From: Candidatus Rariloculaceae bacterium | GTDB taxonomy: Bacteria; Pseudomonadota; Gammaproteobacteria; Steroidobacterales; Rariloculaceae | Reading direction: 5' to 3' | Length of the DNA stretch: 64,000 nt | Assembly: GCA_045561025.1 (NCBI GenBank) | Contig: JBJKYM010000015.1 | Location: forward strand, 6,599 to 70,598 | Part shown: in pieces, positions 1-64,000 of the stretch | Layout of the letters: each line of letters begins with the position of its first letter | Numbering within the stretch: the first letter of the stretch is position 1 | Program-made: the position numbers and the translations under genes | Notes under the pieces: model-generated | Databases searched by the model: none | The model's input: only the letters and a program-made list of their open reading frames with translations | What the model was told of the DNA's origin: nothing

Positions 1-24
1 TTACGCTAGTATGGTGGCTCGATA

Positions 25-115
25 AACCGAGGGGTGGTCGGAAACGGCCTGAGAGGTTGGCATGAGCCAATCAACCCTTTGAACCTGATCCGGTTAGTAC
101 CGGCGAAGGGACAGG
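25..115 (+). promoter_or_regulatory. TPP (THI-box) riboswitch aptamer in the 5' leader of the TonB-dependent receptor gene (boundaries approximate)
   Basis: GGGGTGgtcggaaacggcCTGAGAggttggcatgagccaatcAACCCTTTGAACCTGATCCGGTTAGTACCGGCGAAGGGA matches the conserved THI-box cores (GGGGUG, CUGAGA, ACCCUUUGAACCUGAUC, GGUUAGUACC, GCGxAGGGA). Downstream CTCC (137-140) is complementary to GGAG of the AGGAG Shine-Dalgarno (167-171), 7 nt before ATG 179, which suggests SD sequestration. Confidence 0.85.
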
Positions 116-178
116 AACCCGAACTGGAATTTCCCTCTCCCTGCCGTTGCTGGATCTCGTTCCCGTAGGAGATTCGCG

Positions 179-2335
179 ATGAGCGACCGCAATACTGATT
201 ATCACGCTGGCCGACCCGGCCTGAGCCTGGCTTTAGGTCTGTTGGCAATACCATTTCTCCCGAATCTGCTGTTTGCACAGTCGCAGGCTGAGGAGGACGT
301 GCTCGAAGAGATCGTCGTGACGGCTGGTTTCCGCGACAACGATCTGATGACGACGGCTGGAAGCGTATCAGTCGTCAGCGAGGAGGTTATCGATGACCGC
401 GCGGCACAGCATCTAGAGTCCATTCTGAACGCGGCTGCGAATGTGAACTACTCAAGCGCATCATCGCGAGCACGATTCGTGCAGATCCGCGGCATCGGTG
501 ATCTCGAGCAATTCGTCGATCCGAAACACTATCCATCGGTCGGTATCACACTGGACGATGTCAACTTCGGCGGTACCGCGAACGCTGGAATGTTATTCGA
601 TGCGGAGCAAGTCGAGATTCTTCGTGGCCCCCAGGGTACGCGTTTCGGTGGCAGCGCCCTCGCCGGGATGGTGAATATTCGCAGCCACCGGCCGACGGAC
701 ACGTTCGAAGGTTACGTCGAGGCCGGTGCCGGTAATTACGGCAGCTGGAATCTCGGTGGCGTCGTCAGCGGCCCGCTCGGCGACACGGTTAAAGGCAGAA
801 TCGCTGTTCAGCAGAATCAGGCCGATGGCTATATAGACAATACCTTCCTCGGACGAAGCGACACTAACGGTTACGAGGAGACGTCATTGCGAGCGACGCT
901 AGATTTCGACCCCAGCGATGACTCGGACTACAGCCTGACCGCTTTCTATTACGACGGCCAGAACGGCTACGACGCGTACTCCCTCGACAACAACAGAAAC
1001 ACGCTTTCCGATTCGCCCGGCCGTGATTTTCAGGAGAGTCTGGCGCTGTCGGGTCGCGCGAACTGGCGCCTCAGCGATACGCTGGAGCTGGAGCTGGTGG
1101 GAACCTGGTCCGACAGCGAGATCGACTACGCCTTCGATGAAGACTGGAGTTTCGACGGGCTCTGCGATGGGACGCTCTGCGCGCCTGCGGATGCGTTTTC
1201 GAACACCGATGTCTATCTTCGCGATCGCGATGAGCTGTCAGTCGACTTTCGACTGCTCGGTAGCACAGACAATAGCGGCCTGCAGTACGTCGTCGGGCTT
1301 TATGCCCAGGAGCGGGATGAGGATCTCTACCGGAGTTACTACGGCGATTTCAACAGTACCTACGCTACCGAGCGGCAGGCGATTTACGGGCAGATTGAGG
1401 TGCCGTTATCCGATCGCCTCGACCTGACGGCGGGGTTACGCTATGAGCAATTCGATGACAGTTATAGCGACAGCTTCGATGCCCGTTCGGCCAGCGACGA
1501 CGTGCTCCATAGCGGCGAGATGACGTTAACCTATCAGGCAACAGACCAGACGTTGTTGTACGCGACGCTCTCGCGAGGCGATAAGGCCGGCGGTTTTAAT
1601 ACCAGCGCAATTTCGAATCTGCCGCTCCTCGCACCGGAGTTTCAGGCATTCCTGCTTCCCCGGCTTCGCGTCAGGACGGAGACGCTGCTAAACCACGAAG
1701 TTGGTCTGAAAGGCAGCTACCTTGATGGCCGGATCGATCTTCGCGCCGCGCTGTTCTATATGGATCGCGATGATGCCCAGCTGGAATCCTGGACGCTGGA
1801 CTTTGTGCCTTTTATTTGGACCGGATTTCTCGATAACGCAGACGGTTCGAACGAAGGATTCGAAGTCGATATGAACTACAGGCTCTCGAGCCGCTTCGAG
1901 CTGTTCGGTTCGATCGGTTATCTGCAAACGAACGTCGAGGAACTAACGACATTCGATGTAGATCTGGGCGACTTCGTGGTGAAAAGAGATATTGACCAGG
2001 CAAAGTCCCCTGAATGGCAATACAACGTCGGCGGGAAATTCTATTTCAGCGAGAACTTAGCCGCGCGCCTGGAGTTCGAGGGTCGCGACGATAGCCGGTA
2101 TGGTTATTATCACGACGGAGGAATCGGGAGTTACAACCTCGTGAACGCCAGCCTGAATTACAGAATCGGTCGAACAGAGCTTCAACTCTGGGGCCGCAAT
2201 CTGACGGATGAGGACTACGCCGTGCATGGATTGTATTTCGGCAACGATCCGCGCAAGGGTTATATTAACGAGACCTACTCTCAATACGGCGAGCCACGTG
2301 TCGTGGGGATTATGGCGAAGTATCTGTTCGAATAG
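179..2335 (+). CDS. TonB-dependent outer-membrane receptor (thiamine/TPP-riboswitch regulated)
   Basis: 718-aa ORF with signal peptide (LLAIPFLPNLLFAQS), plug-domain motifs EEIVVTAGFR and VEILRGPQGTRFGGSALAGMVNI, a long beta-barrel-like region and a C-terminal aromatic end (AKYLFE). Directly follows the THI-box. Confidence 0.9.
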   Translation: MSDRNTDYHAGRPGLSLALGLLAIPFLPNLLFAQSQAEEDVLEEIVVTAGFRDNDLMTTAGSVSVVSEEVIDDRAAQHLESILNAAANVNYSSASSRARFVQIRGIGDLEQFVDPKHYPSVGITLDDVNFGGTANAGMLFDAEQVEILRGPQGTRFGGSALAGMVNIRSHRPTDTFEGYVEAGAGNYGSWNLGGVVSGPLGDTVKGRIAVQQNQADGYIDNTFLGRSDTNGYEETSLRATLDFDPSDDSDYSLTAFYYDGQNGYDAYSLDNNRNTLSDSPGRDFQESLALSGRANWRLSDTLELELVGTWSDSEIDYAFDEDWSFDGLCDGTLCAPADAFSNTDVYLRDRDELSVDFRLLGSTDNSGLQYVVGLYAQERDEDLYRSYYGDFNSTYATERQAIYGQIEVPLSDRLDLTAGLRYEQFDDSYSDSFDARSASDDVLHSGEMTLTYQATDQTLLYATLSRGDKAGGFNTSAISNLPLLAPEFQAFLLPRLRVRTETLLNHEVGLKGSYLDGRIDLRAALFYMDRDDAQLESWTLDFVPFIWTGFLDNADGSNEGFEVDMNYRLSSRFELFGSIGYLQTNVEELTTFDVDLGDFVVKRDIDQAKSPEWQYNVGGKFYFSENLAARLEFEGRDDSRYGYYHDGGIGSYNLVNASLNYRIGRTELQLWGRNLTDEDYAVHGLYFGNDPRKGYINETYSQYGEPRVVGIMAKYLFE

Positions 2336-2434
2336 CGACGATCTGGAGGCCGACGGAGACCTGTTCTGACATTCTTCGAACATCTCGCTGCGGCTGCCAG
2401 AGCGCTTTCTCTCGCTGAGATCGTCGCTGTCGCG

Positions 2435-2977
2435 ATGGCCGTCGCGTATCTGGTGCTGGTGATCTACCAGAATATCTGGTGCTGGGCGGCCGCGCTCGCG
2501 AGCGTCCTCATCTACTTGTTCATATTCTTCGATGCGCGACTCTACATGGAATCCGCCCTGCAGATTTTCTACGCTGCGATGGCCGTTTACGGCTGGTATC
2601 AGTGGAAGTTCGGCGGCGCCGGTCAGGATGGGTTGCCCATTACGATGTGGCGACCGCGAATACATCTGCTCATCGTCGCTGCCGTGCTTGGTACCGCGGC
2701 CGTTCTCGGTAGCGTGCTCTCCATGACGGATGCGGCGTTTCCTTATCTGGATTCGTTCACGACCGTTGCAGCTATTGTTGCGACCTATATGGTGGCCCGC
2801 AAAATTCTGGAGAACTGGATCTACTGGTTCGCGATCGATTCGCTCTCTGTTTATCTCTATGCCTCACGTGATCTTTATCTGACGGCAGTACTCTATGCCG
2901 TCTATCTCGTGCTGATAGTCATCGGTTTTCGTCAGTGGCTGCAGGACTGGCGGCGCCAGAGTGAGGCGGCGCCGTGA
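2435..2977 (+). CDS. PnuC-family vitamin transporter (PnuT-like by context)
   Basis: Multi-TM protein with PnuC-like sequence (NIWCWAAALASVLIYLFIFFDARLYMESALQIFYAAMAVYGWYQW). The frame stays open upstream to 2336 and encodes PnuC-like N-terminal residues (LSLAEIVAVA) without ATG/GTG/TTG (only CTG at 2366), so the start is uncertain. GTGA overlap with the next gene. Confidence 0.8.
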   Translation: MAVAYLVLVIYQNIWCWAAALASVLIYLFIFFDARLYMESALQIFYAAMAVYGWYQWKFGGAGQDGLPITMWRPRIHLLIVAAVLGTAAVLGSVLSMTDAAFPYLDSFTTVAAIVATYMVARKILENWIYWFAIDSLSVYLYASRDLYLTAVLYAVYLVLIVIGFRQWLQDWRRQSEAAP

Positions 2978-3828
2978 CGCGTGAGCAGCGGCTACTCGCG
3001 GAGACCTGTGAGGCGTTGGGCGTTTCGGCTTCTTCAGTTACCAGTCGACCACTCGGAGGAGGGTTGTTAAGGCGCAGCTTTCTCTTGTCCAGCCCAGCCG
3101 GGGAGTGGGTTGCGCGCCTGCCGGTCGACTCACAGGACTTTTTTCGATTGCCGGTAACTGATGAGCGCGCGCTGCTGAGAGATATAGCTGCGGTAGGATT
3201 AACGCCGCCCGTGGTCGGCGCAAATACAGGCGACGTTCTCGTCACGGCCTATCTGGGTTCGGCTACGGTATGGTCTGCCGACAGCGCGCGCGAGCCGGAG
3301 AATATCAATCGAATTGCGCGGAGGCTGCGCCGACTCCATGGTATCGCTCACGACTTACCGCAGTTTCAAGCGGCATCGGTTGCCGAATCCTATTGCCAGA
3401 CCGCGGCCGCAGGTCAGGATCTGACATCCGAGCAACGCGAGTGGCGACGACGGTATCTTGATCTTGCGAATGCTTATGACGAAGCGAGTATCCCGGCGGC
3501 GCTATGCCACCAGGATCTCGTTGCTCCGAATATCCTCGACGATGGTGAGCTGTGGTTTATCGATTTCGAGTATGCGGTGCGAGCGGATCCGATTCTCGAT
3601 CTCGCGAGTCTGGCGAGCATGAACGAATACAACTCGGATGAATGTCGTCATTTGCTTCGCGCTTACTACGGCGAAGAGGTTCCCAGCTTCAGTGAGAAAC
3701 AACTGGAAGATACGACCTCGATGCTGCAGCTGCAGAGCTACTTCTGGGCCCTGGCAAAGTGCAGTGTCGACGGTTCGGATCCGGCTGTCCGGCAGTTTGT
3801 TGAGAATATGGCTGCAGTGCTAAGGTAG
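2974..3828 (+). CDS. APH/choline-kinase-family phosphotransferase (thiamine-kinase-like by context)
   Basis: 284 aa with kinase catalytic and metal loops LCHQDLVAPNILDDGELWFIDFEYA. Translationally coupled to the PnuC-family gene in the riboswitch operon. Confidence 0.75.
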   Translation: MTREQRLLAETCEALGVSASSVTSRPLGGGLLRRSFLLSSPAGEWVARLPVDSQDFFRLPVTDERALLRDIAAVGLTPPVVGANTGDVLVTAYLGSATVWSADSAREPENINRIARRLRRLHGIAHDLPQFQAASVAESYCQTAAAGQDLTSEQREWRRRYLDLANAYDEASIPAALCHQDLVAPNILDDGELWFIDFEYAVRADPILDLASLASMNEYNSDECRHLLRAYYGEEVPSFSEKQLEDTTSMLQLQSYFWALAKCSVDGSDPAVRQFVENMAAVLR

Positions 3829-3876
3829 CTGCCGACTTCACTACCCACAGGAACGGCCATTCGGCCGATAAATCAC

Positions 3877-4749
3877 GTGATCAAGAACGTAGCTTTTCTC
3901 GGCTTGGGCGTTATGGGGTTTCCGATGGCTGGCTGGCTCGGGCGCGCCGGTTTTTCTGTGACGGTATTCAATCGCACGACCGCCAAAGCTGAACGCTGGT
4001 GTAACGAGAACGAAGGTGCCGTGGCTTCAACGGCCGTTGAAGCGGTAGCGAACGCCGAGGCCATATTGATGTGTCTCGGCGACGACCCTGATGTGCGCGA
4101 GATCGTCCTGGGTAACGATGGAATCCTGCAGGCGATGAAGCCGGGCGCATTACTTATCGATCACACGACGGCATCTGCCGGCCTCGCTCGCGAGGTTGCA
4201 TCGGCGGGCGAGGAGCGTGGTATCCATTGTCTGGATGCGCCGGTCTCGGGTGGTCAGGCCGGTGCGGAGAACGGTCAGCTAACCGTCATGGTCGGCGGTG
4301 AGGCCGATGCCTACGAGCGCGCGGAGCCGTTATTTAACTCGTTCGCAAAGATGGTTCGGCTGATAGGTCCCGCAGGCAGCGGCCAGCTCACGAAGATGGC
4401 GAATCAGATCGCTATTGCCGGCGTCGTTCAGGGATTCTCCGAGGCGCTGAACTTTGCGATGCGCGCCGACCTGGAACCCGAAGCCGTGGTCGATGTCATC
4501 AGTAAAGGCGCTGCTCAGTCCTGGCAGATGGATAATCGCTGGAAGACGATGTCGGAAGGGGAGTTCGATTTCGGATTCGCAGTGCAGTGGATGCGTAAGG
4601 ACCTGCGAATCTGCCTCGAGGAAGCACGACGAAACGGCGCCGAATTGCCGGTGGCCGCGCTGGTCGACCAGTTCTATGCCGACGTGATCGGTATGGGCGG
4701 TGATCGTTGGGATACCTCTAGTCTGATCGCGCGGCTGAACAGGAACTGA
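3877..4749 (+). CDS. NAD(P)-dependent oxidoreductase, 3-hydroxyisobutyrate dehydrogenase family
   Basis: N-terminal Rossmann motif VAFLGLGVMGFPMAGWL and family motif APVSGGQAGAENGQLTVMVGG; 290 aa, GTG start. Confidence 0.85.
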   Translation: MIKNVAFLGLGVMGFPMAGWLGRAGFSVTVFNRTTAKAERWCNENEGAVASTAVEAVANAEAILMCLGDDPDVREIVLGNDGILQAMKPGALLIDHTTASAGLAREVASAGEERGIHCLDAPVSGGQAGAENGQLTVMVGGEADAYERAEPLFNSFAKMVRLIGPAGSGQLTKMANQIAIAGVVQGFSEALNFAMRADLEPEAVVDVISKGAAQSWQMDNRWKTMSEGEFDFGFAVQWMRKDLRICLEEARRNGAELPVAALVDQFYADVIGMGGDRWDTSSLIARLNRN

Positions 4750-4753
4750 TTGA

Positions 4754-5638
4754 GTGGAAGGGTTGCTCGAGGATCTCTTGAATCTACTCGGGCTGGAGAG
4801 AATCGAGGACCGCATATTCCGTGGGCAAAGCCGCGATATCGGTAGTCCCAGCGTCTTCGGTGGCCAGGTTCTCGGTCAGGCGCTGGCAGCGGCAAGCTAC
4901 ACCGTCGATGGTCGCGAGGCACACTCCCTGCACGCCTACTTTCTTCGGCCCGGCGACGCCAGCCAGCCGATCGTCTATGAGGTTGAGATCGCGCGCGACG
5001 GACGCAGCTTCAGCAATCGTCGTGTCGTCGCGATACAGCATGGCCGGCCGATCTTCAATATGACGGCTTCCTTTCAAATTCCCGAAGATGGGCTGGAGCA
5101 TCAGGCCACGATGCCCGATGTGCCGGGTCCGAGTGAATTGCTGGCATATCATGAGCTGCCGGCCGAGATTCTGGAGACGATTCCGAAAGAGATGCGCCTG
5201 TTTCTGACGCGCAGGCAACCGTTCGAGATCAGGCCGGTGGAACCCGTAGGTCTGTCATCTCCAGAGCCGTCCGAACGGGCGCATAGAGTCTGGATGCGAT
5301 CGATCGATACGCTGCCGGAGGAGCCTGATCTTCATCTCAGTTTGCTCGCCTATATATCCGATTACCAGCTGCTCCGTACGTCGGTGCTTCAGCATGAAAT
5401 AGATTTCGAGAACAGTACGCTACAGGTAGCGAGCCTGGACCATGCGATGTGGTTCCATCGTCCGTTTCGTGTCGATGACTGGCTTCTATTTTCAATGGAG
5501 AGCCCGAACGCAGCATCCGCACGCGGATTCTCGCTCGGAAAATTCTTCAACGAGAACGGTGTTCTGGTCGCGTCCGCGGCACAGGAAGGCGTTGTCAGGA
5601 TCTGGCCGCAGAAAGCGGATCCGAAATCCGCCAGCTAG
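4754..5638 (+). CDS. tesB: acyl-CoA thioesterase II
   Basis: N-terminus LLNLLGLERIEDRIFRGQSRDIGSPSVFGGQVLGQALAAA is typical TesB; double hot-dog length (294 aa). Confidence 0.85.
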   Translation: MEGLLEDLLNLLGLERIEDRIFRGQSRDIGSPSVFGGQVLGQALAAASYTVDGREAHSLHAYFLRPGDASQPIVYEVEIARDGRSFSNRRVVAIQHGRPIFNMTASFQIPEDGLEHQATMPDVPGPSELLAYHELPAEILETIPKEMRLFLTRRQPFEIRPVEPVGLSSPEPSERAHRVWMRSIDTLPEEPDLHLSLLAYISDYQLLRTSVLQHEIDFENSTLQVASLDHAMWFHRPFRVDDWLLFSMESPNAASARGFSLGKFFNENGVLVASAAQEGVVRIWPQKADPKSAS

Positions 5639-5654
5639 TTGTGACCTGGATAGC

Positions 5655-6176
5655 TCATCGGGGTGTTAGTTCCTCGCGATAGCGTTTGCCGCGCGCGACA
5701 TAGTGATCTGCGATCCAGCGAATATGCTCGAGTTCTTCGTCAGTAACCTCGCGAATTCGCCTTGCCGGTGACCCGAGGATAAGAGAGCGATCGGGAAACT
5801 CTTTTCGCTCGGTGATCAGGGCCTGCGCACCGACGATGCAGTCCTCGCCGATCACGGCATGACTCAATATCGTTGCGCCCATTCCTATCAGCGTACCCGA
5901 TCCGACTCTGCACCCGTGTACGGTAGCGGAGTGCCCTACGCACACGCCATCACCCAGATTGACCGGTGCTCCGGCATCAATATGAAATATCGATCCGTCC
6001 TGAATATTGCAACGATCGCCGATCGTGATCTTGTCGTTATCGCCTCTTAGAACGACGTTAAACCAGACGCTTACGTCGCGACCGAGACTCACGCGACCGA
6101 TTACGGCTGCGTTCGGTGCTACGAAATAGTTCTCGCCGTCGGTTTCTACGCGATCCTCACCCAGGTCGTAGATCAT
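5655..6176 (-). CDS. gamma-class carbonic anhydrase-like / hexapeptide-repeat protein (YrdA/PaaY family)
   Basis: 173 aa, left-handed beta-helix hexapeptide pattern (APNAAVIGRVSLGRDVSVWFNVVLRGDNDKITIGDRCNIQDGSIFH). Confidence 0.8.
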   Translation of the reverse strand: MIYDLGEDRVETDGENYFVAPNAAVIGRVSLGRDVSVWFNVVLRGDNDKITIGDRCNIQDGSIFHIDAGAPVNLGDGVCVGHSATVHGCRVGSGTLIGMGATILSHAVIGEDCIVGAQALITERKEFPDRSLILGSPARRIREVTDEELEHIRWIADHYVARGKRYREELTPR

Positions 6177-7828
6177 GCTTCGTCTGCCTCTGCTTCGGAA
6201 ATTACGGTTGCGCTGTAGTGTAGTGCATTCAGGCGTCGGCGAAATCGAAGGCAGCTTTTTATCAGAGAGACCATGCCGAAGCGAATGAATGCGCGTACGA
6301 CCTGTTGGCGCAGGCCAACCAGGATAACGAGCTGGTCGTTTTCCCTGGCGCGACGTATGACGCTCTCGAATGCCATCGCGGCGCTGTCATCGATATGCGG
6401 GACATCGGCGAAATCGAGTATCACGATCCGATGCTCCGCGATATTCGCCAGGCGCCGTGTTAATCCGTTCGCGGCTCCGAACGTCATTGGTCCACCGAGG
6501 TGTATCAATAGCACTCGATCGTCGCAGCGCTCGAACTCCTGTTTTTCCTCGTCACTGAGTCGGAAGGTCGAGTCTCCTTCGGAGCTGAGCTCGACAGACT
6601 CGAGTTGCAAATCGGCCATTCGTTTCACCAGAGCCAGGCTGGCCATGATGACGCCGACTGCGACTGCCGTTACGACACTCACAAAGACAGCCAGCAGCCA
6701 GACAATGACCATGATGAGCACGCCGCCGCGCGGTGCATACGGGAACCGCTGTATATAGCCCCAATCGATGATACGAATTCCGATATAGAGCAGGATGCCG
6801 GAGAGCAACGCGGCGGGGATGTACTGGATCAGACCACCCGCTCCGAGTAACAACGCCAGCAGCAGAAGCGAGTGCACGACCCCTGATAACGGTGATACTC
6901 CGCCGGCGCTGATATTAGCCATTGTGCGCGAGGTCGCGCCGGCGCCGGGTATAGCGCCGAAGATGCCGGCAATAACGTTGCCGATTCCCTGACCGAGTAA
7001 CTCGCGATCGGAGTCATGAAATTCCTGGGTCGCCGAGTCGGCTGCCATCGAGGTCAGCAAACTGTCCAGAGAGCTTATTAGTGCGAGCACGGTGGCGGCC
7101 ACCCACATCTCCCTCCAGGGCAGTTCAGCAGGTGATGGAAGAACGAACGTTGGTAGCAGCGACGAAGGCGCATCGAGCATCGGAATTCCGAGTCCTGCCA
7201 CCGCAACGGCGAGACTGCCAAGAACAAGAACGATGAGTTCCGCCGGTAGCAGAGCGCGAATTCGTGTCGGTATCAGATAGCAAGCACTCATGGAGGCCGC
7301 GGCAACAACGACAGCGATGAGATTCGCGTTGCCGAGGCTGCCGGGAAGCACCTGCACGGCGGTTACCGTGTCGCTAACTGACGGTTGCCCGAGCAGCGGG
7401 TTGAGCTGCATGATGATAATGATGCAGCCAACGCCTGAGCCGAACCCTGAAATGACGGGGTAGGGGATCAGACTGATGTAGCGACCGAGCCGCATCGCGC
7501 CGAACAGCATCTGCACGATTCCGGCAAGCATGACGACACCGACGGCCGCTGCCGGTTGGTCGGCGAACTGTAGAAAGACACTCGCCATGACGATTGCCAT
7601 GGGTCCGGTCGGGCCGGCAATCTGCGTCGGCGTGCCGCCGAACAGCGCCGCGAAGAAGCCGGTGCATATCGCGCAGTAGAGACCGGCGACCGGTCCCGCG
7701 CCCGAGACGACGCCGAAGGCGAGACCGAGCGGCAGCGCGACGGCAGCGGCTCTGAATCCGCCGCGAAGGTCCTGGCGCCAGTGCCGCGTGCTCAGCGGGT
7801 TCATTACCGGCAGCTTGACGACAGACAT
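6173..7828 (-). CDS. SulP-family anion transporter with C-terminal STAS domain
   Basis: 551 aa with about 10-12 hydrophobic segments and a C-terminal soluble STAS-like region (VLLIHLGGPMTFGAANGL...ILDFADVPHIDDSAAMAFE). Stop overlaps the start of the gamma-CA-like gene (ATGA). Confidence 0.85.
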   Translation of the reverse strand: MSVVKLPVMNPLSTRHWRQDLRGGFRAAAVALPLGLAFGVVSGAGPVAGLYCAICTGFFAALFGGTPTQIAGPTGPMAIVMASVFLQFADQPAAAVGVVMLAGIVQMLFGAMRLGRYISLIPYPVISGFGSGVGCIIIIMQLNPLLGQPSVSDTVTAVQVLPGSLGNANLIAVVVAAASMSACYLIPTRIRALLPAELIVLVLGSLAVAVAGLGIPMLDAPSSLLPTFVLPSPAELPWREMWVAATVLALISSLDSLLTSMAADSATQEFHDSDRELLGQGIGNVIAGIFGAIPGAGATSRTMANISAGGVSPLSGVVHSLLLLALLLGAGGLIQYIPAALLSGILLYIGIRIIDWGYIQRFPYAPRGGVLIMVIVWLLAVFVSVVTAVAVGVIMASLALVKRMADLQLESVELSSEGDSTFRLSDEEKQEFERCDDRVLLIHLGGPMTFGAANGLTRRLANIAEHRIVILDFADVPHIDDSAAMAFESVIRRARENDQLVILVGLRQQVVRAFIRFGMVSLIKSCLRFRRRLNALHYSATVISEAEADEA

Positions 7829-7872
7829 TGTGTTCTAGGGGATCTCGCGCTGCGGGGTTATACGTGCGATTG

Positions 7873-8634
7873 TCATCCCTTCGCCTGGTTGGCGACGGCG
7901 GCGGCCGCGGCTGCTATTGCCTCGGCGTCGCCCAGATACTCAGCGCGTAATGGCTGAAGGTCGGCGTCCAGCTCGTAGAGGCGGGGGACGCCTGTCGGAA
8001 TGTTGAGCTCGGTAATATCCTGCTCCGAGATTCCCTCGAGCATTTTGACCAGCGCTCTGAGACTGTTTCCGTGTGCGGCGACGAGCACGTTCTCGCCGGA
8101 CAGCAGTATCGGTGCGATTGCTTCTTTCCAGTAAGGCTCAACCCGGTCGAGAGTCAACTTCAGGGACTCGGTTGCCGGGAGTACCGCCGGGTTGAGGTCC
8201 GCGTAGCGACGGTCATGTCGCGGATGACGCGGGTCGTCGTCGCTGAGAGGTGGTGGCGGTGTGTCATAGCTTCGTCGCCAGATTTTGACCTGGTCAGCAC
8301 CGTGTTTTTTCGTCGTCTCTGCCTTATCCAGACCCTGAAGATCGCCATAGTGTCGTTCGTTCAGCCGCCAGTCGCGAATGACCGGGATCCACATGAGATC
8401 CATCTCGTCGAGAATGAGCCAAAGTGTCCTGATCGCGCGCGTCTGTACCGAGGTGAAAGCGAGGTCGAAGCTATAGCCTTTTTCCTTCAGCATCTGTCCG
8501 GCGCTTCGTGCCTCTGCCACACCTTGTTCGGTAAGGTCGACGTCGGTCCAGCCCGTAAACAGATTCTTCAGGTTCCACTCGCTCTGTCCGTGTCGTACCA
8601 GGACAAGCGTGCCGGGTTTGTTTGTATTGCTCAT
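7873..8634 (-). CDS. gpmA: 2,3-bisphosphoglycerate-dependent phosphoglycerate mutase
   Basis: [29 protein letters not shown] catalytic-His motif. Start trimmed to ATG 8634 (MSNTNKPG...), giving 253 aa, rather than the 280-aa ORF start. Confidence 0.9.
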
Positions 8635-8729
8635 AGTAGTCCGTATTGTTCGAGGTAATTTCTTAGAGATCAACCGTGATGCGGATCTGGAAGCTATTGC
8701 CTCCAGGTCCGCCAACGTGTTCCAGGGTG

Positions 8730-11700
8730 CTATGTTAGTCGTTCAATCTCTCGTATTGCGACGGACAGCGTCGCGAAATCGATCTCGCCGGATGTTTCCA
8801 TGTCGCGCAGATTTTGTTTGGCGCGTTTTACATCGTCCTTCGCTTCTGTCAGCCACGCGGTAAGTGCATCCTGGGGCGAGCCGCTTCCGCGACGCGCGAG
8901 AATCGAACGAACCAATGCATCCTGCTGCTTCGCGTGTTGTTCCCTTAGGGTCGCGCGAGCTGTCGCCGCCCAGCGACCGTCAACCTCCAGACCTTCAATC
9001 TTGTCCCTGATCCATCCAAGGCGCAGTCCTCGACCCAGTTCGAAATAGAGCGATGTGACGATCGAAACTGACGTCTTTCTATCGGCGGCAATCTCAATAA
9101 TGTCGAACGTCTGTGTGCAGCGCGCAAGGTCTGTGAGCCGGCGAGCCACTCTTGATGGAACACCCAGAGTCTGAAGCTGCACGATCTCTCGACGTCTCTT
9201 GTCGCCGATGCTCTCGAGCTCCGCTAATTTCCGGTGCACTCGCCTCACGCTGTTGCGATAGCGTGCAACTGCCTCCTCGATAGACTTGAGGTTCGCTCGA
9301 TTTCGCAGAAGCCAATATACGGCGTGGCGCATAGCGCGGCTGATCTGAAACAGCAGATCGTATTGCACTTCCGAGGGAATCTGATTGTCGCAGGCTTCGA
9401 TCTCCTGCCAGAGCTCTCGAATCTCGAAGATTTCGCGCACCGCCGTGTAGGCTCTTGCGATCTGTGCGGATGTTGCACCGGTATCTTTTTCAGCCCGGAT
9501 AGCGAAGGCGGCGCCCATGCGATTGATCGTGCTATCCGCGATTCGCATCGCGATAATCTCGCGGTGAAGCCGGTGACTGAGAATCGCCTTCTTGAATTTT
9601 CCGTGTAGCCGAGCCGGGAAATAGTTGACAAGTTCGCGAGATAAATAGGGGTCCTCCGGCGCGTCGCTGTCGATCAGATTGTTGTACAGGTCTATTTTCG
9701 CGTAGCTCATGATTACCGCAAGCTCCGGTCGTGTCAGACCGCTTTCCGACTTGCGCCTCTCGTCGAGCTCGTCTTCGCTTGGCAGGTTCTCCAATTTTCG
9801 ATCGAGAAGCCCACGAGTCTCGAGATTTCGAATCAGAGCAACGCTCTCGCCGAGCCGCGAACTCTTGGTGGCGCTCATCATGCTCAACGCTTGCGACTGG
9901 CTGTAGTTATTGCGAAGTACAAGCGCCGCTATCTCTTCGGTCATTCCCGCCAGAAGATCGTCGCGTTTCGCTACCCCAAGCTTTCCTTCCGCAATTGCTT
10001 TGCTTAGCAGGATCTTAAGATTAACTTCGCGGTCAGACGTATCGACACCGCCGGAGTTGTCTATAAAGTCCGTATTCAGTCGGCCGCCGCAGGTCGCGAA
10101 TTCAATTCGGCCCGCCTGTGTGATGGCGAGATTTCCGCCCTCGCCGAGGACCCGGCAGCGGAGAGAGTTCGCGTCTATTCGAACCAGGTCATTTGTCGGG
10201 TCGCGGACATCCGCGTTCGACTCCTGACTGGCTTTAATGTAAGTGCCGATTCCTCCGCTCCAGAGCAGATCGACCTTCATTCGCAGTATCGCGCGCACCA
10301 ACTCAGGTGGCGTGACACTCGAGCGGTTGAGATTCAGCAATTTCTGGACCTTACTGCTGAGCTCGATGCTCTTGCTATCGCGAGAGTAGACTCCGCCACC
10401 GTCCGAGAGCTTCGCGATGTCGTAGTCGTCCCAGCCGCTGCGAGGTCGGCGGAACAGGCGACGTCGCTCGCTGAAGCTGACCTGAGCATCCGGGTCGGGA
10501 TCGATGAAGATGTGGCGGTGATTGAATGCGGCAACGAGTCTGATATGTCGCGACATCAGCATGCCGTTTCCGAATACGTCGCCACTCATATCGCCGATCC
10601 CGGAAACAGTGATTTCCTGCTTCTGGGTGTCGATTCCAAGTTCCCTGAAGTGACGCTTGACGCATTCCCAGGCGCCGCGCGCTGTAATTCCCATGCCCTT
10701 ATGGTCGTAGCCGGCGGAACCACCCGAAGCGAACGCATCTCCGAGCCAGAAACTGTATTCCGCCGAGACTTCGTTCGCGTAGTCGGAGAACGACGCTGTG
10801 CCTTTGTCGGCGGCAACAACCAGATAAGGGTCATTGTCGTCGCGGCGGACAACTCGATCGGGCGGGACTATCTCGTCGTCAACGATGTTGTCCGTAATGT
10901 CGAGCAGGCCGCGGATGAAGTTCTTGTAACACGCGACCGCTTCGGTCCGAATCGCATCCTGACCAGATCCCGGGAGCTGTTTGCAGACGAAGCCGCCTTT
11001 CGCGCCGGTAGGCACGATCACAGTATTTTTTACCTGTTGTGCCTTCATGAGGCCCAGAACTTCGGTACGAAAATCTTCACGACGATCGGACCAGCGTAGA
11101 CCGCCGCGTGCGATTCCCCCGCAACGTAAGTGAACGCCTTCGAATTTCGGCGAGTAGACGAATATCTCGTACATGGGACGTGGCTCGGGGAGTTCCGTGA
11201 TTCCCGCCGGATCGAGTTTGCAGGAGATATACGGCTTCTCTTTTTCCTCGGAAAGCTGGTAGTAGTTGGTCCGAAGCGTCGCTTCGATCACGTTGGCGAA
11301 CGCACGCAATATTCGGTCTTCATCGAGCGTGGACACGCCGTCCAGTTGCTCTGCGATAGCGCCTGCACTGCTGCTCATCTGAGCTCGGCGTCGTTTATCG
11401 TCCAGATCCGGATCGAATTGCGCATGAAAGAGTTCGACCAGGGAACGTGTCAGGTTCAGGTGGCGACTGAGTACTTCCCGCATGTAGGACTGGCTGAACG
11501 AGAGCCGGGTTTGCAGCAGGTATTTACAGAAGGCACGTAGCAGCGAAGCCTCGCGCCACGAGAGTCCGGCGGTGACGACGAAGCTGTTGAAGAAATCGTT
11601 TTCTGCGTCGCCGACAAGTACCCGGCGAAAGCACTCTGAGAATCGTTCCTCGACTGAGACGGGGTCCAGGTCGATATCCTCGGTTGGCTCCAGTTCGAAG

Positions 11701-13535
11701 GCTTGAATCGCCAGACTCATCTCGCCCAGCGGAAAGCGATATACCCGTTCGCTCAGTACATTCATCCCCATCGATTCGAGAATCGGCAGCGCGGCATACA
11801 GTTGTATCGGTTCGTCACGTCGGATCGTGGTGAAGTTGAACGCGTGCGCTGCGTCCTTTGGCGCAGGCGTCAGGCTCATTTCGAGATCGCTGTCGCCGTC
11901 TGTTACCGCTGCGATTTTCTCGATCTCGTTCGCTGACTTCCGCGGATCGACCTCCTCCTGATAAGAGACCGGGAAGTTCTCTCCGAAGCGGTGAAATAGT
12001 CTCAATCCTTCGTTTGTGCCGAGTCTTTCGACGAGGGCGTGACGATAGCGATCTCGCCAGGTCTCGGCGATCGCCTCCAGCTCATCCTCGAGCTTCCCAA
12101 TGTTTGGTGCGGACTTGACGTCGGACGGAATTCGAATCGTCGCTTCGAGTCTTGCGAGCGCGGACTCGGACATAGTTAGCTTGCTTTCTATCGACGTGCC
12201 GCTGAAAGCCTTCAGCATTGTCTGTTCGATTCTTTGTCGTGTTCTCGGGTTGTACTGGTCCCGCGGAAGATAGACGAAGCAGGAGTAAAAACGACTGAAC
12301 GCGTCGCGGCGGCAAAACAGTTTTACCCGGTGGCGTTCTTCGAGCCGAAGTATCCCCGTGCTGATCCGCGCGAGTTCGACGGACGATGCCTGAAAGAGAT
12401 CATCCCGCGGGAAAGTATTGAGTATATGCTGGAGCGCCTTTCCGCTATGGCTCATCGGATCGAGCGCAGACTTTGCCATCACGCGCCGAATTTTCAGCCG
12501 CACCAGTGGAATGTCGCACGGTCGCTCGTTGTACGCCGCGGATGTAAACAGGCCGATAAATCGCCTGACGGCTTTGGGCTTGCCATCAGAGCCGAAAATT
12601 TTTACGCCGATCAGATCCAGGTGGCCGCTACGATGAATAGTGGAACTTGCGTCGGTCTTGGTAATGACCAGCGGCGTGGATGTTCGCCCAACCTTACTCG
12701 CGGTCGGGTTCAGGGCAATCGTCGGATTATCGACACCGGGACCGTCCCGGCTGATACCGAGCCCCGTCCCATCGACCGGATGCAGTCGGTCGCCGTTTTT
12801 GCCACGTCTGAGCCGGTATTCCCGATAACCGAGCAGCGTAAAGTGGTCTTCGCCGAGCCAACTGAGCAGCTCGCAGGATTCATTCAACACATCCGCTCGG
12901 TTCACCGCTGTCGCCCGGAGTTGTTCTTCGGCCGTCGCAAGTTCAGCCAGCATCGCGGGCCAGTCCTCGACGGCAGCGCGTACGTCGCTCAGCGTGTCTT
13001 CAAGGGCGGCTTTCAGGGTTTCCAGGACGTCTTCGTCGGTATCTTTGGATATCTCGATATATATGAATGACTCTGCTAACTGATCGCCATTCTCGCGCGA
13101 TTGCTTGAGATCCCTGAGGCGGCCCCTCAGCGTGCGCTCAGCGCCCAGAATCGGGTGGATGAGCAGTTCTACGCCGTGACCGAGCCGGTTCAGTGTCATC
13201 GTTACCGAGTCGACAAGAAACGGCATGTCGTCATTCACGAGCTGGACGATGGTCGCATCCGACTCCCAGCCATCGCGACCGACCGTTGGATTGAAGACGC
13301 GTACCTTGGCGGTGGCCGAAGCTCGATTCGCGCCGAACGTGATATGGCTCAGCGCTGCTGCCGCGAGTTCTCTCGGATCCCGGTAGCGAAGGTCGGTCTC
13401 CGGGACCGATGCAAAATAGGCGCGAAGCAGCCCAGCTCGGGTCGCCGAAAGCGGCGTCTTCAACTTCTGTCCCCGCGAGCGCTGGACGATCCTGTCGATA
13501 AGATCCCCGGCCTGGCTTGACGGTCTGCTACTCAT
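8730..13535 (-). CDS. gdhB: NAD-specific glutamate dehydrogenase, large (about 180 kDa) type
   Basis: 1601-aa ORF. The catalytic core [39 protein letters not shown] is characteristic of the Bac_GDH family. Confidence 0.92.
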
Positions 13536-13636
13536 TCCGGCTCGTTACTGTCCTGGGCAGGTCCTAGTCTGCGCTAATTCTCTGGTGCTCGCTTGTGTAA
13601 TACCACTAATGGTCGTGACTTGGCCGGTCATCGCCG

Positions 13637-14731
13637 CTACGGTAGGTGCGGCGCCGCCAGGTAGTCGTGACTTTGCATCTCCTCCAGACGGCTGCGAGTC
13701 CTCTCGAACTCGAGCGCGAGGCGCTCGCCGGCATACAGCGACGCGATCGGCGTCGCAGCCGACAGAATGAGCTTGACGCGTCGGTCATAGAATTCGTCTA
13801 CCAGGGCGATAAAGCGGCGCGCCTGATTCTCGAGCGTCCGGGTAAACTGCGGAACGTTCGAGACGATGACGGTCTGGTAGCAGCGGGAAATCTCGATGTA
13901 GTCCTCCTGGCTTCGCGGTCCGTCGCAGATCTGCGGGAAATCGAACCACACGACACCGTCCGCTTCTTTTCGACAGCGAATAGATCTTCCCAGCACCGAG
14001 ATGTGGACGTCGCTTCTGCCCTGGTCAGCTGCGATATCCGAAAAGTAGGTCGCGAGCTCTCGTTCTGCCTCCTGACCGATCGGTTGCTGATATACGCCAG
14101 CCCTTTCCAGGACTCTAAGCCGATAGTCCAGCTCGCCGTCGACGTGAACTGTTTCGGTATTTGCCTGGATGAGATCTATCGCTCCCAGGAACCGTTGCCG
14201 CTGTAAGCCGCTGTGATAGAGATCGTCGGGTTTGCTATTCGATGTCGCGACCAGCGTCACGCCACGTTCGAACAGCGCCTCAAAGAGATTGCCGAGGATC
14301 ATCGCGTCAGCAATATCCATGACGGCGAACTCGTCAAAGCATATGACGCGCGTACGATCAGCAAGGTGGTCTGCCGTAAGCTGCAGCGGATTCTTGCGCT
14401 GGCGAAAGAGTTTCAAATCTTCGTGAATTGAACTCATGAATCGATGAAAGTGCTGCCGTCGCTTATCCTCGAAGGGCAGGCTGTTAAAAAAAATATCCAT
14501 CAGTAGCGTCTTGCCGCGGCCGACGCCACCCCAGAGATAGACGCCTTTCGGTCGTGGTGGCCGGTTACGGGTCATGCGTTCCAGACGCCGCCGCCAGCCG
14601 CGGGGCAGCGGTCCTGCGAGGAGCAGACCCTCATAGCATCTCTGGAGGGCCTGAGCAGCGGATGCCTGCGCCGGATCGTCGGCCAATTCTCCATCGGCCA
14701 CACGCTTTCGATATGTCTCGAGTGGCGTCAT
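13637..14731 (-). CDS. zapE: cell-division protein ZapE (AFG1-like ATPase)
   Basis: Walker A in context GVYLWGGVGRGKTLLMDIFF and Walker B VICFDEFAV; 364 aa. Confidence 0.85.
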   Translation of the reverse strand: MTPLETYRKRVADGELADDPAQASAAQALQRCYEGLLLAGPLPRGWRRRLERMTRNRPPRPKGVYLWGGVGRGKTLLMDIFFNSLPFEDKRRQHFHRFMSSIHEDLKLFRQRKNPLQLTADHLADRTRVICFDEFAVMDIADAMILGNLFEALFERGVTLVATSNSKPDDLYHSGLQRQRFLGAIDLIQANTETVHVDGELDYRLRVLERAGVYQQPIGQEAERELATYFSDIAADQGRSDVHISVLGRSIRCRKEADGVVWFDFPQICDGPRSQEDYIEISRCYQTVIVSNVPQFTRTLENQARRFIALVDEFYDRRVKLILSAATPIASLYAGERLALEFERTRSRLEEMQSHDYLAAPHLP

Positions 14732-16671
14732 GATTCGGCGAGTTCCTGTCGATCACGGAAGTAGTTCAGTGCGGTCGGATTCGCCAGCGCGTCGGTATTG
14801 CTGACTTCACGGCCGTGGAGAACGTCGCGAACAGCGAGTTCGACGATCTTGCCGTTGATCGTTCGTGGTATATCAGCGACTTCAAGTATCTTCGCCGGTA
14901 CGTGCTTCGGGCTCGCATTGGCGCGTACACTATCGCGTAGTCGATTTCGAAGATTCTCGTCGAAAATGTGTCCGGGCTGCAGGCGGACAAAAAGCACTAT
15001 GCGGACGTCGTCCTCCCAATCCTGACCGACCACGATGCTCTCGGCGATCTCGTCGAACTGTTCGACGACACGGTAAATTTCCGCCGTACCAATACGTACG
15101 CCGCCGGGATTCAGTACCGCATCCGAACGTCCATAGATAATGATGCCGTCATTTTCTGTGAGTTCCGCGTAGTCGCCCTGAGACCAGACTCCGGGGAAGC
15201 GTGAGAAATAGGCCGCGTGGTACTTACTGCCGTCCTCGTCGTTCCAGAACGCTAGCGGCATCGATGGAAAGGCCGCCGTACAGACCAGCTCGCCTTTCTC
15301 GCGGCGGACCGGGTAACCGTCACTATTATAGATTTCAGCCTTCATCCCCAGGGCTCGACACTGCAGCTCGCCCCGGTAGACCGGGAGGAGCGGATTTCCG
15401 GCGCCGAAACAGGCAATGATATCCGTGCCACCCGCCACCGACGAGAGCTGGAGGTCTTGCTTAATGTCCTCGTAGACGAAGTCGAAACTCGTCGGAGCCA
15501 GTGGCGAGCCCGTGGACAGAACGCTCTTTAGATGGTCGAGATTGACCCGTTCTCGTGGGCGGTAGCCGGCCTTTTCGAGCGCGCTCAGGTATTTTGCGCT
15601 TGTGCCGAATACTGTGACTTTCTCACGCTCAGCGATCTGCCAGAGCACTTCAGGACCGGGATGGAATGGTGAGCCATCGAAGAGCAACAACGTCGCACCG
15701 CTCGCGAGCCCGGAGACGAGCCAGTTCCACATCATCCAGCCGCAGGTCGTGAAATAGAACACGACGTCGCCAGGCTTCACGTCTGTATGAAGAACATGCT
15801 CCTTCTGGTGCTGAATCAGCGATGCGCCGGCGCTGTGAACGATGCACTTCGGGTTGCCCGTCGTGCCCGAGGAATACATGATGAACAGAGGGTGAGAAAA
15901 CGGCAGCGGTTCGAATACGAGCGGCGCATTGTCCGTGGAGAGCTCTCCAAACAATGTTGCGTCGGGAAATTCACTGAAGTCCGGTTCGTCCTCCATATAG
16001 GGAACGACAATCAACGCGCTCAAATTCGGCAGCTCGCGGGAAATCCTGCCTACCAGCGGTCGGGAGTCGATCGGTTTGCCGTTGTAGCTGTACCCGTCGG
16101 CTGCGAACAGCACCTTCGGCTCGATCTGACCGAAGCGATCGAGGACCCCCGCAGCACCGAAGTCAGGTGAACACGACGACCAGATTGCACCGATGCTCGC
16201 AGTCGCGAGCATTGCGACGATCGCTTCGGGACAGTTCGGGAGTAGCCCCGCCACGCGATCGTTCTTCTTTACCCCGAACGATCGCAGTGCCGCGGAGACA
16301 CTGGCGACCTGTTGCCGCAGTTCATCCCAGCCAAGTTCGACCCGGCGCCCGTTCTCGGCGTACGCGATGATCGCAGTGCCTTCGTATTCGGGGCGAAGCA
16401 GGTTGTCAGCATAGTTCAACCTGGCGCCGTTGAACCACTCGGCGCCCGGCATGCGTTGAGGATCGTCGAGTACGCTGGAGAAATCCGTTGTGGATCTGAT
16501 TCCGAGGTACCGCCAGGCTGCGGACCAGAACTCATCCGGCTTCTCGATACTCCAGCGATAGAGTCCGGTGTAGTCTGCGCTGTCGAGTTCGCCGCGGTGC
16601 CGCTCCAGAAACTCCTGCATATTGCTCGCGGCGATTCTCTGCGGCGAAGGCCGCCACATTGGCTCGGTCAT
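14728..16671 (-). CDS. acetoacetyl-CoA synthetase (acetoacetate-CoA ligase)
   Basis: 647 aa; AMP-binding motif [14 protein letters not shown]; N-terminus [18 protein letters not shown] typical of AACS. ATGA overlap with zapE. Confidence 0.85.
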
Positions 16672-16788
16672 ACAGGCGCCTCCGGGCGCTCGTCAGTCGT
16701 CGACAGGTGCACGATGTTACAATGACACTCCTTCCTACTACAGTCTTCTGCGTCCTTGTATACCTTTCGACGCCGAGAGAGGGAGTGC

Positions 16789-18432
16789 ATGGATAGAGAG
16801 ACCATGGAATTCGATGTCGTCATCGTCGGTGCGGGACCGGCGGGGCTTGCTGCTGCGTGTCGTCTCGGCCAGCTCGCTGTCGCCAATGGCGTCGAGCCGA
16901 ACGTCTGTGTTGTGGAGAAAGGCTCGGAAGTTGGGGCGCATATTCTGTCCGGCGCAATTATGGAACCCCGCGCTCTCGATGAGCTGTTTCCTGATTGGCG
17001 AAACCAGGGCGCGCCCGTCGGCGTACCTGTCGGCACCGATACGTTTCACTGGCTGTTTAGCGACAAGTCGGGAGTCAAGGTGCCGGGTCTCTTCGTGCCC
17101 GGGCCGATGCACAATCACGGCAACACGATTCTCAGCGCCGGACGATTGTGCCAATGGCTTGCCGAGCAGGCGGAATCGCTGGGGTGCAACGTTTTCCCAG
17201 GATTTCCAGCGTCAGAAATACTCTACGACACCGATGGTCGCGTTGCCGGCGTCGCGACGCGCGACATGGGTATAGCAGCAGACGGCTCGGAGAAGCCCGG
17301 CTTCGAACGTGGCATTGAACTACGCGGACGGCATGTAATTTTTGCGGAAGGGTGTCGAGGTAGCCTTGGCAAGGAACTCGAGTCCAGGTTCTCGCTGCGG
17401 GCCGACAGCGATCCGCAGCACTATGGGATCGGCCTGAAGGAAATCTGGAGCGTTTCGCCTGACAATCACGTCCCCGGTAGCGTCGTTCACACGCTCGGCT
17501 GGCCGCTCGATAACCATACTGAGGGTGGCGGCTTCCTCTATCACGCGGAAGATAATCAGGTATATGCAGGGTTCGTTATCGCTCTCAATTACCGCAACCC
17601 GCACCTGAATCCCTTCGAAGAGTTTCAACGCTGGAAGCAACATCCAAAAATCCGCTCTGTACTGCAGGGCGGATCGCGAATCTCGTATGGCGCGAAGGCC
17701 GTTAATAAAGGTGGGCTTCAATCGCTGCCCACTCTAAGTTTTCCCGGTGGCGTAATGATCGGCTGCGAAGCCGGTTTTCTGAACGGTCTGAAGATCAAGG
17801 GTATCCATACTGCGATCAAGACCGGCATGCTGGCGGCGGAGGCGATCGTTGCCGAACAACAGGGTGCGGGTAGCGCGGAGGATCTTTACCCCGCTGCAGT
17901 CCAGGATTCCTGGGTCATCGGTGAACTGAGCTGCGCGCGCAACTTCAGTCCCGCCCTGGCGCGGTTCGGTACAGTCGTCGGTGCTGGACTCGCATTCGCC
18001 GAACATCGGCTCTTATTCGGCCATGCGCCGTACACGCTGCACAACCGACAGCCTGATCATGAGAGCCTTGAAACTGCAGCAGACACTGTGGAGATTGCGT
18101 ACCCGGCGCCCGACGGTGTGATCTCTTTCGATTTGCTTTCGTCCGTTTATTCGTCCAATACGAATCACGGCGAAGACCAACCATGCCATCTGCAGCTGCA
18201 GGATGAATCTCTGCCGATCGAGCACAATCTGCCGCGATATGCAGAGCCCGCTCAGCGTTACTGCCCGGCCGGCGTGTACGAAATAATTGCCGAGGACAAC
18301 GCGAAGCCCCGAATGCAGATCAACGCGCAGAACTGTCTGCACTGTAAGACCTGCGATATCAACGATCCGCTGCAAAACATCTGCTGGGTTCCTCCCGAGG
18401 GCGGTGGCGGACCTAATTACTCCGGTATGTAG
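16789..18432 (+). CDS. electron-transfer flavoprotein:ubiquinone oxidoreductase
   Basis: FAD motif FDVVIVGAGPAGLAAA, C-terminal 4Fe-4S ferredoxin-like CLHCKTCDINDP and ending NYSGM. Start placed at ATG 16789 after a GAGAGGGAG RBS. Confidence 0.9.
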   Translation: MDRETMEFDVVIVGAGPAGLAAACRLGQLAVANGVEPNVCVVEKGSEVGAHILSGAIMEPRALDELFPDWRNQGAPVGVPVGTDTFHWLFSDKSGVKVPGLFVPGPMHNHGNTILSAGRLCQWLAEQAESLGCNVFPGFPASEILYDTDGRVAGVATRDMGIAADGSEKPGFERGIELRGRHVIFAEGCRGSLGKELESRFSLRADSDPQHYGIGLKEIWSVSPDNHVPGSVVHTLGWPLDNHTEGGGFLYHAEDNQVYAGFVIALNYRNPHLNPFEEFQRWKQHPKIRSVLQGGSRISYGAKAVNKGGLQSLPTLSFPGGVMIGCEAGFLNGLKIKGIHTAIKTGMLAAEAIVAEQQGAGSAEDLYPAAVQDSWVIGELSCARNFSPALARFGTVVGAGLAFAEHRLLFGHAPYTLHNRQPDHESLETAADTVEIAYPAPDGVISFDLLSSVYSSNTNHGEDQPCHLQLQDESLPIEHNLPRYAEPAQRYCPAGVYEIIAEDNAKPRMQINAQNCLHCKTCDINDPLQNICWVPPEGGGGPNYSGM

Positions 18433-18479
18433 GACTCAAGCGGTCTTTGTCTCTAAAATAGGGGACTCTGCCACCGTCG

Positions 18480-19336
18480 ATGGGAGCCGGGGACATCAGC
18501 CAACGTTCTCAAGAGATACCGAGCTGGGCCAGTCGCTTGCTGCGCGTTCGGCGGCGTTATTTGCCGGGCGCGATCGTGGTTCTCGCGACCGCATCCGTCA
18601 GCTTCTCTCAGGAGTGGCCGCAGGGGCTATTGGAAGAGACCGTCGCAGCGCAGGCTCGTATCGACAGCGAGTCAGCCAGCTCCCAGCTCAGAATGCAACA
18701 CTGCAGGTGCTTGCCAGGCAACCGGCCGGCCGCTATCTGGCGCTGGCCGAGGGTCTCTCCGCTGCAACGAGCGGCGTGGTGCCGATGGCGCTGGATCCCA
18801 GCCGCGGCGACATTCTCGGCCTGCTGATACAGTCTCCGAGCCTGTTCGAACGCATTCAGCAGGGTGGTATCGTCGGCTATGTCATCATCTGGATCAGGTC
18901 CAGGCCGGTGGAATCGGCAATATCTCGATTGCCGCAGAGCCGGTCGAATAGCGGAGTCACAGGAAACGCTGGATCTGCTTCTCTCCGCCTGGACGCTGGC
19001 GCACGAGTTCGATAGTGCGCTAGCGGTAATTGACAGGCTCGCGCCGCTGTCGGGGATTCTTCGTGCCTTGTGCGCAAGGCGCGGCTGCTCAGTGAGCAGG
19101 CGCGCTGGAACGAAGCCATAGGAGCGGCAGAGGCCGCTCTCGCCGCAGGCGGATTGGAAGACAGCGGCGAAACGCTGCTACTGAAGGGCGTGGCGCAGGC
19201 AGAGCTCGGTCGCTACGACGAGGCGCTTGCGACTCTCCAGGAAGTGAGTAGCCAGGAATCCACAGCGGCGACCAGCGCCGCGGCCTGGAGCGACTACGTC
19301 AGAGATCGTCAGCAGGCTGCTGCGAGTCTGCGCTGA
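18480..19336 (+). pseudogene. decayed relic of a TonB2-type cluster: N-terminal fragment of a long MotA/TolQ/ExbB-family gene joined to the C-terminal part of a TPR protein, with frameshifts
   Basis: Frame 1 gives a signal peptide plus coiled region (AIVVLATASVSFSQEWPQGLLEETVAAQARIDSE). After a frame change, LDPSRGDILGLLIQSPSLFERIQQGGIVGYVII matches the segment just before TM1 of long ExbB/TtpC-like proteins, then homology ends near 18900. TPR-like text QETLDLLLSAWTLAHEFDSALAVIDRL and RKARLLSEQARWNEAIGAAEAALAAG...LLLKGVAQAELGRYDEALATLQ lie in two further frames. Confidence 0.55.
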
Positions 19337-20069
19337 TGTCGCGAGCCGCGAGGTCCGGTTCATCCAGGATGGCAAGCAGCGATGCTCGCGAGGCCAGCAT
19401 CACACTGCGAGCCGAATCGAATGCGTCGGGATGAATCGGCTCACCGATCGAGATCCCAAGCGGTCCGGGCGCCGGTAACCATTCGTGAGCCGGCAACTTC
19501 GCGCGCGCGCCATAGATAACAACCGGCACCACGGGAATCTTCGCCCGCCAGGCTGCACCGAATGCTCCGGGTTGAAAACGTCGCAGACCGGGCTTGTCGT
19601 CGAACGTCCCTTCAGGGAAAAATGCCAGTGCGTCCCCCTCTCTGGCTGCCTTGAAAAGCCTTCGAGTTGCCTGTTGCCGCTGGCCGCTGTTCTGGCGATT
19701 GACGAACTCGGAGCCGATTCGTCGCAGCAGGTAGCCGGCGAATGGGAATCGGGCCATTTCCTCCTTGATTACGAAAGTAAAACGGGCGGGGAGTGCGGCG
19801 GTCAGAATGATTCCATCCAGATAGCTTGCGTGGTTCGCGACGACGACACAGGCACCGTCGGGAAGTTCGCTGCCCATTGACCGAACCGGGCTGCCGATCA
19901 AAAAGAAGAACAGTCGAGAGAACCAGCGGGTCACGCGGCGGCGGGTCGGGCGTCCGGGCGTCACGACCAGCAGTAGCAGTGCCGGAATGAAGGCGAGCAG
20001 CAGCGCGATCCAGGCGTAAATACCGTAGGTGACGTGGCGCAAACGGCCGATGGTCGCGGCAGCACCCAC
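19299..20069 (-). CDS. lysophospholipid (1-acyl-sn-glycerol-3-phosphate) acyltransferase family protein
   Basis: N-terminal TM followed by the acyltransferase HX4D block VVANHASYLDGIILTAA and FPEGT block; 256 aa. Confidence 0.8.
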   Translation of the reverse strand: MGAAATIGRLRHVTYGIYAWIALLLAFIPALLLLVVTPGRPTRRRVTRWFSRLFFFLIGSPVRSMGSELPDGACVVVANHASYLDGIILTAALPARFTFVIKEEMARFPFAGYLLRRIGSEFVNRQNSGQRQQATRRLFKAAREGDALAFFPEGTFDDKPGLRRFQPGAFGAAWRAKIPVVPVVIYGARAKLPAHEWLPAPGPLGISIGEPIHPDAFDSARSVMLASRASLLAILDEPDLAARDISADSQQPADDL

Positions 20070-20460
20070 AGTTATGTCAAAGCTCCGTCGATCGGAATGG
20101 GATATGTCACACTCGGAACAGCGCTTTTCTGTGACAAGTGTCTTTTTATATTAACGATTTCATGGATTTGTGATGCTGGTCACTCTCACCATCCTGAGGC
20201 TCGCGCATACTCGCCTGCAAGTGGTATTAGACTTGGAAAGTCGAAGCCCGGCGCCGTAATGCGCTGAATTATATAGTTTTCTCTGGTGTCTTGGTACGCA
20301 CAGGGATGTGCATGTAGCAGAACTTGCCGCGCAGATTGTTGCGGAGGGCTGCAACCGGTCCACCGGAGTGAGAGAAGGACATAGAATGGCCCATAACTTT
20401 TTACACTCAAGCTCATCCTTAGACGTCGGACGTAACGGCCCGCAGGATTCGAAAGTCATC

Positions 20461-21333
20461 ATGGATCGCTTTCTAGATGCCATATGGATGGAACGGGGTC
20501 TCTCCGAGAATACCCTTGACGCCTATCGCGCCGATCTTCTGGCTCTGAACCAGCGCCTCAAGGGACGCAACGTTCAGATCGTTGATGCCGGCAAGGCAGA
20601 TCTACTCGACTATATTTCATGGCGTGTCGAGGGAGGGGCCAAGCCCCGGTCGACCGCGCGACAACTTTCGAGCTTCCGTCGCTTCTATCGTTATCTCCTG
20701 AGAGAGGGCGTTATATCGGAGGATCCGACCGCCGATATCGCGATGCCCAAGATAGGGCGTTCTCTGCCTCAATCGTTGAGCGAGGATGAAGTTGATGCGC
20801 TGCTTGCTGCACCGAATGTATCGGAGCCACTCGGCAACCGCGACAGAGCGATGCTCGAATTGCTTTACGCCACCGGTGTGCGCGTTTCCGAACTCATCAA
20901 CCTGAAGATGAGCCAGATCAATCTGAACCAGGGTGTTATTCGAATCGTCGGCAAGGGCGACCATGAGCGCCTGATTCCGCTCGGTGACGAGGCGCAGGAC
21001 TGGCTTCGAGATTTTATCGACGGAGCGCGAATCGAGATTCTGTTGGAGCGCCAGACGGATTATCTGTTCCCGACACGGCGTGGTGACTGCATGACACGCC
21101 AGGCTTTCTGGCACATCATTAAGCGTTACGCGAAGAAGGCGGGAGTGAAGAAAAAACTTTCTCCGCATACCGTTCGCCACGCTTTCGCTACGCATCTGCT
21201 GAACAATGGAGCAGATCTCCGCGTAGTGCAGATGCTCCTGGGTCACAGTGACGTATCGACAACACAAATCTATACGCACGTCGCTCGAGAACGTCTGAAG
21301 GACCTTCATTCGCAGCACCATCCAAGGGGCTGA
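20461..21333 (+). CDS. xerD: site-specific tyrosine recombinase XerD
   Basis: MDRFLDAIWMERGLSENTLDAYRADL N-terminus; catalytic residues in ATGVRVSEL, HTVRHAFATHLL, LLGHSDVSTTQIYTHV. Start trimmed to ATG 20461. Followed by dsbC as in many gammaproteobacteria. Confidence 0.9.
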   Translation: MDRFLDAIWMERGLSENTLDAYRADLLALNQRLKGRNVQIVDAGKADLLDYISWRVEGGAKPRSTARQLSSFRRFYRYLLREGVISEDPTADIAMPKIGRSLPQSLSEDEVDALLAAPNVSEPLGNRDRAMLELLYATGVRVSELINLKMSQINLNQGVIRIVGKGDHERLIPLGDEAQDWLRDFIDGARIEILLERQTDYLFPTRRGDCMTRQAFWHIIKRYAKKAGVKKKLSPHTVRHAFATHLLNNGADLRVVQMLLGHSDVSTTQIYTHVARERLKDLHSQHHPRG

Positions 21334-21336
21334 TCA

Positions 21337-21352
21337 CTCCCTAAGCAGGGAG
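21337..21352 (+). terminator. possible weak terminator hairpin after xerD
   Basis: CTCCCT-aagc-AGGGAG stem-loop 4 nt after the xerD stop, followed by cgTTTcTg. Short stem and poor U-tract. Confidence 0.3.
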
Positions 21353-21448
21353 CGTTTCTGCTAGAATCGCTGCCTGTGCCATGAACTACGCGACCCGATT
21401 CAGGTTTTAGGGTTGTAGAGCACCTGTTTTTTTCATGGGGAGATCCTT

Positions 21449-22180
21449 GTGAACATTCGTTGGTCGATAGTCCCGTTGAGCCTGACCCTCGCCGTTTCCG
21501 TGGCGCAGGAAGATGCTGAGCTCACGAAGGAAGAACTCGCCGAAACGCTTGTTGGCGTAGAGGCCTCCGAGGTCGACGATTCTCCGGTTGAGGGGATGTA
21601 TGAAGTTGCCGTTGGGTCGAACGTCGCGTATGTGACGACCAATGGCCGCTATCTCCTTCAGGGCGATCTCTACGATCTGACGACCAATGAAAATGTCACC
21701 GAGACGAGGCGTGCGCGTGAACGTGTCAGCCTGCTGGCAGGCGTCGATAGAGAGGACATGATCGTGTTCAGTCCGCCGGCCGACGACGTAGAGCACACCA
21801 TTACAATCTTCACGGATATCGACTGCGGCTACTGCCGGCAGTTTCATAGCGAGATCGCGAAAGTTAACGAGATGGGGATCGCGGTCCAGTATCTCTTCTA
21901 TCCGCGCACCGGCCCGGATACCGAATCCTGGTTCAAAGCCGACAAGGTCTGGTGCTCCGGTTCTAACGAGCGTAACGGCGCTCTGACGCTGGCGAAGCTC
22001 GGTGGACAGGTACCTGAAGGGACCTGCGACACATCTCCCGTCGCCAACCACTACGACCTCGGTCAACTCGTGGGGGTTCGCGGTACGCCAACGGTCTTTT
22101 CCGCGGCCGGCGTACAGTTGGGCGGGTACCTGCCGCCGGACGATCTGCTGAAGATGCTTCAGGACCTCGAGTCCGAATAG
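21449..22180 (+). CDS. dsbC: thiol:disulfide interchange protein DsbC
   Basis: Signal peptide and thioredoxin-fold active site FTDIDCGYCRQFH; 243 aa; xerD-dsbC synteny. Confidence 0.88.
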   Translation: MNIRWSIVPLSLTLAVSVAQEDAELTKEELAETLVGVEASEVDDSPVEGMYEVAVGSNVAYVTTNGRYLLQGDLYDLTTNENVTETRRARERVSLLAGVDREDMIVFSPPADDVEHTITIFTDIDCGYCRQFHSEIAKVNEMGIAVQYLFYPRTGPDTESWFKADKVWCSGSNERNGALTLAKLGGQVPEGTCDTSPVANHYDLGQLVGVRGTPTVFSAAGVQLGGYLPPDDLLKMLQDLESE

Positions 22181-22372
22181 CTTCGCGCTGTTCCTGCGCG
22201 GGTGGCAGCACACCCGGTACTGAATTGTCGGCAGACTCCGGTTCCAATCGGAATCGTAGATAACCGGCTTATCACGATCAGTGGTTTACGATCTGCCGTG
22301 CGCCATTAAGAAATCCTCATGTTTTTTCGAGCAGCCGCGTGTAGGATTGCGAAACTACTCGATGGTATAGCT

Positions 22373-23308
22373 ATGAAGTTTCTTGTCTCCGCCGCAATAG
22401 CGAATCTTGCTTTTTCACTTGCTGCGTTCGCGCAGGCGCCCGAATGGGCCTACCCCGTACGCGACCTCTCGGTCACACCACCGCCGGTGGATATGGACGC
22501 CCCGCGGACGGTTCCTGGCAGTGATCGCTACTACACTCAGACAGAGATCGACAATCACTGGACGCCGCCGGTTTGGTTTCCCGAGGATTTTGAGCCGATT
22601 CCCGATGTTGTCCTGAATGGTGCCGGAGATCATGTCCGCGCCTGCGCGGCCTGTCACCTGACCTCGGGCTCAGGGCACCCGGAATCCTCGCATCTTGAAG
22701 GCCTGACGGTCGGCTACATGCTGCAGCAAATGGAAGATTTCGCGAGCGGTGCGCGCGTGGACAGTAACTGGATGAACGAGTTCGCTGAAGCGATCTCTGA
22801 AGAGGATAACCTCGCGGCTGCTGAATATTATGCCGCCAGGGAACCTGCGGACTGGGTCGATGTGGTGGAGGCAGAGATTGTCCCGCGTACCTATATGGGC
22901 GAGGGTCGTATGATCTTCGTTCATCCTGAAGGCGGGACCGAGCCGCTCGGGCAGCGAATTATCGAGCTTCCTGTAGACCCCGAGCTCGTAACGGCCGGGC
23001 ATCCCTATTCAGGTTTCACCGCCTATGCGCCGGTTGGCAGTATCGCTCGTGGTGAGGAATTGGCCACGACGGGTGATAACGGTATGACCGTTCCCTGCAC
23101 GATTTGTCACGGTCAGGACCTGAACGGTCTCGGAGATATTCCGCGAATTGCAGGTATCTCACCGCTCTACACGATTCGGCAGCTCTACGACTTCCAGGCC
23201 GGCGTGCGCGCCGGACCATCGGCTGTGCTGATGACCCCGACCGTCGCGAATCTTTCCCTCGACGACATGATCGCGTTGGCGGCCTACCTCGCATCGCTGG
23301 ACCCGTAG
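22373..23308 (+). CDS. exported dihaem c-type cytochrome
   Basis: Signal peptide MKFLVSAAIANLAFSLAAFAQA and two CxxCH sites (CAACH, CTICH). Start trimmed to ATG 22373. Confidence 0.8.
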   Translation: MKFLVSAAIANLAFSLAAFAQAPEWAYPVRDLSVTPPPVDMDAPRTVPGSDRYYTQTEIDNHWTPPVWFPEDFEPIPDVVLNGAGDHVRACAACHLTSGSGHPESSHLEGLTVGYMLQQMEDFASGARVDSNWMNEFAEAISEEDNLAAAEYYAAREPADWVDVVEAEIVPRTYMGEGRMIFVHPEGGTEPLGQRIIELPVDPELVTAGHPYSGFTAYAPVGSIARGEELATTGDNGMTVPCTICHGQDLNGLGDIPRIAGISPLYTIRQLYDFQAGVRAGPSAVLMTPTVANLSLDDMIALAAYLASLDP

Positions 23309-23453
23309 CGTTTCATTAAGATACTGCGCCGTATCAATCGATAACCGGCGCCGCCGCGCGCTCTTGTCGAGTCTGCAGCCGGCATCGGATTATCAGCAAC
23401 ACTCGGATACACTCCCCGATGCTCTTGTGCGTGAGTATAGGAATTAGCCAGAT

Positions 23454-24455
23454 ATGAGTTCCGCGATCATTCAACGCCAACTCACAGATCGTATGGTTCC
23501 GGCGATAGGATTCGGCTGTATGAATCTGTCGCACGGCTACGGCGTGCCGCCGTGCCCGGACCATTCGGCGCGGGTCATCCGGGCCGCACACGATCTCGGC
23601 ATAACACACTTCGATACCGCACCGTTGTACGGCGCAGGAAGTAATGAGGAGCTGTTGGGTCGGGTTCTGGCGTCAATTCGAAGTGAGATTTTTCTCGCGA
23701 GCAAATGTGGCGTGACGGTCCTGAATGGTCAGCGAACGATCGACGGCCGGCCGGAGACGTTGAAGGCCACCTGCGAGGAATCACTGCGTAAGCTCAGGAC
23801 TGAAGTACTCGATCTCTACTATCTGCATCGTTGGGACAAGCAGATTCCGGTGGAGGATAGCGTCGGAGCGCTTAAGGACCTGGTCGCGGAAGGCAAGATT
23901 CTTGCTATCGGTCTCTCGGAAGTGTCGGCGGACACGTTGAGACGTGCACATGCCGTGCATCCGATTGCAGCCGTGCAGTCCGAATATTCCCTCTGGACGC
24001 GGAATGCTGAGATCGCCGTTCTGGATTGCTGCGCCGATCTCGATGTCGCGTACGTAGCATTCTCGCCGCTCGCGCGCGGTTTTTTCGCGGACATGGAGCT
24101 CGCTCCTCTGGAATTTGCAGAGAAGGATATTCGCCGAGCGATGCCGCGATTCCAGAGTCCGCAGCTAGAGCGAAATCAGTCCTTGCTGCCCGCTCTTCGT
24201 GAGCTCGCGAACGATGCCGGCTGTACCCCAGCACAGCTGGCGCTCGCCTGGTTACTAGGAAAGTCGACGAATCTCCATGTGCTTCCCGGAACGACGAGTT
24301 GCGATCATCTCGAAGAAAACTTCGCCGCGATGAATATTTCGCTGAGTGATGATCTGGTCGGAAGGCTGGAAAATCTGATCAGTCGGGAGACCATCAGTGG
24401 TCCTCGCTACAAGTCCGCAACTCAAGCAGAGATCGATACCGAAGAGTGTGCTTAG
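23454..24455 (+). CDS. aldo/keto reductase
   Basis: GFGCMNLSHGYG, HFDTAPLYGAGSNEELLG and AIGLSEVS motifs; 333 aa. Confidence 0.88.
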   Translation: MSSAIIQRQLTDRMVPAIGFGCMNLSHGYGVPPCPDHSARVIRAAHDLGITHFDTAPLYGAGSNEELLGRVLASIRSEIFLASKCGVTVLNGQRTIDGRPETLKATCEESLRKLRTEVLDLYYLHRWDKQIPVEDSVGALKDLVAEGKILAIGLSEVSADTLRRAHAVHPIAAVQSEYSLWTRNAEIAVLDCCADLDVAYVAFSPLARGFFADMELAPLEFAEKDIRRAMPRFQSPQLERNQSLLPALRELANDAGCTPAQLALAWLLGKSTNLHVLPGTTSCDHLEENFAAMNISLSDDLVGRLENLISRETISGPRYKSATQAEIDTEECA

Positions 24456-24478
24456 GCGGAAACCAGTGAGAGTAGCCA

Positions 24479-25474
24479 ATGATAAAAGCACGAGCAGCTA
24501 GATACTGGATCGGCACGCTGGCAGTGTTCATGGCCCTATCTTCATTCGCGCATCACGGCCCGCCGAATAACGTTCTCTACGATCTGGACAACATCGTAGA
24601 ACTCGAGGGAGAGGTCACCGAGCTCTTCTGGCGCAATCCCCACGTCCGTTTCAGAGTGCAGATCGACGGCAGCGATTCCGAGGTCTGGGGAATTGAATCG
24701 GGGCCGGTGACCTGGTTATTCCGGCTCGGCTGGACAGCCGACATCGTTTCAGTTGGCGATCATGTAAAAGTCGCAGGCTACGTTTCCAAGCGGCGCGCCA
24801 ACGAGATGGCTTTAACTAGTATGCTTTTACCCAGCGGACTAGAATTCACCGGCAGCGCCAGGCAGGGAGATCTGAGATTTTCTGACCAGCGTGTGGAAGT
24901 CGATCGGCAGGAGATTGCCGCCGCCGACAGGGAAGCGGCCATTCGCGAAGCCGACGGAATTTTTCGCGTCTGGGCATGGGGTGTGCGTGAGTTCGGCGGT
25001 GGTGGAACACCGGATAATGACGCCAGCGTCCTAACCGACGCTGCCCGAACCGCACGGGAGAATTTCGACATCGCTACGGACGAACCTTTTCTAAGTTGCA
25101 TTCAGGATGGAATGCCGCGGGCGATGTTTCATCCCTGTGTCATCGAATTCGTCGACGAGGGGGCTACGATCTCGTTCCGCAGCCACGAGCATGATATTCG
25201 GCGAACGATTCATATGTCGACAGACGTTGATGCTACGACGGTGTCACCAAGCTCGCTCGGTTACTCGGTAGGCGAATGGGACGGCGATACGCTTGTCGTA
25301 ACGACGACTCAGCTGAACTGGCATTTGTCGGACGAGATGGGTACGCCGCAGAGCCCGAATATGAGATTGCTCGAACGCTTCACGCCCGGCGCAAACGGTG
25401 AGCGGCTTGATTACGAGCTGACTTCATTCGACCCTGCTTATCTGACAGGGCCATCCGTGCGCACCGCGCATTAG
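24479..25474 (+). CDS. HH/NPH family member 1 (fused N+C domains), truncated by an in-frame TAG; full-length frame continues to 25540
   Basis: Signal peptide ...ALSSFA|HHGPP, WRNPH motif, C-domain motifs DGIFRVWAW, LSCIQDGMP, VGEWDGDTLVVTT. The TAG at 25472-25474 aligns with a Trp conserved in paralogs (GHWIWNPG / GVWIWLPG vs AH*MWVPG). The next 21 in-frame codons encode the conserved tail LELEPYEC. Confidence 0.8.
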   Translation: MIKARAARYWIGTLAVFMALSSFAHHGPPNNVLYDLDNIVELEGEVTELFWRNPHVRFRVQIDGSDSEVWGIESGPVTWLFRLGWTADIVSVGDHVKVAGYVSKRRANEMALTSMLLPSGLEFTGSARQGDLRFSDQRVEVDRQEIAAADREAAIREADGIFRVWAWGVREFGGGGTPDNDASVLTDAARTARENFDIATDEPFLSCIQDGMPRAMFHPCVIEFVDEGATISFRSHEHDIRRTIHMSTDVDATTVSPSSLGYSVGEWDGDTLVVTTTQLNWHLSDEMGTPQSPNMRLLERFTPGANGERLDYELTSFDPAYLTGPSVRTAH

Positions 25475-25596
25475 ATGTGGGTGCCGGGCTTGGAGCTAGA
25501 GCCCTACGAGTGCGAGGTTTGGGAGCGCCCCTCGGAATAGCGCAGCCATTCGCGTCCGATGATCAATATTCACGAACTCAGTTCAGGATGCCCGCT

Positions 25597-26595
25597 ATGA
25601 AATTCGTTGCTATCAATTTATTGCTGCTCGTCTCGTTCGACGCCGGGGCTCATCATGCCGTCACGGTTGCTTATGACACCAACAATCTGACCGCGATTGA
25701 GGGAGAGGTTACGAATGTATTCTGGCAGAATCCACATATCGTCGTGACCATTGAGCGAACGCTGGCGGACGGCAGTGTTGAGGAGTGGCGGGCCGAGTCG
25801 GGTTCGACGAATAGCCTCGAGCGAGTAGGCATCGGCAGGGACATTATCTCTATCGGCGATACGATCAGTTTGTATGGAGCGCCTTCCCGTCGGGGGATGA
25901 CGACGATGGCTGCCTATACGATGACGCTGGCGAGCGGTCGAGAAGTACCGCTATGGCCGCAGCGCGCGGTTCAACTTGGCAGGACGATCGAACAGGCGCC
26001 GATCTCCGAGGCCGCTGCCGATGCTGGTGAGCGTGCGGCCGATGGGATCTTTCGAATCTGGAGTCGTGTCGGAAGATCGCTACAGCTGGACGTGTCCTAC
26101 ACGCCCGAAGCTGTGGCAGCGCGTGAGGGATGGGACCCGCTGGCGGACGATCCCGCCCTGCAATGTATCCCACCCGGGATGCCGGGGATGATGAACAACC
26201 CCTACCCAATAGAGTTCGTCGACGAGGGTGACCGGATTCTTTTGAGACTCGAGGAATGGGACGGACTTCGCACTATTCATATGTCGGATGCGGCCCCAGA
26301 CGCTCAGGAGGCATCCGGCGTCGGTTACTCAACGGGGCAGTGGGAAGGAAACACGCTAGTCGTAACGACAACGAATATCGATGAGCCGTTCTTCGACGAT
26401 CTGGGAACACCGCAAGGCCCGGCGGTTCGGCTAGTTGAACGGTTCGTCTTAAGCGATACGCAGGACCGACTCGACTATCGAGTTACCGTTACGGACGCCT
26501 CGACTTTTGTCGAGCCTGCAACCCTGACGGGGCACTGGATCTGGAATCCGGGAGAAGAAATCAAGCCGTTTCAGTGCGCGCTACCGGACGCGTAA
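25597..26595 (+). CDS. HH/NPH family member 2 (fused N+C domains), exported, function unknown
   Basis: MKFVAINLLLLVSFDAGA|HHAV..., WQNPH, ADGIFRIW, LQCIPPGMPGMMNNPYPIEFVDEG, TGQWEGNTLVVTT, C-terminal KPFQC. Start at ATG 25597 (AGGA 8 nt upstream) rather than the ORF-track start 25477. Confidence 0.85.
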   Translation: MKFVAINLLLLVSFDAGAHHAVTVAYDTNNLTAIEGEVTNVFWQNPHIVVTIERTLADGSVEEWRAESGSTNSLERVGIGRDIISIGDTISLYGAPSRRGMTTMAAYTMTLASGREVPLWPQRAVQLGRTIEQAPISEAAADAGERAADGIFRIWSRVGRSLQLDVSYTPEAVAAREGWDPLADDPALQCIPPGMPGMMNNPYPIEFVDEGDRILLRLEEWDGLRTIHMSDAAPDAQEASGVGYSTGQWEGNTLVVTTTNIDEPFFDDLGTPQGPAVRLVERFVLSDTQDRLDYRVTVTDASTFVEPATLTGHWIWNPGEEIKPFQCALPDA

Positions 26596-26617
26596 CCAGT
26601 TACTACGTTGCTTGGTG

Positions 26618-27079
26618 TTATTTCTCCAGAAAGTTCACGCGCTTTATCGTGTCGCTCGGCTCGATTCGTCCGATTGGTGTTGAGCTGTACGTCGAGGAAA
26701 TGACACGACCGTTGCCGCCGAGCATGAATTCCGAAGGCTGAATAATCCCGCGCTCGTCATTCCACCATGCGCCGATCATGTCGGCTTGCTCCCGTGTAAC
26801 GCTGTGGGCGATAGGAAAGCTGAGGTCCGCCTATACTTTCGCGGCCTCTTCCTGTGAGTCGACCGAAGCACCGATTACGGCCACGTTCAGTTTCTCGAGG
26901 TCCGCGCTGATAGCTTCGAAGCCGGCCAACTGCCGGCGATAGTAGGGTCACCAGTGGCCGCGATAGAACAGCAGAACGAGGTAGGGCGTTTCTATATCTA
27001 CGGGAATGGTTATCTGCCCGCCGTCGGTGAGGTTCAGCGTCGTCGTTGGAAACTGATCGCCCGCGTTAAGTTTATCCAT
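26618..27079 (-). pseudogene. peroxiredoxin-like (AhpC/TSA-redoxin) gene with TGA at the catalytic Cys position and a second in-frame TAG; candidate (ex-)selenoprotein
   Basis: My own minus-strand translation (not in the ORF track): MDKLNAGDQFPTTTLNLTDGGQITIPVDIETPYLVLLFYRGHW*PYYRRQLAGFEAISADLEKLNVAVIGASVDSQEEAAKV*ADLSFPIAH...GIIQPSEFMLGGNGRVISS. TGA at 26948-26950 sits where homologs have C in RGHWCPYC. TAG at 26831-26833. Confidence 0.65.
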
Positions 27080-27126
27080 ATCGATATCCCGAGACCTGTG
27101 TAATCGTGTATGTGCTGCCGGAGCGT

Positions 27127-27963
27127 CTAGGCTTCAACCGGAAATCCGACAATGCTGCCCCATTCGGTCCATGATCCATCGTAGACAAGCACGTTGTTAT
27201 AACCAAGGAGGAAGCTTAGCGTAAACCACGTAAGTGAAGCGCGATGGCTGAGACGGCAGTAGCAGGCAATTTCCTGTCTCGTGTTCTCGGTTACACCAAC
27301 CCCGTTGAATACGGCTTTCAACTCGCCGGCGGTTTTAAACGTATCGTCGTCATTAAGCAGGTTGGTGTAGTAGAGGTGGCGGGCGCCTGGTATTCGGCCC
27401 TTGCGCTCCGCGCCGTGATCGAACTGCCCGTACGCTACTACGCGCTCTCCGCTGTACTCCTCGGGCGAGCGCGCGTCGAGAAGCAGCCGATCCGGGTTGT
27501 CCAGATTGCCAAGTACATTGTCTCGACCGATACGCATTGAGGAATCGCCCTGTCCTGGTCCGTACGAAACCGGCTCAGGTGACGGAGCCTCGGTCGTCAT
27601 CGGCCGCTGTTCCTGCTGCCAGTTCGTGCGCGCACCGTCCAGTAGCCGCAGGTCCTTGTGACCCGCCATCGTCAATACCCAGAACGCATAGGTTCCGAAC
27701 TGAACCGGGTCGCCGTAGATAACAAGCGTCATGTCCGGCCCGATGCCGGCGCCGCCGAGCCGTTCTGCCATCTCTGCGGGTGATACGAACTCGCGATCAG
27801 AATCGTGCCAGCACAGATCCTTCCAGTACCACCACTGAGCGCCGGGAATATGACCGGCTTTGTAGGTCTCCTGCGAGTTTGCCTGACTCACTTCGATGAT
27901 TTGGACGTCCGGGGTTTCGAGGTGAGCTTCAAGCCACTCCGTCGTTACAAGCGCTGTCGTCAT
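27127..27963 (-). CDS. two-domain rhodanese sulfurtransferase (thiosulfate/3-mercaptopyruvate type)
   Basis: N-terminus LVTTEWLEAHLETPDVQIIEV and active-site loop CYCRLSHRAS in the second rhodanese domain; 278 aa. Confidence 0.82.
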   Translation of the reverse strand: MTTALVTTEWLEAHLETPDVQIIEVSQANSQETYKAGHIPGAQWWYWKDLCWHDSDREFVSPAEMAERLGGAGIGPDMTLVIYGDPVQFGTYAFWVLTMAGHKDLRLLDGARTNWQQEQRPMTTEAPSPEPVSYGPGQGDSSMRIGRDNVLGNLDNPDRLLLDARSPEEYSGERVVAYGQFDHGAERKGRIPGARHLYYTNLLNDDDTFKTAGELKAVFNGVGVTENTRQEIACYCRLSHRASLTWFTLSFLLGYNNVLVYDGSWTEWGSIVGFPVEA

Positions 27964-27973
27964 AAAAAAGAAC

Positions 27974-28750
27974 TCAATGAGTCATCGAGTAGATGACGTA
28001 GTTGATACCGAATCGGTAGGCCAGAGCGGTCAGTGGCTCCGGATAGAAGGCGTCGTCGGCGTGCTCCCAGGCGTCGCCAAGATCCATATTGAAATTTATA
28101 GCGACGAGTAGCCGGCCGGAGTCGTCATAGATACCGCGCCAGTGCGGCACTTTACCTTGTGGATGCTCCCAGGTAACGCCGTACTGGATCGCCTGCGCGC
28201 CCGGGATCTGCACGCGCTGGTCGAGCGTATAGAGTACATTGAATACTTCATCGTCACCAGGAATCTCTACGATCGGGCGATTCGGAAATACACGCCGTAG
28301 CGACTCCGAGAATGTTACCCACTCGTTCGGGCCATGAAAGTCGTCAACAATCAGGAACCCGCCACGTAGCAGAAACTCTCTGAGTCTGGCGGCTTCGTAG
28401 TCGCTCAGTTGCCAGTAACCCACCTTTACTGCATAGAGCATCGGGTGATCAAACAACGAATCGTCTTCGAGAAATACTTGCCGGTTATCGGTGCTGGAGT
28501 CGATGCGCGTCAGTCTGCTGACTCCCTGAATGAAGTGGATCTCGGCCTCGGGCCAGTCGCGCAGCCACGGCTCGCGCCGGCTGTTTCCGGCGCGACTGCC
28601 GTACGCGCCGAAAGCCATGCGTGCGAAGTGAAATTCTGATTCTCCTGCCCACAGACCGGGCTCTTGTGCGTCGGCGATAAGCGTGCCGAGCAGCGCGCAG
28701 GCGGTCAGCAATACGGCACCTTGTGTCGGCCTGCGAGGAGCGTCATTCAT
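27974..28750 (-). CDS. exported DUF4159-like protein
   Basis: Signal peptide. Motifs FDHPMLYAV...LREFLLRGGFLIVDDFHG...LGDAWEH...GINYVIYSMTH resemble DUF4159 as I recall it. Confidence 0.6.
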   Translation of the reverse strand: MNDAPRRPTQGAVLLTACALLGTLIADAQEPGLWAGESEFHFARMAFGAYGSRAGNSRREPWLRDWPEAEIHFIQGVSRLTRIDSSTDNRQVFLEDDSLFDHPMLYAVKVGYWQLSDYEAARLREFLLRGGFLIVDDFHGPNEWVTFSESLRRVFPNRPIVEIPGDDEVFNVLYTLDQRVQIPGAQAIQYGVTWEHPQGKVPHWRGIYDDSGRLLVAINFNMDLGDAWEHADDAFYPEPLTALAYRFGINYVIYSMTH

Positions 28751-28896
28751 GGCTACAAGAAGTGTAACGCATCAGTTTTACGGCTTCGCGACGTTCCGCG
28801 CTTGTGCTCATGATTTACATCTATAATAGAAACACTCGGCTGACGCCTCTAGATCAATACGAAGGCGAAGCCGTCGCAAAATATCGAGGGGAAAAT

Positions 28897-30174
28897 ATGA
28901 ACAGATCAATTCTGACCATGGCAGCGGCCGTTGCAGGTCTGGTGGCAATTCTCACAATCGGCAGCCGTCTCAGCAGTGCTCAGGAAGAACACACGCCGGG
29001 TACCGGGTTCGCGGCAGTGCCGGGACTCAAGGGGTGGCAAGACGTCTTCGGTCCCTACGAGCCGGTTCACGGATGGCCGAAGCCGCTTGCGGAAAGCGTT
29101 CCTGGCCATGAAGGGTGGACATGGTCCCAGTCGACCGACGTCTTCGTTGAACACGCCGATCGTATTCTTGTGGCCCAGAAAGGTGAGCTGCCGGTGCTGT
29201 CCGACGACATACCCAGAACCTGGTTGCCGGAGATCGGGCCTGGTATCAAATATCCCGTCGGTGGCCGCGTGCCACTACGAGAATCGTCTAGTGCGACTCC
29301 TGGCTACGGCAGAGCAAACCCTGACGGCAACGATGGTCGACCGGGCGTTGATTGGCGGTGGGAACACCTCATAGTCGTCTTCGATAGCGAAGGCAACATG
29401 ATTGAAGACTGGACGCGGTGGGACAGTATCTGGGGCCGGCCGCACGATATCGAGATCAGCCCCTACGATCCGGAGAAGCATGTCTGGATCGTTGACGCGG
29501 ATGCGCACTTCGTTACCAAGTTCAGCAATGATGGCAAAGAGCGCCTGCTGACGCTGGGAACGCCGGGCGTCCCCGGGGACGACGATACGCACCTGAATGA
29601 ACCAACGTTTCTTGCGTTCATGGACGAAGATACGTTCTATCTTGCCGACGGATACGAGAATACTCGTATCATTAAATACGACATGGATGGCAACATACTG
29701 CTGCAGTGGGGTATGAAGGGAACACCGCCCAACGAGCAGCGTCCGAGCCACTTCAATAACGTTCATGGTATCGCCGTTAATCCGATTACCCGGCAGGTTT
29801 TCATAAACGACCGTGACAATGGCCGCGTACAGGTCTTCGATGAGCATGGCAACTTTCTGGACCAATGGAGCATGGGTCCACGTCCGCCAATGAATATCCA
29901 CGATATTTACATGGGCGATGACGGAATACTTTGGGCGGCCGATCAGGGATCGAGCAAGCTCAATGGTTACGATGCCAGCGGGAACTTCATTTACTCATGG
30001 GGAACGTTCGGCGATTGTCAGGGCTGCATGTGGGGCGTACACGGTTTCCATACGGACATGGACGGCAATCTCTACACCTCGGAAGTGCGAACCGGTCGAG
30101 TCCAGAAGTACACGCCACGACCGGGAGCTAACCCCGCGTTCCTCGTAGGAAAGCCCTGGCCCAGAGTTTGGTAA
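28897..30174 (+). CDS. exported NHL-repeat six-bladed beta-propeller protein
   Basis: Signal peptide MNRSILTMAAAVAGLVAILT. Repeated NHL-like blades (HDIEISPYDPEKHVWIVDADAHFVTKF; HGIAVNPITRQVFINDRDNGRVQVFDEHGNFLDQW; NLYTSEVRTGRVQKY). Start trimmed to ATG 28897. Confidence 0.75.
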   Translation: MNRSILTMAAAVAGLVAILTIGSRLSSAQEEHTPGTGFAAVPGLKGWQDVFGPYEPVHGWPKPLAESVPGHEGWTWSQSTDVFVEHADRILVAQKGELPVLSDDIPRTWLPEIGPGIKYPVGGRVPLRESSSATPGYGRANPDGNDGRPGVDWRWEHLIVVFDSEGNMIEDWTRWDSIWGRPHDIEISPYDPEKHVWIVDADAHFVTKFSNDGKERLLTLGTPGVPGDDDTHLNEPTFLAFMDEDTFYLADGYENTRIIKYDMDGNILLQWGMKGTPPNEQRPSHFNNVHGIAVNPITRQVFINDRDNGRVQVFDEHGNFLDQWSMGPRPPMNIHDIYMGDDGILWAADQGSSKLNGYDASGNFIYSWGTFGDCQGCMWGVHGFHTDMDGNLYTSEVRTGRVQKYTPRPGANPAFLVGKPWPRVW

Positions 30175-30290
30175 CGATGTAGGCCTGTCAGGTCGCGAGA
30201 TACCAATATCGGTTTCGATCTCACGGTATAACTCGTGCCAGACGCGTCTGGTTTGATTGCAAGAATAAGAAAGTCCGTGGAGAGAATATT

Positions 30291-31961
30291 ATGAAGAAGA
30301 TGCTCTGGATTCAGCCCGCCTTGCTCCTGCTTCCCTGGGCATCGGCTTTTGCGCAGGATTTCCCACCCGGATTCGTCGATCCGATGCCGCTACTGGAAGC
30401 GGCGTCCGAGGAAATTGGCGAACGAAATTTTCAGTGCGTTACATTTTCCGGCACTGGCTACAGTGGTGCGGTCGGACAGACTTACGAGAATGCCGTCAAT
30501 ATAGACTGGACGCGTTATGAGATGGCGAATTACACACGCACGATTAACTGGAAAACTGGAACAAGCAAGGAGACGTTCGACAGGAATCTGGGACTGAATC
30601 CCGCGTCCTGGAAATACGGGCTCGGCTGGATGGGTGGTACACCCACCCAAAGGGAAACGCGTCAGACCTTTATCGTCAACGGCGACGTCGCCTGGGCGAT
30701 TGATGGTGATCGGCAACCTGTAGCTGCGACGGCCGAAGATGCGGAACTGTGGCAACTGGATATCTGGCTTAATCCGCCGGGATTCCTCAAAGCGGCGAGA
30801 ATGCCGGGGGCCGATCCAAAGGCTTTTTGGCGCTGGGAGCAGATTGAGATGGGCCGCGACGGAAACGTCGTAAATCTGACGAAGATGCACGTGGTGTCGA
30901 TCACTATGCTGGGCAAGTATCGTGTGGACGCCACGATAAACACTCAGAATCAGATTCAACGAATCCACGTCATGGTAAACGAGCCCGCTCTCGGTGATTT
31001 CAATATCGAGCAGGAGTCCACGAATCAGCAGCAATTCGGAGACGTGAAGTGGCCGACCAACTGGCACTCGCATCAGGGTTGGGACGATAATTGGCAGTTC
31101 GCCAGCGACAGCACCGGACACAATGCGTACGGTGGAATATTTGCCGATGTTCAACCGAACGTCTGCCCGGATCCCGTCCCTGTTCCGGAGAATCTGCAGC
31201 CGTCACCGCGACCGGATCCGGAGATCGTCAACGTCGTGAGAATGGCTGACGGCGTTTACCTGCTTGGCGGCGGCCCGGCCAATAGCTATATGGTTGAGTT
31301 TGAGGATTGGGTGGCCGTATTCGAAGCGCCGATTAATGAAAAGCGCAGCCTGGCGGTCATCGAGGAGGTTGTTAAGCTTGCGCCGAATAAACCGATACGA
31401 TGGCTGATCAATACGCACGTGCATTTCGATCACATCGGTGGGCTTCGGACTTACCTTCACATCGGGTCAACGATAATTACGCATCGAAAAAACATCGACA
31501 TGTTAAACCGGGATGTTCTGATTTACCGGACGCAGGAGGTAGAACCGGACATCACTTCGTTGTGGCCACCGACCGAGCTGGCCGAGGGTTACAACTACGA
31601 GGCGATCAATGAGAACTTCGTGATTACCGACAACGAGCGGATACTTCGAGTCTATTACGTTCAGCCGTTGGGTCATGCCACTGGAATGCTGATGGCTTAT
31701 CTGCCGGAAGAAAAAATCGCCTTTCAGGCCGACCTGTTCAATACGCACGAACCGCCGCCCGCGGAGCCGACGGCTGCGATGCAGAGCTTCTTTAATCAGA
31801 TACAACGGATGTCGTTGGATGTCGAGACGATCGCGCCCTCGCACGGTCAGCCCGTTCCCTATTCAGACTTTATCGATGCGATGGGAGACGGCGCGGAACT
31901 TTGCGAGACCGTGATCTCTGGCGGTGCCGTTGGCATGGTTCCCTGTGAGACCCTGGAGTAG
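30291..31961 (+). CDS. exported protein with C-terminal MBL-fold metallo-hydrolase domain
   Basis: Signal peptide MKKMLWIQPALLLLPWASAFAQ, about 300-aa N-terminal region of unknown type, then MBL motif LINTHVHFDHIGG. Confidence 0.75.
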   Translation: MKKMLWIQPALLLLPWASAFAQDFPPGFVDPMPLLEAASEEIGERNFQCVTFSGTGYSGAVGQTYENAVNIDWTRYEMANYTRTINWKTGTSKETFDRNLGLNPASWKYGLGWMGGTPTQRETRQTFIVNGDVAWAIDGDRQPVAATAEDAELWQLDIWLNPPGFLKAARMPGADPKAFWRWEQIEMGRDGNVVNLTKMHVVSITMLGKYRVDATINTQNQIQRIHVMVNEPALGDFNIEQESTNQQQFGDVKWPTNWHSHQGWDDNWQFASDSTGHNAYGGIFADVQPNVCPDPVPVPENLQPSPRPDPEIVNVVRMADGVYLLGGGPANSYMVEFEDWVAVFEAPINEKRSLAVIEEVVKLAPNKPIRWLINTHVHFDHIGGLRTYLHIGSTIITHRKNIDMLNRDVLIYRTQEVEPDITSLWPPTELAEGYNYEAINENFVITDNERILRVYYVQPLGHATGMLMAYLPEEKIAFQADLFNTHEPPPAEPTAAMQSFFNQIQRMSLDVETIAPSHGQPVPYSDFIDAMGDGAELCETVISGGAVGMVPCETLE

Positions 31962-31970
31962 GGGTAGCAG

Positions 31971-32984
31971 TTGTTGACGAGAATGTCTTCGCGGACGAGT
32001 CTGTTGGCAACTGGTCTTCTGCTGTATGCCGCGCACGCAGGAGCCCACCACAGCGCGGTCCAGTTCGATCTGTCGGCCACAATCTCGTTCGACGCGGTCG
32101 TTACTGAGTTCGAATGGAAGAACCCGCACGTATTCGTTCAGGTCGACCGCGTCGATGATGAAGGTCAGGTGACCAGTCTGCAGATCGAAGCGGATGGTGC
32201 CTCGATGCTGACTCCCCATCGTTGGTCTCGAGATTCGCTGGAGCCCGGGGATCGCGTCATCGTGGAAGCCTATCCTGCGCGGCGTGCCGACGGCCGCTCG
32301 TTGCTGGGTTACTCGATAACGAAGCGCGACGGAACGGTTCTGTCTCCCAATCCGGATCGATTTATCAGCGAGCAGGTGAGTTCGCCTCAGGCTGCACGTA
32401 TCGAAGGCGTGTGGCTGCCCCGATGGGCAGCGTTCTTCCGTCTGAGAAATGCCCGGCTGCCACTCACGGAAGAAGGAAGGCAATTCCGGGAGGGACCGGA
32501 GTCGGAGCAGATACCATTGTACGAATGCGCTCCTTTCTCGACGCCGCGCATCATGGTGATACCCGTGCGGTCGGAGATCGAGATACTCACTGATCGTGTG
32601 TTGATTCGTGTGGACTGGCTGGATGTCGAGCGGGTCATCTACACGGATGGCCGTGAGCATCCGACCAATGGCCCGCGTACGCTTCAGGGGCATTCGATTG
32701 GCAACTGGGAAGGCGACACGCTCGTTATCGATACCGTGCTATTCAGTGATGAGTCTATGGGCGAGTACAGCCTGCCGAGTGGACCGGACAGGCACATAGA
32801 AGAACGGCTTAGTCTGAATGCAGACCGCCGGACACTCGACTACGCGTTCACGCTCGAGGATCCCGAGTATCTTACTGAGCCGGTTTCCGGCGGAGGAAGC
32901 TGGGATTATCGCCCCGAGTTGGAGCCGTCCTCGGTGGCCTGCGATCTGGAAGCCTCAAGACGAAATCTCGACACCACCGAGTAG
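31971..32984 (+). CDS. HH/NPH family member 3 (fused N+C domains)
   Basis: ...LLLYAAHAGA|HHSAVQFD, WKNPH, IEGVWLP, YECAPFSTP, IGNWEGDTLVIDT, C-terminal SSVAC. Start may be TTG 31971 or ATG 31983. Confidence 0.8.
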   Translation: MLTRMSSRTSLLATGLLLYAAHAGAHHSAVQFDLSATISFDAVVTEFEWKNPHVFVQVDRVDDEGQVTSLQIEADGASMLTPHRWSRDSLEPGDRVIVEAYPARRADGRSLLGYSITKRDGTVLSPNPDRFISEQVSSPQAARIEGVWLPRWAAFFRLRNARLPLTEEGRQFREGPESEQIPLYECAPFSTPRIMVIPVRSEIEILTDRVLIRVDWLDVERVIYTDGREHPTNGPRTLQGHSIGNWEGDTLVIDTVLFSDESMGEYSLPSGPDRHIEERLSLNADRRTLDYAFTLEDPEYLTEPVSGGGSWDYRPELEPSSVACDLEASRRNLDTTE

Positions 32985-32994
32985 AGACGAGACG

Positions 32995-33381
32995 ATGGAT
33001 GCTGCAGTGATACGCTCTGATCTGGAGAGCGAGTTCTATACACCGGAACGCTGCCATATCCTGGAGTTATCCAACTCTGAGGCAGATGAGGGCCTTTCGA
33101 TTGCGCAGGCCCGAGTTGAGCCGGGCGTAACAACCGCGCTACACAGGCTTAACGACACCGTCGAGCGTTACTATATTCTCAGCGGGCAAGGGTGAGTAGA
33201 GCTGGGTGAGAATCCCCCGGAAGCCGTCCGAGCCGGCGACGTTGTGCTGATACCCGCGGGTCTGCCGCAGTGCATCACTAACACCGGTCGTGACGATCTC
33301 GTATTCCTGGCGCTATGCACCCCGCGATTCCGGCCGGAGAACTACGAGGATTCAGAAGCTCTGAATACTCTAAGCCGGTAA
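32995..33381 (+). pseudogene. cupin-domain protein interrupted by one in-frame TGA
   Basis: MDAAVIRSDLESEFYTPERCHILEL...HRLNDTVERYYILSGQG*VELGENPPEAVRAGDVVLIPAGLPQCITNTGRDDLVFLALCTPRF. The TGA at 33193-33195 lies between the two cupin motifs and the same frame continues to TAA 33379-33381. Confidence 0.6.
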
Positions 33382-34607
33382 TGCGACGTCAGCGGCTCAC
33401 TACGGCGGAGGCTCGCCGAATTGCTATAGGCGAGCAGGGTCTCGATAAGTCGAAGAACCCATCTTTGGTCGATGTCCGTCACATCCGCCGCACGATCATG
33501 TCGCTCGGTCTGCTACAACTCGACTTCGTCAAAGTTCTTATTCCGGCGCATCTTCTCGTCGTCTATTCAAGGCTGGGCGCTTACGAACTCGGTGGATTTC
33601 AGCGTGCCGTCTATGCGCGTGGCGAGTTTACCGAGCAATGGGCTCACGAAGCATCGATTGTCCCGATGAACGCATGGCCGCTGTTGGCTTATCGCCGACG
33701 GGCGTATCGCGAGCGCCCCAGAAGCTCGCTTGCGAAGACGAAAGACGGAGCGCGATATCTTCAGGAAGTACTCGATATCGTCAGGGAAAAGGGAGCTCTC
33801 ACCTCACAGGATTTAGCTCCCGTGTCTGGTCCGAAGCGGAAGCCTGGCGACTGGCACCGGTCAGTGCCCCATTCGGCGCTGGATCATCATTTCGGATCCG
33901 GGAGGCTCGCCGTGAAAAACCGGCTCGCCAATTTTCAGCGGGTCTACGACTTGCCGGAACGATTGATAGGCGAATCGCAGAGATCTCAGCAGCTCAGCGA
34001 TGACGATGCCCGTCGTGAACTTCTAAAAAGGGCTGCGACGGCCTGTGGCGTGGCAACGCTACGTGACCTTGCTGACTACTACCGGATGACTCTGGGTCAA
34101 GCCAGACCCCGAGTTCTGGAACTTGTCGAGGAGGGCTTGCTCGATGAAGTCGCGGTTGACGGTTGGGATGAGCCTGCGTACCTGGCGAGAGACGCACGCG
34201 TCCCCAGGAGCGTTCGACGCGCAACTCTGCTCTCGCCCCTCGATCCCCTGGTCTGGTATCGGCCACGGACAGAACGATTATTCGACTTTCACTATCGTAT
34301 TGAGATTTATGTTCCGGAGCATAAGCGACGCTGGGGCTACTACGTATTGCCTTTTCTTCTGCACGATCAGCTTGCGGCACGCGTGGATCTAAAGGCCGAT
34401 CGCCAGACGGGCACGCTGATGGTCCGGGCAGCATATCTCGAGCCGGGGTCGGCGACGCTCGAGACGCCGGAGGCACTCGCTAACAAGCTATTCGAACTCG
34501 CGGCGTGGCTTGGGCTGGAGCGCGTATCCGTGGGGCGACGTGGGGATATGGCGCGCGCGTTGTCGCGCGCCGTTGCAGCCAGGGTAAGAGGCTATTCGAA
34601 TGGATAA
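33381..34607 (+). CDS. YcaQ-family winged-helix protein (DNA interstrand-crosslink glycosylase family)
   Basis: 408 aa from ATG 33381; signature YVPEHKRRWGYYVLPFLLHDQLAARVDLKADR typical of YcaQ/DUF1006 proteins. Confidence 0.75.
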   Translation: MRRQRLTTAEARRIAIGEQGLDKSKNPSLVDVRHIRRTIMSLGLLQLDFVKVLIPAHLLVVYSRLGAYELGGFQRAVYARGEFTEQWAHEASIVPMNAWPLLAYRRRAYRERPRSSLAKTKDGARYLQEVLDIVREKGALTSQDLAPVSGPKRKPGDWHRSVPHSALDHHFGSGRLAVKNRLANFQRVYDLPERLIGESQRSQQLSDDDARRELLKRAATACGVATLRDLADYYRMTLGQARPRVLELVEEGLLDEVAVDGWDEPAYLARDARVPRSVRRATLLSPLDPLVWYRPRTERLFDFHYRIEIYVPEHKRRWGYYVLPFLLHDQLAARVDLKADRQTGTLMVRAAYLEPGSATLETPEALANKLFELAAWLGLERVSVGRRGDMARALSRAVAARVRGYSNG

Positions 34608-34774
34608 GCGTCGGAATCAGAGCCGTTTGACATCGGTCAGGACACGAGTTCCCGGTCTCGACTGACTACGACCGGGACAACGAATACTCCGGTAATCTCG
34701 ATCGTGTCGTCTTCAATTTGGCTGACGGTTAAACGAACAACTGCCCGGAGTAGCCAAAGAGACCTCGGAGTTAT

Positions 34775-35095
34775 CTAGCGGTTTGCGATGCGTCCCGACC
34801 CGCAGGGAACATTTCGCGTGTAGGAGATAAAGAATCTTTCCAGATCGCCGTTCTCGTTGTAGGCTTCCAGGCTCGCGAAACGCCATCCGGAAAGCGCCAT
34901 TTCGTTGTGTCTTTCTGTCATCTTTTCGGCAGCGCGGTCCCTGCGCCCGAAACCGGAGATGTCATGAAATACGGTAATTGCCTCTTCGCAGGCCGCGGCT
35001 GATTCCGCGGCACGAGCCGTATCGACGGCCTCCTGGGCGAAGACGTTGGAACAGAGAAGGCCGAACGTCAGTGTTGTCAGGTAGATAAATCTCAA
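34775..35095 (-). CDS. small exported hypothetical protein
   Basis: TTG start 35095 preceded by AAGGAG (7-nt spacer) gives signal peptide (M)RFIYLTTLTFGLLCSNVFA|QE and a 106-aa product. No family recognised. Confidence 0.45.
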   Translation of the reverse strand: MRFIYLTTLTFGLLCSNVFAQEAVDTARAAESAAACEEAITVFHDISGFGRRDRAAEKMTERHNEMALSGWRFASLEAYNENGDLERFFISYTRNVPCGSGRIANR

Positions 35096-35367
35096 AGCAG
35101 CTCTCCTTTTCGAGTTCCCGAATCTGGTCGTATCTGAATAGCAGTGTACCGATGGCGACCGGACCGAAAAACGTAGCAGTTCACACGCGGGAGCAAACTT
35201 ACGGACTTCCCGCCGCATACTGTAAAAAAGGACCGCTGACTATGCGAGACCAGGGCGCCTCTGGGTGAATCGCCAACGATGATCGCCCGCAATGGGAACG
35301 CCGGGTAATCAGTGAGGGTCTGGCGGCGTCTTGTCGTCTCTCGATCGGAGGCCTGGACCGCGAAGCT

Positions 35368-35679
35368 CTAAATTCGAACTTCGCTGATCTGAATGACAGG
35401 CTCCGACTTCGTGAAGTTCGGCAAGTCGCTCATGATTCTCTCAGCATTCGGGCCGAAACTACTCTGGAAATTTTCGATGCTGTCGAACAGCAGATGCCCT
35501 ATGGCGGCGTAGGGTGCGGCAACGCCTTCCTGACCTCCGGCAATGCCGGCATCAACCTGTCCTCCCTTGAGCGCGTCTCCCAGGAGTTCAGCAACCATGG
35601 GAACGTGTGTTTCGCAGTAGTAGTCCACGTCGAAAGAAACATCAGAGCCATTGGGATAAAGAACCGAAACCTTGATCAT
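35368..35679 (-). CDS. EthD-family protein
   Basis: 103 aa; MIKVSVLYPNGSDVSFDVDYYCETHVPMV... matches the EthD/TIGR02118 pattern as I recall it. Divergent from a TetR gene. Confidence 0.7.
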   Translation of the reverse strand: MIKVSVLYPNGSDVSFDVDYYCETHVPMVAELLGDALKGGQVDAGIAGGQEGVAAPYAAIGHLLFDSIENFQSSFGPNAERIMSDLPNFTKSEPVIQISEVRI

Positions 35680-35705
35680 TACTTGCCCTCCCTACGTTGT
35701 TATAA

Positions 35706-35721
35706 TGTAACGATCGTTACA
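35706..35721. promoter_or_regulatory. perfect 16-bp palindrome, candidate TetR operator overlapping a TATAAT box
   Basis: TGTAACGA|TCGTTACA in the 104-bp EthD/TetR divergent intergenic region. TATAAT at 35701-35706 shares its last base with the palindrome. Confidence 0.55.
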
Positions 35722-35783
35722 AAATATCAGGCACGGCGGACTCGGTGTCAATACTTTGTACCTATTGATACAGGAAACATGAA

Positions 35784-36377
35784 ATGACGCGGCAAATCGG
35801 CTTCGATTCGGATGAGGTCATCGGAAAATGTATGAAGCAGTTCTGGGACCACGGTTTCGAAAAAACGTCTATCAGTGATCTGGAGGCGTGTACCGGGCTG
35901 AAGAGGACCAGCCTCTACAACAGTTTCGGAAAGAAGGACGAGCTGTTTCGAACCGTCATCGAGTTCTATATCGATACTCAGTGCGTTTACTGGACCGATA
36001 TTCTTCTGGGAGCTGAGAACCTGGTTGAAGGCCTGGACCAGCTGATGTCGATAATGATCAGGGACAACTTCGACAAGAGCTATCCAACCGGCTGCCTGAT
36101 TACCTATAGCGCGGCGGGAATGGAACATCACTGCGATGCTGTCAGAGGCGCCATCAACCGCGCTCATGGCGTGATGATTGAGGGTATCTCCACGGCCATT
36201 CGCCGGGATATCGATGGGGGTCTCTTACCTTCCACCCTGGACGTCAATAGCCTGGCTTTGTTCATATTGAATCATTTCCAGGGAACCATGGTACTTTCCA
36301 AGACTGTGGGTAATAAGGCGAGTCTGAACGCGGTCAAGGAGTACACCCTGAACCTCGTTCGTGAGTTGATGCGGTGA
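35784..36377 (+). CDS. TetR-family transcriptional regulator
   Basis: N-terminal HTH FWDHGFEKTSISDLEACTGLKRTSLYNSFGKKDELF; 197 aa. Confidence 0.88.
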   Translation: MTRQIGFDSDEVIGKCMKQFWDHGFEKTSISDLEACTGLKRTSLYNSFGKKDELFRTVIEFYIDTQCVYWTDILLGAENLVEGLDQLMSIMIRDNFDKSYPTGCLITYSAAGMEHHCDAVRGAINRAHGVMIEGISTAIRRDIDGGLLPSTLDVNSLALFILNHFQGTMVLSKTVGNKASLNAVKEYTLNLVRELMR

Positions 36378-36418
36378 GCGCGTCAGCTCGTCGTGATAGA
36401 AGAATACGAAGGAACGCT

Positions 36419-37306
36419 ATGAAGACACTAAGAAGCATCGTTTATACAGGTCTCGTCGCCATGAGCTTCGCTTTCGCGGGCCAGAGCTGGGCCGCCTGTC
36501 TTGATGCTGGTGTTCAGCTTCAGATTCTCGGCTCCGGTGGACCGGGTCCATCCGCCGGCCGCGCATCCGCGGGTTACGTCGTCTGGATCGACGGCGTCGG
36601 TCGTATTCTGGTGGATGCCGGAAGCGGGACCAAAGACCAGTTTCATGCCGCTGGTGCGAGCCTGGAAGATATCGAGCTAATTGCTATCAGTCATTTCCAC
36701 CCCGACCATTCAGCGGAACTCCCGGCCATCTTGTGGCCGGACGGCTCGGAAGCGCGGCTGTCAGGCCCGATCGGAGGCGAGGGGTTTCCTTCGCTGACCG
36801 AATTTACAGAGCGGCTATTCAGCGATATCGGTGCATTTCCGGTTCTTGCCAACCGCGCCGGGTTCGACTTGTTGACGGTGGACACGGCCAGCGGCGAAGT
36901 CGCCGAAGTCTGGAACGTAGATGGAATCCAGGTGCGCGGTGTCGGTGTACCTCATGCTATCGTGCCGACGATTGGGTACCGCGTCGACGTGGGTGATGCG
37001 AGTATCGCATTCAGCAGTGACCAGAACGGTTCAGACCCGGCATTCATCGACTTCATTCAGGGTGTCGACGTGCTGGTTATTCATATGACCGTGGGCGAGG
37101 ATGCCAGCGGATTTGGAGCGCAATTGCATGCGAAACCTAGTGTCTGGGGCCAGATGGCGGTGCAGGGTGATGTAGGCCGGGTCGTCGTCAGCCATATATC
37201 AGCGGATTCGACTGAGGTGCTGCAGGGTCGGCTCGATGTTTTCCAGGAAAGCTACAGTGGACCACTGACCGTGGGCGAAGACCTACTCTGCGTAGAAGTT
37301 GAGTAG
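36419..37306 (+). CDS. exported MBL-fold metallo-hydrolase
   Basis: Signal peptide MKTLRSIVYTGLVAMSFAFAGQSWA; HxHxDH motif ISHFHPDHSAELP. Start trimmed to ATG 36419. Confidence 0.8.
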   Translation: MKTLRSIVYTGLVAMSFAFAGQSWAACLDAGVQLQILGSGGPGPSAGRASAGYVVWIDGVGRILVDAGSGTKDQFHAAGASLEDIELIAISHFHPDHSAELPAILWPDGSEARLSGPIGGEGFPSLTEFTERLFSDIGAFPVLANRAGFDLLTVDTASGEVAEVWNVDGIQVRGVGVPHAIVPTIGYRVDVGDASIAFSSDQNGSDPAFIDFIQGVDVLVIHMTVGEDASGFGAQLHAKPSVWGQMAVQGDVGRVVVSHISADSTEVLQGRLDVFQESYSGPLTVGEDLLCVEVE

Positions 37307-37352
37307 CCGGACAGTACTCAGAACCAAAAAAAACAGTCTCGAGGAGCAGGAA

Positions 37353-37913
37353 ATGAAAAACGTTCGGGCGATCCTAATGATCGTAGTCGGATCACTATTC
37401 GTCAGTCCTTTAATCCTGGCGCAGAGGAATCCTTCGGCCGAACTCGAACGAGCCGCGGTCGAGGCGATAGACCAGAATCGCGGTTTTCTTTCGCAGGTAG
37501 AGGAAGCCCTGATAAAAGAACAGGTCCTGCACGTCGTCAATAAGTATTACGAGTTCGCGGCTTCCGGTGACGTTGAGCGAATCGCGGCTGAAACGCATAT
37601 GGTTCCGTGGCTTATCCTGAGCAGAGACGAAGTCTATGACAGCGTCGAGGCAACAACATCACGGTACGCGGAACGTCGTCGCACGGGCCCTTCCAACTGG
37701 GCAAAGTCGACCTATAACGCGCGCAACGTCTGCGTCCTGAGCAACGCTTCTGCGATCACCAGTGGTTATAATGTCCGCTCAACGGCAGATGGCGACATCA
37801 TCTCGGTAGAAGGTGTCGCATACGTTCTGATGAAAACCTCGGATGGCTGGCGCATTGTAGCGTTCTCCGGAACGTCTCCGCAGAGAGTCATAAGATGTGA
37901 GGATGAGTACTAG
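37353..37913 (+). CDS. exported NTF2/SnoaL-like (DUF4440-like) protein
   Basis: Signal peptide MKNVRAILMIVVGSLFVSPLILAQ. Size and pattern (VVNKYYEFAASGDVERIAA...DGWRIVAF) suggest an NTF2-like fold; weak. Confidence 0.45.
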   Translation: MKNVRAILMIVVGSLFVSPLILAQRNPSAELERAAVEAIDQNRGFLSQVEEALIKEQVLHVVNKYYEFAASGDVERIAAETHMVPWLILSRDEVYDSVEATTSRYAERRRTGPSNWAKSTYNARNVCVLSNASAITSGYNVRSTADGDIISVEGVAYVLMKTSDGWRIVAFSGTSPQRVIRCEDEY

Positions 37914-38002
37914 TCCTCGAGCCCGGAATTTCTGCAAGCGACGGTTCCGGAAGCGAGCAGGGTAAGATAAAGGTCTCACAAGAAGGCCTCGTGGAGGGGA
38001 AA

Positions 38003-38791
38003 ATGTCACGAACTCAAGTACCAGGAACAATTTTGGTCCTGTCCGCTCTCGTCTCGCCGATGGCAGTAGCACAGCATGGCATGCCTGGCGGAATTCCGAT
38101 GAGCTTTTTCGTAACCAGCGAGCCGGTTGGCGACGGTGGTGATCTGGGCGGTCTGGCAGGCGCTGATGCGCACTGCCAAAGACTCGCGGAGGACGTTGGC
38201 GCCGGCGATTTCACCTGGCGAGCCTATCTCAGCACCCAGGACAAGCCGGGTGCGCCGGCGGTCAACGCGCGTGATCGAATCGGCGAAGGACCCTGGCACA
38301 ACTACGACGGCGTTATGATCGCGAGTAGTCTGGCGCACTTGCACGGCGACACGCTGGAGCTCGCGCGCATGGGCAACAACCTGCACAAGCAATCCGGGCT
38401 CACTGAGAAGGGCGCTATCGTACCCGGACTCTACGATTTTCTGGATCCCCGGGATATCGACTGGGAGTACGTCAAGAACACGCCATATTCGAATCGCCAC
38501 GAGGTCATCACCGGCTCACAGCCTGATGGTCGCGCCTATCCGCCCGGAGTCGATTACACCTGCGACAGCTGGACCAGTAACGCCGATCCTGGGCCCGATA
38601 TCGACCTGTCCGGACTGGGCGGCGGCGCGAACAGGCCGAACGCACAGATTGGTTTCCCCGACCGGGAGGGGGGCGGCAACGGCTCCTGGAATTCTTCTCA
38701 CGGCACGCGCGGCTGCAGCCAGGTAGCCCTGCCATTAACCCATGGAATCGGTCAGTTCTACTGTTTCGCCCTGACGGGAGACGAGCGATGA
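38003..38791 (+). CDS. exported endostatin-like (DUF1554-like, C-type-lectin fold) protein, paralog A
   Basis: Signal peptide, then FFVTSEPVGDGGDLGGLAGADAHCQRLAEDVGAGDFTWRAYLST...RDRIGEGPW...YTCDSWTS...RGCSQ...FYCFAL. Four Cys in the same order and context as collagen XVIII endostatin ([13 protein letters not shown]...TFRAFLSS...YCETW...SCHH...VLCIE). Confidence 0.6.
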   Translation: MSRTQVPGTILVLSALVSPMAVAQHGMPGGIPMSFFVTSEPVGDGGDLGGLAGADAHCQRLAEDVGAGDFTWRAYLSTQDKPGAPAVNARDRIGEGPWHNYDGVMIASSLAHLHGDTLELARMGNNLHKQSGLTEKGAIVPGLYDFLDPRDIDWEYVKNTPYSNRHEVITGSQPDGRAYPPGVDYTCDSWTSNADPGPDIDLSGLGGGANRPNAQIGFPDREGGGNGSWNSSHGTRGCSQVALPLTHGIGQFYCFALTGDER

Positions 38792-39498
38792 GCAAAACAA
38801 AGCTTATGCTGCTGATTTCCGCGCTTGGAATTTTCGCTGCAACTGAGACCGTTCTGGCTCAGGGAATGGGCATTCATGCGCTGCGCCTTTTCGTTCCGTC
38901 TGAACTGATGTCGTTCTTCGTTACGAGTGAACCGCTCGGCGATGGCGGCAATCTCGGTGGCCTCGCAGGTGCAGACGCGCATTGCCAACGTCTGGCGACG
39001 AACGCGGGCGCTGGCCACCGTACCTGGCGGGCTTACCTCAGCACGCAGGCTCGTCCGGGTCAGCCAGCGATCAATGCGCGCGACCGAATCGGAGACGGAC
39101 CCTGGTATCACGCCCGGGGTGTGCTCCGGCGACCGATAAAGACGTCGGAAATTCACGGCGACACTCTAATCGAGGCTCAGCGTGGCGCGAATATGTTCAA
39201 GGCGTTCGCGCTTACGGAGAAAGGCGATGAAATCAACGGCGTTGGCGATCCGCTGCCTAATCTGCACGATATGCTGACAGGTACGCAGCCGGACGGCCGC
39301 GCCTTTACCGGAGACGAGGACCGCACCTGCAACAACTGGACCAGCAACGACGAAGGCGCCGCTCAGGTCGGACATTCCGATCGCATCGGTCATGGCAATC
39401 AGTCCTGGAACTCATCGCACGCGACGACGGGATGTAGCCAGGAGGATTTTGCAAGCTGGAACGGTGCCGGCCTTTTCTACTGTTTCGCGATCGACTGA
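38788..39498 (+). CDS. exported endostatin-like (DUF1554-like) protein, paralog B
   Basis: FFVTSEPLGDGGNLGGLAGADAHCQRLATNAGAGHRTWRAYLSTQARPGQPAINARDRIGDGPW...RTCNNWTS...TGCSQ...FYCFAI. ATGA overlap with paralog A. Confidence 0.6.
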   Translation: MSKTKLMLLISALGIFAATETVLAQGMGIHALRLFVPSELMSFFVTSEPLGDGGNLGGLAGADAHCQRLATNAGAGHRTWRAYLSTQARPGQPAINARDRIGDGPWYHARGVLRRPIKTSEIHGDTLIEAQRGANMFKAFALTEKGDEINGVGDPLPNLHDMLTGTQPDGRAFTGDEDRTCNNWTSNDEGAAQVGHSDRIGHGNQSWNSSHATTGCSQEDFASWNGAGLFYCFAID

Positions 39499-39534
39499 GT
39501 CGGTATTCACGGCGCATAAGAAGGAACGACGAAA

Positions 39535-40194
39535 ATGAGAAAGCGACGATCGACACTTCTTCTGGGCGCTGCGGTGGCCAGCCTGAGCTTCGCTGGAGCC
39601 GTTTCGGCGGCCCCCTTCATAGATGGAATCTGGGATCCTGTATTCGAACGGGGGTTGGGACACCCACCGCCAGAGGACGTGAAACTAACGGCTGCCGGAC
39701 AGGCTGCGTATGACAGTTTCTCAAAAGAATCCGACCCGACGTTGAAATGCATCATGCCGGGCGTGCCTCTTGGAATTTACGATCCATATCCGCTGGAAAT
39801 AATTCAGCAGGATCATCAGGTTGTGTTTCTGCATGAGCACTTTCACATGGTGCGTCGATTCTTTACCGATGGAAGAGACGTGCCCGATAACTGGTGGCCG
39901 TCACTGGTTGGCTTCTCCGTAGGAAACTGGGAAGGCGATACGCTGGTCGTTAAGACCACCCATATGTCGTCCGACAACATCATGTGGCACAGCGGGATGC
40001 CGTTCTCCGGAGACCCTGAGTCCTATGTCATCGAACGCTATGATTTCGACGGCGACGAGATGACTCTCACCGCTGAAGTATTCGACCCTACCTATTTTGA
40101 GGAGCCGTATGTTATTCGCAGCCGCCGCGTGAGAAATCCTGACGGCATGATTTTCGAATATGAGTGCTACGCTGAATTCAGTGGCGCAGAATAA
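39535..40194 (+). CDS. HH/NPH family: stand-alone C-domain protein
   Basis: Signal peptide, then FIDGIWDP, LKCIMPGVPLGIYDPYPLEIIQQDHQVVFLHE, VGNWEGDTLVVKTT, VIERYDF...LTAEVFDPTYFEEPY, C-terminal FEYEC. No HH/NPH domain. Confidence 0.8.
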   Translation: MRKRRSTLLLGAAVASLSFAGAVSAAPFIDGIWDPVFERGLGHPPPEDVKLTAAGQAAYDSFSKESDPTLKCIMPGVPLGIYDPYPLEIIQQDHQVVFLHEHFHMVRRFFTDGRDVPDNWWPSLVGFSVGNWEGDTLVVKTTHMSSDNIMWHSGMPFSGDPESYVIERYDFDGDEMTLTAEVFDPTYFEEPYVIRSRRVRNPDGMIFEYECYAEFSGAE

Positions 40195-40211
40195 CTGAGT
40201 GGAGTGTAGAT

Positions 40212-40634
40212 ATGTTGAACAAGAAAACCATTCTGTTGACTTTGGCGGGTGGCTGCCTGACCGCTGCGCTTCCCGCATCGGGTCACCACAGCACCTTCAA
40301 CTACTACGATCCGGAGGTCATCGTCGAGTACGAAGACGTAACGGCAGTATCGTTCGAGGTAATGAACCCGCACGCACGGCTTGTGTTTCTCGTAACCGAT
40401 GATGATGGCAACGAGGTCGAGTGGACCGCAACCACACAGAGCGCCAACGTTCTTCGTCGCATGGGGATAAGCGCTGATTCAATTCGTCCCGGAGACAAAT
40501 TGACGGTCACTGCTTCGCCGCATAGGGAAGGGCTGAATCTCGTCCTGATGACCGAAGTTGCCTGGGAGAACGGAGACTACGCCGTTCTCTCAATCGGTGC
40601 TTCCGGTGGACTGTTTCGCGCCGACGCTGAGTAG
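40212..40634 (+). CDS. HH/NPH family: stand-alone N-domain protein (DUF6152-like)
   Basis: MLNKKTILLTLAGGCLTAALPASG|HHSTFNYYDPE..., VMNPH, WTATTQSANVLRRMGISADSIRPGDKLTVTA; 140 aa; GGAG RBS. Confidence 0.8.
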   Translation: MLNKKTILLTLAGGCLTAALPASGHHSTFNYYDPEVIVEYEDVTAVSFEVMNPHARLVFLVTDDDGNEVEWTATTQSANVLRRMGISADSIRPGDKLTVTASPHREGLNLVLMTEVAWENGDYAVLSIGASGGLFRADAE

Positions 40635-40662
40635 TATTGAGTTCAAAAAAGAGGGTATTTCC

Positions 40663-41055
40663 ATGAGTAGATCAGTCGCAATATTTGCCGCAGTCGTTCT
40701 GACCCTGTCTTCGGGGCTCGTCATCTCTCAGCAGGTCACAACGCCTGAGATGATGCTGTACAGCTTCGCTGACGTCGAAATCGGAACGCCTGCAGACGGC
40801 CGTAAGGTCCGCCGAATATCGGCTTCGACCGTGGGTTTGATCCGCGTCGAATGGCCGGAAGGAACCGCCACCACGCCGCACAATCATGCGAACGAGCTGG
40901 TTCTGTCAGTGGTCGAAGGACGGTTACGGGCGATCAGTGGCGATCAGGAATTCATCATGGAGGCGGGCGACACCGTCGTAATTCCGGCCTGGGTAGAACA
41001 CAGCTACATCGCGCTTGAGGATTCCATTACATTCGAGGCGGCCGGTCCCGGCTAA
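40663..41055 (+). CDS. exported cupin-domain protein
   Basis: Signal peptide MSRSVAIFAAVVLTLSSGLVISQ; cupin motifs TPHNHANELVLSVVEGRL...GDTVVIPAWVEHSY. Start trimmed to ATG 40663. Confidence 0.75.
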   Translation: MSRSVAIFAAVVLTLSSGLVISQQVTTPEMMLYSFADVEIGTPADGRKVRRISASTVGLIRVEWPEGTATTPHNHANELVLSVVEGRLRAISGDQEFIMEAGDTVVIPAWVEHSYIALEDSITFEAAGPG

Positions 41056-41062
41056 CGCCAGA

Positions 41063-41458
41063 GTGATACACGAGGGTGGATGCCACTGCGGGGCTGTGCG
41101 CTTCGAGGTGGACGCGCCGGAGACGCTCGAATGCGGTGATTGCAACTGCTCCATCTGTTCGAAGTCGGGCTTTCTCCACCTCATCGTTCCGGCCTCCTGC
41201 TTTACGCTTCTGAGCGGTCGCGAGAATCTTGAGACTTACACGTTTAATATCGGCGTTGCGCAACATTTGTTCTGCCGGACCTGTGGAGTGAAATCGTTCT
41301 ACATACCACGCTCGAATCCTGACGGAGTCGACGTAAACGTGAGATGCCTGGAGCCGCAGCCGACTGAGATATCAATAGAGCCTTTCGACGGTCAGAATTG
41401 GGAGGAACACGCTCATGAGCTGGCCCATTTTTCGAAAGAAGCGATTTCGAGCACGTGA
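41063..41458 (+). CDS. GFA-family (CENP-V/glutathione-dependent formaldehyde-activating-like) zinc protein
   Basis: Cys motifs GGCHCGAVRFEV, CNCSICSKSGFLHLIV, FCRTCGV. GTG 41063 chosen to avoid overlap with the cupin gene (the ORF-track start 41015 is also possible). Confidence 0.75.
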   Translation: MIHEGGCHCGAVRFEVDAPETLECGDCNCSICSKSGFLHLIVPASCFTLLSGRENLETYTFNIGVAQHLFCRTCGVKSFYIPRSNPDGVDVNVRCLEPQPTEISIEPFDGQNWEEHAHELAHFSKEAISST

Positions 41459-41493
41459 ATAAACAGGTGTTCCTGAGGGAACGGAGAGAAGCG

Positions 41494-42264
41494 ATGAGGA
41501 TACGACACGGCATTTTCGCGCTGGCTGCCGTACTCGCTGCGGGCTGGGCACTGGCTCAGACTGAAGAGGCATTGCGCGTCTACAGTTCCAACGGAGTTCG
41601 GGTAGTCCTGCAGGAGATGCAACCACAGATTGAGCAGGCGATCGGACAACGGATCAGTTTCGAGCTGAGTACATCGCGAACGCTCGTAGAACAAATCGAA
41701 TCCGGCGAGCACTTTGATGTCGCGCTGCTGACGCCGGCGCTTATCGATGGCTTAATCGCGTCGCAGCACGTGAACGCCGGGTCACGCCAGGATTTTGCTC
41801 GCGTCGGAATCGGCGTTGGATCCAGAGAGGGAACGCCCGCGACGAGTGTCGCCACACTCGACGATCTGCGGCAGACTTTTTTGGCTGCAAAATCGATCGC
41901 GTTCGGCGCGAACGGTCAGAGCAGAATTACAAACGAGGGAAGCTTCGAGACGCTGGGAATCGCTGACGAAATGCGACCAAAAACTCGATTGACAGGTGCC
42001 GGAGAGGCGCCGGGTCTTGTTGCCGAGGGCGAGATTGAGCTCGTGCTGACGCTGGTAAGTGAACTGCTGCGTGAACCCGGTGTCCAGTTTCTTGGGCCGC
42101 TGCCCGCCGAAGTGCAGGGTTACGTTGATTTCTCCGCCGGGACTAGTGCAACTACCGGAGATGCCGCGGCTAGCGAAGCGCTCATCGCTTATCTCTATTC
42201 TCCGGCGTTCATTGAATCGCTCGAAAAGCATGGTCTGGAGCCGATTTCCGCCGCTGTCCATTGA
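41494..42264 (+). CDS. exported periplasmic-binding-protein-like (ModA-type PBP2 fold) orphan solute-binding protein
   Basis: Signal peptide MRIRHGIFALAAVLAAGWALAQ, then LRVYSSNGVRVVLQEMQPQIEQAIGQRISFELSTSRTLVEQIESGEHFDVALL, typical of molybdate/anion-type SBPs. No permease or ATPase nearby. Confidence 0.55.
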   Translation: MRIRHGIFALAAVLAAGWALAQTEEALRVYSSNGVRVVLQEMQPQIEQAIGQRISFELSTSRTLVEQIESGEHFDVALLTPALIDGLIASQHVNAGSRQDFARVGIGVGSREGTPATSVATLDDLRQTFLAAKSIAFGANGQSRITNEGSFETLGIADEMRPKTRLTGAGEAPGLVAEGEIELVLTLVSELLREPGVQFLGPLPAEVQGYVDFSAGTSATTGDAAASEALIAYLYSPAFIESLEKHGLEPISAAVH

Positions 42265-42296
42265 AAACCGGCATTGTTAATCGACGTTAATGAGCA

Positions 42297-43943
42297 ATGA
42301 GCGGGACAATGGTTAATATTCAGTTAGTAAAGGTCGCCAGGAAACACGTGTTGAACAATATCGTCTCATTGGAATTTCCGATTTTCGTCCGGCGGAGAGC
42401 TGCTTTGGCTGGCGCCTGTGCCATTTTCGCGTTGCTCAGCGCTGGCATGGCGTCGGCGCAGTCGCTGCCACGCACGGCGGATGGCAATCCCGATCTTCAG
42501 GGAATCTGGCGTGCCGTCAATCGTGCCGGCTACGATCTCGAAGGTCATGCGCCCCGGCACGATATGCCGGCTGGCATCGGTGTCGTCGACGGTGGGTCCA
42601 TTCCGTACCAGCCGTGGGCGGCCGAACAGAGGCTCGCTAACTTTGAGGCACGCGCTACGGCGGATCCGCTCTCGAAGTGTTTTCTCCCCGGCGTGCCTCG
42701 GGTTACCTCGCTGGAGTTTCCATTCCAGATATTTCAGATGGAGGAACATGTTGCGATCACCTATGAGTGGCAGCAGGTCTATCGCCTGATCTATACGAAC
42801 GGCGAGCCACCTTTATATGGCGGAATTCCTTCCTGGATGGGTAATTCACGCGGCCATTGGGACGGCGACGTATTCGTTGTTGAGGTCATGGACCAGAATG
42901 GCAATACCTGGCTGGATGCTGCCGGAAACTTCCACAGCGACGCTATTCAGGTAACCGAGCGTTATAGCCTGCGCGACGAAAACACGATCGACTACGAGGC
43001 GACGATTGAAGATCCGAACGTGTTCACGCGACCGTGGACTTTGCGGCTCGTACTGCAGCGGCAAACGCATATGGATCGTCTGCTCGAGTATCAATGTCAG
43101 GCGCTTGTAGAAGAAGAGAATGGCGCATTCGAGCGCGATGAGCCGACCTGGTATCCCGCGGCGCTTCCTGCCGACAACGAGCCGTTCGACGCTGACGCCG
43201 GTGCGGATCTGGCACTGCCGGAACCGGAATCGGAGATTAGAAGGCTGGCCGATGGCACGCCTGATATCAGCGGCTATTTTATGGCTGATGCGGGAGGCGC
43301 GAATTACGGTCTGGAGGCTCACCCACGCGAAATCATGCTGCCGCCAAGCCGCGGTCAGGTTATTGATCCGACAGACGGCTCATTACCGTATCAGGCGTGG
43401 GCAAGAACTGAGCGTATGGATCGCGAGCAGCCACACCGGGGTTACGACGATCCGACCGCGCATTGCATCGTCGCCGGCGTTCCAAGATCACACTATGTTC
43501 CCGCGCCGTTTTATATTCTTCAGCCGCCGGGTTACGTCGTCGTTCTTCATGAGCGAATGTCGTGGCGTCAGATTGCTCTGGAAGAACGTGAGCCGCTACC
43601 CGACAACATTCGCCTCTGGCAGGGGGATTCGATCGGGCGCTGGGAAGGAGATTCGCTGGTCGTCGAGTCGCAGAATTTCAATGGAAAAGCCTGGCTCAAT
43701 GAGGCAGGCGACGTCGCCAGTCACATGCTGAAGGTCGTTGAGACATTCACGCCCGGCAGCGACTCCCAGGTGATCTATCGGGCGACACTGACTGATCCGA
43801 TTTCATACACGCGGCCGTATACGATAGAGATGCCATTCAATCGATCTCACGACGAACTGCTGGAGGTTGCCTGCCTCGAAGATAACGGCGATCTGCAGCA
43901 TCTAAAGGATGTGCGTGACGAGCACCGTGCAAATCAGAATTGA
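42297..43943 (+). CDS. HH/NPH family: protein with two tandem C-domains
   Basis: Signal region RRRAALAGACAIFALLSAGMASAQ. Copy 1: LQGIWRAV, SKCFLPGVPRVT, RGHWDGDVFVVEV, LEYQC. Copy 2: ISGYFMAD, AHCIVAGVPRSH, IGRWEGDSLVVES, LLEVAC. Exact start uncertain. Confidence 0.8.
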   Translation: MSGTMVNIQLVKVARKHVLNNIVSLEFPIFVRRRAALAGACAIFALLSAGMASAQSLPRTADGNPDLQGIWRAVNRAGYDLEGHAPRHDMPAGIGVVDGGSIPYQPWAAEQRLANFEARATADPLSKCFLPGVPRVTSLEFPFQIFQMEEHVAITYEWQQVYRLIYTNGEPPLYGGIPSWMGNSRGHWDGDVFVVEVMDQNGNTWLDAAGNFHSDAIQVTERYSLRDENTIDYEATIEDPNVFTRPWTLRLVLQRQTHMDRLLEYQCQALVEEENGAFERDEPTWYPAALPADNEPFDADAGADLALPEPESEIRRLADGTPDISGYFMADAGGANYGLEAHPREIMLPPSRGQVIDPTDGSLPYQAWARTERMDREQPHRGYDDPTAHCIVAGVPRSHYVPAPFYILQPPGYVVVLHERMSWRQIALEEREPLPDNIRLWQGDSIGRWEGDSLVVESQNFNGKAWLNEAGDVASHMLKVVETFTPGSDSQVIYRATLTDPISYTRPYTIEMPFNRSHDELLEVACLEDNGDLQHLKDVRDEHRANQN

Positions 43944-43957
43944 GAGAGACCAGGACA

Positions 43958-44362
43958 ATGACGAAATTTATCCAGGCGGCCCTCGCTGCAACAGTTTTTA
44001 CGGCAACATGTTTCTCAGGTGCTGCGCTGGCGCATCATGCCTTCGCCGCGGAGTTCGATAGAGACAAGCCCGTACACATGACGGGTACGGTCACAGAGAT
44101 GAAATGGTCCAATCCACACGGATGGATCTACCTTGATGTCGAGGACGAGAACGGTAACGTCGTGAATTGGGCCTTCGAGACGCGCGCTGCGAACAACCTG
44201 ATCCGCATCGGCTGGCGCCCGAGCGATCTGCCGGTTGGAACCGTACTCGAGGTAAACGGTTATCAGGCACGAAACGACACACCGACTGCGAGTCTCGCCG
44301 GCGCAGTTCTGCCGGACGGCCGCACGCTATTTTCCGGCACTCCGGATTCCGACGAGGACTAG
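43958..44362 (+). CDS. HH/NPH family: stand-alone N-domain protein (DUF6152-like)
   Basis: MTKFIQAALAATVFTATCFSGAALA|HHAFAAEFDRDKPVHMTGTVTEMKWSNPHGWIYLDV...WAFETRAANNLIRIGWRPSDLPVGTVLEVNG; 134 aa from ATG 43958. Confidence 0.82.
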   Translation: MTKFIQAALAATVFTATCFSGAALAHHAFAAEFDRDKPVHMTGTVTEMKWSNPHGWIYLDVEDENGNVVNWAFETRAANNLIRIGWRPSDLPVGTVLEVNGYQARNDTPTASLAGAVLPDGRTLFSGTPDSDED

Positions 44363-44418
44363 TATCGCGTGGCTTTGATGCGCCCTGGCTGAACAATCGA
44401 ACCGCGACGACAGAGTTC

Positions 44419-45450
44419 GTGAAACAGATCTCAGCACTGCTTACCCTGTTCGTTGCGTTCGCGGCGTCACCGGTCTCCGCCCACCACAGCGCGTCGATAT
44501 TCGACCGCGATACTGTTCTGGTCTTTCCGGGCACCGTTACCCGATTCAACTGGGCCAACCCGCATGTCTATATCTATGTCGCGACGCGCGATGATGCGGG
44601 TCGAATCATCGAGTGGGAGATAGAAACCGACGCGACGCCGATTCTGCTGCGCAGCGGCTGGACCTCCGAGTCGTTACAACCGGGCAGCCAGGTTGTCGTG
44701 CGCGCCAATCCGGACAGGAACGTCAATAGAAATCATGCGTTGCTGGTCTCGATTGAGAGAGAAGACGGTGCTGTATTCGCGGCGCGGTCTGATTTTCTTC
44801 GAACGGAAGACGAAAGCGACCTGCTGGCTTCTGCCGCGAGCATGAACGGCATATGGGAGCTCAGCTACAGGGACTACAACTCGTTCTACGCTGTCTGGGC
44901 AGAGGTCGCTTTAACCGAAAAGGCGCTGGCAGCGCAGGCGACTTATGACGCCAGGGTGGAAGCGCCAGCCGCACAGTGCATTGCGCATCCGACGCCGACT
45001 ATCCTGGTTGCCCCCTATGCAAATGAGATCGTCATTCAGGACGATGTGGTGTTAATCAGGAACGAGCGTTTCAATATTGAGCGTACGGTGTATATGGACG
45101 GGCGCGGTCATCCTGAGAACGGAGAGCCCTCCAATCAGGGGCATTCCATTGGCTGGTGGGAGGACGACGTTCTTGTCTTCGACACGACGCTGTTCGCCAA
45201 CAACAGATCGCCGATATTCGGGCGGCCGATACGACCCGGGGGCGTTCCATCTGGTCCCGGCAAGCACGTTGTGGAAAGATTGGCGTTGAGTGACGATGGC
45301 ACGCGTATCGTTATCGACTTCACCCAGGAGGATCCGGAGTATCTTGCGGAACCGTTCAGTAGCACCGTGGAGTGGTATTTCGCGCCGCACCTGGAGATGC
45401 GTGGGTTTGGCTGCGACTCCGAGAACGCTACGCGATTCACGCTTGAGTGA
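44419..45450 (+). CDS. HH/NPH family member (fused N+C domains)
   Basis: GTG 44419 gives (M)KQISALLTLFVAFAASPVSA|HHSASIFD, WANPH, MNGIWELS, AQCIAHPTP, IGWWEDDVLVFDT, C-terminal RGFGC. The longer ORF-track start (44167) overlaps the previous gene and is rejected. Confidence 0.8.
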   Translation: MKQISALLTLFVAFAASPVSAHHSASIFDRDTVLVFPGTVTRFNWANPHVYIYVATRDDAGRIIEWEIETDATPILLRSGWTSESLQPGSQVVVRANPDRNVNRNHALLVSIEREDGAVFAARSDFLRTEDESDLLASAASMNGIWELSYRDYNSFYAVWAEVALTEKALAAQATYDARVEAPAAQCIAHPTPTILVAPYANEIVIQDDVVLIRNERFNIERTVYMDGRGHPENGEPSNQGHSIGWWEDDVLVFDTTLFANNRSPIFGRPIRPGGVPSGPGKHVVERLALSDDGTRIVIDFTQEDPEYLAEPFSSTVEWYFAPHLEMRGFGCDSENATRFTLE

Positions 45451-45503
45451 TGCTTACAGGCTTCCAGGACGCTCGGTATAAGAACTGAAAAACGGAGAGT
45501 GAT

Positions 45504-46517
45504 ATGAGGTTAATTCAGGTTTTCATGGCTGTCGGCGCGTCGCTCGGCGTGCTTAGCGCGCATGGTCATCATGCTTCAGCCGGAATCTACGACCGAAACG
45601 ATATCGGCGAGATCCAGGGCGAAATTACCTCGGTCTTCTGGCGCAATCCTCATGTTCGTTTCAACGTCTCCCGTATCGGCGATGGTGGCGAGGAAGAAAC
45701 CTGGGAGATTGAGTTCGGCTCGGTTAATACGGTCGAGCGTCTGGGCGTCACGCGCGAAAGGGTCAACGTAGGCGATCAGATTTCCGTAACAGGTAGCCTG
45801 GGGCGTAACGGCATGCATGTCATGTTCGCCGGCGCTGTCACCTTGTCCACGGGCGAGGAGTTGTTGCTCCAGGCGCCCTCGGCTGTCCGCTACGGAATTA
45901 CCGAGCAGGCCGTAGATGAATCCCGCGATGCCGATACCGAGCTGCGGGCCGACATCTTTCGTGTATGGCTTCCAAGTGAGCGCCCCGAAACCGGTTCGGG
46001 TACAACCGAGTATCCGTTGACCGACGTTGGCCGCGCGGCACAGACAGGCTGGGATGCGACCGACGACCCGGCGCTGCGCTGTATCCCGCCCGGCATTCCG
46101 ACGGCCATGGACAACCCCTACCCGATAGAGTTTATAGATCAGGGTGGCACGATCACTATGCTGCTGGAGGAATGGGACGGGGTCCGAACGATCTTCATGA
46201 ACGACAACGGCGACCAGCAACCGGCACAGCCGCGAATGGGATATTCGCGAGGGCGTCAGGAAGGAAACACGTTGGTTGTAGAGACCAGCGATATCGCCTG
46301 GCGATATGTAGACGATCTCGGCACGCCGATGAGCGAAGATGCCGTCATCGAAGAACGGTTTACGCTGATCGACGACGGAACGAGCCTGGAATGGGTTGCG
46401 CGCATCACGGATCCGGTGAATTTCACCGAGCCGGTCGTTATGGAGGGTGTATGGATCTGGCTACCCGGCCACGAGATCAAGCCTTTCAACTGCGCGTTAC
46501 CGGGCGATGGCGACTGA
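45504..46517 (+). CDS. HH/NPH family member (fused N+C domains)
   Basis: MRLIQVFMAVGASLGVLSAHG|HHASAGIYD, WRNPH, ADIFRVW, LRCIPPGIPTAMDNPYPIEFIDQG, RGRQEGNTLVVET, KPFNC. By eye the closest paralog of the 25597 gene. Confidence 0.85.
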   Translation: MRLIQVFMAVGASLGVLSAHGHHASAGIYDRNDIGEIQGEITSVFWRNPHVRFNVSRIGDGGEEETWEIEFGSVNTVERLGVTRERVNVGDQISVTGSLGRNGMHVMFAGAVTLSTGEELLLQAPSAVRYGITEQAVDESRDADTELRADIFRVWLPSERPETGSGTTEYPLTDVGRAAQTGWDATDDPALRCIPPGIPTAMDNPYPIEFIDQGGTITMLLEEWDGVRTIFMNDNGDQQPAQPRMGYSRGRQEGNTLVVETSDIAWRYVDDLGTPMSEDAVIEERFTLIDDGTSLEWVARITDPVNFTEPVVMEGVWIWLPGHEIKPFNCALPGDGD

Positions 46518-46655
46518 GCGGGCTCGGGCGCGGAACTCTGCGTCCATCGAGGAGTCTGACGAGTGTTGCCCGTCGTAGCCCCGGGAGCATTACGCTGCGC
46601 TGGCGCAACATGGTAAGTTAGTATAATGAGTAACGCGGTTCACAGGAGTTCGTAA

Positions 46656-47267
46656 GTGAAGTTAAGAGAATATCTCGTTGCAGGCCTGGCCGTTCTGGGT
46701 CTTGCCGCATTCATACAGCCGCTTCAGGCGCAACCGAATCTGGACAATATGTTCCTCGATGAGGACACGGATTCCTTCGATCCGGGTCTTCGGATCGGGG
46801 CGGACTTTCCAGCGATTCGAGCGATCTCTGATGGGCAGGAAATAAACAATATCTAACAATTTTTCGGGGACAAAGGAGCGGTATTTCTTGCGATGCGCTC
46901 CGTTGACTGGTGACCCTTCTGTAGAGCGCAGCTCGGGCAGCTGCAGGATTACGTTGAGGCCTACGAAGAGGCTGAGGTTGGAATCGTCGTTATCACCTAT
47001 GACGCACCAGAGTTACAACAGGCATTTATCGACGCAGGTGACATCACGTATCCGTTTATCTCGGATGTAGATGCGGAAACCATGATCACCTTAGGTATTC
47101 TGAACGAGAATAATTCACCGGGAGAACCCGCTTACGGAATTCCTCATCCGGGCGTTTTCGTCGTGAATACCGACAATGAGATCGTCGGCAAGATATTTAT
47201 CGAGAGCTTTCGCGAGCGCGTCGATGGGCCTGGAACACTGCGTTACGCTCTGGAGGTTCTGGAGTAG
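46656..47267 (+). pseudogene. exported peroxiredoxin-like/redoxin gene with TGA at the first Cys of the WCPFC redox motif plus an upstream in-frame TAA; candidate (ex-)selenoprotein
   Basis: A single frame reads signal peptide MKLREYLVAGLAVLGLAAFIQPLQAQ...FPAIRAISDGQEINNI*QFFGDKGAVFLAMRSVDW*PFCRAQLGQLQDYVEAYEEAEVGIVVITYDAPELQQAFIDAGDITYPFISDVDAETMITLGILNE...GIPHPGVFVVNTDNEIVGKIF. TAA at 46854-46856, TGA at 46911-46913. Confidence 0.65.
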
Positions 47268-47297
47268 CGCGAATCGGGGGAGAGTAGTCTGAATATC

Positions 47298-48362
47298 ATG
47301 CAATATCGGCTGCTCATCGCATCCATTGCGTTACTGACTCTTAGTTCGGGCGGGCGGCTCCATGCGCATCATGGTGCCGCCGCTCATTTCGATCCCAACG
47401 ATGTGGTGACGCTTAATGGCGTCATTACCGAGCTGCAGTTCGTCAATCCACATTCATTCGTCCACATCGACGTCAGCGATCCCAATGGCGAAGTGACATC
47501 CTGGCGCTGCGAGCTCTCCGGCACCTCACAACTTTTACGACGCGGCTGGACCCCCGAGACACTGGCGCCTGGACAATCGATAGAACTGGTTGGCGAACGT
47601 GCGCGTCGCGAAGCAAACTCCTGCGCCATGTTGACCATCGCGTTCACCGACGGAAAGGTCATCGAAGCGGGCGAAGCTATTGAGGGCGCGGCGATTCCGC
47701 AGGCTGTCGCCAGCTCGGAGGTGGCAGCCAGGCGCTCAAAATATCTGGCGAACGGTCAGCCCAACTTCGCCGGATCCTGGGTCGCTCAAACCGGTAACGC
47801 CACTGGCGGTGCGGTTACGAACGGCGCACCGGTCCCAACAGCGGCAGGGGTCGCGGCCTCGGAGCGTTTCGACTTCCGATTCGACAATCCGGTGATTCGC
47901 TGCGAGAGCGGCAATATCATCGCGGACTGGTACAGGCAGTCGCACGTCAACGAGATCGAACAGGACGATAATCGAATTACGCTGCGCTATGGTTATCTCG
48001 ATCTTGTACGCACCATTCATCTTGATGTGGTCGAACATCCGGATATTGCTGTGCCGAGTGTGGTAGGGCATTCCATCGGGCACTGGGACGGCGACGTGCT
48101 TGTCGTCGATACCCTCGGGTTTCAAGAGCTGGCGCTGCATCCACGTCAGGAGATCATGCTTAGCAGTCAGGCTCGCATCGAGGAGCGCTTCTTCTACGAT
48201 GACGCGACGCGTACGCTGGTTCGCGACTACACTATTTTCGATCCGCAGTATCTCGAACAGCCTTATAGCGGTCGGAATGTCGCGGACATCGCCGCCAGAC
48301 CGTACCAGCCGTTCGAGTGCGTTGATCTAAGCGGTGAGAATAAACGCCGACCAGTAGAATAA
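47298..48362 (+). CDS. HH/NPH family member (fused N+C domains)
   Basis: MQYRLLIASIALLTLSSGGRLHA|HHGAAAHFD, FVNPH, FAGSWVAQ, IRCESGNI, IGHWDGDVLVVDT, QPFEC. Confidence 0.8.
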   Translation: MQYRLLIASIALLTLSSGGRLHAHHGAAAHFDPNDVVTLNGVITELQFVNPHSFVHIDVSDPNGEVTSWRCELSGTSQLLRRGWTPETLAPGQSIELVGERARREANSCAMLTIAFTDGKVIEAGEAIEGAAIPQAVASSEVAARRSKYLANGQPNFAGSWVAQTGNATGGAVTNGAPVPTAAGVAASERFDFRFDNPVIRCESGNIIADWYRQSHVNEIEQDDNRITLRYGYLDLVRTIHLDVVEHPDIAVPSVVGHSIGHWDGDVLVVDTLGFQELALHPRQEIMLSSQARIEERFFYDDATRTLVRDYTIFDPQYLEQPYSGRNVADIAARPYQPFECVDLSGENKRRPVE

Positions 48363-48370
48363 TCGCCTGA

Positions 48371-49330
48371 TCAAAAAGCGACCTGATCTCCGCCCTTGAG
48401 ATCGAGCATCTGCCGCGCCTCGTCCGGCGTAGCGACCTCGAGCGACAGTCCTGAGATGACCTCGCGTATCAGTCCCACCTGTTCCGCGCTGGATTCCGCC
48501 AGTTTGCCCGGCCCGGCCCAGAGTGAGTCTTCCAGGCCCACACGAACATTGGCGCCCATGGCGGCGCCCATACTTGCGAGTCGTATCTGGCTTCCTCCGG
48601 CGCCCAGAATCGACCAGCGGTAGTCGTCACCGAAAAGTCTGTCCGCGGTTCGCCGCATATGGGAGAGATCTTCGGGGTGTGTGCCGATGCCACCGAGAAT
48701 TCCGAATACGCTCTGCACGAACAGCGGTGGTTTAACCAGGCCGCGGTCCAGAAAGTGCGCGAGATTGTAGACGTGGGAAATGTCGTAGCACTCGAACTCG
48801 AAGCGCGTACCGTTCTCTCCGCAGGTCGTCAGGATCCTTTCTATATCGGCGAAGGTGTTGCGAAACACGAGGTCCTTGCTGTTCTCGAGATGCGCACGCT
48901 CCCATTCGTGTTCAAATTCCGTATATCGCTTCAGCATCGGGTACAACCCGAAGTTCATCGAGCCCATATTCAGCGACGCCAACTCCGGTTGTAACTGCAG
49001 CGCGGGCTGCAGGCGTTCATCCACGGTCATGTGTGGGCTTCCGCCCGTCGTGAGATTCACTACGGCATTAGTCGCGGCCTTGATCTGCGGCAGGAACTGT
49101 CGAAACACTTCGGGATCCTGCGTCGGACGGCCGTCCTCCGGGTCGCGCGCATGTAAATGCAGCACGGTTGCACCCGCTTCTGTAGCGGCGATACCGGCCT
49201 CGGCAATCTCAGCCGGTGTTACCGGCAGATAAGGAGACATCGACGGTGTATGAATAGCACCTGTCGGTGCACAGGTAATAATGACTTTACTTGCCAACTC
49301 AGCCTCCAAAACGTGGTTCGGGTACGCCAC
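48371..49330 (-). CDS. 3-keto-5-aminohexanoate cleavage enzyme family (BKACE/DUF849) protein
   Basis: VIITCAPTGAIHTPSMSPYLPVTPAEIAEAGIAATEAGATVLHLHARDPEDGRPTQD is typical BKACE. The GTG 49330 start overlaps the upstream gene by 32 nt. TTG 49297, preceded by GGAGG and directly after the upstream TGA, is an alternative start. Confidence 0.8.
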   Translation of the reverse strand: MAYPNHVLEAELASKVIITCAPTGAIHTPSMSPYLPVTPAEIAEAGIAATEAGATVLHLHARDPEDGRPTQDPEVFRQFLPQIKAATNAVVNLTTGGSPHMTVDERLQPALQLQPELASLNMGSMNFGLYPMLKRYTEFEHEWERAHLENSKDLVFRNTFADIERILTTCGENGTRFEFECYDISHVYNLAHFLDRGLVKPPLFVQSVFGILGGIGTHPEDLSHMRRTADRLFGDDYRWSILGAGGSQIRLASMGAAMGANVRVGLEDSLWAGPGKLAESSAEQVGLIREVISGLSLEVATPDEARQMLDLKGGDQVAF

Positions 49331-50213
49331 GAATTCCCAAGCCGGTGATTCGAAACAGCGCGCCGGCGGAGAACTGCGGTTTCAGGTCAATATCGAAGCG
49401 ATCGTGGACTGCAGGGTGCTTGACCCTGGCCATCGACGTTACGTAGATTTCGTCGAGATTATCACCGCCGAACATGACGGACGTGATATTGCGTACGGGC
49501 ATTCCTATCTTGCGTTCAACCTTACCCTCAGGATCGTAGCGAACGAGATCGCCGGTAATGAGCTCCGCGTTCCAGAGGCAGCCTTCGGCATCGATAGTCG
49601 AGCCGTCGGGAACGCCGTTGGAAGACTTCGTGTCGGCAAAGACGCGTTTACCTGACACGGTACCTGTATCGAGGTCGTAGTCGTAGGCCCAGAATTCGTC
49701 GACGAAGGTGTCGGCGATGTAAAACGTCTTGTCGTCCGGGCTCCAGCATGGCCCGTTCGAACAGATAATTCCGGAATCGACTTTCGTGATCGAGAGATCC
49801 GGATCCAGCTTCCACAAACCGCAGACAGCGAGTTCTTCCTTGTCGTCCATTCCGCCAGCGAAGAAACGGCCATTGCGATCGACCTTGCCATCGTTGAGCC
49901 TCGTTCTTGGCTGATCGGCGTCGACGAGGCTGATCAGGTCGAGCTGATTCGCCTCGGGGTCGAAGAAATAGAAGCCGTCATCCAATGCCAGAACCAACTT
50001 GCCGTTCTCGCGCACGGCGAGCGCGCCAACATCGTGATCCATAGACCAGCTATCGACCTTGCCGCTTCGCGGCTCAAGCCGCCAAATCGAGGGGTTGCCG
50101 ACGCGACGTCCTGTCCCGTCGAGCCACCAGAGAAGCCCGGTTTCCTGATCCCACACCGGGCCCTCTCCGAGGTGGTTACCACAGTCGAGAACACGTTCGA
50201 TTCGATAGCTCAT
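49299..50213 (-). CDS. SMP-30/gluconolactonase/LRE-family protein
   Basis: LGEGPVWDQETGLLWWLD N-terminal motif and PDGSTIDAEGCLWNA blade; 304 aa. Confidence 0.85.
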   Translation of the reverse strand: MSYRIERVLDCGNHLGEGPVWDQETGLLWWLDGTGRRVGNPSIWRLEPRSGKVDSWSMDHDVGALAVRENGKLVLALDDGFYFFDPEANQLDLISLVDADQPRTRLNDGKVDRNGRFFAGGMDDKEELAVCGLWKLDPDLSITKVDSGIICSNGPCWSPDDKTFYIADTFVDEFWAYDYDLDTGTVSGKRVFADTKSSNGVPDGSTIDAEGCLWNAELITGDLVRYDPEGKVERKIGMPVRNITSVMFGGDNLDEIYVTSMARVKHPAVHDRFDIDLKPQFSAGALFRITGLGIRGVPEPRFGG

Positions 50214-50476
50214 GATCAGGATTGCCTTCGCGAGTTGCCCGGAGAGAAGATAGCCTCTCGGGCCACTCGTATGGCGATTTCTCCCCAGTCTTTCTTTTGC
50301 CGAGCGGCGTTTCGATTTTCCGTCAAGGGTACTATTCCGGCGTCGGAAACAACAGAAGCGCGGGCTCTGTAGCTACCGCATTCGGTCAGGTAGAAGCCGA
50401 TTCTCACGATGGCGGCGCGCAGCGCCAAGAGGGCGTAGAATCGTACGTTAAGAATAACTCTCATCAGGAAGGGAGA

Positions 50477-52507
50477 ATGCTCTGGATGGGCCTCGGGGAT
50501 AACAGTAAACCTGGCCGCGCAGGCGTCGTATTTCTCGCGATTACGGTCGCTTGCCTGCATGCGTTGCCGGCCACTGCTGAAGTCGTTCGTATCGATGTCG
50601 AGACACGCGGCGTCGTTGCTGATGGCAAAGCTTTCGGGCTGGCAGGCACGTACGAGCGGCTCGTCGGACGAATTCACTACGCCGTCGATCCGGCGAACGC
50701 TGCCAATCGGGTTGTCCGCGACATCGACTTTGCGCCGACCAACAGCGCGGGGCTGGTGGAGTTCTCTTCAGACTTCTATCTTCTGAAGCCCGTAGACGCG
50801 GCTGCAGGTAACGGCACCGTCTTCGTCGATGTCATGAATCGTGGCCGCAAGAGGGCGCTGGGCTATTTCAATCTCGCTCCGGCTTCGCTCGAGCCGGTAA
50901 CCGAGGCCGATCTCGGCGATGGTTTTCTGATGAACGAAGGCTTCTCGGTGCTTTATATCGGCTGGCAGTTCGATGCGCCGCAGCAAGAGAATTTCATGCG
51001 CGTATATCCACCGGTCGCGACTGACGATGGAGAGTCCTTCGAGGGACTGGTCCGCAGCGACTGGGTCGTCACCGAGCGAAGTTTCGATTATTCGCTCGGC
51101 GACCGAGGGCACGTTCCGTACGCGGTCGTCGATCCCGAGGATCCGCGCAACCAGCTTACCGTCCGCGACTCCGCGGCGAGTGAGCGCGAGGTAATACCGC
51201 GCGAGCAATGGCAGTTCGGACGAGTCGAAGACGGCCGCATGGTTGCGGACCCGACGCGTGTCTATCTGTCGACCGGGTTCGATCCTGGCAGGATCTATGA
51301 GGCTGTATTCGTTGCTGGCGACCCGCCGATCGCGGGGCTCGGGCTTGCGGCGATGCGTGACACGGTCTCGCATATGAAATACGACGCGGTGGAGGCTTTT
51401 GGCCTGCCATCCGGCGCAATCGAGCGAGCGATTACTTTCGGTGACTCCCAGGCCGGCCGTCTATTGCGTCACTTTCTGTATGACGGTTTCAATGTCGACG
51501 AACAGCAACGCATGGCGTTCGATGGTTTCATCCCGCACCTCGCGTCGAATGCGACGGGTAGCTTTAACCATCGCTTCGCACAACCCTCCCGCGCCGTAGA
51601 CAGAAGCTACTTCTATCCGGGCGACCAGTTCCCGTTCTCCGATGTTCTGCAGGAAGATCCGGTCACGGGTGTTGAGGACAGTTTGCTGGCTCGGCTGACT
51701 CCGGAGACGACTCCGAAAGTCTTCTACACGAATACATCGACGGAGTACTGGCGTTTACCGACGGCGCTTATCCATTCGACGCCCGATGGATCGCAGCATT
51801 TACCGCCGGCGGATACATCCAGAATCTACCTTTTTTCGGGAACCCAACACGTTCCGGCTCGGTTCCCGGAGAATCGGCTGGATGGGCTCCAGATCGGCAA
51901 TCCGAATAACTATCGCTGGTTTCTGCGTGCACTGTTACTCGCTCTGAACGACTGGATCGAGTATGGGACTCTGCCGCCGGCGAGCAGCTATCCAACATTA
52001 GAGGGCGGCACGCTCGCTGAGCTTGATGACATTCGCTTTCCCGTCATCCCCCGGGTGCGTTTGCCCAGCGAAGTCAGTCGCGCGTATCGCCTCGACTACG
52101 GCCCGCGATACATCTCAGAGGGAATCATCACGAATGAGCCGCCGATCGTGCATTCGGTATTTCCGTTTCTCGTCGCGCAGGTCGATGAGGGTGGCAACGA
52201 GATTGGCGGCTTGCGGTCGCCCGAGCATAGGGTACCGCTGGCGACCTATACCGGATGGAGTCCGTTCAACCCGATCTCGACGCCCGGTTCCTACATTCCA
52301 TTTTCGAGAACCCGCGCTGATCGGGAAGCTGCCGGCGACGAGAGGCCATCGATAGAAGAACTGTACGCAGGTCGTGAGCAATACCTCGGGCTCGTCGCAT
52401 CGGCGGGGCTGGAGCTGATCGAGTCGGGTTACATTCTTCCGCAGGATCTTCCCGCGATCCTCACGGATGCCGGTAGTCACTGGGACTTTCTTATGTCTGG
52501 AAACTGA
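50477..52507 (+). CDS. large exported protein, alpha/beta-hydrolase-like hypothetical family
   Basis: ATG 50477 after an AGGAAGGGAG RBS; signal region VVFLAITVACLHALPATAEV. N-terminal text AFGLAGTYERLVGRIHYAVDPANAANRVVRDIDFAP...VEFSSDFYLLKP...GNGTVFVDVMNRGRK resembles conserved 650-aa alpha/beta-hydrolase-domain hypotheticals as I recall them. Function unknown. Confidence 0.6.
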   Translation: MLWMGLGDNSKPGRAGVVFLAITVACLHALPATAEVVRIDVETRGVVADGKAFGLAGTYERLVGRIHYAVDPANAANRVVRDIDFAPTNSAGLVEFSSDFYLLKPVDAAAGNGTVFVDVMNRGRKRALGYFNLAPASLEPVTEADLGDGFLMNEGFSVLYIGWQFDAPQQENFMRVYPPVATDDGESFEGLVRSDWVVTERSFDYSLGDRGHVPYAVVDPEDPRNQLTVRDSAASEREVIPREQWQFGRVEDGRMVADPTRVYLSTGFDPGRIYEAVFVAGDPPIAGLGLAAMRDTVSHMKYDAVEAFGLPSGAIERAITFGDSQAGRLLRHFLYDGFNVDEQQRMAFDGFIPHLASNATGSFNHRFAQPSRAVDRSYFYPGDQFPFSDVLQEDPVTGVEDSLLARLTPETTPKVFYTNTSTEYWRLPTALIHSTPDGSQHLPPADTSRIYLFSGTQHVPARFPENRLDGLQIGNPNNYRWFLRALLLALNDWIEYGTLPPASSYPTLEGGTLAELDDIRFPVIPRVRLPSEVSRAYRLDYGPRYISEGIITNEPPIVHSVFPFLVAQVDEGGNEIGGLRSPEHRVPLATYTGWSPFNPISTPGSYIPFSRTRADREAAGDERPSIEELYAGREQYLGLVASAGLELIESGYILPQDLPAILTDAGSHWDFLMSGN

Positions 52508-52530
52508 TTAGTACTGAGGGGGAGAGCTCA

Positions 52531-53895
52531 ATGTCACGATCCAAGATTCGAGTCGCTCAATTTCTGGCAGCCACCACGCTGACGATTTTTGCCAGTGGCG
52601 GTTTCGGTTATCCGTCGATCTACCCGACGGGGACGACGATCTACGATCCGGACAGGGCGTGGAACGGCTACACGATTCATCCGACGCCAGAGGGCAAGGG
52701 CGCCGTCCTGATAGATATGAACGGTAACGTTATCCGGCGATTTGCTGAGTTCACCAGTTCGCCGATCAGGATCATGCCAGGTGGCTATATCATGGGCGGC
52801 AGCGGTGAGGCAGTCGTACAACTGGACTGGGATGGCAACGAGGTCTGGCGGTTCGATCGCACGGAGCAGATCGAAGACGAGGATGGCAACAGGATCTGGT
52901 CGGCCCGTCAGCATCACGATTGGCAACGCGAGGGGAGTCCGGCCGGTTATTACTCGCCTGACTCGGCACCCGAGCAGACGAGCGGCCGGACACTGATACT
53001 CGCGTTCAGGAATCTGACCGTCCCGGAGATCAGCGACAAGCGTCTGCGTGACGACTATTTTCTGGAGGTGTCGTGGGATGGCGAGATTCTTTGGGACTGG
53101 ACCTTAAGCGATCATGTCGATGAGCTTGGCCTCTCGGAAGCTGCCCGGAATGCCATATACCGTCATCCTGGCTGGAACGAGGGAACTCAGAGCGCAGACT
53201 GGATGCACATCAACTCGCTGTCCTACATCGGACCGAATCGTTGGTACGACGACGGCGATGAGCGTTTCCACCCGGACAATGTGATATTCAGCAGTCGATC
53301 CGCGAACATCGTCGCAATCGTCAGCCGCTCGGGCAATATCGTCTGGCGTGTGGGCCCCGACTACCGCGAGACCAGGGAGATGCGCGAGATCGGTCAGGTC
53401 ATTGGTTAGCATCACCCACATATGATTCCTGAAGGGCTACCGGGCGCGGGCAATATCATGGTCTTCGACAACGGTGGGGGCGCCGGCTTCGGCGAGTCGA
53501 ATCCGTTCGCGCCCGACGGTCGTTTTATCGTCGAGCGTTACAGTTCGCGGGTGCTCGAGATCGATCCAGTGACGATGGAGAAGGTCTGGGAGTACTCAAT
53601 TCAGGGGCACGGTCGCTTTCACTTCTTCAGTCACAACGTCAGCATGGCGCAGCGGCTACCTAACGGTAATACGCTTATCACCGAAGGGGCAGCCGGTCGG
53701 GTATTCGAGGTCACCGTAGAAGGCGAGATTGTTTGGGAGTACCTCAATCCATTCTTCTACGAGCCGGACGATACGCGACACAATATTTATCGCGCCTATC
53801 GCGTGCCTTACGATTGGATTCCACAGCTTACTCCGCCCGAGGAGCGCGCTGTCGTGCCGCCGCACCCGAGCGAATTTCGGATCGAACCGCAATGA
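52531..53895 (+). pseudogene. arylsulfotransferase (ASST)-like beta-propeller gene interrupted by one in-frame TAG
   Basis: ORFs 52531-53409 and 53422-53895 are in one frame: ...EMREIGQVIG*HHPHMIPEGLPGAGNIMVFDNGGGAGFG.... N-terminus TTIYDPDRAWNGYTIH and HINSLSY are ASST-like. TAG at 53407-53409. Confidence 0.65.
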
Positions 53896-53940
53896 ACCGG
53901 ATGCGCAGCGCAGCCAGAAAGACGCAGTCAGGAGAACCGT

Positions 53941-55233
53941 ATGACCTTCGCTAAGACAATTCGTATTACCGGCCTGATCGCAGCCAGTCTAACGCTGAGC
54001 TCGGTAGCGTTCGCGGATCCGATTCCCGCCGGTGCCCGTGGAGAGAATATCGAAGCAATCGGCTATGTCGATGCGCCGAACTCGTCGCCTTTCAAGATGT
54101 CACTGCTGGAATCCGACGGCCGCTGGTACATGTATACGTCCAATCTCTTTCACCGTGGCTGGACCATTTTTGACGTTACGGACCCGACGGATCCCCAGAT
54201 GGTGAAGTTCATCGACGGGCCGGATAACACGGGCACATGGCAGCTCGATATTGCCGATGGCCTGATGATTACATCCTACGACGCGCTGTCCGCGGTCTGG
54301 GGTGGCGATCCGGATCGACCGCACGCGTCGGAAGCGGTCTTGATCTGGAGTCTTGAAGATCCCCTGAATCCACGTCAGATCGGCAGCTTCACAACCGGTG
54401 GCGGTACGCATCGAAACGGTTACTTCGGTGGAGACTACATGCATCTCGCCGCCAATCTGCCGGGCTACCGCGGCGAGGTGTACATGATCGTCGATATCAG
54501 CGATCCGGCGAACCCGGTAGAGGCCGGACGTTTCGCGACCGCGGGAATGAAGGAGACAGATGAGGAGCCCTACGACCTTGGACGTCTTCATGGTCCCGCT
54601 GACGTCCGCGGCGATCTGGCATTTCTGCCAATGGGCGGTTCTGGATTCATCATCGCAGACATCAGCAATCCGGCGAACATTACGGAGATCAGCCGTCTCG
54701 ATTTCGGCCCGCTGTTCGGCCCGACACATCTCTCAGTCCATACGACAACGCCCTATCTCGAGCGTGGGCTGGCCATCGTCAATAGCGAAGCAATCGCAGA
54801 GAACTGTGACGAGGCGCTGAACTATGCCGGGCTGGTCGACATTTCGGACCGCGAGGCGCCGCGTCTGATTTCTTCCTTTCCCCTGCCGCAGCCGCCCGCA
54901 GGCGAGCGCCCCGACTATTTCTGTACACACGGCGGCCGGTTCGGACCGCACAACCAGAATCAGCTGCAGCACAATCCGCTCGTCGAGAACCAGACCGACC
55001 GCGTCTATCTGACCTACTTCAACGCCGGACTGCGTATCTACGATATCTCGACGCCAAGAAATCCGCAGGAAATCGGCTGGTTCCTGCCACCGGATCCGAC
55101 CGAGCGTCGGGGTCCGTTACCGAGAGGCGCACTGGCGTTACAGAGCGAGGACGTATTGGTCGATACCCGCGGCAATATCTTTGTCAGCCACAAGAATCAG
55201 GGTATCTGGGTCCTGCGCCACACTGACGATTAG
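53941..55233 (+). CDS. exported LVIVD-repeat beta-propeller protein
   Basis: Signal peptide MTFAKTIRITGLIAASLTLSSVAFA. Repeats WTIFDVTDPTDPQMV, VYMIVDISDPANPVEAGRF, GFIIADISNPANITE, LRIYDISTPRNPQEIGWF. Confidence 0.75.
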   Translation: MTFAKTIRITGLIAASLTLSSVAFADPIPAGARGENIEAIGYVDAPNSSPFKMSLLESDGRWYMYTSNLFHRGWTIFDVTDPTDPQMVKFIDGPDNTGTWQLDIADGLMITSYDALSAVWGGDPDRPHASEAVLIWSLEDPLNPRQIGSFTTGGGTHRNGYFGGDYMHLAANLPGYRGEVYMIVDISDPANPVEAGRFATAGMKETDEEPYDLGRLHGPADVRGDLAFLPMGGSGFIIADISNPANITEISRLDFGPLFGPTHLSVHTTTPYLERGLAIVNSEAIAENCDEALNYAGLVDISDREAPRLISSFPLPQPPAGERPDYFCTHGGRFGPHNQNQLQHNPLVENQTDRVYLTYFNAGLRIYDISTPRNPQEIGWFLPPDPTERRGPLPRGALALQSEDVLVDTRGNIFVSHKNQGIWVLRHTDD

Positions 55234-55246
55234 ATCGAGAGGACGA

Positions 55247-56608
55247 ATGATCAGAATAGCTACATTTCTACTGTTGGCTGCCGGAGTCTCCGGATCAGCT
55301 TCGGCTCAGTCGGTCGCGCTCGAACGCCTGATGGAGTACATCGAGATCGACACGATCAATCCGCCGGGCAATGAGATTCGTGGCGCGCGTTACTTCGCGG
55401 AGATTTTCGATGCTGCAGGCATCGACTACGAGATCGCGGAGTCTGCGCCGGGCCGTGGCAATATCTGGGCCCGACTGGAAGGCGGTGATGAGCCGGCACT
55501 CGTTCTGCTGCATCACATTGACGTCGTTCCGGCGACGGTTTCGGCCTGGGACAGCGATCCTCTTGTTGCGACGATCCGCGACGGCGTCTTATTCGGCCGC
55601 GGCACACTCGATACGAAATCGTTGGGGATCATGCATCTCGAGGCATTTCTCGCCTTGCACGAGAGCGGGCAGGCCCTGAACCGAGACCTGATATTTATGG
55701 CGACTGCCGATGAAGAAGCCGGTGGTTTCTACGGTGCGGGCTGGCTCGTCGAGAATCGCCCCGAGATATTCGCCGATGCCGGCTATCTGTTGAACGAAGG
55801 CGGCCGCGGCATGGAGTCGGGAGGGGAGGTGTCCTTCCAGATCGAGCTGGCTCAAAAGCGCCCTTACTGGCTGCGTCTCACCGCAACCGATGAGCCCGGG
55901 CATGGTTCGCGCCCACTCTCATCCTCGGCTCCGACACGACTCATTGCGGCGTTGCAAAGAATCCAGGAGACGCCGTTCGAGCCACGTATCGTTCCGCCGG
56001 TGCGTGAGATGTTCGCGCGTATCGCTGACAACGTCGACCCGATGTGGCAGGACGCACTCGCCGATATCGATACGGCCATTAAGGACCCTGAATTCGCCGC
56101 GAGGTTCCAGGCGGCTGAACCCAGCCTGCATGCGCTGATTCGGAACACCTGCTCAATTACGATGTTGACCGGGAGTCAGAAGATTAACGTCGTGCCGCCG
56201 ACGGCGAGTGCCGAACTCGACTGCCGGATTCTTCCGGATCAGGACGCCGCCGAGTTTCTCGAAGGGATCCGGTCTCGAATCGATGACGATCAGATAGAAA
56301 TAGAGGAACTCATGTTATTCAGTGCCGCTGCCTCGAGTGCGGACACGAGTCTCTATGCGCTACTGGAGGGGATCATCAGAAAGTATTTTCCCGGGGCCGG
56401 CATCGCACCCGGTGTAACGACCGGATTCACCGATAGCCATTTTTTCCGCGACATCGATATCGAAAGTTACGGCTACAACCCGGCCGTTCGGCCTGCAGCG
56501 ACCGCATCCGGTGTGCACGGAAACAACGAGAGAATCGGTATCGAGACCTTCGAACGGGGCGTTTCGATCATGATCGAAACCGTAGAAGCGTTCGTTAGCG
56601 ACGAATAG
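55247..56608 (+). CDS. exported M20/M25/M40-family metallopeptidase
   Basis: Signal peptide MIRIATFLLLAAGVSGSASAQ; motifs LVLLHHIDVVPA, FMATADEEAGG, LLNEGG. Start trimmed to ATG 55247. Confidence 0.82.
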   Translation: MIRIATFLLLAAGVSGSASAQSVALERLMEYIEIDTINPPGNEIRGARYFAEIFDAAGIDYEIAESAPGRGNIWARLEGGDEPALVLLHHIDVVPATVSAWDSDPLVATIRDGVLFGRGTLDTKSLGIMHLEAFLALHESGQALNRDLIFMATADEEAGGFYGAGWLVENRPEIFADAGYLLNEGGRGMESGGEVSFQIELAQKRPYWLRLTATDEPGHGSRPLSSSAPTRLIAALQRIQETPFEPRIVPPVREMFARIADNVDPMWQDALADIDTAIKDPEFAARFQAAEPSLHALIRNTCSITMLTGSQKINVVPPTASAELDCRILPDQDAAEFLEGIRSRIDDDQIEIEELMLFSAAASSADTSLYALLEGIIRKYFPGAGIAPGVTTGFTDSHFFRDIDIESYGYNPAVRPAATASGVHGNNERIGIETFERGVSIMIETVEAFVSDE

Positions 56609-56622
56609 ATTCTCGATCGTCC

Positions 56623-57555
56623 GTGTCATCTGGAATCAGAGTCGCAATGATGGGCGCCGGCGGTGTCGGCGGCTACTTTGGGGGTCGGATGGCGGCTGGT
56701 GGTTGCGACGTGACATTTATTGCCCGCGGTCGGCATCTCGACGAAATTCAGGCGAACGGGCTCAGGATCGATAGTCGCGATCTCGATGACGCACGTATTT
56801 ATCCTGCCTCGGCGACGAACGATCCTGCCAGTGTCGGGGTTGTCGACTACGTCATCGTCGGCGTCAAGTTGTGGGACACCGAAGCGGCGGGCCGTGCCAT
56901 TCTGCCGATGCTTGGACCGGATACGACGGTGCTGTCGTTGCAGAACGGTGTCGAATGCGATGAGACGCTGGCAAGTGTTGTTGGCGGGGATCGTCTGATC
57001 GGTGGTGTTGCGTTTATCGCGAGTTCGATCGGTGAGCCAGGGGTAATCAGGCACATCGGTACGATGCAGCGCGTCGTACTCGGTGAGCGCGGGGGTGGAT
57101 CCTCGCCGCGCGTCGATGCCCTGCATGAAGCAATGCTTGCCGGGGGTATCGACGCGGAGATCAGCGATGATATCGAGCGCACTATCTGGGAGAAATTCGT
57201 CTTTCTCGTAGGCCTGAGCGCGACAACGACGAGTCTGCGAACAACGCTCGGTCCGATTCGTGAGCATCCCGAAAGCCGCGAGATGTTGCTTAGCGTCATG
57301 CGAGAAACTGTTGCCGTCGGTCGTGCGAGAGGGATTAGCCTGCCTGACGACTACGCCGACGACCGCCTCGCGTTCGCCGACGGCTTGCCGGTCGAGATGA
57401 CATCCTCGATGCATCACGACTTGGAGGCTGGAAATCCGCTGGAAGTGGGATGGCTCAGCGGCGCTGTTGCCCGTTTCGGAACGGAGGTCGGTGTTCCCAC
57501 TCCCGTCAATCAATCCGTCTTCGAGAAGCTCGAGCAATTCGCGGCTAAAAGATGA
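56623..57555 (+). CDS. ketopantoate reductase (PanE/ApbA) family oxidoreductase
   Basis: VAMMGAGGVGGYFGGRMAAGGCDVTFIARGRHLDEIQANGLRI Rossmann start and ApbA_C-like C-terminus; 310 aa. Confidence 0.8.
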   Translation: MSSGIRVAMMGAGGVGGYFGGRMAAGGCDVTFIARGRHLDEIQANGLRIDSRDLDDARIYPASATNDPASVGVVDYVIVGVKLWDTEAAGRAILPMLGPDTTVLSLQNGVECDETLASVVGGDRLIGGVAFIASSIGEPGVIRHIGTMQRVVLGERGGGSSPRVDALHEAMLAGGIDAEISDDIERTIWEKFVFLVGLSATTTSLRTTLGPIREHPESREMLLSVMRETVAVGRARGISLPDDYADDRLAFADGLPVEMTSSMHHDLEAGNPLEVGWLSGAVARFGTEVGVPTPVNQSVFEKLEQFAAKR

Positions 57556-58649
57556 TCGAGCATCCCGCGCTGACGATTCGTTCGATTGGAACGCGCGCCG
57601 TCAGTCCGACAATGAGAAACCCGCTGGCGACGAGTGTCGCGCGAATGGAGATGGCGCCATTCGTGCTTGTCGATATCGAGACGGAGGAGGGCGTCGCCGG
57701 TTGCGCGCACGCATTCTGCTATCTGCAGATTGCGGCGCCGATGATTCGAACGGTTATCGAGGAGCTCTCGACAGAGCTCGAAGGTCAATCCGTCGACCCG
57801 GACGCGATCAGACGGCTTGGGCGAAGCCGCCTCGCGTTACTCGGCACGCCGGGCGTCGTCGGCATGGCGCTTTCGCTACTCGATGTAGCCTGTTGGGATG
57901 GTTTGGCGCGGGCCGCCGGCATGTCGTTGTCCCGCTACCTTGGCGCTGAAGTCGGCACGATTCCCGCCTACAACAGTAATGGTCTCAGTCTGACTGAACC
58001 GACGGGACTTGCCGATGAAGCGCTTGCGCTGCTCGAGCCCGGCTTTGAAGCCGTAAAGATCCGCCTTGGGCGGGCCGACGCGCATGAAGACCTTCGTGCG
58101 CTGCGTCTCGTTCGTGCCGCGATTCCTGCGGAGATCGCATTGCCGGCCGACTTCAATCAGGCGCTCTCGGTCGACGCCGCGATTGAGCGTGGCACAGCAC
58201 TGGACGATGAGGGCCTCGAATGGATTGAAGAACCAGTCGTCCACGACGATCTCGTCGGTAGCTCGCGAGTTGCCGCGGCGCTCGAGACACCGATTCAGAT
58301 TGGTGAGAACTTCGCCGGGCCGGCGACGTTGGCCGCATCGATAGAACTCGGTTCCTCCGATTTCGTCATGCTCGATCTGATGCGCATCGGTGGCGTCAGT
58401 GGCTGGCTTGAGGCCGCGGAGATCGCAGAGAAAGCGGGCCTGCCGCTGTCCTCGCATCTGTACCCCGAAGTGAGCAGCCATTTGCTCGCGGCGTCGCCGA
58501 CGGCGCACTGGCTGGAGTATGTCGACTGGGCCGAGCCGTTTCTCGCGCATCCTGTCGAGATCTCAGCGGGCCAGGCCACTATTTCTACGGAACCCGGTAC
58601 CGGCGTGATCTGGGACGATGAGGCCGTTCAGCGGTATTCCATTGATTAA
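57552..58649 (+). CDS. mandelate racemase/muconate lactonizing enzyme family (enolase superfamily) protein
   Basis: FEAVKIRLG, ADFNQA, LEWIEEPV and DFVMLDLMRIGG motifs; ATGA overlap with the upstream gene. Confidence 0.8.
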   Translation: MIEHPALTIRSIGTRAVSPTMRNPLATSVARMEMAPFVLVDIETEEGVAGCAHAFCYLQIAAPMIRTVIEELSTELEGQSVDPDAIRRLGRSRLALLGTPGVVGMALSLLDVACWDGLARAAGMSLSRYLGAEVGTIPAYNSNGLSLTEPTGLADEALALLEPGFEAVKIRLGRADAHEDLRALRLVRAAIPAEIALPADFNQALSVDAAIERGTALDDEGLEWIEEPVVHDDLVGSSRVAAALETPIQIGENFAGPATLAASIELGSSDFVMLDLMRIGGVSGWLEAAEIAEKAGLPLSSHLYPEVSSHLLAASPTAHWLEYVDWAEPFLAHPVEISAGQATISTEPGTGVIWDDEAVQRYSID

Positions 58650-58761
58650 TCTCCGAGCGGATTACTCTGTCGGTACATTTCGAAAGATTCATCCGGCCGG
58701 GGCTGAAATCGAAAATTTCGAGGTATATTTAGCTAACTCTTCATTTCAGGGTCGCTCGCCT

Positions 58762-59808
58762 ATGTTCAGAAGTCTTGCCGGTATCGTTGCCGCGTTCCTT
58801 TGCCTGACCGGAGCTCAGGCTCACCACTCTGTAACCCACTTCTCGCCGGATTTCACCGAGATGGAGGGTACGCTCGTCGATCTCAAGTGGCGCAATCCGC
58901 ATGTCTATTTCTATCTCGAAGTCGAAGAGGATGACGGTTCGACCCGAGTCTGGGAAATGGAGGCGGGCACGATCTATATGATCGGGCGTGCGGGCGTAAC
59001 GCGCGATATGTTCACAATCGGCGAGCGGGTTCGAGTCGCCGGGAACAGGTCGACCGTTTATGAGGACAAATTCTGGTTGACCAATGTTCTGCTTTCCGAC
59101 GGCCGTGAAGTTCTCGTCGTGGCACGCGGAGCACCGCGCTGGGCGGATGACCTGATCGGTGGGAGAAATCAGTGGAGCAACGCCGCGCTGCATGACGACA
59201 ACACCAACGATGCTGATGAGGGAATTTTTCGCGTCTGGAGTCCGCCGGGGCCTGATGCGGGCGTAGTGGTCGTGAGCGATCCCGAGCAGCGACAGTTGGC
59301 CAGCATCGCGACTGCCGCATCACTTGCCGTTCGCGAGACCTGGGATCCCTACGCCTTCGACGAAGCATGTGAGCGCGCCGGTACGCCGCGCGTCAACTTC
59401 GGTCCGCACCCACATCAGTTAATCGAAGACGGTGAGGACATTCTACTGCTCTCGGAAGAATTCGATCTTACGCGCAGATTTCATATGAATAGCGATCTGG
59501 ACCCCGAAGATCAGCCGCTGTCCAAGCTCGGGTTTTCCGTTGGTCGCTGGCAGGACGACAGGACGCTGGTCGTCGAGACATCACGCGTGAATTTTCCCTA
59601 CATGAGCCTTGCCGGTTATGGTCAAAGCGAACAGATGCGGATGACCGAGGTCTATACGTTGAGCGAGGACGAAACGCAGCTGGCCTATAAGGTGACGATC
59701 ACCGATCCCGTGATGCTGACGGCGCCTTATATACAGACCGGAGTCTGGGTCGACCTGGGAGAGGGCATGGTCGGCTACGACTGCGTCCCATCGGCCAATA
59801 GCGAATAA
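58762..59808 (+). CDS. HH/NPH family member (fused N+C domains)
   Basis: MFRSLAGIVAAFLCLTGAQA|HHSVTHFS, WRNPH, EGIFRVWSP, EACERAGTP, VGRWQDDRTLVVET, VGYDC. Start trimmed to ATG 58762. Confidence 0.82.
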   Translation: MFRSLAGIVAAFLCLTGAQAHHSVTHFSPDFTEMEGTLVDLKWRNPHVYFYLEVEEDDGSTRVWEMEAGTIYMIGRAGVTRDMFTIGERVRVAGNRSTVYEDKFWLTNVLLSDGREVLVVARGAPRWADDLIGGRNQWSNAALHDDNTNDADEGIFRVWSPPGPDAGVVVVSDPEQRQLASIATAASLAVRETWDPYAFDEACERAGTPRVNFGPHPHQLIEDGEDILLLSEEFDLTRRFHMNSDLDPEDQPLSKLGFSVGRWQDDRTLVVETSRVNFPYMSLAGYGQSEQMRMTEVYTLSEDETQLAYKVTITDPVMLTAPYIQTGVWVDLGEGMVGYDCVPSANSE

Positions 59809-59829
59809 CTACGCCTGAGGGGGCATATC

Positions 59830-60858
59830 GTGACTAGGAATAACAACTATAAAGTCCTGATCAGTCTGGCTTTCACTGCCGGGCTCGTAAGCTGCAGCAC
59901 CGAAGAACCAGCAGATCCGGCGGCAAGCTATACGATTGAACAGATCGGTCCGGATGTCTACAAGGCGTCGACCGTGACGCATCGCACGATGCTTCTTGTC
60001 ACCGACGACGGCGTCATCATGACGGATCCGATTAATCGCGAGTTCTCAACCTGGCTGAAAGGGGAGATAGAGCAGCGATTCGGTGTTCCCGTTCGGTACG
60101 TTCTCTATACCCATCATCACTGGGATCATGCCTCGGGTGGTGCGGTCTTCGAGGACACGGCAACGTTCATCGCTCAGGAAAAAATGCTCGATTATCTGGC
60201 TCTGCCACCTGCTGGTACGCCGCTTCCCCGAAGTGCGAGGCGTTACGATTCAGACGGCAATGGACAGATCGAGATGGCCGATGCCGGTGGCATCTACGAA
60301 ACAAGATTCGCGCTCTATGACTACGATGGAGATGGAATTCTCTCGGGTCCTGAGGCCACGCGTGGCGCGCTCAAAGATGTCCGTATTCCCGATGTGACCT
60401 TCGAAAATGAAATCACCGTATCGCTGGGTGGCAAGACGGCCCGATCGGTCTATGTGGGTGCGCATACGCATTCGGACGACATGAGCGTTATCGTATTTCC
60501 GGCAGAGAGTGTCGGCTTCATGGCTGACTTCATCAGCATAGAGCGACCGCCACGGTATATTCAGGGAAATCGCCCCGTCGACTCCTGGATCGCGGCCGTA
60601 CGCGTCGTCGAAGCACAGGGGTTCGACCTTGCCGTAGGTGGTCATGGTAACCATGCAGACAGCGAGTACGTAACCTACTTTCGTGAGTATCTCGAAGAAC
60701 TACGCGACAGCGTCGCGCGCGGCATAGAGAACGATGTGTCTGTCGAAGATCTGCACGAGAGCATTTACATGGACAAGTACGCTGACTGGATTAGCTACGA
60801 TGAGTTTCGCGAGTCCAACATCACCGATATGTACAACATTCTGACGCAAGAGTTCTGA
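59830..60858 (+). CDS. MBL-fold metallo-hydrolase lipoprotein with an inserted EF-hand pair
   Basis: Lipobox FTAGLVS|C; HxHxDH motif YTHHHWDHASGG; EF-hand loops DSDGNGQIEMAD and DYDGDGILSGPE at aa 140-175. Confidence 0.78.
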   Translation: MTRNNNYKVLISLAFTAGLVSCSTEEPADPAASYTIEQIGPDVYKASTVTHRTMLLVTDDGVIMTDPINREFSTWLKGEIEQRFGVPVRYVLYTHHHWDHASGGAVFEDTATFIAQEKMLDYLALPPAGTPLPRSARRYDSDGNGQIEMADAGGIYETRFALYDYDGDGILSGPEATRGALKDVRIPDVTFENEITVSLGGKTARSVYVGAHTHSDDMSVIVFPAESVGFMADFISIERPPRYIQGNRPVDSWIAAVRVVEAQGFDLAVGGHGNHADSEYVTYFREYLEELRDSVARGIENDVSVEDLHESIYMDKYADWISYDEFRESNITDMYNILTQEF

Positions 60859-60882
60859 ACCAGTACGACTTAGGAGTTCCGG

Positions 60883-61620
60883 ATGATTCCTTCTTTCTTC
60901 CGGCAGACTGTTCTGCCAATCGTGATGAGCCTTGCTCTCTGCGTTGCTGCGAATGCCGAGACCGTTGTCCTGTACGGCGCCAGCGGAAATCTCGGTAGCA
61001 TTATCGCCGCCGAGGCGCTGGCTCGCGATCATGACGTTATCGGTGTGGCACGCAATGCGGCGTCGATGAAGATCGATCACGCCAACTTCACTGCGGTAAG
61101 CGGTGACGTTACGGATGTCGATTCGATGGCCGGCATTATCGACTCAGCGGATGTCGTCATCATCTCTGTGAACGGAAACGGGGAAGGCAATCTGCCGGAG
61201 AACGCGATCGTCAACAGAGCCGCGCAGACATTCATCGCGGCAGCGCGAAGGGTGGGTGACGACGCGCCGCGTGTCATCCAGATGGGTGGCGGGACAACGC
61301 TGTACAGCGACGGCGAGCTGGTTCTGGACACGCTCGGTTTGGAGGGCGGCGAGCCGCGTCACGGCATTTATTACGGGCATATCGCCGCGCTAGAACACTA
61401 TCGCGCTGCCGCAGATATCAACTGGACCGTGATTACACCGCCGCCGGGGGCTGCGCTAAACGCCGGTGAGCGCACGGGAGGCTTCCGTGTTGGCGAAGAA
61501 GAGATAATCGTCGGCGAAAATGGTGAAGCATCTATATCTCGCCAGGATCTCGCGGTTCTGTTCATCAACGAGGTCGAGGATCCGCAGTCGATCGGTAAGC
61601 GCATCACGCTGGGATACTGA
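60883..61620 (+). CDS. NAD(P)H-binding (atypical SDR/NmrA-like) protein with N-terminal signal-like sequence
   Basis: MIPSFFRQTVLPIVMSLALCVAANA|ET followed at once by the Rossmann motif VVLYGASGNLGSIIAAEALARDHDVIGVARN. Confidence 0.72.
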   Translation: MIPSFFRQTVLPIVMSLALCVAANAETVVLYGASGNLGSIIAAEALARDHDVIGVARNAASMKIDHANFTAVSGDVTDVDSMAGIIDSADVVIISVNGNGEGNLPENAIVNRAAQTFIAAARRVGDDAPRVIQMGGGTTLYSDGELVLDTLGLEGGEPRHGIYYGHIAALEHYRAAADINWTVITPPPGAALNAGERTGGFRVGEEEIIVGENGEASISRQDLAVLFINEVEDPQSIGKRITLGY

Positions 61621-61690
61621 TCCTCGGGCCAGCGACCGAGAAGCGCTATCGAGTGCAAGCATTAGAGCGGCCAAGTCGCCAGGGTGTCCT

Positions 61691-62998
61691 ATGAGATTTA
61701 CGGTATTCGTTTTCTTCTGTTTGCCGTTGCTGTCGGCGTGCACGCCGGACGCTGGTCCCTCTGAGCAATCAAGCGCGGTGGTTTTCGAAGGCGCGCGGCT
61801 GATCATCGGTGACGATAGTCAGCCGATAGAGAATTCCGTATTCGTTGTTGAAGGCGGACGCCTGTCGCAAGTCGGCGTAGCCGGGGCCGTTACGGTCCCC
61901 GATTCCGCAGCGAGAGTGAACTTGGCCGGCAAAACCGTGATGCCAACGCTAATCGATCTCCACGTTCATCTCGGTTATCGCGATATTGAGGGTATGACGG
62001 ATGTTCCCGCGAATTTCACACGCGACAACGTCATCGATCATCTGCGGCGGTCGGCTTACTACGGTGCTGCCGTCGTGTTGAGCATGGGCCTGGATCGCGG
62101 CGATATCGCTTTCGAACTGCGCGACAACCCTGTTCCCGGTGCCGCGCGACTGCTGACTGCCGGACCCGGTATCGCCCGGCCGAACGCGAGCACGGGTGCT
62201 ACTGACCGACGCGATATCGCGTATGGCGTGGATACGGAGTCTGAAGCTCGAGCGGCGGTTCGGGAACTAGCGACAAGTAACGTCGACGTCGTAAAGATCT
62301 GGGTTGATGACAGAGGTGGCACTGTCGAGAAACTGACGCCGGAACTCTACGACGCAATTATCGAGGAAGCGGACGCTCAGGGGTTACAGGTCGCTGCACA
62401 TATTTTTAATCTCGAGGATGCGAAGGGATTGCTACGGGCGAATTTGCATGGCTTCGCGCACGGCGTCCGTGATCTCCCTGTCGACGCTGAGTTTATGGAG
62501 CTGCTCGCTGCTTTGCCGGATCTTTACCTGATCCCGAATCTGCCTGAGCGTGGACCGCGAACGGACGACGACCTGCGCTTCGCAGCAGAGACGCTGCCCG
62601 CTGAAGAAATCGAAGTTATGCGTGCTGCTCAGGCGACTTTCGAGATCGATCCGGCGGAACTCTTCGAAACTCAGGCGGGCAACCTTCTGGCGATGCACAA
62701 CGCGGGCGTGACAATCGGCTTCGGTACGGACAGCAGCGGCGCCGGATGGGAGGCTCATGAAGAGCTATTCGACATGGTTGAAGCGGGCCTGAGCCCTGCA
62801 GAGGTCATTGTTGCCGCTACCAGCACGTCAGCGGAGATTATCGGCCTCGATGATCTCGGGACGCTGGAAGTCGGCAAGAGCGCCGACTTCATCGTTCTGA
62901 ACTCGAATCCGCTGGATGATATCGCCAATACGCGGGACATCGCCGGCGTCTATCTGCGCGGCGAGTCCGTCGATCGCGACGGGCTGCGTCAGCAATAG
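61691..62998 (+). CDS. amidohydrolase-family lipoprotein
   Basis: MRFTVFVFFCLPLLSA|C lipobox; metal motif PTLIDLHVHLG, AAHIF and GFGTDS motifs. Start trimmed to ATG 61691. Confidence 0.8.
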   Translation: MRFTVFVFFCLPLLSACTPDAGPSEQSSAVVFEGARLIIGDDSQPIENSVFVVEGGRLSQVGVAGAVTVPDSAARVNLAGKTVMPTLIDLHVHLGYRDIEGMTDVPANFTRDNVIDHLRRSAYYGAAVVLSMGLDRGDIAFELRDNPVPGAARLLTAGPGIARPNASTGATDRRDIAYGVDTESEARAAVRELATSNVDVVKIWVDDRGGTVEKLTPELYDAIIEEADAQGLQVAAHIFNLEDAKGLLRANLHGFAHGVRDLPVDAEFMELLAALPDLYLIPNLPERGPRTDDDLRFAAETLPAEEIEVMRAAQATFEIDPAELFETQAGNLLAMHNAGVTIGFGTDSSGAGWEAHEELFDMVEAGLSPAEVIVAATSTSAEIIGLDDLGTLEVGKSADFIVLNSNPLDDIANTRDIAGVYLRGESVDRDGLRQQ

Positions 62999-63139
62999 AC
63001 TACTGCCGGCGTATTCGATCAGGCGCTACGCGGTGCTGACGTCCAGCGGCCCACCCCCTGGCTTAGCCGGCTGGCCCGAATGCCGGCAGGTAGGTAACAT
63101 GCCTGCGTCGGCGTTTCGGCGAGAAGAAATCTAGGTTCA

Positions 63140-64000
63140 GTGGATCCGGTCTGTCACACACTCGTGGGCGCGTCTCTCGGCGCGACCGGGCTCGCGAACA
63201 AGACTCGTCACGGCATGCTGACGTTGATGGTCGCAGCGAATCTTCCCGACATCGACTTCGTTTTCTACTTCAGAGATGACGCGAGTGCCTACGCATTTCG
63301 ACGCGGCATCACCCATGGCATTCCGGCAATTCTTCTGTTGCCCGTACTGCTGGCTCTCGCGATCGCGGTTCTCAGCCGTAGATTCTCAAGCGCCAACACG
63401 GGACCAGCAGTCTCGCTTCGATGGCTCATCATCCTGTCCCTGATCGGCGTCGCCTCGCATCCTGCGCTCGATTGGCTGAACAACTACGGTATGCGTTGGC
63501 TGATGCCCATGGTCGATCGCTGGTTCTATGGCGACACACTTTATATCGTCGATGGGATTGTCTGGACTGCATTGATCGCCGGACTTGTCGCAGCGCGCCG
63601 GATGAATCTGGACAAACTTCGATGGTATCGACAGCCGACCACGATATCCCTCGCGTTCATCGTGACCTATATATCGATCAGTTTCGCGATGACCCAGTCC
63701 GCCGAACAGCTCGCGCTACAGAATACGCTGGAGGATCCACCGGATCGCCTGCTCGCCTCTCCCGTGCCCTTCAAACCTCTGGAGCGTGCGATGATCTTTG
63801 ACTACGAGGGCGAGTACCGGTTCGGTACCGTCAGATTCGGCCCCCGGCCGCGTTTCGAATGGGGTGAGGCGGTTATTCCTAAGGGCGACCCTGAAGTACT
63901 GGAGCGCGCGCGGCGCACACGTGACGGAGGATGGTTTCTCCGCTGGTCACGATTTCCGTACTCGGTCGTAGATGTCTCGGGCGAGGGCACCCAGGTTCAG
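63140..64000 (+). CDS. membrane-bound metal-dependent hydrolase, YdjM/YbcI (DUF457) family, 3'-partial at window end
   Basis: My own translation from GTG 63140 (not in the ORF track because it has no stop): VDPVCHTLVGASLGATGLANKTRHGMLTLMVAANLPDIDFVFYF...GITHGIPAILLLPVLL...ASHPALDWLNNYGMRWLMP.... Open through base 64000. Confidence 0.6.
   Translation, partial: MDPVCHTLVGASLGATGLANKTRHGMLTLMVAANLPDIDFVFYFRDDASAYAFRRGITHGIPAILLLPVLLALAIAVLSRRFSSANTGPAVSLRWLIILSLIGVASHPALDWLNNYGMRWLMPMVDRWFYGDTLYIVDGIVWTALIAGLVAARRMNLDKLRWYRQPTTISLAFIVTYISISFAMTQSAEQLALQNTLEDPPDRLLASPVPFKPLERAMIFDYEGEYRFGTVRFGPRPRFEWGEAVIPKGDPEVLERARRTRDGGWFLRWSRFPYSVVDVSGEGTQVQ

Follow-up and report, generated by a model that had tools for sequence, protein, structure and literature searches.

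Quinoprotein chains pass electrons through small periplasmic metalloproteins; they connect methanol dehydrogenase with cytochrome cL, while methylamine dehydrogenase is linked to amicyanin and cytochrome c551i. The calycin lipid-binding proteins (FABP4/5, CRABP2, CRBP, UnaG and NanoLuc/Oplophorus luciferase) form an antiparallel β-barrel of ~10 strands in which a first strand is followed by a helical lid and 8–9 further strands. The uncharacterised bacterial Pfam family PF19649 (DUF6152), which has a conserved NPH motif, covers a domain of ~100 residues alone. The histidine-brace copper proteins (LPMO families AA9–AA17, CopC, the CuB site of PmoB/AmoB, X325 and YcnI) combine a His at the signal-peptidase cleavage site with a distal invariant His, and hold Cu in a T-shaped N3 geometry through NH2, N-π of His1 and N-τ of the other His. 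Every known histidine-brace class exposes its N-terminal His through signal-peptide cleavage (PMC10952591).

The window analysed here, 64,000 nucleotides of DNA from a Candidatus Rariloculaceae bacterium, contains 11 genes of one family at positions 24479–59808. All lie on the + strand and together comprise 10,302 nt of coding sequence. Seven encode fused N- and C-domains (N-C), one a C-domain only, one two C-domains in tandem and two an N-domain only, giving nine N-domains and ten C-domains. The original prediction had claimed these coordinates, the gene number, ~10 kb of coding sequence and both domain counts, all of which are borne out by ORFs and HMMs. Leave-one-out HMMs retrieve every copy (E 1e-24 to 1e-34 for N, 3e-29 to 3e-59 for C), and scanning the window's 714 six-frame ORFs (50 aa or longer) with HMMs built from the copies yields no further member. 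The genes, named by their first nucleotide, are as follows.

24479–25474, + strand: fused N-C, 331 aa (DUF6152 E 7.8e-15; leave-one-out N 6.7e-31, C 7.8e-52)
25597–26595, + strand: fused N-C, 332 aa (DUF6152 E 6.8e-20; leave-one-out C 3.2e-59)
31971–32984, + strand: fused N-C, 337 aa (DUF6152 E 2.6e-21; leave-one-out N 4.8e-29, C 1.6e-42)
39535–40194, + strand: C-only barrel protein, 219 aa, with a signal peptide of its own (leave-one-out C 1.8e-42; no Pfam match)
40212–40634, + strand: N-only DUF6152 protein, 140 aa (DUF6152 E 7e-15)
42297–43943, + strand: tandem C-C two-barrel protein, 548 aa (C-domain matches at residues 54–279 and 311–534)
43958–44362, + strand: N-only DUF6152 protein, 134 aa (DUF6152 E 2.4e-29)
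44419–45450, + strand: fused N-C, 343 aa (DUF6152 E 5.3e-26; protein chosen for AlphaFold2)
45504–46517, + strand: fused N-C, 337 aa (DUF6152 E 9.4e-18; leave-one-out C 3.2e-53)
47298–48362, + strand: fused N-C, 354 aa (DUF6152 E 6.3e-22)
58762–59808, + strand: fused N-C, 348 aa (DUF6152 E 1.6e-15; leave-one-out N 5.7e-27, C 2e-41)

The start of 25597 agrees with public gene calls, which begin 42297 at 42309 and 31971 at 32004. The likely start of 31971 is the ATG at 31983, from which the signal peptide looks most plausible. An in-frame TAG at 25472–25474 removes the last 21 codons of 24479. Beyond it the ancestral frame stays open as far as 25540 and specifies the lost W.PG..Y.C tail ('MWVPGLELEPYEC...'). 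Genes 39535 and 40212 form a split pair with the C gene first and a gap of 17 nt, an order that recurs in related loci (L010–L012). Genes 42297 and 43958 are likewise partners, separated by 14 nt.

Within the window, pairwise identity is 20–38% for the N-domains and 20–47% for the C-domains. The closest full-length pair is 25597 and 45504 (38% N, 47% C), as had been judged by eye, and the C-domains of 24479 and 25597 are almost as similar (46%). Repeats at the DNA level are limited to short, motif-level matches of 63–83% identity. Each of the 11 genes matches a gene in another genome better (38–78% identity) than it matches its paralogues in the window (28–45%), which bears out the proposal of an old, maintained expansion. 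The closest relative of 47298 (69% identity) comes from a Rhodospirillaceae MAG, 45504 is present on five public contigs, and 44419 has 1,643 homologues at E≤1e-5. Orthologues of 39535 share 50–83% identity, every one of them without a Pfam domain. Comparable arrays occur in many uncultured Proteobacteria and Acidobacteria, reaching 12–14 members per 14–19 kb in other MAGs.

The N-domain is DUF6152. All nine copies match PF19649 at 55–102 bits, above the gathering threshold of 27, so the resemblance named in the original prediction was right. They agree with the family in size, signal peptide, HH and NPH, and 40212 and 43958 are typical stand-alone members. Pfam describes the domain alone; most copies in the present loci are joined to an uncatalogued barrel of 200 residues or have one encoded beside them. 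A MAFFT alignment places NPH in all nine N-domains of the window. The HH, W..E and R.GW motifs listed earlier also stand in the alignment; the listed terminal Cys fails in 24479, where it is lost because of the truncating TAG. Across 208 N-domains from 55 genomes, the two His of HH and the Pro and His of NPH are each 100% conserved, followed by the Asn of NPH (95%) and a Glu (80%) that is missing from 40212.

The position of the His-His pair relative to the signal peptide is equally constant. A signal peptide precedes the pair in 200/200 scorable sequences, supporting the view that the family is exported. The residue at -1 is Ala, Gly or Ser in 195/200, and that at -3 is A, V, S, L, G, T or I in 198/200, indicating an AxA-type site. 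HH and NPH are 23–24 residues apart in 170/200. The pair abuts the signal-peptidase cleavage site, and the mature chain is therefore predicted from sequence to begin with His1-His2, as is characteristic of metal sites of the histidine-brace type.

The AlphaFold2 model of mature 43958 (pLDDT 86.4) is an OB-fold with the NPH His at the turn between strands 1 and 2; residues 1–10 are modelled with only moderate confidence (mean 74). Foldseek matches in the PDB are OB-folds as well, namely SSB, PriB and the anticodon-binding domain of LysRS, and no metal-binding OB protein is among them. DUF6152 is predicted to share the cleavage-site His and the periplasmic location of the histidine-brace proteins, and its distal invariant His may complete a brace. 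It differs from them in its predicted OB-fold, which replaces the Ig-like or cupredoxin-like sandwich, in a second invariant His at residue 2 and in the lack of any sequence relationship. No Pfam family other than DUF6152, including LPMO, CopC and PmoB, matches the N-domains; this, together with the OB model, rules out membership in those three families.

The C-domain has no match among Pfam, NCBIfam or PDB sequences, and lipocalin/FABP Pfam profiles match neither the window proteins (E≤0.1) nor any of 72 diverse members (E≤0.01). The PDB likewise holds no sequence relative of the N-domain, and a literature search found no paper naming DUF6152. The statement that neither domain has a characterised function therefore holds. 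The C-domain family is large, with 17,615 clusters at 50% identity. Its motifs align as described (C..G.P, G.S.G.W(E/D)G(D/N).LVV, ER, DP and, outside 24479, the terminal Cys). In 193 copies, a Cys in the lid is conserved in 100%, Arg and Glu in 98% each, Asp in 97% and the tail Cys in 92%.

AlphaFold2 and Foldseek, the check suggested in the original prediction, assign a fold to each domain at the level of models. In the model of 44419 (pLDDT 87.5, pTM 0.82; residues up to 22 below pLDDT 50), the five-strand N-domain is followed by one strand, a helical segment and eight more strands. Foldseek relates the C-domain to CRABP2, FABP4/5, CRBP3, UnaG and NanoLuc (probability 1.0, E from 3e-4, target TM 0.54–0.64). 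The ~200 residues are thus modelled as a FABP/CRABP-like (calycin) β-barrel with a helical lid, predicted to share the strand order of the calycin proteins. In contrast to these, the C-domain is ~60 residues larger, exported and without sequence similarity, and it carries an almost invariant R/E/D set and a G.S.G.W(E/D)G motif of its own. The lid and C-terminal-tail Cys would form a disulphide stapling the barrel, which would hold one small hydrophobic or amphipathic organic molecule. Its partner, too, is different, being a metal-site-like domain or a cytochrome c.

The proteins could be non-catalytic periplasmic carriers whose barrel takes up hydrophobic or amphipathic nutrients arriving through TonB-dependent receptors and delivers them to enzymes of the periplasm or to transporters of the inner membrane. 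In that case the OB domain would be a docking or regulatory module, and the diversity of paralogues would reflect diversity of ligands, as in solute-binding proteins. Members of the FABP/CRABP superfamily are mostly carriers. FABPs bind a carboxylate through an Arg, which the near-invariant Arg of the C-domain resembles and which may here serve an anionic head group. TonB-dependent receptors are a neighbour family in 9/55 genomes and adjoin the family on plasmids of cultured Croceibacterium and Sphingobium, and clusters of ABC ATPases and TctA transporters recur among the neighbours. Non-catalytic carriage nevertheless appears rather unlikely, as it leaves unexplained the His-His pair placed exactly at the processed N-terminus in 200/200 sequences, the invariant Pro-His, the very large number of barrel–cytochrome c fusions and the operon with PQQ dehydrogenases.

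The N- and C-modules appear to act as one unit, either fused or encoded by adjacent genes. A survey of loci selected for N-C genes, near-duplicates included, contains 148 fused genes. Of the 73 solo C genes in that survey, 51 are accompanied by a same-strand solo N gene no more than 300 nt away, and of the 75 solo N genes, 48 are accompanied by a solo C gene at up to that distance. Thousands of relatives carry the barrel in fusion with a monohaem cytochrome c, a link that we report here as new and that ties the unit to periplasmic electron transfer. One such relative, P0307, consists of a signal peptide, a cytochrome c (CQACH) and a barrel; 7,988 of the 8,000 scored relatives have E≤1e-5, and 119 of the best 120 contain PF13442 plus the barrel.

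Genes for a cytochrome c–barrel protein, a barrel protein and DUF6152 form an operon in 6/6 independent contexts. Each context also contains a PQQ-repeat propeller protein within 7 kb, of 579–663 aa in five and of 411 aa with weaker PQQ matches in the sixth (L111). As judged by BLASTP, 42297 and 43958 are the haem-less counterpart of this operon: the barrels of 42297 share 53% (barrel 1) and 38% identity with that of P0307, and 43958 shares 49% with the DUF6152 protein of the operon. Gene order and tight linkage are common to both; the window version has both barrels in one protein and lacks CxxCH, and the window's annotation shows no PQQ gene. The other nine genes belong to subfamilies without such an operon. 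As in the quinoprotein chains, a single locus of the relatives brings together a PQQ enzyme of the periplasm, a dedicated cytochrome of the c type and a small, exported protein that putatively binds metal. Unlike amicyanin-type partners, DUF6152 lacks every Cys/Met ligand expected of a type-1 copper centre, and the lipid-binding-type barrels are without counterpart there.

Four genes around and within the array belong to families that also recur beside its relatives.

22319–23308, + strand: exported dihaem c-type cytochrome with two CxxCH motifs, at the upstream edge of the island
28897–30174, + strand: NHL-repeat β-propeller (Pfam NHL, E 1.6e-11)
30291–31961, + strand: metallo-β-lactamase-fold protein (Pfam Lactamase_B), directly upstream of 31971
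59830–60858: second metallo-β-lactamase-fold copy, directly downstream of 58762

The cytochrome 22319 is possibly an electron partner of the array proteins. In a related locus (L008), the gene immediately upstream of the 44419 orthologue encodes a homologue with 41% identity, and in related genomes dihaem cytochromes c adjoin the orthologues of both 44419 and 39535. Near the fused N-C type, multi-haem cytochromes occur within 10 kb in roughly 9/55 genomes and PQQ dehydrogenases in 2/55. A single dedicated pathway, as originally suggested, is not established: the neighbours are heterogeneous over the 55 genomes, and the best partner families, metallo-β-lactamases (cluster c0) and NHL propellers (cluster c1), each reach 12/55.

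Such neighbours also fit a periplasmic metallo-hydrolase, in which the OB domain would use a His3-Glu zinc site to cleave esters, lactones or sulfate esters held by the barrel, beside metallo-β-lactamase, NHL/SGL propeller, sulfatase, esterase and amidohydrolase enzymes. Hydrolase types dominate the neighbourhood, with sulfatases in 6/55 genomes and amidohydrolases in addition to the two families above. The island itself holds arylsulfotransferase, SGL, BKACE, Abhydrolase_10 and M20 peptidase genes, and both 31971 and 58762 have a metallo-β-lactamase gene as immediate neighbour. Metal ligation through the N-terminal amine and His is, however, typical of Cu/Ni redox or binding sites and not of zinc hydrolases, and the cytochrome c fusions and PQQ-dehydrogenase operons indicate electron transfer. 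We consider hydrolysis very improbable.

Other neighbours relate to metal transport. Pairs of DUF6644 small membrane proteins directly follow N-only genes in four MAG loci, three of which are split C+N cassettes, and lie beside N-only genes in two cultured sphingomonads; the window contains no DUF6644 gene. DUF6152 might thus be a periplasmic chaperone for copper (or Ni/Zn) like CopC, YcnI or CusF, with the barrel binding a metallophore or passing metal to cuproenzymes and DUF6644 moving metal across the inner membrane. Lipocalins such as siderocalin do bind metallophores. One triad locus contains a PHM/DBH-like putative copper monooxygenase, and RND efflux pumps recur near the family in five genomes. 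The N-terminal His signature agrees with that in CopC, YcnI and X325, most of which serve in transport (PMC10952591). An array of at least nine diverged copies within 35 kb, or of as many as 14 in other genomes, is nevertheless ill-suited to trafficking one metal, and copA, cusABC, copCD and metal-regulator genes are absent from the window. DUF6644 was rejected as a CopD homologue, since hhalign detects no similarity between its profile and CopD/YebZ of E. coli (probability 0.6%). A role in metal handling is on this evidence improbable.

The barrel–cytochrome c fusions of the relatives point to a previously unrecognised family of periplasmic redox metalloproteins. We tentatively favour a metal-dependent redox family with small-molecule ligands specific to each paralogue, a proposal that falls somewhat short of being probable. 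The conserved Glu is present in only 80% of N-domains, and redox partners are not universal near the fused N-C type. To our knowledge, no histidine-brace protein has an OB-fold, which also counts against a redox metalloprotein. The commonest neighbours (metallo-β-lactamase, NHL propeller, sulfatase, amidohydrolase and TonB-dependent receptors) suit transport or hydrolysis equally.

If the array proteins are redox metalloproteins, His1, His2, the invariant His of (N)PH and usually the strand-3 Glu would form a mononuclear metal site that uses the free amino terminus, as in the histidine brace. Copper would be the likeliest metal. The barrel would present its substrate to this site, which would oxidise or otherwise redox-transform it, exchanging electrons with c-type cytochromes. 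Each of the 11 diverged paralogues may then be specific for a different substrate, the whole forming part of a catabolic island whose enzymes are exported.

All eleven family genes of the original prediction were recovered by ORF listing and translation, on the + strand and at the positions where they had been placed (24479, 25597, 31971, 39535, 40212, 42297, 43958, 44419, 45504, 47298 and 58762; genes are named by their starts). Together they contain 10,302 nt of coding sequence. We cut the proteins into the N-domain, which carries the His-His and NPH motifs, and the C-domain of about 200 residues, aligned the parts with MAFFT and built HMMs from them. A scan of all 714 six-frame window ORFs of at least 50 aa matched these eleven genes only and yielded 9 N-domains and 10 C-domains, the numbers previously counted by eye. 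The motifs read by eye are conserved columns of the MAFFT alignment, and every copy was regained by leave-one-out HMMs (N-domain, E 1e-24 to 1e-34; C-domain, E 3e-29 to 3e-59). The intergenic gap is 17 nt between 39535 and 40212, and 14 nt between 42297 and 43958. Four architectures are present:

Seven window genes (+): fused N-C architecture
39535 (+): C-only
42297 (+): C-C tandem
40212 and 43958 (+): N-only

The paralogues are strongly diverged. Pairwise identity within the window is 20–38% for the N-domain and 20–47% for the C-domain, and 25597/45504 is the closest full-length pair, both in agreement with the first inspection. At the DNA level, the copies share short, motif-sized matches only (63–83% identity). 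Each paralogue finds its best match in another genome (38–78% identity, compared to 28–45% inside the window), and some of these matches belong to Alphaproteobacteria. The 20–47% identities, the best matches in other genomes and the restriction of DNA repeats to motif size rule out a recent duplication or gene conversion. The expansion is therefore old and maintained, as had been proposed.

The N-domain corresponds to Pfam DUF6152 (PF19649) in all nine copies, as had been tentatively suggested. The C-domains of the window proteins gave no match in Pfam or NCBIfam, and 72 diverse members of the C-domain family likewise gave none in Pfam. Profile searches of PDB sequences with full-length and C-domain profiles returned chance matches only (E 0.4–2.4). 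Counted as representatives of 50%-identity clusters, the C-domain family has 17,615 members at E ≤ 1e-3, of which 10,743 reach E ≤ 1e-10.

Structure prediction followed by Foldseek, the check suggested with the original prediction, assigns both folds at the level of models. The AlphaFold2 model of 44419, calculated from a 73-sequence alignment, has a pLDDT of 87.5 and a pTM of 0.82. In the PDB, its N part matches OB-folds (SSB, LysRS), and its C part matches CRABP2, FABP4/5, CRBP3, UnaG and NanoLuc (probability 1.0, E from 3e-4, target TM 0.54–0.64). The modelled secondary structure of the C-domain fits the FABP topology, with strand A, a helical lid and eight more strands. The model of the mature N-only protein 43958 (pLDDT 86.4) matches the generic OB-folds PriB, SSB and LysRS with a target TM of about 0.5; no metal-binding analogue was found among its matches. 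Foldseek against viral structures gave nothing beyond generic OB-fold or SSB matches.

A scan with one genome per species, using an orthologue alignment (A1) as the query, returned more than 583 confirmed family matches, the best 80 of which are all in MAGs. The matches are found in the Rariloculaceae, the lineage of the window, as well as other Gammaproteobacteria, Rhodospirillaceae, Micropepsaceae, Acidobacteria, Gemmatimonadales and Pirellulales. The scan loci examined, 82 in number, contain 279 family genes, with up to 12–14 per 14–19 kb. Many uncultured bacteria from marine sediments, sponges and soil have multi-copy arrays of both domains (Rariloculaceae, other Gammaproteobacteria, Rhodospirillaceae, Acidobacteria). 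Counts that take in the window and near-duplicate loci give 148 N-C, 84 N, 78 C, 2 C-C and 1 N-C-C architectures. A solo N gene lies within 300 nt on the same strand for 51 of the 73 solo C genes, and the two modules belong together. This split form is also found on plasmids of cultured sphingomonads, often adjoining a TonB-dependent receptor. It is conceivable, if somewhat unlikely, that the proteins are non-catalytic carriers acting downstream of TonB receptors.

We examined the N-terminal motif in 217 N-domains from 55 genomes. HH is followed by NPH 21–27 residues on in 200 of them, with a spacing of 23–24 in 170; the other 17 are truncated ORFs or xPH variants, and keep HH. Of these 200, 195 have A, G or S immediately before HH (position -1) and 198 have A/V/S/L/G/T/I at position -3, which is the signal peptidase I rule. 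This cleavage-site pattern predicts that His-His is the mature N-terminus of the N-domain proteins. When 208 domains were aligned by HMM, the two residues of HH and the Pro and His of NPH proved 100% conserved, the Asn of NPH 95% and a Glu in strand 3 80%. An invariant His exactly at the cleavage site is a signature common to all known histidine-brace proteins, where cleavage frees the amino terminus for copper chelation (PMC10952591). Chiefly from this shared position of the invariant His, we infer a putative metal site at the processed His-His terminus.

A link to electron transfer comes from relatives of the barrel. One C-domain family representative (P0307) consists of a signal peptide, a monohaem cytochrome c and the barrel. 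In a search with this protein, 7,988 of 8,000 scored relatives had E ≤ 1e-5, and the cytochrome domain is present in 119 of the best 120. In six independent genomic contexts, a P0307-type gene leads a triad operon whose next two genes encode another barrel and a DUF6152 protein; each context has a PQQ-repeat propeller protein at most 7 kb away. Gene product 42297 shares 53% identity with the haem-linked barrel, and 43958 shares 49% with the triad DUF6152 protein; the pair is therefore a haem-less, barrel-fused version of the triad module. Dihaem cytochromes c are encoded directly upstream of the 44419 and 39535 orthologues in related genomes. The window contains one as well:

22319–23308: dihaem cytochrome c

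The neighbourhood survey found only one homologue of this cytochrome. Cytochrome c was rejected as a universal neighbour of the fused N-C type, with CxxCH ORFs scattered and multi-haem ones in about 9 of 55 genomes. PQQ dehydrogenase was rejected as a general partner, since only 2 of 55 genomes have one at their N-C-type loci; the PQQ-dehydrogenase link is specific to the cytochrome c-barrel operon.

Our leading explanation, held with rather less than even confidence, is that the family forms a periplasmic unit. In this unit, a small organic molecule would sit in the FABP-like barrel, adjacent to a metal site composed of the processed His-His terminus and the histidine of NPH. The metal site would exchange electrons with c-type cytochromes, and the substrate would differ from paralogue to paralogue. 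There is a slim chance that DUF6152 is a new OB-fold histidine-brace copper centre, forming with the barrel a soluble periplasmic enzyme, an oxygenase or peroxygenase that acts on small molecules of hydrophobic or recalcitrant nature. Here c-type cytochromes would donate the electrons, which in triad operons would be recycled from the neighbouring PQQ alcohol dehydrogenase. If true, this would be a soluble analogue of pMMO-methanol dehydrogenase coupling, itself a proposal, diversified into many substrate-specific paralogues.

Further haem proteins were observed at loci of relatives in other assemblies (L numbers). At L097, where cytochrome c-barrel/DUF6152 genes occur together with a PQQ dehydrogenase and an NHL propeller, 10364–11683 encodes an exported 439-aa protein with a CQTCH haem motif. 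This protein weakly matches the PHM/DBH-like fold of copper type II ascorbate-dependent monooxygenases in both of its halves, and HH, HxH, HxH and M motifs can be recognised in it. Close to family genes in unrelated genomes, there are also recurrent small proteins (L108 1795–2229, L097 2332–2829) that have a CxxCH motif at the C-terminal end and match cytochrome c' (class II) weakly.

The commonest neighbours of fused N-C loci are MBL-fold proteins and NHL propellers (12/55 genomes each), followed by TonB-dependent receptors (9/55), Ldh_2 (7/55), sulfatases and DUF6644 membrane proteins (6/55 each); LigB and RraA-type aromatic-cleavage enzymes are also found. The neighbourhood is that of a mixed catabolic island and not of a fixed operon. 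A zinc hydrolase working with the surrounding hydrolases is very improbable. A sulfur-scavenging role, hinted at by the Sphingobium TomTYG65 context (tauD, ssuD-like, sulfonate SBP, rhodanese) and by arylsulfotransferase, rhodanese and sulfatase neighbours, was discarded as inconsistent across loci.

The DUF6644 proteins are small, 4-TM and mostly paired; all have a single invariant His and end in a GRxI(x)Y/F tail:

L015 8851–9821: DUF6644 membrane proteins
L041 9409–9897: DUF6644 membrane proteins
L075 6308–7272: DUF6644 membrane proteins
L085 14820–15796: DUF6644 membrane proteins
L108 2313–3288: DUF6644 membrane proteins
L094 10009–11027: DUF6644 membrane proteins

Their genes directly follow an N-only gene in four MAG loci (with a split barrel-DUF6152 cassette in L015, L075 and L085) and adjoin the cassette, on the other strand, in two cultured sphingomonads; the window has none. 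Possibly they serve the system as a membrane partner. As CopD homologues they were rejected: DUF2214 matches are weak (E 0.0015–0.026), but hhalign against E. coli YebZ was negative, and DUF6644 was therefore dropped as evidence for copper. This negative comparison, together with the copy number of the family, weakens metal or metallophore handling as the function, which we consider quite unlikely.

Two exported genes of the island are interrupted by amber codons. An in-frame TAG ends 24479 (stretch 25472–25540), and the frame runs on for 21 codons, MWVPGLELEPYECEVWERPSE, encoding the conserved family C-terminal tail with the second Cys. The L016 orthologue has Leu at this position and reads through, whereas three independent public assemblies (L005–L007) contain the TAG. 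It is either a recent nonsense mutation or read-through. The second case is an arylsulfotransferase, whose ORFs of 292 and 157 aa (52531–53895) are one frame split by a TAG at 53407–53409, inside 'IG*HHPH'; its relatives are single 521-aa proteins. TAG is otherwise a normal stop in the window (21/52 genes).

Other features of the window include the following:

20–128 (+): TPP riboswitch (Rfam RF00059, 65 bits)
Within 8730–13535 (-) / 20308–22180 (+), housekeeping part: NAD-glutamate dehydrogenase, 1,601 aa
Within 8730–13535 (-) / 20308–22180 (+), housekeeping part: integrase-family (XerD-like) gene adjoining dsbC
38003–38791 and 38788–39498, directly upstream of 39535/40212: two overlapping paralogous exported proteins, weak DUF1554 similarity

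The riboswitch precedes genes at 179–3828 for a TonB-dependent receptor, a Pnu-type (NMN_transporter family) transporter and an APH/choline-kinase-like kinase, probably a thiamine-salvage operon. Housekeeping genes fill the first 22 kb, and the exported-enzyme island begins at about 22.3 kb. Homologues of the DUF1554-like neighbour cluster are present in 5/55 genomes. The 380-aa ORF called at L102 4811–5953 consists almost wholly of 'MGTATA/METATA'-type repeats and probably represents a tandem repeat in the DNA, not a genuine gene.

Literature searches on DUF6152, DUF6644, histidine brace with OB-fold, and PQQ with lipocalin found nothing relevant, and DUF6152 is without any literature. The N-domain is already catalogued as a DUF; the barrel family and the N-C architecture are undescribed, and so are the His-His processing signature at the N-terminus and the link to cytochrome c/PQQ. 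The family is set among exported metal-site proteins and calycin barrels. At least 17,615 barrel clusters at 50% identity are without a curated model. As split versions exist in cultured sphingomonads, the question is open to experiment. If the proteins are carriers, they would still be a new class of periplasmic binding proteins. The chance of a new class of histidine-brace oxidoreductase is modest, and on the low side. If His-His is indeed a copper histidine brace, an OB-fold would carry such a site for the first time, and it would be paired, also for the first time, with a lipid-binding-type barrel. Small organic molecules of the periplasm would then join polysaccharides and methane as targets of oxidative copper chemistry, and much of the metagenomic 'dark matter' of catabolic islands would gain a role.

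Follow-up and report, generated by a model that had tools for sequence, protein, structure and literature searches.

The closest described systems are the Prx-like thiol:disulfide oxidoreductase selenoproteins, in which the AhpC/TSA domain carries a UxxC or UxxU active site. The Sargasso Sea selenoproteome includes 22 sequences of such a "Prx-like protein" (PMC1088965), the GOS analysis lists 225 sequences as "Prx-like 1" (PMC2398784), and a 2022 review gives the Prx-like family as "predicted" (PMC9312934). The UxxC Prx-like proteins are kept apart in the literature from the TxxU peroxiredoxins (PMC1088965, PMC2398784). The hallmarks of a bacterial SECIS element are its location immediately 3' of the UGA, within the coding region, and a small apical loop that contains G (PMC1088965). 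Loss of selenoproteins is mostly inferred from patterns of presence and absence (PMC1794560). The locus described here is very probably a recently inactivated ortholog of a conserved U-x-x-C Prx-like selenoprotein.

This locus is found in a 64,000-nucleotide stretch of DNA (the window) from a Candidatus Rariloculaceae bacterium, a marine gammaproteobacterium that is uncultured, on contig C15 of an assembly of 1.84 Mb in 36 contigs that is 57% complete. The preliminary description, made from the letters of the window alone, had proposed a minus-strand AhpC/TSA-like gene of 153 codons. Translation of positions 26618 to 27079 bears this out, with an ATG start at 27079 and a terminal TAA at 26618-26620, and the read-through product matches the Pfam AhpC-TSA domain (Pfam ID PF00578) at residues 7 to 126, with an E value of 2.3e-17 and a score of 63.5 bits (cut-off, 26). 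From 27079 to 26618, the frame starts with MDKLN, passes through FYRGHW-TGA-PYY and AAKV-TAG-ADLSFPI, and ends with FLEK-TAA; in full it reads MDKLNAGDQFPTTTLNLTDGGQITIPVDIETPYLVLLFYRGHW-TGA-PYYRRQLAGFEAISADLEKLNVAVIGASVDSQEEAAKV-TAG-ADLSFPIAHSV...RVNFLEK-TAA. The TGA, Tyr codon, TAG, and hairpin that had been pointed out there are all present in the sequence as claimed. The TGA is codon 44 (26948-26950, minus strand) and occupies the first position of the U-x-x-C motif; the TAT codon (26939-26941, minus strand) places Tyr where the partner Cys (TGY) is expected, by a G>A transition; and the premature TAG (26831-26833, minus strand) is codon 83, 39 codons past the TGA, and cuts the protein to 82 residues. 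The TGG-TGA-CCC context that the description had found in common with another gene of the window (46656-47267) is indeed identical in sequence. It reflects only the W-U-P protein motif, because the Pro codon after the TGA differs among the orthologs (CCC, CCT, CCG, or CCA).

Six-frame searches of 60 related genomes yield 9 orthologs of this gene (48 to 70% identity), each with one TGA and zero other stops. A scan of species-representative genomes retrieves 154 relatives. The motif could be located in 78 of the best 80 of these and reads [FL]YRGHW-TGA-P[YFH]-Cys, followed by 110 to 118 open codons. A whole-protein scan of metagenome contigs found no same-species copy, yet it yielded 12 further Sec-type orthologs and, as comparators, 67 Cys-type homologs with TGC or TGT. 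The 78 genomic and 12 metagenomic Sec-type sequences make up the 90 close orthologs referred to below; with the 67 Cys-type sequences, they are the 157 homologs examined. The hosts of the Sec-type orthologs belong to the Alpha-, Beta-, and Gammaproteobacteria, with one Gemmatimonadaceae MAG (Gemmatimonadota). Codon 44 is TGA in all 90 close orthologs, none of which has a second in-frame stop, and in that column, the one that opens the redox motif, the 67 homologs of greater distance have a Cys codon (TGC/TGT). Such a pattern (90 of 90 orthologs) is far beyond chance. Because the orthologs uniformly have TGA in an otherwise open frame, the TGA of the window copy is predicted to be a genuine, ancestral selenocysteine codon of a conserved U-x-x-C family and not a new lesion.

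The source genome also encodes the machinery for Sec decoding, all four components of which score above curated thresholds. The genes selD (286.8 bits), selA (578.7 bits), and selB (344 bits) are on contig C8. The tRNA-Sec gene (selC; UCA anticodon, with 82.8 bits where the gathering score is 47) adjoins selB and selA on the same contig. SelD itself (C8:135566-137821, plus strand) is a 751-aa fusion of an Ndh-like Pyr_redox_2 domain with the AIRS/AIRS_C SelD core and is of the Cys type, with CGGCGAK at the Sec/Cys site; this Ndh-SelD architecture has been described in the GOS selenoproteome paper (PMC2398784). The preliminary description had suspected Sec usage or Sec ancestry, and the sel genes, the TGA found throughout the close orthologs, and the covarying hairpin described below agree with it. 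It had also considered that both TGA-containing genes might be simple pseudogenes with Cys-carrying orthologs, in a genome lacking selABCD; the orthologs carry TGA, and selA, selB, selC, and selD are all present. The "two independent Cys-to-TGA changes" from which it had argued did not hold up, as neither TGA appears to be new and each goes back to a Sec codon that is ancestral in the selenoprotein family concerned.

The hairpin 3' of the TGA (26921-26937, minus strand) is GCCGGC-AGUUG-GCCGGC, a 6-bp stem with a 5-nt loop. The stem begins 10 nt and the loop 16 nt past the UGA, inside the coding sequence. In an alignment of 79 sequences (columns 20 to 36), the stem is paired in 96.6% of the cells, and the window copy is perfect, with 6 pairs of 6. 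Compensatory changes occur in three of the six pairs among these 79 sequences: columns 21/35 combine as CG (59), GC (9), and UA (3), columns 24/32 as GC (30), GU (18), AU (12), UA (4), and UG (3), and columns 20/36 show one compensatory UA. Both sides are changed in 32 cells, which, in related sequences whose stem overlaps conserved codons (RRQLAG), do not count independent events; the observed score is reached by none of 500 shuffles. When the 3' partner columns are slid by 1 to 3, pairing falls to 6 to 55%. The loop, AGUUG in the window, is AGUUR without exception in the 79 sequences, and its Leu codon is always TTR, against a background of 57% G+C. The Cys-type homologs form 0 to 4 of the 6 pairs (mostly 3; n = 67), versus 4 to 6 in the Sec-type sequences. 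A restriction of the palindrome to TGA-containing homologs, raised earlier as something to look for, is thus what the alignments contain: the hairpin covaries in the TGA-type sequences and is not formed in the 67 Cys-type ones. The window hairpin has the location and the apical loop described for bacterial SECIS elements (PMC1088965), together with covariation specific to the Sec-type genes, and is predicted to be a SECIS element. Searches against the Rfam families, which are uninformative for short bacterial SECIS elements, give no match in the region. Through the stem, the third base of an Arg codon (CGC/CGG/CGT) is coupled to a residue encoded by the opposite arm (GGC for Gly, GCC for Ala, or GAC for Asp), and the predicted RNA structure visibly shapes the protein sequence RRQL[AV][GAD]. 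The family alignment thus offers a clean example of a SECIS stem that would constrain synonymous Arg codons as well as the identity of a downstream residue (Gly, Ala, or Asp).

Known peroxiredoxins share the motif PxxxTxxC. The solved structures closest to the protein are those of Bcp (3hjp) and Prx2 (1qmv), with weak sequence similarity (E value of about 6e-5). In the alignment to Bcp, the Sec residue falls on the Thr of the TxxC motif, and the lost Cys is at the peroxidatic position. This refines the earlier placement of the TGA at the catalytic Cys: matched to the Thr of the peroxiredoxin T-x-x-C, the TGA takes the N-terminal, thioredoxin-like position of a C-x-x-C motif. Because this layout of the active site differs from that of the peroxiredoxins, thiol-disulfide chemistry of a thioredoxin-like kind would be expected of the intact protein, not chemistry of the 2-Cys Prx kind.

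Two changes set the window copy apart from its relatives. The residue at +3 from the Sec codon is Cys in all 157 homologs examined and Tyr (TAT) in the window alone. Codon 83, TAG in the window, is CAG or CAA (Gln) in eight of nine orthologs and CTG in the closest one; most simply, the TAG would derive from CAG by a C>T transition, the ancestral codon being inferred and that of the closest ortholog being CTG. Elsewhere, the gene is well preserved. In a leave-one-out comparison of the 49 columns that are invariant in the other nine sequences, the window has a single private change, the replacement of Cys by Tyr, and the intact orthologs have 0 to 3. Conservation reaches 95% or more in 39 columns of the 79-sequence alignment; the window copy deviates at three of these, and two of the three deviations recur in the intact gene of the congener G007. 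The start codon, the Sec codon, and the SECIS are unaltered, and the remainder of the gene, including the part 3' of the TAG, has no further decay. Because these elements and the other conserved residues are unchanged, the inactivation appears to be recent. By sequence logic, the window copy is predicted to be inactive, as had been proposed from the TAG and the Cys-to-Tyr change; both changes are found only here among the 157 homologs and recur in independent assemblies. The alignment with homologs that had been suggested as a means of dating the lesions likewise points to recent lesions and an ancestral TGA. No intact second copy was found in the assembled part of the 57%-complete genome, which gives one match. 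In terms of UxxC/UxxU family membership, the window copy has Tyr at the +3 position, where the family has Cys or Sec and the ancestral gene would have had Cys, and its frame is closed by TAG83 in addition to the Sec codon. Because the partner Cys and the open frame are lost, the locus is classed among the pseudogenes of the family and not among its functional members.

The lesions recur outside the source assembly. An exact-match look-up of the protein encoded by the adjacent rhodanese gene retrieves nine contigs, five of which were compared: three from Logan assemblies (ERR9649086, ERR9649110, and SRR8503608) and two from ENA (ERZ23491103 and ERZ909414; marine metagenome). All five, which stem from three or more projects, match the window letter for letter over the Prx-like gene. 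The TGA and the TAT occur in 5 of 5, and the TAG occurs in the 4 of 4 that reach the end of codon 83; the fifth ends on its T. The fifth contig has mismatches at 5 of 1805 other positions (99.7% identity) and because of these is taken as another strain. Gene callers report fragments of 43 and 53 aa at the Prx-like gene on the independent contigs. At the level of assemblies, the pseudogene lesions thus appear to be fixed in a natural marine population. A metagenome scan with a degenerate pattern for AAKV-x-ADLSFPIA found nothing.

The gene at 46656-47267 (plus strand) encodes a second U-x-x-C redoxin selenoprotein, predicted to be exported, with the motif VDW-U-PFC. It resembles the Prx-like gene in the AhpC/TSA fold, in the W-U-P-x-C motif, and in having one extra stop in the source organism only, but it has a signal peptide, belongs to another subfamily, and is too distant to be retrieved in the Prx-like protein search. 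Its TGA is kept in 7 of 7 orthologs, each of which has this one TGA only. The additional TAA of the window copy is 5' of the Sec codon, and its alignment to GAA/GAY makes it a G>T transversion; the partner Cys is kept. Gene calls on 10 independent contigs give the truncated product of 66 aa, and one independent contig of 88.8 kb bears both the broken Prx-like gene and the truncated second redoxin. Single stops also interrupt a cupin gene (TGA at 33193) and an arylsulfotransferase gene (TAG at 53407), in both cases inside a conserved region, and a DUF6152a gene (TAG at 25472), at a conserved Trp. Two apparent stops in the gene at 14734-16728 were dismissed, as they lie upstream of its true start. 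The housekeeping part of the window (0 to 24 kb) has zero lesions in comparison with the congener G007; contig C93 of the latter is not syntenic with the right half of the window.

A genome-wide codon-usage scan for in-frame stops returned 627 candidates, the majority of them neighbouring genes or antisense frames, and selected ones were checked singly. Among them are at least three other full-length genes of the source genome that have one in-frame TGA each, within a redox motif, and are apparently intact. Two (C8:150094, beside the sel cluster, and C36:5688, both on the minus strand) encode proteins of about 350 to 400 aa with the deiodinase-like motif GC[FL]T-U-PP[FY], and the third (C31:25047, plus strand) encodes a redoxin-DsbD_N fusion with a signal peptide and the motif W-U-PFC. 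The hairpins 3' of both GC[FL]T-U-PP[FY] TGAs also have AGUU in the loop region.

That the TGA might itself be a plain nonsense mutation, the Cys codon of a Cys-type gene having become one of three lesions with no Sec involved, is suggested by the single base change that separates TGY from TGA and by the fact that the gene is demonstrably a pseudogene anyway. The distribution of the codon contradicts this: TGA is at position 44 of all 90 close orthologs, in three proteobacterial classes and Gemmatimonadota and in otherwise open frames, the covarying hairpin follows it in the TGA forms only, and the genome has the complete Sec machinery. The ortholog survey rules this origin out, and its probability is practically negligible. 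Continued function is another reading of the preserved sequence, with UAG83 read through or recoded (by pyrrolysine, a suppressor tRNA, or leakiness) and Sec working without the partner Cys; it would account for the intact start, Sec codon, and SECIS and for the undecayed sequence past the TAG, and, with the genome 57% complete, a suppressor may be missing from the assembly. However, TAG is the joint-commonest stop of long open reading frames (687 of 1796), no PylS match and no tRNA with the CUA anticodon (among 22 tRNAs detected) are found in this 57%-complete genome, and reassignment of TAG, to pyrrolysine or otherwise, is ruled out on these three grounds. Moreover, none of the 90 orthologs has TAG at this position, the invariant partner Cys is lost too, and similar nonsense lesions, with different stop codons, are found in other genes of the window. 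A functional gene is, accordingly, very unlikely.

The TAG and the TAT could also be assembly or sequencing errors of the MAG, in which case the real gene would be that of an intact selenoprotein. There is at least one place in the same assembly where an error or a rare variant is probable, namely mutL, which is outside the window and frameshifted at C34:~50712 (region C34:~50700-50720); it reads CAGGCGGTGGG, a 1-nt deletion relative to the CAGGCCGGTGGG of two independent assemblies. Those two, ERR9649086 and ERR9649098, contain the C that is lacking here, encode an intact MutL of 587 aa, and are otherwise 100% identical over 4.8 to 6.2 kb. For the Prx-like gene, however, the sequence is identical over the gene in the five independent assemblies, which come from three or more projects and one of which is of a slightly divergent strain, the same 43-aa and 53-aa fragments are called on those contigs, and the differing run and project accessions argue against one shared erroneous read set. 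The independent assemblies rule out an artefact at the TAG and TAT, which makes error an extremely improbable explanation. The mutL frameshift bears as well on the idea that the lesions are a by-product of a hypermutator lineage that has lost mismatch repair, an idea with which the C:G>T:A transitions at both lesions of the Prx-like gene and the several broken genes of the window would agree. Against it, ERR9649086 holds the broken Prx-like gene together with an intact mutL, which rules out a mutator for that population; the TAA of the second redoxin, from GAA/GAY, is a transversion, which rules out a transition-only spectrum; and about 24 kb of housekeeping genes are without lesion relative to the congener G007. 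A mutator origin is thus highly improbable, and the mutL frameshift is probably an assembly error or a rare variant and not the mark of a mismatch-repair-deficient strain. In a comparison of ENA scaffold_15515 (ERZ23491103) with the MAG, 13 mismatches and 16 gap positions are seen over 5 kb, and mutL and hflX are both split, which suggests that the assembly of that data set is locally of poor quality.

Recent inactivation of an ancestral selenoprotein gene can be compared with the state of the locus in related genomes. One contig of the congener G007 has the same gene order as the window, and on it the Prx-like gene is intact and also follows genes for a DUF4159 protein and a rhodanese. An operon link with this pair is unsupported family-wide, the adjacency being present in 1 of 80 loci, that of G007 only; no neighbour is conserved across the family in the best 80 of the 154 loci. 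A gene for a SelB-like GTPase (elongation factor) adjoins the Prx-like gene in about 11 of the 80, and in 16 or 17 other loci, all of one clade, two small conserved genes are directly upstream, one of which has a 254-aa product with a CxxC motif. Within the genus, the distribution is patchy. The Prx-like gene is present in 3 of 7 other genomes, and a six-frame search did not find it in three same-genus genomes that are 95 to 97% complete. The congener G004 (G004:C4:60513-64343) keeps the DUF4159-rhodanese pair, and the slot downstream of it has no Prx-like gene; the locus is variable within the genus, as this slot demonstrates. The slot contains a 44-aa open reading frame, transposase-like by its look and with no Pfam hit, and then a convergent DsbC-like gene.

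In the intact relatives, as inferred from the family, UGA44 would be decoded as Sec by SelB and Sec-tRNA(Sec), recruited by the SECIS with its 6-bp stem and 5-nt loop 10 nt downstream, and the Sec would form a redox pair with the Cys three residues on. In the window copy, two single-base changes would have destroyed the gene, one turning the partner Cys codon into TAT and the other codon 83 into TAG. Even with Sec insertion, translation would stop after 82 residues, about half of the fold, and the product would have no partner Cys. These lesions fall within a local cluster of accessory genes that are broken, the second U-x-x-C redoxin among them; the Sec machinery and at least three selenoprotein genes appear intact.

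Two different U-x-x-C genes have been knocked out independently by nonsense mutations, neither being converted to the Cys form, and the knock-outs are seen across samples. It is conceivable, although rather doubtful, that this marine Rariloculaceae-related lineage is under selection to lose U-x-x-C redoxin selenoproteins, or at least tolerates their loss, for example under selenium scarcity or in a changed redox niche. If so, the locus would be a directly observable intermediate in the contraction of the selenoproteome of a free-living aerobe, one that would retain its Sec machinery for the two genes with the deiodinase-like motif and the redoxin-DsbD_N fusion. The stage visible here would be one in which a wild population has fixed no more than two point lesions, the Sec codon and the SECIS have stayed perfect, and a second selenoprotein gene has been lost in parallel 20 kb away. 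Selenoprotein specialists will find nothing unexpected in it: it is an ordinary, if tidy, example of a selenoprotein in the course of being lost. In annotations, the proper label is selenoprotein pseudogene, in place of a blank or of two or three small open reading frames. The approximately 90 intact orthologs are cut at the TGA by standard gene callers and ought to be entered as Prx-like oxidoreductases that contain Sec.

Compared with known systems, the family to which the window copy belongs matches, in its predicted features, the Prx-like thiol:disulfide oxidoreductase selenoproteins (pfam00578, UxxC/UxxU), an assignment made by defining features and not by alignment to published reference sequences. 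The AhpC/TSA domain (PF00578), Sec as the first residue of U-x-x-C and not in T-x-x-U, and a SECIS directly 3' of the UGA are shared with that family, which is widespread in marine and other environmental Proteobacteria and has many Cys homologs. Unlike its members, the window copy has U-x-x-Y and a premature TAG. The Cys-type homologs from soil and marine metagenomes, FYRGHW-C-P[YF]-C proteins with 34 to 46% identity, share its length, fold, and flanking motif but have TGC or TGT in place of TGA, and the hairpin is not formed. Typical peroxiredoxins (Sec-Prx with T-x-x-U, Bcp/PrxQ) have the thioredoxin/AhpC-TSA fold in common with the Prx-like protein, whereas the motif here is W-U-P-Y-[C>Y], with Sec where peroxiredoxins have a conserved Thr and without the peroxidatic Cys that follows this Thr in their motif.

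Follow-up and report, generated by a model that had tools for sequence, protein, structure and literature searches.

What kind of site is formed by a small exported protein that carries two adjacent histidines exactly where its signal peptide is predicted to end? The question is raised by the gene at positions 43958–44362 of the window, i.e., the whole 64,000-nucleotide stretch of Candidatus Rariloculaceae DNA analyzed here (Table 1). In a histidine brace Cu is bound by the amino group and N-pi of an N-terminal His together with N-tau of a second His (PMC10952591). A His that is freed as residue 1 by signal cleavage also chelates metals whatever the fold that carries it, as described for DUF4198, DUF6702, and Ang-1/2 (PMC12537917). 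A sequence-only reading of the locus had proposed a metal center of this type and had regarded a residue-1 His as the hallmark of histidine-brace copper sites; that such a His chelates metals agrees with published work (PMC12537917; PMC10952591).

A regular-expression scan of all six frames of the window found exactly nine stop-bounded open reading frames with the pattern HH...NPH, all on the + strand, with the HH codons starting at 24551, 25651, 32046, 40284, 44033, 44482, 45567, 47367, and 58822. In each of the nine a start codon is located 18–25 residues upstream of the HH, and the ATG of the target is preceded by AGGA. The residue at -1 relative to the HH is A or G in all nine and that at -3 is A, S, V, or L; the junctions given in the sequence-only reading (SSFA/HHG, DAGA/HHA, HAGA/HHS, PASG/HHS, AALA/HHA, PVSA/HHS, SAHG/HHA, RLHA/HHG, and GAQA/HHS) were all correct. 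The third His had been placed in a (W/F/V).NPH motif 26–29 residues further on. The motif stands, with W two residues before the Asn in seven frames, F in one and V in one, while the distance from the first His to the NPH His was measured as 26–30 residues. In the target WSNPH makes up residues 25–29 of the predicted mature protein, whose sequence begins HHAFAAE. With respect to architecture, the target (134 aa) and the product of 40212–40634 (140 aa) consist of this domain only, which confirms their earlier description as stand-alone versions, and the other seven carry about 200 further residues.

The nine domains are far beyond what chance would produce. Each of them exceeds the gathering threshold of 27 bits that Pfam sets for PF19649 (DUF6152), the target with 101.7 bits and the other eight with 55–91 bits. 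DUF6152 is the only Pfam match of the target, the product of which is identical (100%) to NCBI protein P0001, a "DUF6152 family protein" from a Candidatus Rariloculaceae MAG. Although the domain thus has an entry in Pfam, the family carries no assigned function; the conserved NPH motif is presumably part of the Pfam family description. No NCBIfam model matched either DUF6152 or the domain that accompanies it (see below), PDB sequence searches with the target protein and with profiles of both domains returned nothing significant, and in the literature searched no mention of DUF6152 or PF19649 was found.

Table 1. Features of the DUF6152 genes and their partners in the window.
Feature	Positions	Strand	Basis
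Signal peptide of the target, 25 aa, MTKFIQAALAATVFTATCFSGAALA	43958..44032	+	predicted cleavage after ALA
Mature DUF6152 domain of the target, predicted OB fold, 109 aa (end includes the stop codon)	44033..44362	+	PF19649, AlphaFold2, Foldseek
His1-His2 of the predicted mature target	44033..44038	+	kept in 499 and 498 of 501 distinct domains
Asn27-Pro28-His29, predicted beta1-beta2 turn of the OB barrel	44111..44119	+	alignments and secondary structure of the model
Glu49, on predicted beta3, candidate extra ligand or H-bond partner	44177..44179	+	kept in 488 of 501 domains
Partner gene CC, exported 548-aa protein with two calycin-like barrel domains	42297..43943	+	internal repeat aligned with the C-domains of the fusions
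Single calycin-like partner, 219 aa, upstream of the second stand-alone DUF6152	39535..40194	+	alignment with the C-domains of the fusions
Second stand-alone DUF6152, 140 aa, PASG/HHS ... MNPH	40212..40634	+	Pfam, 55.3 bits
DUF6152 + calycin-like fusion; C-terminus truncated relative to paralogues, second conserved Cys missing	24479..25474	+	
DUF6152 + calycin-like fusion	25588..26595	+	
DUF6152 + calycin-like fusion, directly downstream of a metallo-beta-lactamase-fold gene	31983..32984	+	
DUF6152 + calycin-like fusion, GTG start; the fusion that was modelled	44419..45450	+	
DUF6152 + calycin-like fusion	45504..46517	+	
DUF6152 + calycin-like fusion	47298..48362	+	
DUF6152 + calycin-like fusion, upstream of a metallo-beta-lactamase-fold gene, syntenic with locus L012	58762..59808	+	

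The family to which the nine domains belong is very large. A profile built from them matched at least 14,225 cluster representatives (clusters at 50% identity) with E-values of 0.001 or less, and 7,339 with 1e-10 or less. HH...NPH was present in all 120 close homologues and in 118 of 120 homologues of the fusions, the two exceptions being one N-truncated sequence and one with NPR, and HH...NPx was found in 147 of the 150 best cluster representatives, in which the profile match usually begins at residue 18–30 of the protein. Residue conservation was counted in 501 distinct domains pooled from all proteins and from 95 genomic loci. Besides the two histidines and Glu49 (Table 1), N27 is kept in 488 of these domains, P28 in 500, and H29 in 496, so that each of H1, H2, N27, P28, H29, and E49 is at least 97% conserved. 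Other strongly kept positions are G18 (493), W46 (490), G60 (490), and G69 (495), and G96 (478), W25 (462), R58 (460), and D9 (454) are less strict. N27-P28-H29 is invariant in alignments A1 and A5. The claim that H1, H2 and the NPH His are invariant, made from nine sequences, is thereby essentially borne out across the family. Mature position 3 is S in 362, A in 113, and G in 13 of the 501 domains, which do not show the ATCUN motif (NH2-X-X-His, with His at mature position 3), and no Met is conserved among them. DUF6152 was seen in Gamma- and Alphaproteobacteria, Acidobacteriota, and Planctomycetota. The closest 80 genomic relatives, found by a profile scan of genome contigs with alignment A1, were all MAGs, from Gamma- and Alphaproteobacteria, Acidobacteriota, and Pirellulaceae.

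Whether the first of the two histidines can take part in a metal site depends on where the leader is removed. Among 341 complete family members the leader has a median length of 23 aa and ends exactly at the HH. Its n-region contains K or R in 95% of them, the residue at -1 is A, G, or S in 340, and that at -3 is small or aliphatic in 339. These leaders resemble ordinary Sec/SPase I signal peptides, and the signal-peptidase site that had been described directly before the HH in the nine window copies holds family-wide as an AXA-type site (340/341 at -1). That a leader which is not itself conserved always ends in such a site exactly at the HH is evidence that His1 becomes the mature N-terminus, and this evidence, drawn from sequence, is strong although indirect. 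At the level of sequence prediction, His is thus residue 1 of the mature protein, as it is in a histidine brace.

The mature domain of the target is, according to its model, an OB fold, i.e., a closed barrel of five strands, the third and fourth of which are separated by a helix. AlphaFold2 (56-sequence alignment) gave a model with pLDDT 86.9 and pTM 0.80, and its elements (E8-26, E29-37, E43-52, H53-58, E71-79, and E85-92) follow the classic OB order of a long beta1, the N27-P28 turn, beta2, beta3, a short helix, beta4, and beta5. Foldseek against the PDB matched generic OB folds only, such as PriB, SSB, and the N-terminal anticodon-binding domain of LysRS, the best match having an E-value of 9e-4 and a TM-score of about 0.5. 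The element order and the Foldseek matches both support the earlier guess of a small barrel or OB-like fold. The best 50 fold matches were nucleic-acid-binding OB folds and included no copper protein.

Covariation was analyzed by mean-field DCA of the 501 domains (effective number 236), and the ladders of an OB sheet emerge from it, namely beta2-beta3 (W31-A47 and D35-V43), beta3-beta5 (I48-A86), and beta1-beta4 (T15-E75), as well as i/i+4 pairs in the helix. The W31-A47 and D35-V43 couplings and the strands of the model together set the register of beta2 and beta3 at i+j = 78, and because of this register H29 and E49 are likely to be direct cross-strand neighbors. Since the hydrophobic residues alternate, with V30, I32, V34, V36, V44, W46, and L48 pointing inward, we infer that H29, W31, Y33, A47, E49, and W25 lie on the exterior of the beta1-beta2-beta3 sheet, which is the canonical ligand-binding face of OB folds. 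Where the N-terminal arm lies relative to this face is less sharply defined. Residues 1–3 have pLDDT below 50 in the stand-alone model of the target, and the mean pLDDT of residues 1–10 is 59 in that model and 77 in the model of a fusion that includes the calycin-like domain. A few covariation pairs, A5-G51 (rank 15), S3-W25 (rank 17), E7-G51 (rank 24), and R10-I55 (rank 32), together with a coupling of position 4 to positions 31 and 32, are suggestive of an arm placed on the H29/E49 face. The regional enrichment of covariation for arm contacts was not significant, as 14% and 55% of random column sets equal it. Convergence of H1, H2, and H29 is accordingly regarded as plausible but unproven.

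The second component of the system is the domain that makes up the approximately 200-residue extensions of the seven fusions. These extensions align with each other, with the product of 39535–40194, and with both halves of the product of 42297–43943. The invariant features of the domain are two Cys, R83, a G-x-S-x-G-x-W motif, E143, and D160-P161, and the alignment contains no conserved His. The domain is opened by a GIW motif, corresponding to the N-terminal G-x-W motif of calycin barrels. An AlphaFold2 model of the fusion encoded at 44482–45447 had pLDDT 91.2 and pTM 0.85, and its C-domain matches the barrels of CRABP2 and FABP4 (Foldseek E 4e-4 to 1e-3, target-normalized TM 0.54–0.67). These matches point to a calycin (FABP/lipocalin-like) barrel, at the level of fold only. 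The domain had no match in Pfam, even at E up to 5. At least 3,849 homologues were found. Among the 120 homologues listed, DUF6152 was the only Pfam domain that accompanied it.

DUF6152 is either fused to this calycin-like barrel or encoded just downstream of it, and the partner is obligate. In the window the partner is encoded just upstream of the target, with 14 nt between the stop codon of the CC gene and the ATG of the target, and it is fused C-terminally in seven paralogues. The linkage was surveyed in 95 loci covering 1.5 Mb, which were scanned with purpose-built HMMs and yielded 122 stand-alone DUF6152 (N) ORFs, 33 fusions (NC), 71 CC ORFs, and 76 single-C ORFs. The ORF immediately before a stand-alone DUF6152 encodes the partner, as CC or C, in 86 of the 122 cases, and it is CC in 63. 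The CC-N gene pair was found outside the window as well, at seven distinct places among loci L001–L009, L095, and L096. Here a protein of 514–527 aa without Pfam match is followed, after a gap of 4–7 nt or with a 4-nt overlap, by a DUF6152 protein of about 130 aa, and everything around the pair varies between the seven places. The window copy of CC contains an RRR sequence, which prompted consideration of Tat export; this was ruled out, as 62 of 71 homologues have plain Sec leaders.

How does such a system compare with metal-binding proteins that are already known? With the brace proteins (LPMOs AA9–AA17, CopC/PcoC, the CuB site of PmoB, YcnI, and X325/Bim1) DUF6152 shares export, a predicted His1, and a further invariant His available as second ligand. 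Unlike them it has an invariant His also at residue 2, an obligate calycin-like partner and no copper-related gene context, and it is modelled as an OB fold whereas the brace proteins are Ig-like, beta-sandwich or cupredoxin-like. We know of no OB fold that carries a histidine brace, and neither Pfam, PDB sequence searches nor the best 50 fold matches revealed similarity to LPMO, CopC, or YcnI. Among proteins with a comparable barrel, CusF, the periplasmic OB-fold-like Cu(I)/Ag(I) chaperone of E. coli, is likewise small and five-stranded with a Trp near its site. The CusF site is composed of His/Met/Met/Trp, whereas DUF6152 has no conserved Met pair and its candidate ligands are the N-terminal His-His and the His of the turn. 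Homology to CusF was ruled out (hhalign probability 0.4% against the E. coli protein). ZinT/YodA is a periplasmic calycin-type barrel with a His-rich N-terminal metal-binding segment; in the present system the His motif is instead on a separate OB domain, and the calycin-like domain is without conserved His. The signal-strapping families (DUF4198, DUF6702, and Ang-1/Ang-2) share with DUF6152 a conserved His straight after the signal peptide, but they are beta-sandwiches and not homologous to it, and the conservation of His1 is above 99% in DUF6152 compared to 65–79% reported for these families (PMC12537917). DUF6152 is not mentioned in the signal-strapping paper or its supplements (Cairo et al., 2025, PMC12537917).

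Taken together, a metal site built on the N-terminal His of DUF6152 is a plausible candidate, to which we would give slightly less than an even chance. The explanation that we prefer, and hold with the same reserve, is that of an exported OB domain with a mononuclear metal site, formed by His1 and His2 with His29 and Glu49, next to a calycin barrel that would hold an organic ligand. The target would then be the small subunit of a two-part exported module. After cleavage by signal peptidase the amine and imidazole of His1, with His2 and/or His29, would chelate one divalent transition-metal ion, and Glu49 or Asp9 may serve as an additional ligand or in the second shell. The site would lie on the exterior beta1-beta2-beta3 face of the OB barrel, beside the conserved aromatic residues W25 and W31/Y31. 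An N-terminal Xaa-His dipeptide is by itself a strong chelator of Cu(II) and Ni(II). Judged by coordination chemistry (the His-brace, the N-terminal Xaa-His, and the Irving-Williams series) Cu(II) would be the most likely occupant, with Ni(II) and Zn(II) possible. Copper as the metal and a true T-shaped brace are unproven, and the gene contexts read give no copper signal. That metal-homeostasis genes are missing from these contexts and that no His is conserved in the partner barrel also speak against the preferred explanation. The metal-bearing OB domain is envisaged to act on, or hand over to, a small organic ligand in the partner barrel, and the presence of paralogues among varied hydrolase and oxidoreductase genes and TetR regulators could reflect different substrates within a catabolic island.

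It is also conceivable, if rather unlikely, that no metal is involved. His1, His2, His29, and Glu49 would then form an acid-base or ligand site, e.g., a His-Glu dyad, to which the calycin barrel would bring a small molecule, or they would be mainly structural, with the N-terminal arm docking on the barrel and Asn-Pro-His making the turn. Informative here are proteins with two DUF6152 domains in tandem, some of which occur among the 150 best representatives. The internal domain keeps the HH in four cases (P0242–P0245), in which the NPH His is lost (NPR, KPR, or no motif), and the HH is missing from the internal domains of P0241, P0246, P0248, P0289, and P0306 (HQ in P0306). In P0251 neither domain has HH and both have NPH. 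In no case does one internal domain have both motifs, and the N-terminal domains keep both, P0251 apart. Internal domains have no free amine, and that they never keep both motifs fits a requirement for a free N-terminus in the complete site. On the other hand, HH without NPH in internal domains and NPH without HH in P0251 mean that the two motifs are not strictly co-dependent, and the retention of either one alone means that each also has a role independent of the other motif or of the free amine. The imidazoles may be of use even where the amine is lacking, and the role of Asn-Pro-His may be mainly or partly that of a structural turn. These atypical members thus count in favor of a site without metal, as do the cross-strand proximity inferred for H29 and E49, the position of the site on the canonical OB ligand-binding face, and contexts that look catabolic and TetR-regulated. 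What such a site would leave hard to explain is the constant occurrence of HH exactly at the cleavage junction across thousands of divergent sequences, unless the free N-terminus matters, and an exposed N-terminal His-His would by established chemistry chelate periplasmic Cu(II)/Ni(II) in any case (PMC12537917).

No better placed, and likewise unlikely on balance, is a role in metal traffic. The His-His would capture periplasmic Ni, Zn, Co, or Cu for shuttling or sequestration, as in anglerases, DUF4198, and DUF6702, and the metal might be passed to the calycin protein, to a TonB-dependent receptor or to neighboring periplasmic metallo-hydrolases. The precedent is good in so far as the characterized signal-strapping N-terminal-His families have little or no oxidase or peroxidase activity and are read as transport or sequestration proteins, and DUF4198 prefers Ni over Cu, which it binds via the N-terminal His and one distal His (PMC12537917). 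Genomic context was read with Pfam labels in the window and in nine contexts outside it. The part of the window between about 20 kb and 62 kb is an island of hydrolases and oxidoreductases, most of it on the + strand, with genes for metallo-beta-lactamase-fold proteins, NHL/SGL propellers, aldo-keto reductase, BKACE, cupin, GFA, M20 peptidase, amidohydrolase, and arylsulfotransferase-like proteins, together with a TetR regulator, an orphan SBP_bac_11 protein and a dihaem cytochrome c. Neighboring genes often encode hydrolases that depend on a metal (those of the metallo-beta-lactamase fold, M19 and M20 peptidases, and amidohydrolases), and a TonB-dependent receptor adjoins the module in Croceibacterium atlanticum, both of which would suit a metal shuttle. 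However, similar kinds of neighbors recur at other loci with none of them constant, and most neighboring enzymes differ between loci. The regulators near the module are of the TetR or MarR type. Genes for the homeostasis of copper, nickel, or zinc, like metal-responsive regulators, were absent from the window, from the nine distinct places elsewhere and from two annotated plasmids, so that neither metal transporters nor regulators of the Zur, Fur, NikR, or CueR type stand beside the module in the contexts read. Nine paralogues within 35 kb would moreover be unusual for metal supply, and an obligate lipocalin-like partner suggests an organic ligand.

The metal site with an organic ligand held nearby, which we prefer, can be extended to a far-reaching form. 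DUF6152 and its partner might together be a periplasmic oxidase or oxygenase of a new class, with mononuclear copper in a histidine brace on an OB fold. The lipocalin-like barrel would present a small hydrophobic or organic substrate to the copper, and the paralogue families would broaden the substrate range in uncultured heterotrophs of marine and soil habitats. We consider this improbable. If true, it would amount to an LPMO-like chemistry directed at small molecules.

Least credible among the rival readings is the handling of haem or tetrapyrrole, in which the His ligands of the exported OB fold would bind haem by analogy with CcmE and work with neighboring c-type cytochromes: the haem chaperone CcmE is an OB fold, and a cytochrome c gene immediately precedes a fusion in loci L010 and L011, stands two genes before the pair in L095, and is present in the window at 22319–23308, but no more than 17 of 94 loci have an ORF with CxxCH (cytochrome c-like) close to a family gene, several of these ORFs being doubtful, no haem-biogenesis genes are nearby, CcmE is absent from the best 50 fold matches of the target, and its HxxxY motif is in the C-terminal tail and not at the N-terminus. 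The same count ruled out cytochrome c as a constant redox partner of the module.

The DUF6152 family and its NPH motif are already known. New with respect to the literature searched are the His-His at the predicted mature N-terminus, the modelled OB fold, and the obligate calycin partner, which is uncatalogued. The exposure of an N-terminal His by signal cleavage is the signature that led to four new metalloprotein families (PMC12537917), and if the DUF6152 site binds metal, it would be the fifth such family and would carry the N-terminal-His metalloprotein theme to a new fold and a new architecture. It would be so in a family that is very large, is present in nine copies in the window, and has no characterized member. 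The partner domain is itself absent from Pfam, and its pairing with DUF6152 is a concrete two-protein system that is open to experiment. The pair also occurs in cultured sphingomonads, and Novosphingobium humi and Croceibacterium atlanticum are thus available as cultured hosts for the module, the former as strain KACC 19094 with the module on NZ_CP117419 and the latter as strain 26DY36 with the module on NZ_CP011453. In N. humi it is arranged as C-N, with the two genes overlapping, followed by a TetR gene, and in C. atlanticum as N-N-C, followed by the TonB-dependent receptor and a MarR gene.

Two Cys residues are conserved in the exported partner domain of about 200 residues, which is predicted to fold as a FABP/lipocalin-like barrel and also carries the motifs G-x-S-x-G-x-W-E-G-D-T-L-V-V and D-P-x-Y-L-T-E-P. 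No sequence match to this domain was found in Pfam, NCBIfam or PDB, yet it has at least 3,849 homologues. The domain appears to form a family that has not been catalogued and is linked exclusively to DUF6152.

In the window, within 43940-43958, the two-barrel gene ends in a TGA stop codon (43941-43943) that shares bases with an in-frame TTG of the DUF6152 frame, as TTGA, and the annotated ATG of the stand-alone DUF6152 gene is located 14 nt beyond that stop. Elsewhere, such gene pairs either overlap by 4 nt or are separated by 4-7 nt, and this arrangement suggests that the two-barrel gene and the DUF6152 gene are translationally coupled.

Features of the window and of other loci carrying DUF6152 (L numbers)
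Feature	Location	Remarks
NAD-glutamate dehydrogenase, large	window 8730-13535	housekeeping-type
ETF-ubiquinone oxidoreductase	window 16756-18432	housekeeping-type
Tyrosine recombinase/integrase	window 20308-21333
c-type cytochrome genes	window 22319-23308; L010 6918-7970; L095 4850-5188	near some DUF6152 genes
Two paralogous exported proteins	window 37991-38791, 38788-39498	overlapping
Calycin-like domain, ~200 aa	window 39535-40194, 42297-43943, C-terminal halves of seven fusions (e.g. 44830-45447)	exported
SBP_bac_11 (ModA-like) solute-binding protein	window 41455-42264; L010 5905-6675	orphan
L098, C. atlanticum plasmid NZ_CP011453	8485-12684	two DUF6152 genes, calycin-like 'hypothetical protein', TonB-dependent receptor
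L099, N. humi plasmid NZ_CP117419	8093-10142	calycin-like gene overlapping DUF6152, then TetR

Among the neighbouring genes, a c-type cytochrome gene was found near DUF6152 genes in at most 17 of 94 loci, and it lies directly upstream of a fusion in L010 and L011. The SBP_bac_11 protein adjoins DUF6152 modules in two unrelated contexts, the window and L010, with no ABC permease alongside in either. Immediately upstream of the first calycin-DUF6152 pair are the two exported paralogues, both weakly similar to the Leptospira endostatin-like Len outer-membrane proteins and one with a weak DUF1554 match.

The integrase gene separates the housekeeping-type genes from an island rich in DUF6152 paralogues, and the module is also flanked by transposases and integrases in L001, L008 and L009; horizontal transfer is a possible origin of the island. 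The module is likewise carried by the cultured sphingomonads Croceibacterium atlanticum and Novosphingobium humi, and both strains are usable for genetics.

Some DUF6152 proteins are atypical. The fusion paralogue at 24479-25474 ends early (...SVRTAH), its calycin-like domain lacking the last strand or strands as well as the second conserved Cys, and the next paralogue follows directly; this fusion may be a decaying copy. Two-domain tandem DUF6152 proteins were found in other organisms (P0242-P0245, P0241, P0251), and their internal domains have either kept HH and lost the NPH His, or lost HH. In P0251, which has a long, unrelated N-terminal region, NPH is present twice and HH is found nowhere.

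Farther along the window, the adjacent ORFs 52531-53409 and 53422-53895 match the N-terminal and C-terminal parts, respectively, of arylsulfotransferase (ASST) models. They look like a single gene broken by a frameshift or stop, apparently a pseudogene or an assembly error.

Follow-up and report, generated by a model that had tools for sequence, protein, structure and literature searches.

The Sargasso Sea selenoproteome was reported to include a 'Prx-like protein' family of 22 sequences (PMC1088965), and in the GOS selenoproteome a family 'Prx-like 1' (pfam00578, UxxC) was described that comprised 225 Sec forms versus 2,740 Cys homologues (PMC2398784). In a 2026 review the Prx-like family is entered as 'predicted with high confidence' (PMC13188914), and the limits of the bacterial SECIS model are given there as well: an apical loop that has 3-9 nt and caps an upper stem of 4-16 bp, a G in the first two loop positions that is usually followed by G or U, and a minimum free energy (MFE) of -7.5 kcal/mol or lower. 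The loss of selenoproteins in bacteria has so far mostly been inferred from presence/absence patterns (PMC1794560), and in a shallow search of the literature we found no discussion of bacterial selenoprotein pseudogenes.

The locus described here, gene 1, is located in the 64-kb stretch of DNA that was analysed (in the following: the window). The family to which it relates and the mechanism involved are already known. Judged by comparison with its homologues, gene 1 very probably derives from the known bacterial selenoprotein family 'Prx-like, UxxC', as a member that a nonsense mutation has recently inactivated. It has the following features:

46656-47267, forward strand: gene 1, in all probability coding for an exported Prx-like (AhpC/TSA, UxxC) selenoprotein before a nonsense mutation inactivated it (translation, Pfam, homologues 80-89% identical with no interruption but the TGA)
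46644-46648, forward strand: Shine-Dalgarno-like AGGAG, 7 nt 5' of the GTG start (read from the sequence; function putative)
46656, forward strand: GTG start of gene 1 (read from the sequence)
46656-46730, forward strand: predicted signal peptide MKLREYLVAGLAVLGLAAFIQPLQA, cleavage before QP (read from the gene 1 translation)
46854-46856, forward strand: premature TAA, codon 67, the presumed inactivating lesion (translation, alignments, independent assemblies)
46911-46922, forward strand: U-P-F-C redox motif, with the TGA at 46911-46913 as codon 86 in ...RSVDW-TGA-PFC (translation, homologue alignment)
46928-46944, forward strand: putative SECIS-type hairpin GCAGCU-CGGGC-AGCUGC, still intact (covariation, TGA-form specificity, MFE)

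The gene consists of 203 codons plus a terminal TAG (47265-47267) that falls exactly at the C-terminus of the homologues. The homologues have similarly hydrophobic N-termini that end in ...LQAQP, and the TGA of gene 1 aligns with the first Cys of the CxxC in the Cys-form homologues. In Pfam the conceptual product matched AhpC-TSA (PF00578, E = 3.5e-18, 66 bits versus a cut-off of 26) and Redoxin (PF08534, E = 1.4e-12). The initial annotation of this DNA, made from the letters only, had described a signal-peptide-bearing AhpC/TSA redoxin frame with a TGA and a TAA, as well as a 6-bp hairpin at 46928-46944, and every one of these elements was recovered at the same place.

A protein search with the gene 1 product returned full-length homologues of Cys type in the hundreds (about 211 aa, at most 60% identity, largely from Halieaceae). 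The same search yielded two fragments of 113 aa with 77% identity that start just past the position of the TGA, and the contig of one of these (L001) has W-TGA-P-F-C in an otherwise open frame of 206 codons. When public metagenomes were searched with the exact DNA pattern for S-V-D-W-TGA-P-[FY]-C, at least 120 loci were obtained; among the 120 listed, 119 were homologous redoxins whose frames are open on both sides of the TGA. In addition, one genome per GTDB species was scanned in a protein-guided manner and the best 80 loci were taken, 66 of which could be scored by motif search. TGA was present in 34 of these 66, and TGC or TGT in the other 32. The best match to gene 1 among the best 80 loci (L137, GCA_024638465.1) is 85% identical and has TGA, as do four loci with 80-84% identity (L018, L025, L113 and L120) and N-terminal fragments that are up to 89% identical. 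In fact, all of the closest relatives (80-89% identity) have TGA, and Cys was found only in more distant clades (Halieaceae and similar). Since the closest relatives all share it, the TGA of gene 1 is, as read from these alignments, the ancestral selenocysteine codon of the clade and not the result of a chance mutation of a Cys codon.

Two variants of the TGA redoxins were observed. One relative with 80% identity (L136, 1939-2547, from the MAG Gammaproteobacteria bacterium CB6_Bottom.41) reads W-U-A-F-C and so has a substitute for the Pro that is otherwise invariant in the UxxC motif. A subgroup formed by L046, L058, L062, L068, L073, L107 and L130 is longer at the C-terminus by about 150 residues, with 270-278 codons after the UGA versus the usual number of about 118, and represents a fusion variant.

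The hairpin that follows the TGA in gene 1 has a stem of 6 bp and a loop of 5 nt, with a G at loop position 2 that is followed by another G. The spacing from UGA to loop is 20 nt (46914-46933) and the same spacing is found in all aligned homologues. Loop, stem, loop G, UGA spacing and MFE are all within the limits of the bSECIS model (PMC13188914). Taken as a single sequence, however, the gene 1 hairpin is no more stable than shuffled sequence: the MFE is -9.0 kcal/mol for the 21 nt (z = -1.1) and -14.2 for a 50-nt fold (z = 0.15 versus shuffles), and single-sequence thermodynamics was therefore rejected as evidence. As a single fold is at chance level, the significance of the hairpin derives from the comparison with homologues only.

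In a gap-free alignment of 90 distinct sequences, the relatedness of which inflates the figures, a 6-bp helix at a fixed site that follows the U of the UGA by 17 nt was paired in 99.6% of the cells, and compensatory double changes were found at three of the six pairs (G-C/U-A/C-G, G-C/A-U and C-G/U-A; 93 double-change cells). None of 500 shuffles matched the observed pairing or covariation, and pairing fell to 41% or less when the partner strand was shifted along. The G at loop position 2 (alignment column 28) is at least 90% conserved in the 90 sequences. The covariation is visible in the protein too, as Q-F-V-K-L versus Q-L-V-Q-L. Moreover, within the GTDB set all six pairs were formed in 31 of the 34 TGA forms versus 1 of the 32 Cys forms (Fisher p = 2.8e-14, a figure inflated by relatedness), a contrast that on these alignments is hard to explain otherwise, the relatedness notwithstanding. 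Together these comparisons argue strongly that the hairpin of gene 1 is a putative SECIS, conserved by covariation and tied to the UGA forms.

These results bear on three points that had been raised before. A chance hit on a Cys codon had been considered the less likely origin of the TGA, and the relatives with 80-89% identity, all with TGA, as opposed to Cys in distant clades, are in line with that judgement. The alignment to orthologs that had been proposed as a check gave a clear division between close orthologs, which have TGA and the conserved hairpin, and distant ones, which have Cys. The evidence for a SECIS had been called weak; this was correct for the single sequence, with its z of 0.15, but no longer applies once the covariation and the contrast between TGA and Cys forms (31/34 versus 1/32) are considered.

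In one Halioglobus MAG (L158) the codon is TGC (Cys), yet the hairpin is perfect with 6/6 pairs, and the CPYCMAQFVQLQ context is that of a TGA form from another Halioglobus MAG (L159; match region about 3001-3519). The L158 gene seems to have switched from Sec to Cys very recently, and its SECIS has so far escaped decay.

Gene 1 is flanked by genes of the DUF6152 family, the proteins of which had been referred to as 'HH/NPH' in the initial annotation. At least nine paralogues are scattered through the window and more are found just beyond it. The DUF6152 regions are:

24479-26595: DUF6152 region
31971-32984: DUF6152 region
40212-40634: DUF6152 region
43940-46517: DUF6152 region
47298-48362: DUF6152 region
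58618-59808: DUF6152 region
L224, 17615-19120: DUF6152 region

The exported Sec-redoxin adjoins DUF6152 genes in the relatives L137, L136, L025, L138, L140 and L018 as well. The linkage is conserved and is a hint that DUF6152 may have a shared redox function in the periplasm.

Rfam and ARAGORN, applied to the 64-kb window, detected no SECIS family, no tRNA-Sec and no tRNA; the sole match was a TPP riboswitch. This element and two other features of the window are:

20-128, forward strand: TPP riboswitch (Rfam RF00059, 65 bits)
179-3828, forward strand, after the riboswitch: TonB-dependent receptor, PnuC-type (NMN_transporter family) transporter and APH/choline-kinase-like kinase
18433-19336, forward strand: short overlapping ORFs in different frames, with weak TPR matches in 19070-19336

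The gene set that follows the riboswitch is likely an operon for the uptake and salvage of thiamine precursors. The ORFs at 18433-19336 may represent a small gene cluster or another damaged gene.

The premature TAA of gene 1 was compared with independent assemblies, which were fetched via the exact products of the DUF6152 genes on both sides. Window positions 46518-47300 are 100% identical in contigs of at least five runs (ERR9649086, ERR9649097, ERR9649098, ERR9649157 and SRR31420721), and NCBI, Logan and ENA each have an entry for the 66-aa product that stops at this TAA. This product lies on a contig of 80,182 bp, and the locus is found on the Logan contig ERR9649086_58907 (88.8 kb) too. 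The codon at this site is a sense codon in all relatives examined: Glu in the nearest, mostly as GAA, with Asp, Gln or Lys elsewhere. Over the 43 codons 5' of the TGA all 119 metagenomic homologues among the matches listed are free of stops, and no intact gene 1 allele with more than 89% identity was present among 5.8 billion protein clusters. Because the identical TAA occurs in at least five runs and every relative has a sense codon, we infer that it is a real nonsense mutation, fixed in the lineage and most simply derived by a change of GAA to TAA. One 66-aa match (P0342) was evaluated as a candidate second lineage with the same stop; it was rejected, being a shorter gene call that ends at the TGA.

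The genetic code of the window is standard. The terminators of 53 window ORFs are TGA (23), TAG (21) and TAA (9), and the ORFs tile the window with small gaps, except for the three disrupted genes (gene 1 and the two described below), the region 18433-19298 and a few gaps that reach up to about 420 nt. An alternative code with reassignment of stops was rejected, considering that TAA and TAG end 30 of the 53 ORFs and that the TAG of gene 1 is found at the C-terminus of the homologues.

The reading frame of gene 1 is not open apart from the Sec-UGA, as the TAA lies 19 codons 5' of it, and gene 1 would therefore be a pseudogene derived from the family and not a functional member. Beyond the TAA there is no decay in conserved columns: 24 columns show a conservation of at least 95% among 104 family members, and gene 1 has 0 violations in them. 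This test thus gave no sign of relaxed selection, which counts against the reading of an inactivated gene. The only two unusual substitutions (DPGLPIG, P to R; EAGVG, G to E) affect sites that are conserved within the close subgroup only. The nearest relatives are 75-78% identical in nucleotides and thereby too divergent for a branch dN/dS. Given that the Sec codon, the resolving Cys, the hairpin and the family-wide conserved residues are all intact, the lesion appears to be young and the inactivation of gene 1 looks recent. Two alternatives had been offered in the initial annotation. A Sec gene with an erroneous TAA is contradicted by the 100% identity across at least five runs and by the lack of an intact allele above 89% identity among the protein clusters, whereas a former selenoprotein gene now decaying agrees well with the family-wide TGA, the covarying hairpin and a TAA that replaces an open Glu codon.

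A second gene of the same kind, gene 2, is found on the other strand:

26618-27079, reverse strand: gene 2, apparently a second decayed Prx-like selenoprotein gene, of cytoplasmic type, adjoining a rhodanese gene (translation, Pfam, homologues)
26948-26950, reverse strand: TGA of gene 2 (translation)
26939-26941, reverse strand: Cys of the UxxC changed to Tyr, TAT (comparison with homologues)
26921-26937, reverse strand: hairpin GCCGGC-aguug-GCCGGC, kept (read from the sequence)
26831-26833, reverse strand: TAG where homologues have CAG (comparison with homologues)

Gene 2 reads ...RGHW-TGA-PYY... and matches AhpC-TSA in Pfam. Most of its homologues are C-terminal fragments of 94-110 aa, the signature of gene calls split at a TGA, and in the five contigs examined (L010, L011 and L013-L015) an intact W-U-P-Y-C without extra stop was present. 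GCA_024638465.1 has intact orthologues of gene 1 as well as gene 2. The branch of the window copy was compared with that of L010, which is 91% identical, and L013 and L011 served as outgroups. In the window copy the resolving Cys is gone (TGC to TAT, C47Y, by which UPYC became UPYY), codon 83 (Q83) is TAG instead of CAG, the conserved motif AYGV is changed to AHSV, and the C-terminus is shorter. On its own branch about 12 non-synonymous and 11 synonymous changes were counted versus 6 and 14 on the sister branch, a difference that is not significant (p = 0.22). The lesions are identical in contigs of at least five further runs from several projects. By this comparison gene 2 is more decayed than gene 1. 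The earlier remark that the same event is seen in a second gene (26618-27079) holds: the homologues are nearly all TGA forms with W-U-P-Y-C, and the window copy has its extra lesions on top of that.

In all five contigs with an intact relative of gene 2 a gene for a tandem rhodanese of 278 aa is located upstream; the rhodanese gene of the window is found at 27127-27963 (reverse strand). The arrangement suggests that the rhodanese and the gene 2 product may form a functional pair of a sulfurtransferase and a Sec-redoxin.

The third disrupted gene of the window is of a different nature:

52531-53895, forward strand: arylsulfotransferase-like gene, split by an in-frame TAG at 53407-53409 (Pfam Arylsulfotrans, Arylsulfotran_2)

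The TAG lies in a conserved G-Q-H-H-x-H-[MI]-IP motif, where most of the full-length homologues examined (450-490 aa) have Gln and one has His, and the split is reproduced in other assemblies. Nonsense mutations in the window are not confined to Sec genes, and the TAG in this unrelated sulfotransferase gene thus implies that decay is not confined to selenocysteine genes either. Nevertheless, three genes are clearly disrupted among the approximately 60 of the window and both Sec-type genes are included, which has a p of about 0.002 under random placement. The two largest non-coding gaps in the 64-kb window, of 780 and 531 nt, correspond exactly to the two redoxin loci. Pfam scans of the approximately 60 window ORFs and of a 7.6-kb extension detected no Sec machinery, and none of selA, selB, selC and selD is present in the 64-kb window and the 7.6 kb beyond it, which make up a small part of a genome of several megabases. 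In the upstream direction the contigs end where the window starts. The species itself is not represented among the best 80 GTDB loci.

Window positions 24627-30463 and 41504-52362 were compared with the contigs L002-L009 and L216-L221. Contigs of ERR96490xx, SRR31420721, SRR28395889, SRR8503608 and ERZ23491103 were 100% identical to the window over 1.5-9 kb, and the only contig that differed, that of SRR5007118, still showed 99.7% identity. On these comparisons the lineage is remarkably clonal and widely distributed.

Several other explanations of the interrupted frame have to be weighed against these data. The TGA might never have been a Sec codon: a Cys-type redoxin could have acquired it by chance, as a nonsense change of its Cys codon from TGC or TGT to TGA, and Cys-form homologues are indeed abundant. 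Nevertheless, the close relatives (67-89% identity) all have TGA at that codon together with the SECIS hairpin, whereas the Cys forms are at most 60% identical and, in all but 1 of 32, lack the hairpin, so that this explanation is practically out of the question. If instead gene 1 were a functional selenoprotein gene and the TAA an artefact of sequencing or assembly, the intact state of the remainder of the gene (SECIS, UxxC motif and conserved residues) would follow naturally. However, the TAA is reproduced in contigs of five runs, the 66-aa product is known from three sources, and the extra stops of gene 2 and the sulfotransferase gene are likewise reproduced in independent assemblies; we consider an artefact extremely improbable. 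It is also very improbable that a suppressor tRNA, or else programmed or conditional readthrough, carries translation past the TAA of gene 1 and the TAGs of the two other genes and that a full-length selenoprotein is made. The mRNA of gene 1 would then need two recoding events, at UAA and at UGA-Sec, in a free-living marine gammaproteobacterium. Such readthrough would agree with the perfect preservation of the rest of gene 1 and with the position of the three extra stops at Glu or Gln codons of the homologues, one substitution away from TAA or TAG. Against it, TAA and TAG terminate 30 of 53 ordinary window genes, the TAG terminator of gene 1 itself coincides with the C-terminus of the homologues, there is no tRNA gene within the 64-kb window, and gene 2 has a further inactivating change, from Cys to Tyr. 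Moreover, we know of no reassignment of TAA or TAG in free-living bacteria.

With nonsense inactivation of gene 1 as the preferred reading, the question of its cause becomes relevant. We propose, with about an even chance of being right, that the use of selenocysteine has been lost or has become dispensable in the lineage and that this is the most likely cause of the death of both Sec genes, because gene 2, the one further gene of Sec type in the window, is dead as well and is more decayed. Tentatively, and at a little under even chances, this may be extended to a cosmopolitan clonal lineage that has been caught losing its selenocysteine trait while the SECIS elements are still intact in the dead genes, which we hold to be far likelier than readthrough. 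Alternatively, both redoxin genes and the sulfotransferase gene may have died by ordinary accumulation of mutations in a clonal, bottlenecked lineage in which the Sec machinery is still present, the pairing of the Sec genes being due to coincidence or dispensability. This would account for all three genes, including the unrelated one with its nonsense TAG, without loss of the Sec trait; it is supported by the 100% identity over kilobases of contigs from different projects, as expected for a very clonal population, and by the lack of further decay in gene 1. Considering, however, that both Sec genes are among the 3 disrupted genes out of approximately 60 (p of about 0.002 under random placement) and that the UxxC motif of gene 2 is without its resolving Cys as well, ordinary accumulation of mutations appears possible but rather doubtful.

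On the reading of a nonsense-inactivated selenoprotein gene, the course of events may be envisaged as follows. The ancestral mRNA of gene 1 would have encoded a secreted thiol:disulfide oxidoreductase with thioredoxin fold, and at UGA-86 selenocysteine would have been inserted through SelB and Sec-tRNA, which the hairpin located 17 nt downstream would have recruited, both by analogy with the family. The exported DUF6152 proteins encoded next to it were probably served by the U-P-F-C redox centre. Codon 67 then became a stop by one substitution, for which GAA to TAA is the simplest route. As this stop precedes the Sec codon by 19 codons, ribosomes would end after a fragment of 66 residues and never reach the UGA or the SECIS. 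The lesion is fixed in a very clonal, widely sampled population.

For annotation this implies that gene 1 and 26618-27079 are best entered as selenoprotein-derived pseudogenes, not as two or three short hypothetical ORFs and not as functional Sec genes. Two dead Sec genes with intact SECIS hairpins, in a lineage that is unchanged in many marine samples, would constitute a dated snapshot of the loss of bacterial selenoproteins. In addition, the comparative set comprises about 150 TGA forms, a covarying hairpin without counterpart in the Cys forms and one apparent Sec-to-Cys conversion that keeps the hairpin, and provides a clean training and test case for the prediction of bacterial SECIS elements. 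The linkage between the exported Sec-redoxin and the DUF6152 paralogues offers a lead to the function of the uncharacterised DUF6152 family.

In comparison with thioredoxin-fold proteins described before, gene 1 shares with NCBIfam NF040769 (SelL-related redox protein) both the fold and the tie to selenoproteins; membership was rejected, the match being weak and partial with 32.6 bits versus a cut-off of 120. The NCBIfam WAxxUGC models gave sub-threshold matches to gene 1 only. The Cys-type exported proteins of Halieaceae (e.g. that of Halioglobus maricola, P0057) form an orthologous family with 44-60% identity to gene 1 and agree with the gene 1 family in length, signal peptide and RSxDWCP[YF]C motif. 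They differ from gene 1 in having TGC or TGT for TGA and in a hairpin that is reduced to 2-5 of the 6 pairs, where the sequence codes for Q-M-I-Q-L-Q. With respect to the bSECISearch model as summarised in PMC13188914, the gene 1 hairpin is alike in its 5-nt loop, 6-bp stem and 20-nt spacing. Its loop CGGGC contrasts with the CGUG[A/C] that is commoner in its family, and is common to several intact relatives. The clearest correspondence is with the Prx-like selenoproteins (PMC1088965, PMC2398784), with which gene 1 shares the PF00578 fold and a UxxC instead of the TxxU of true Prx; its placement in the 'Prx-like 1' sub-family is by Pfam domain and motif only. Like these selenoproteins, the gene 1 family is abundant in marine metagenomes, has a bSECIS hairpin just 3' of the UGA and has Cys-form homologues, which among the Prx-like selenoproteins outnumber the Sec forms. 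What sets gene 1 apart from the functional Prx-like selenoproteins is the premature TAA 5' of its Sec codon.
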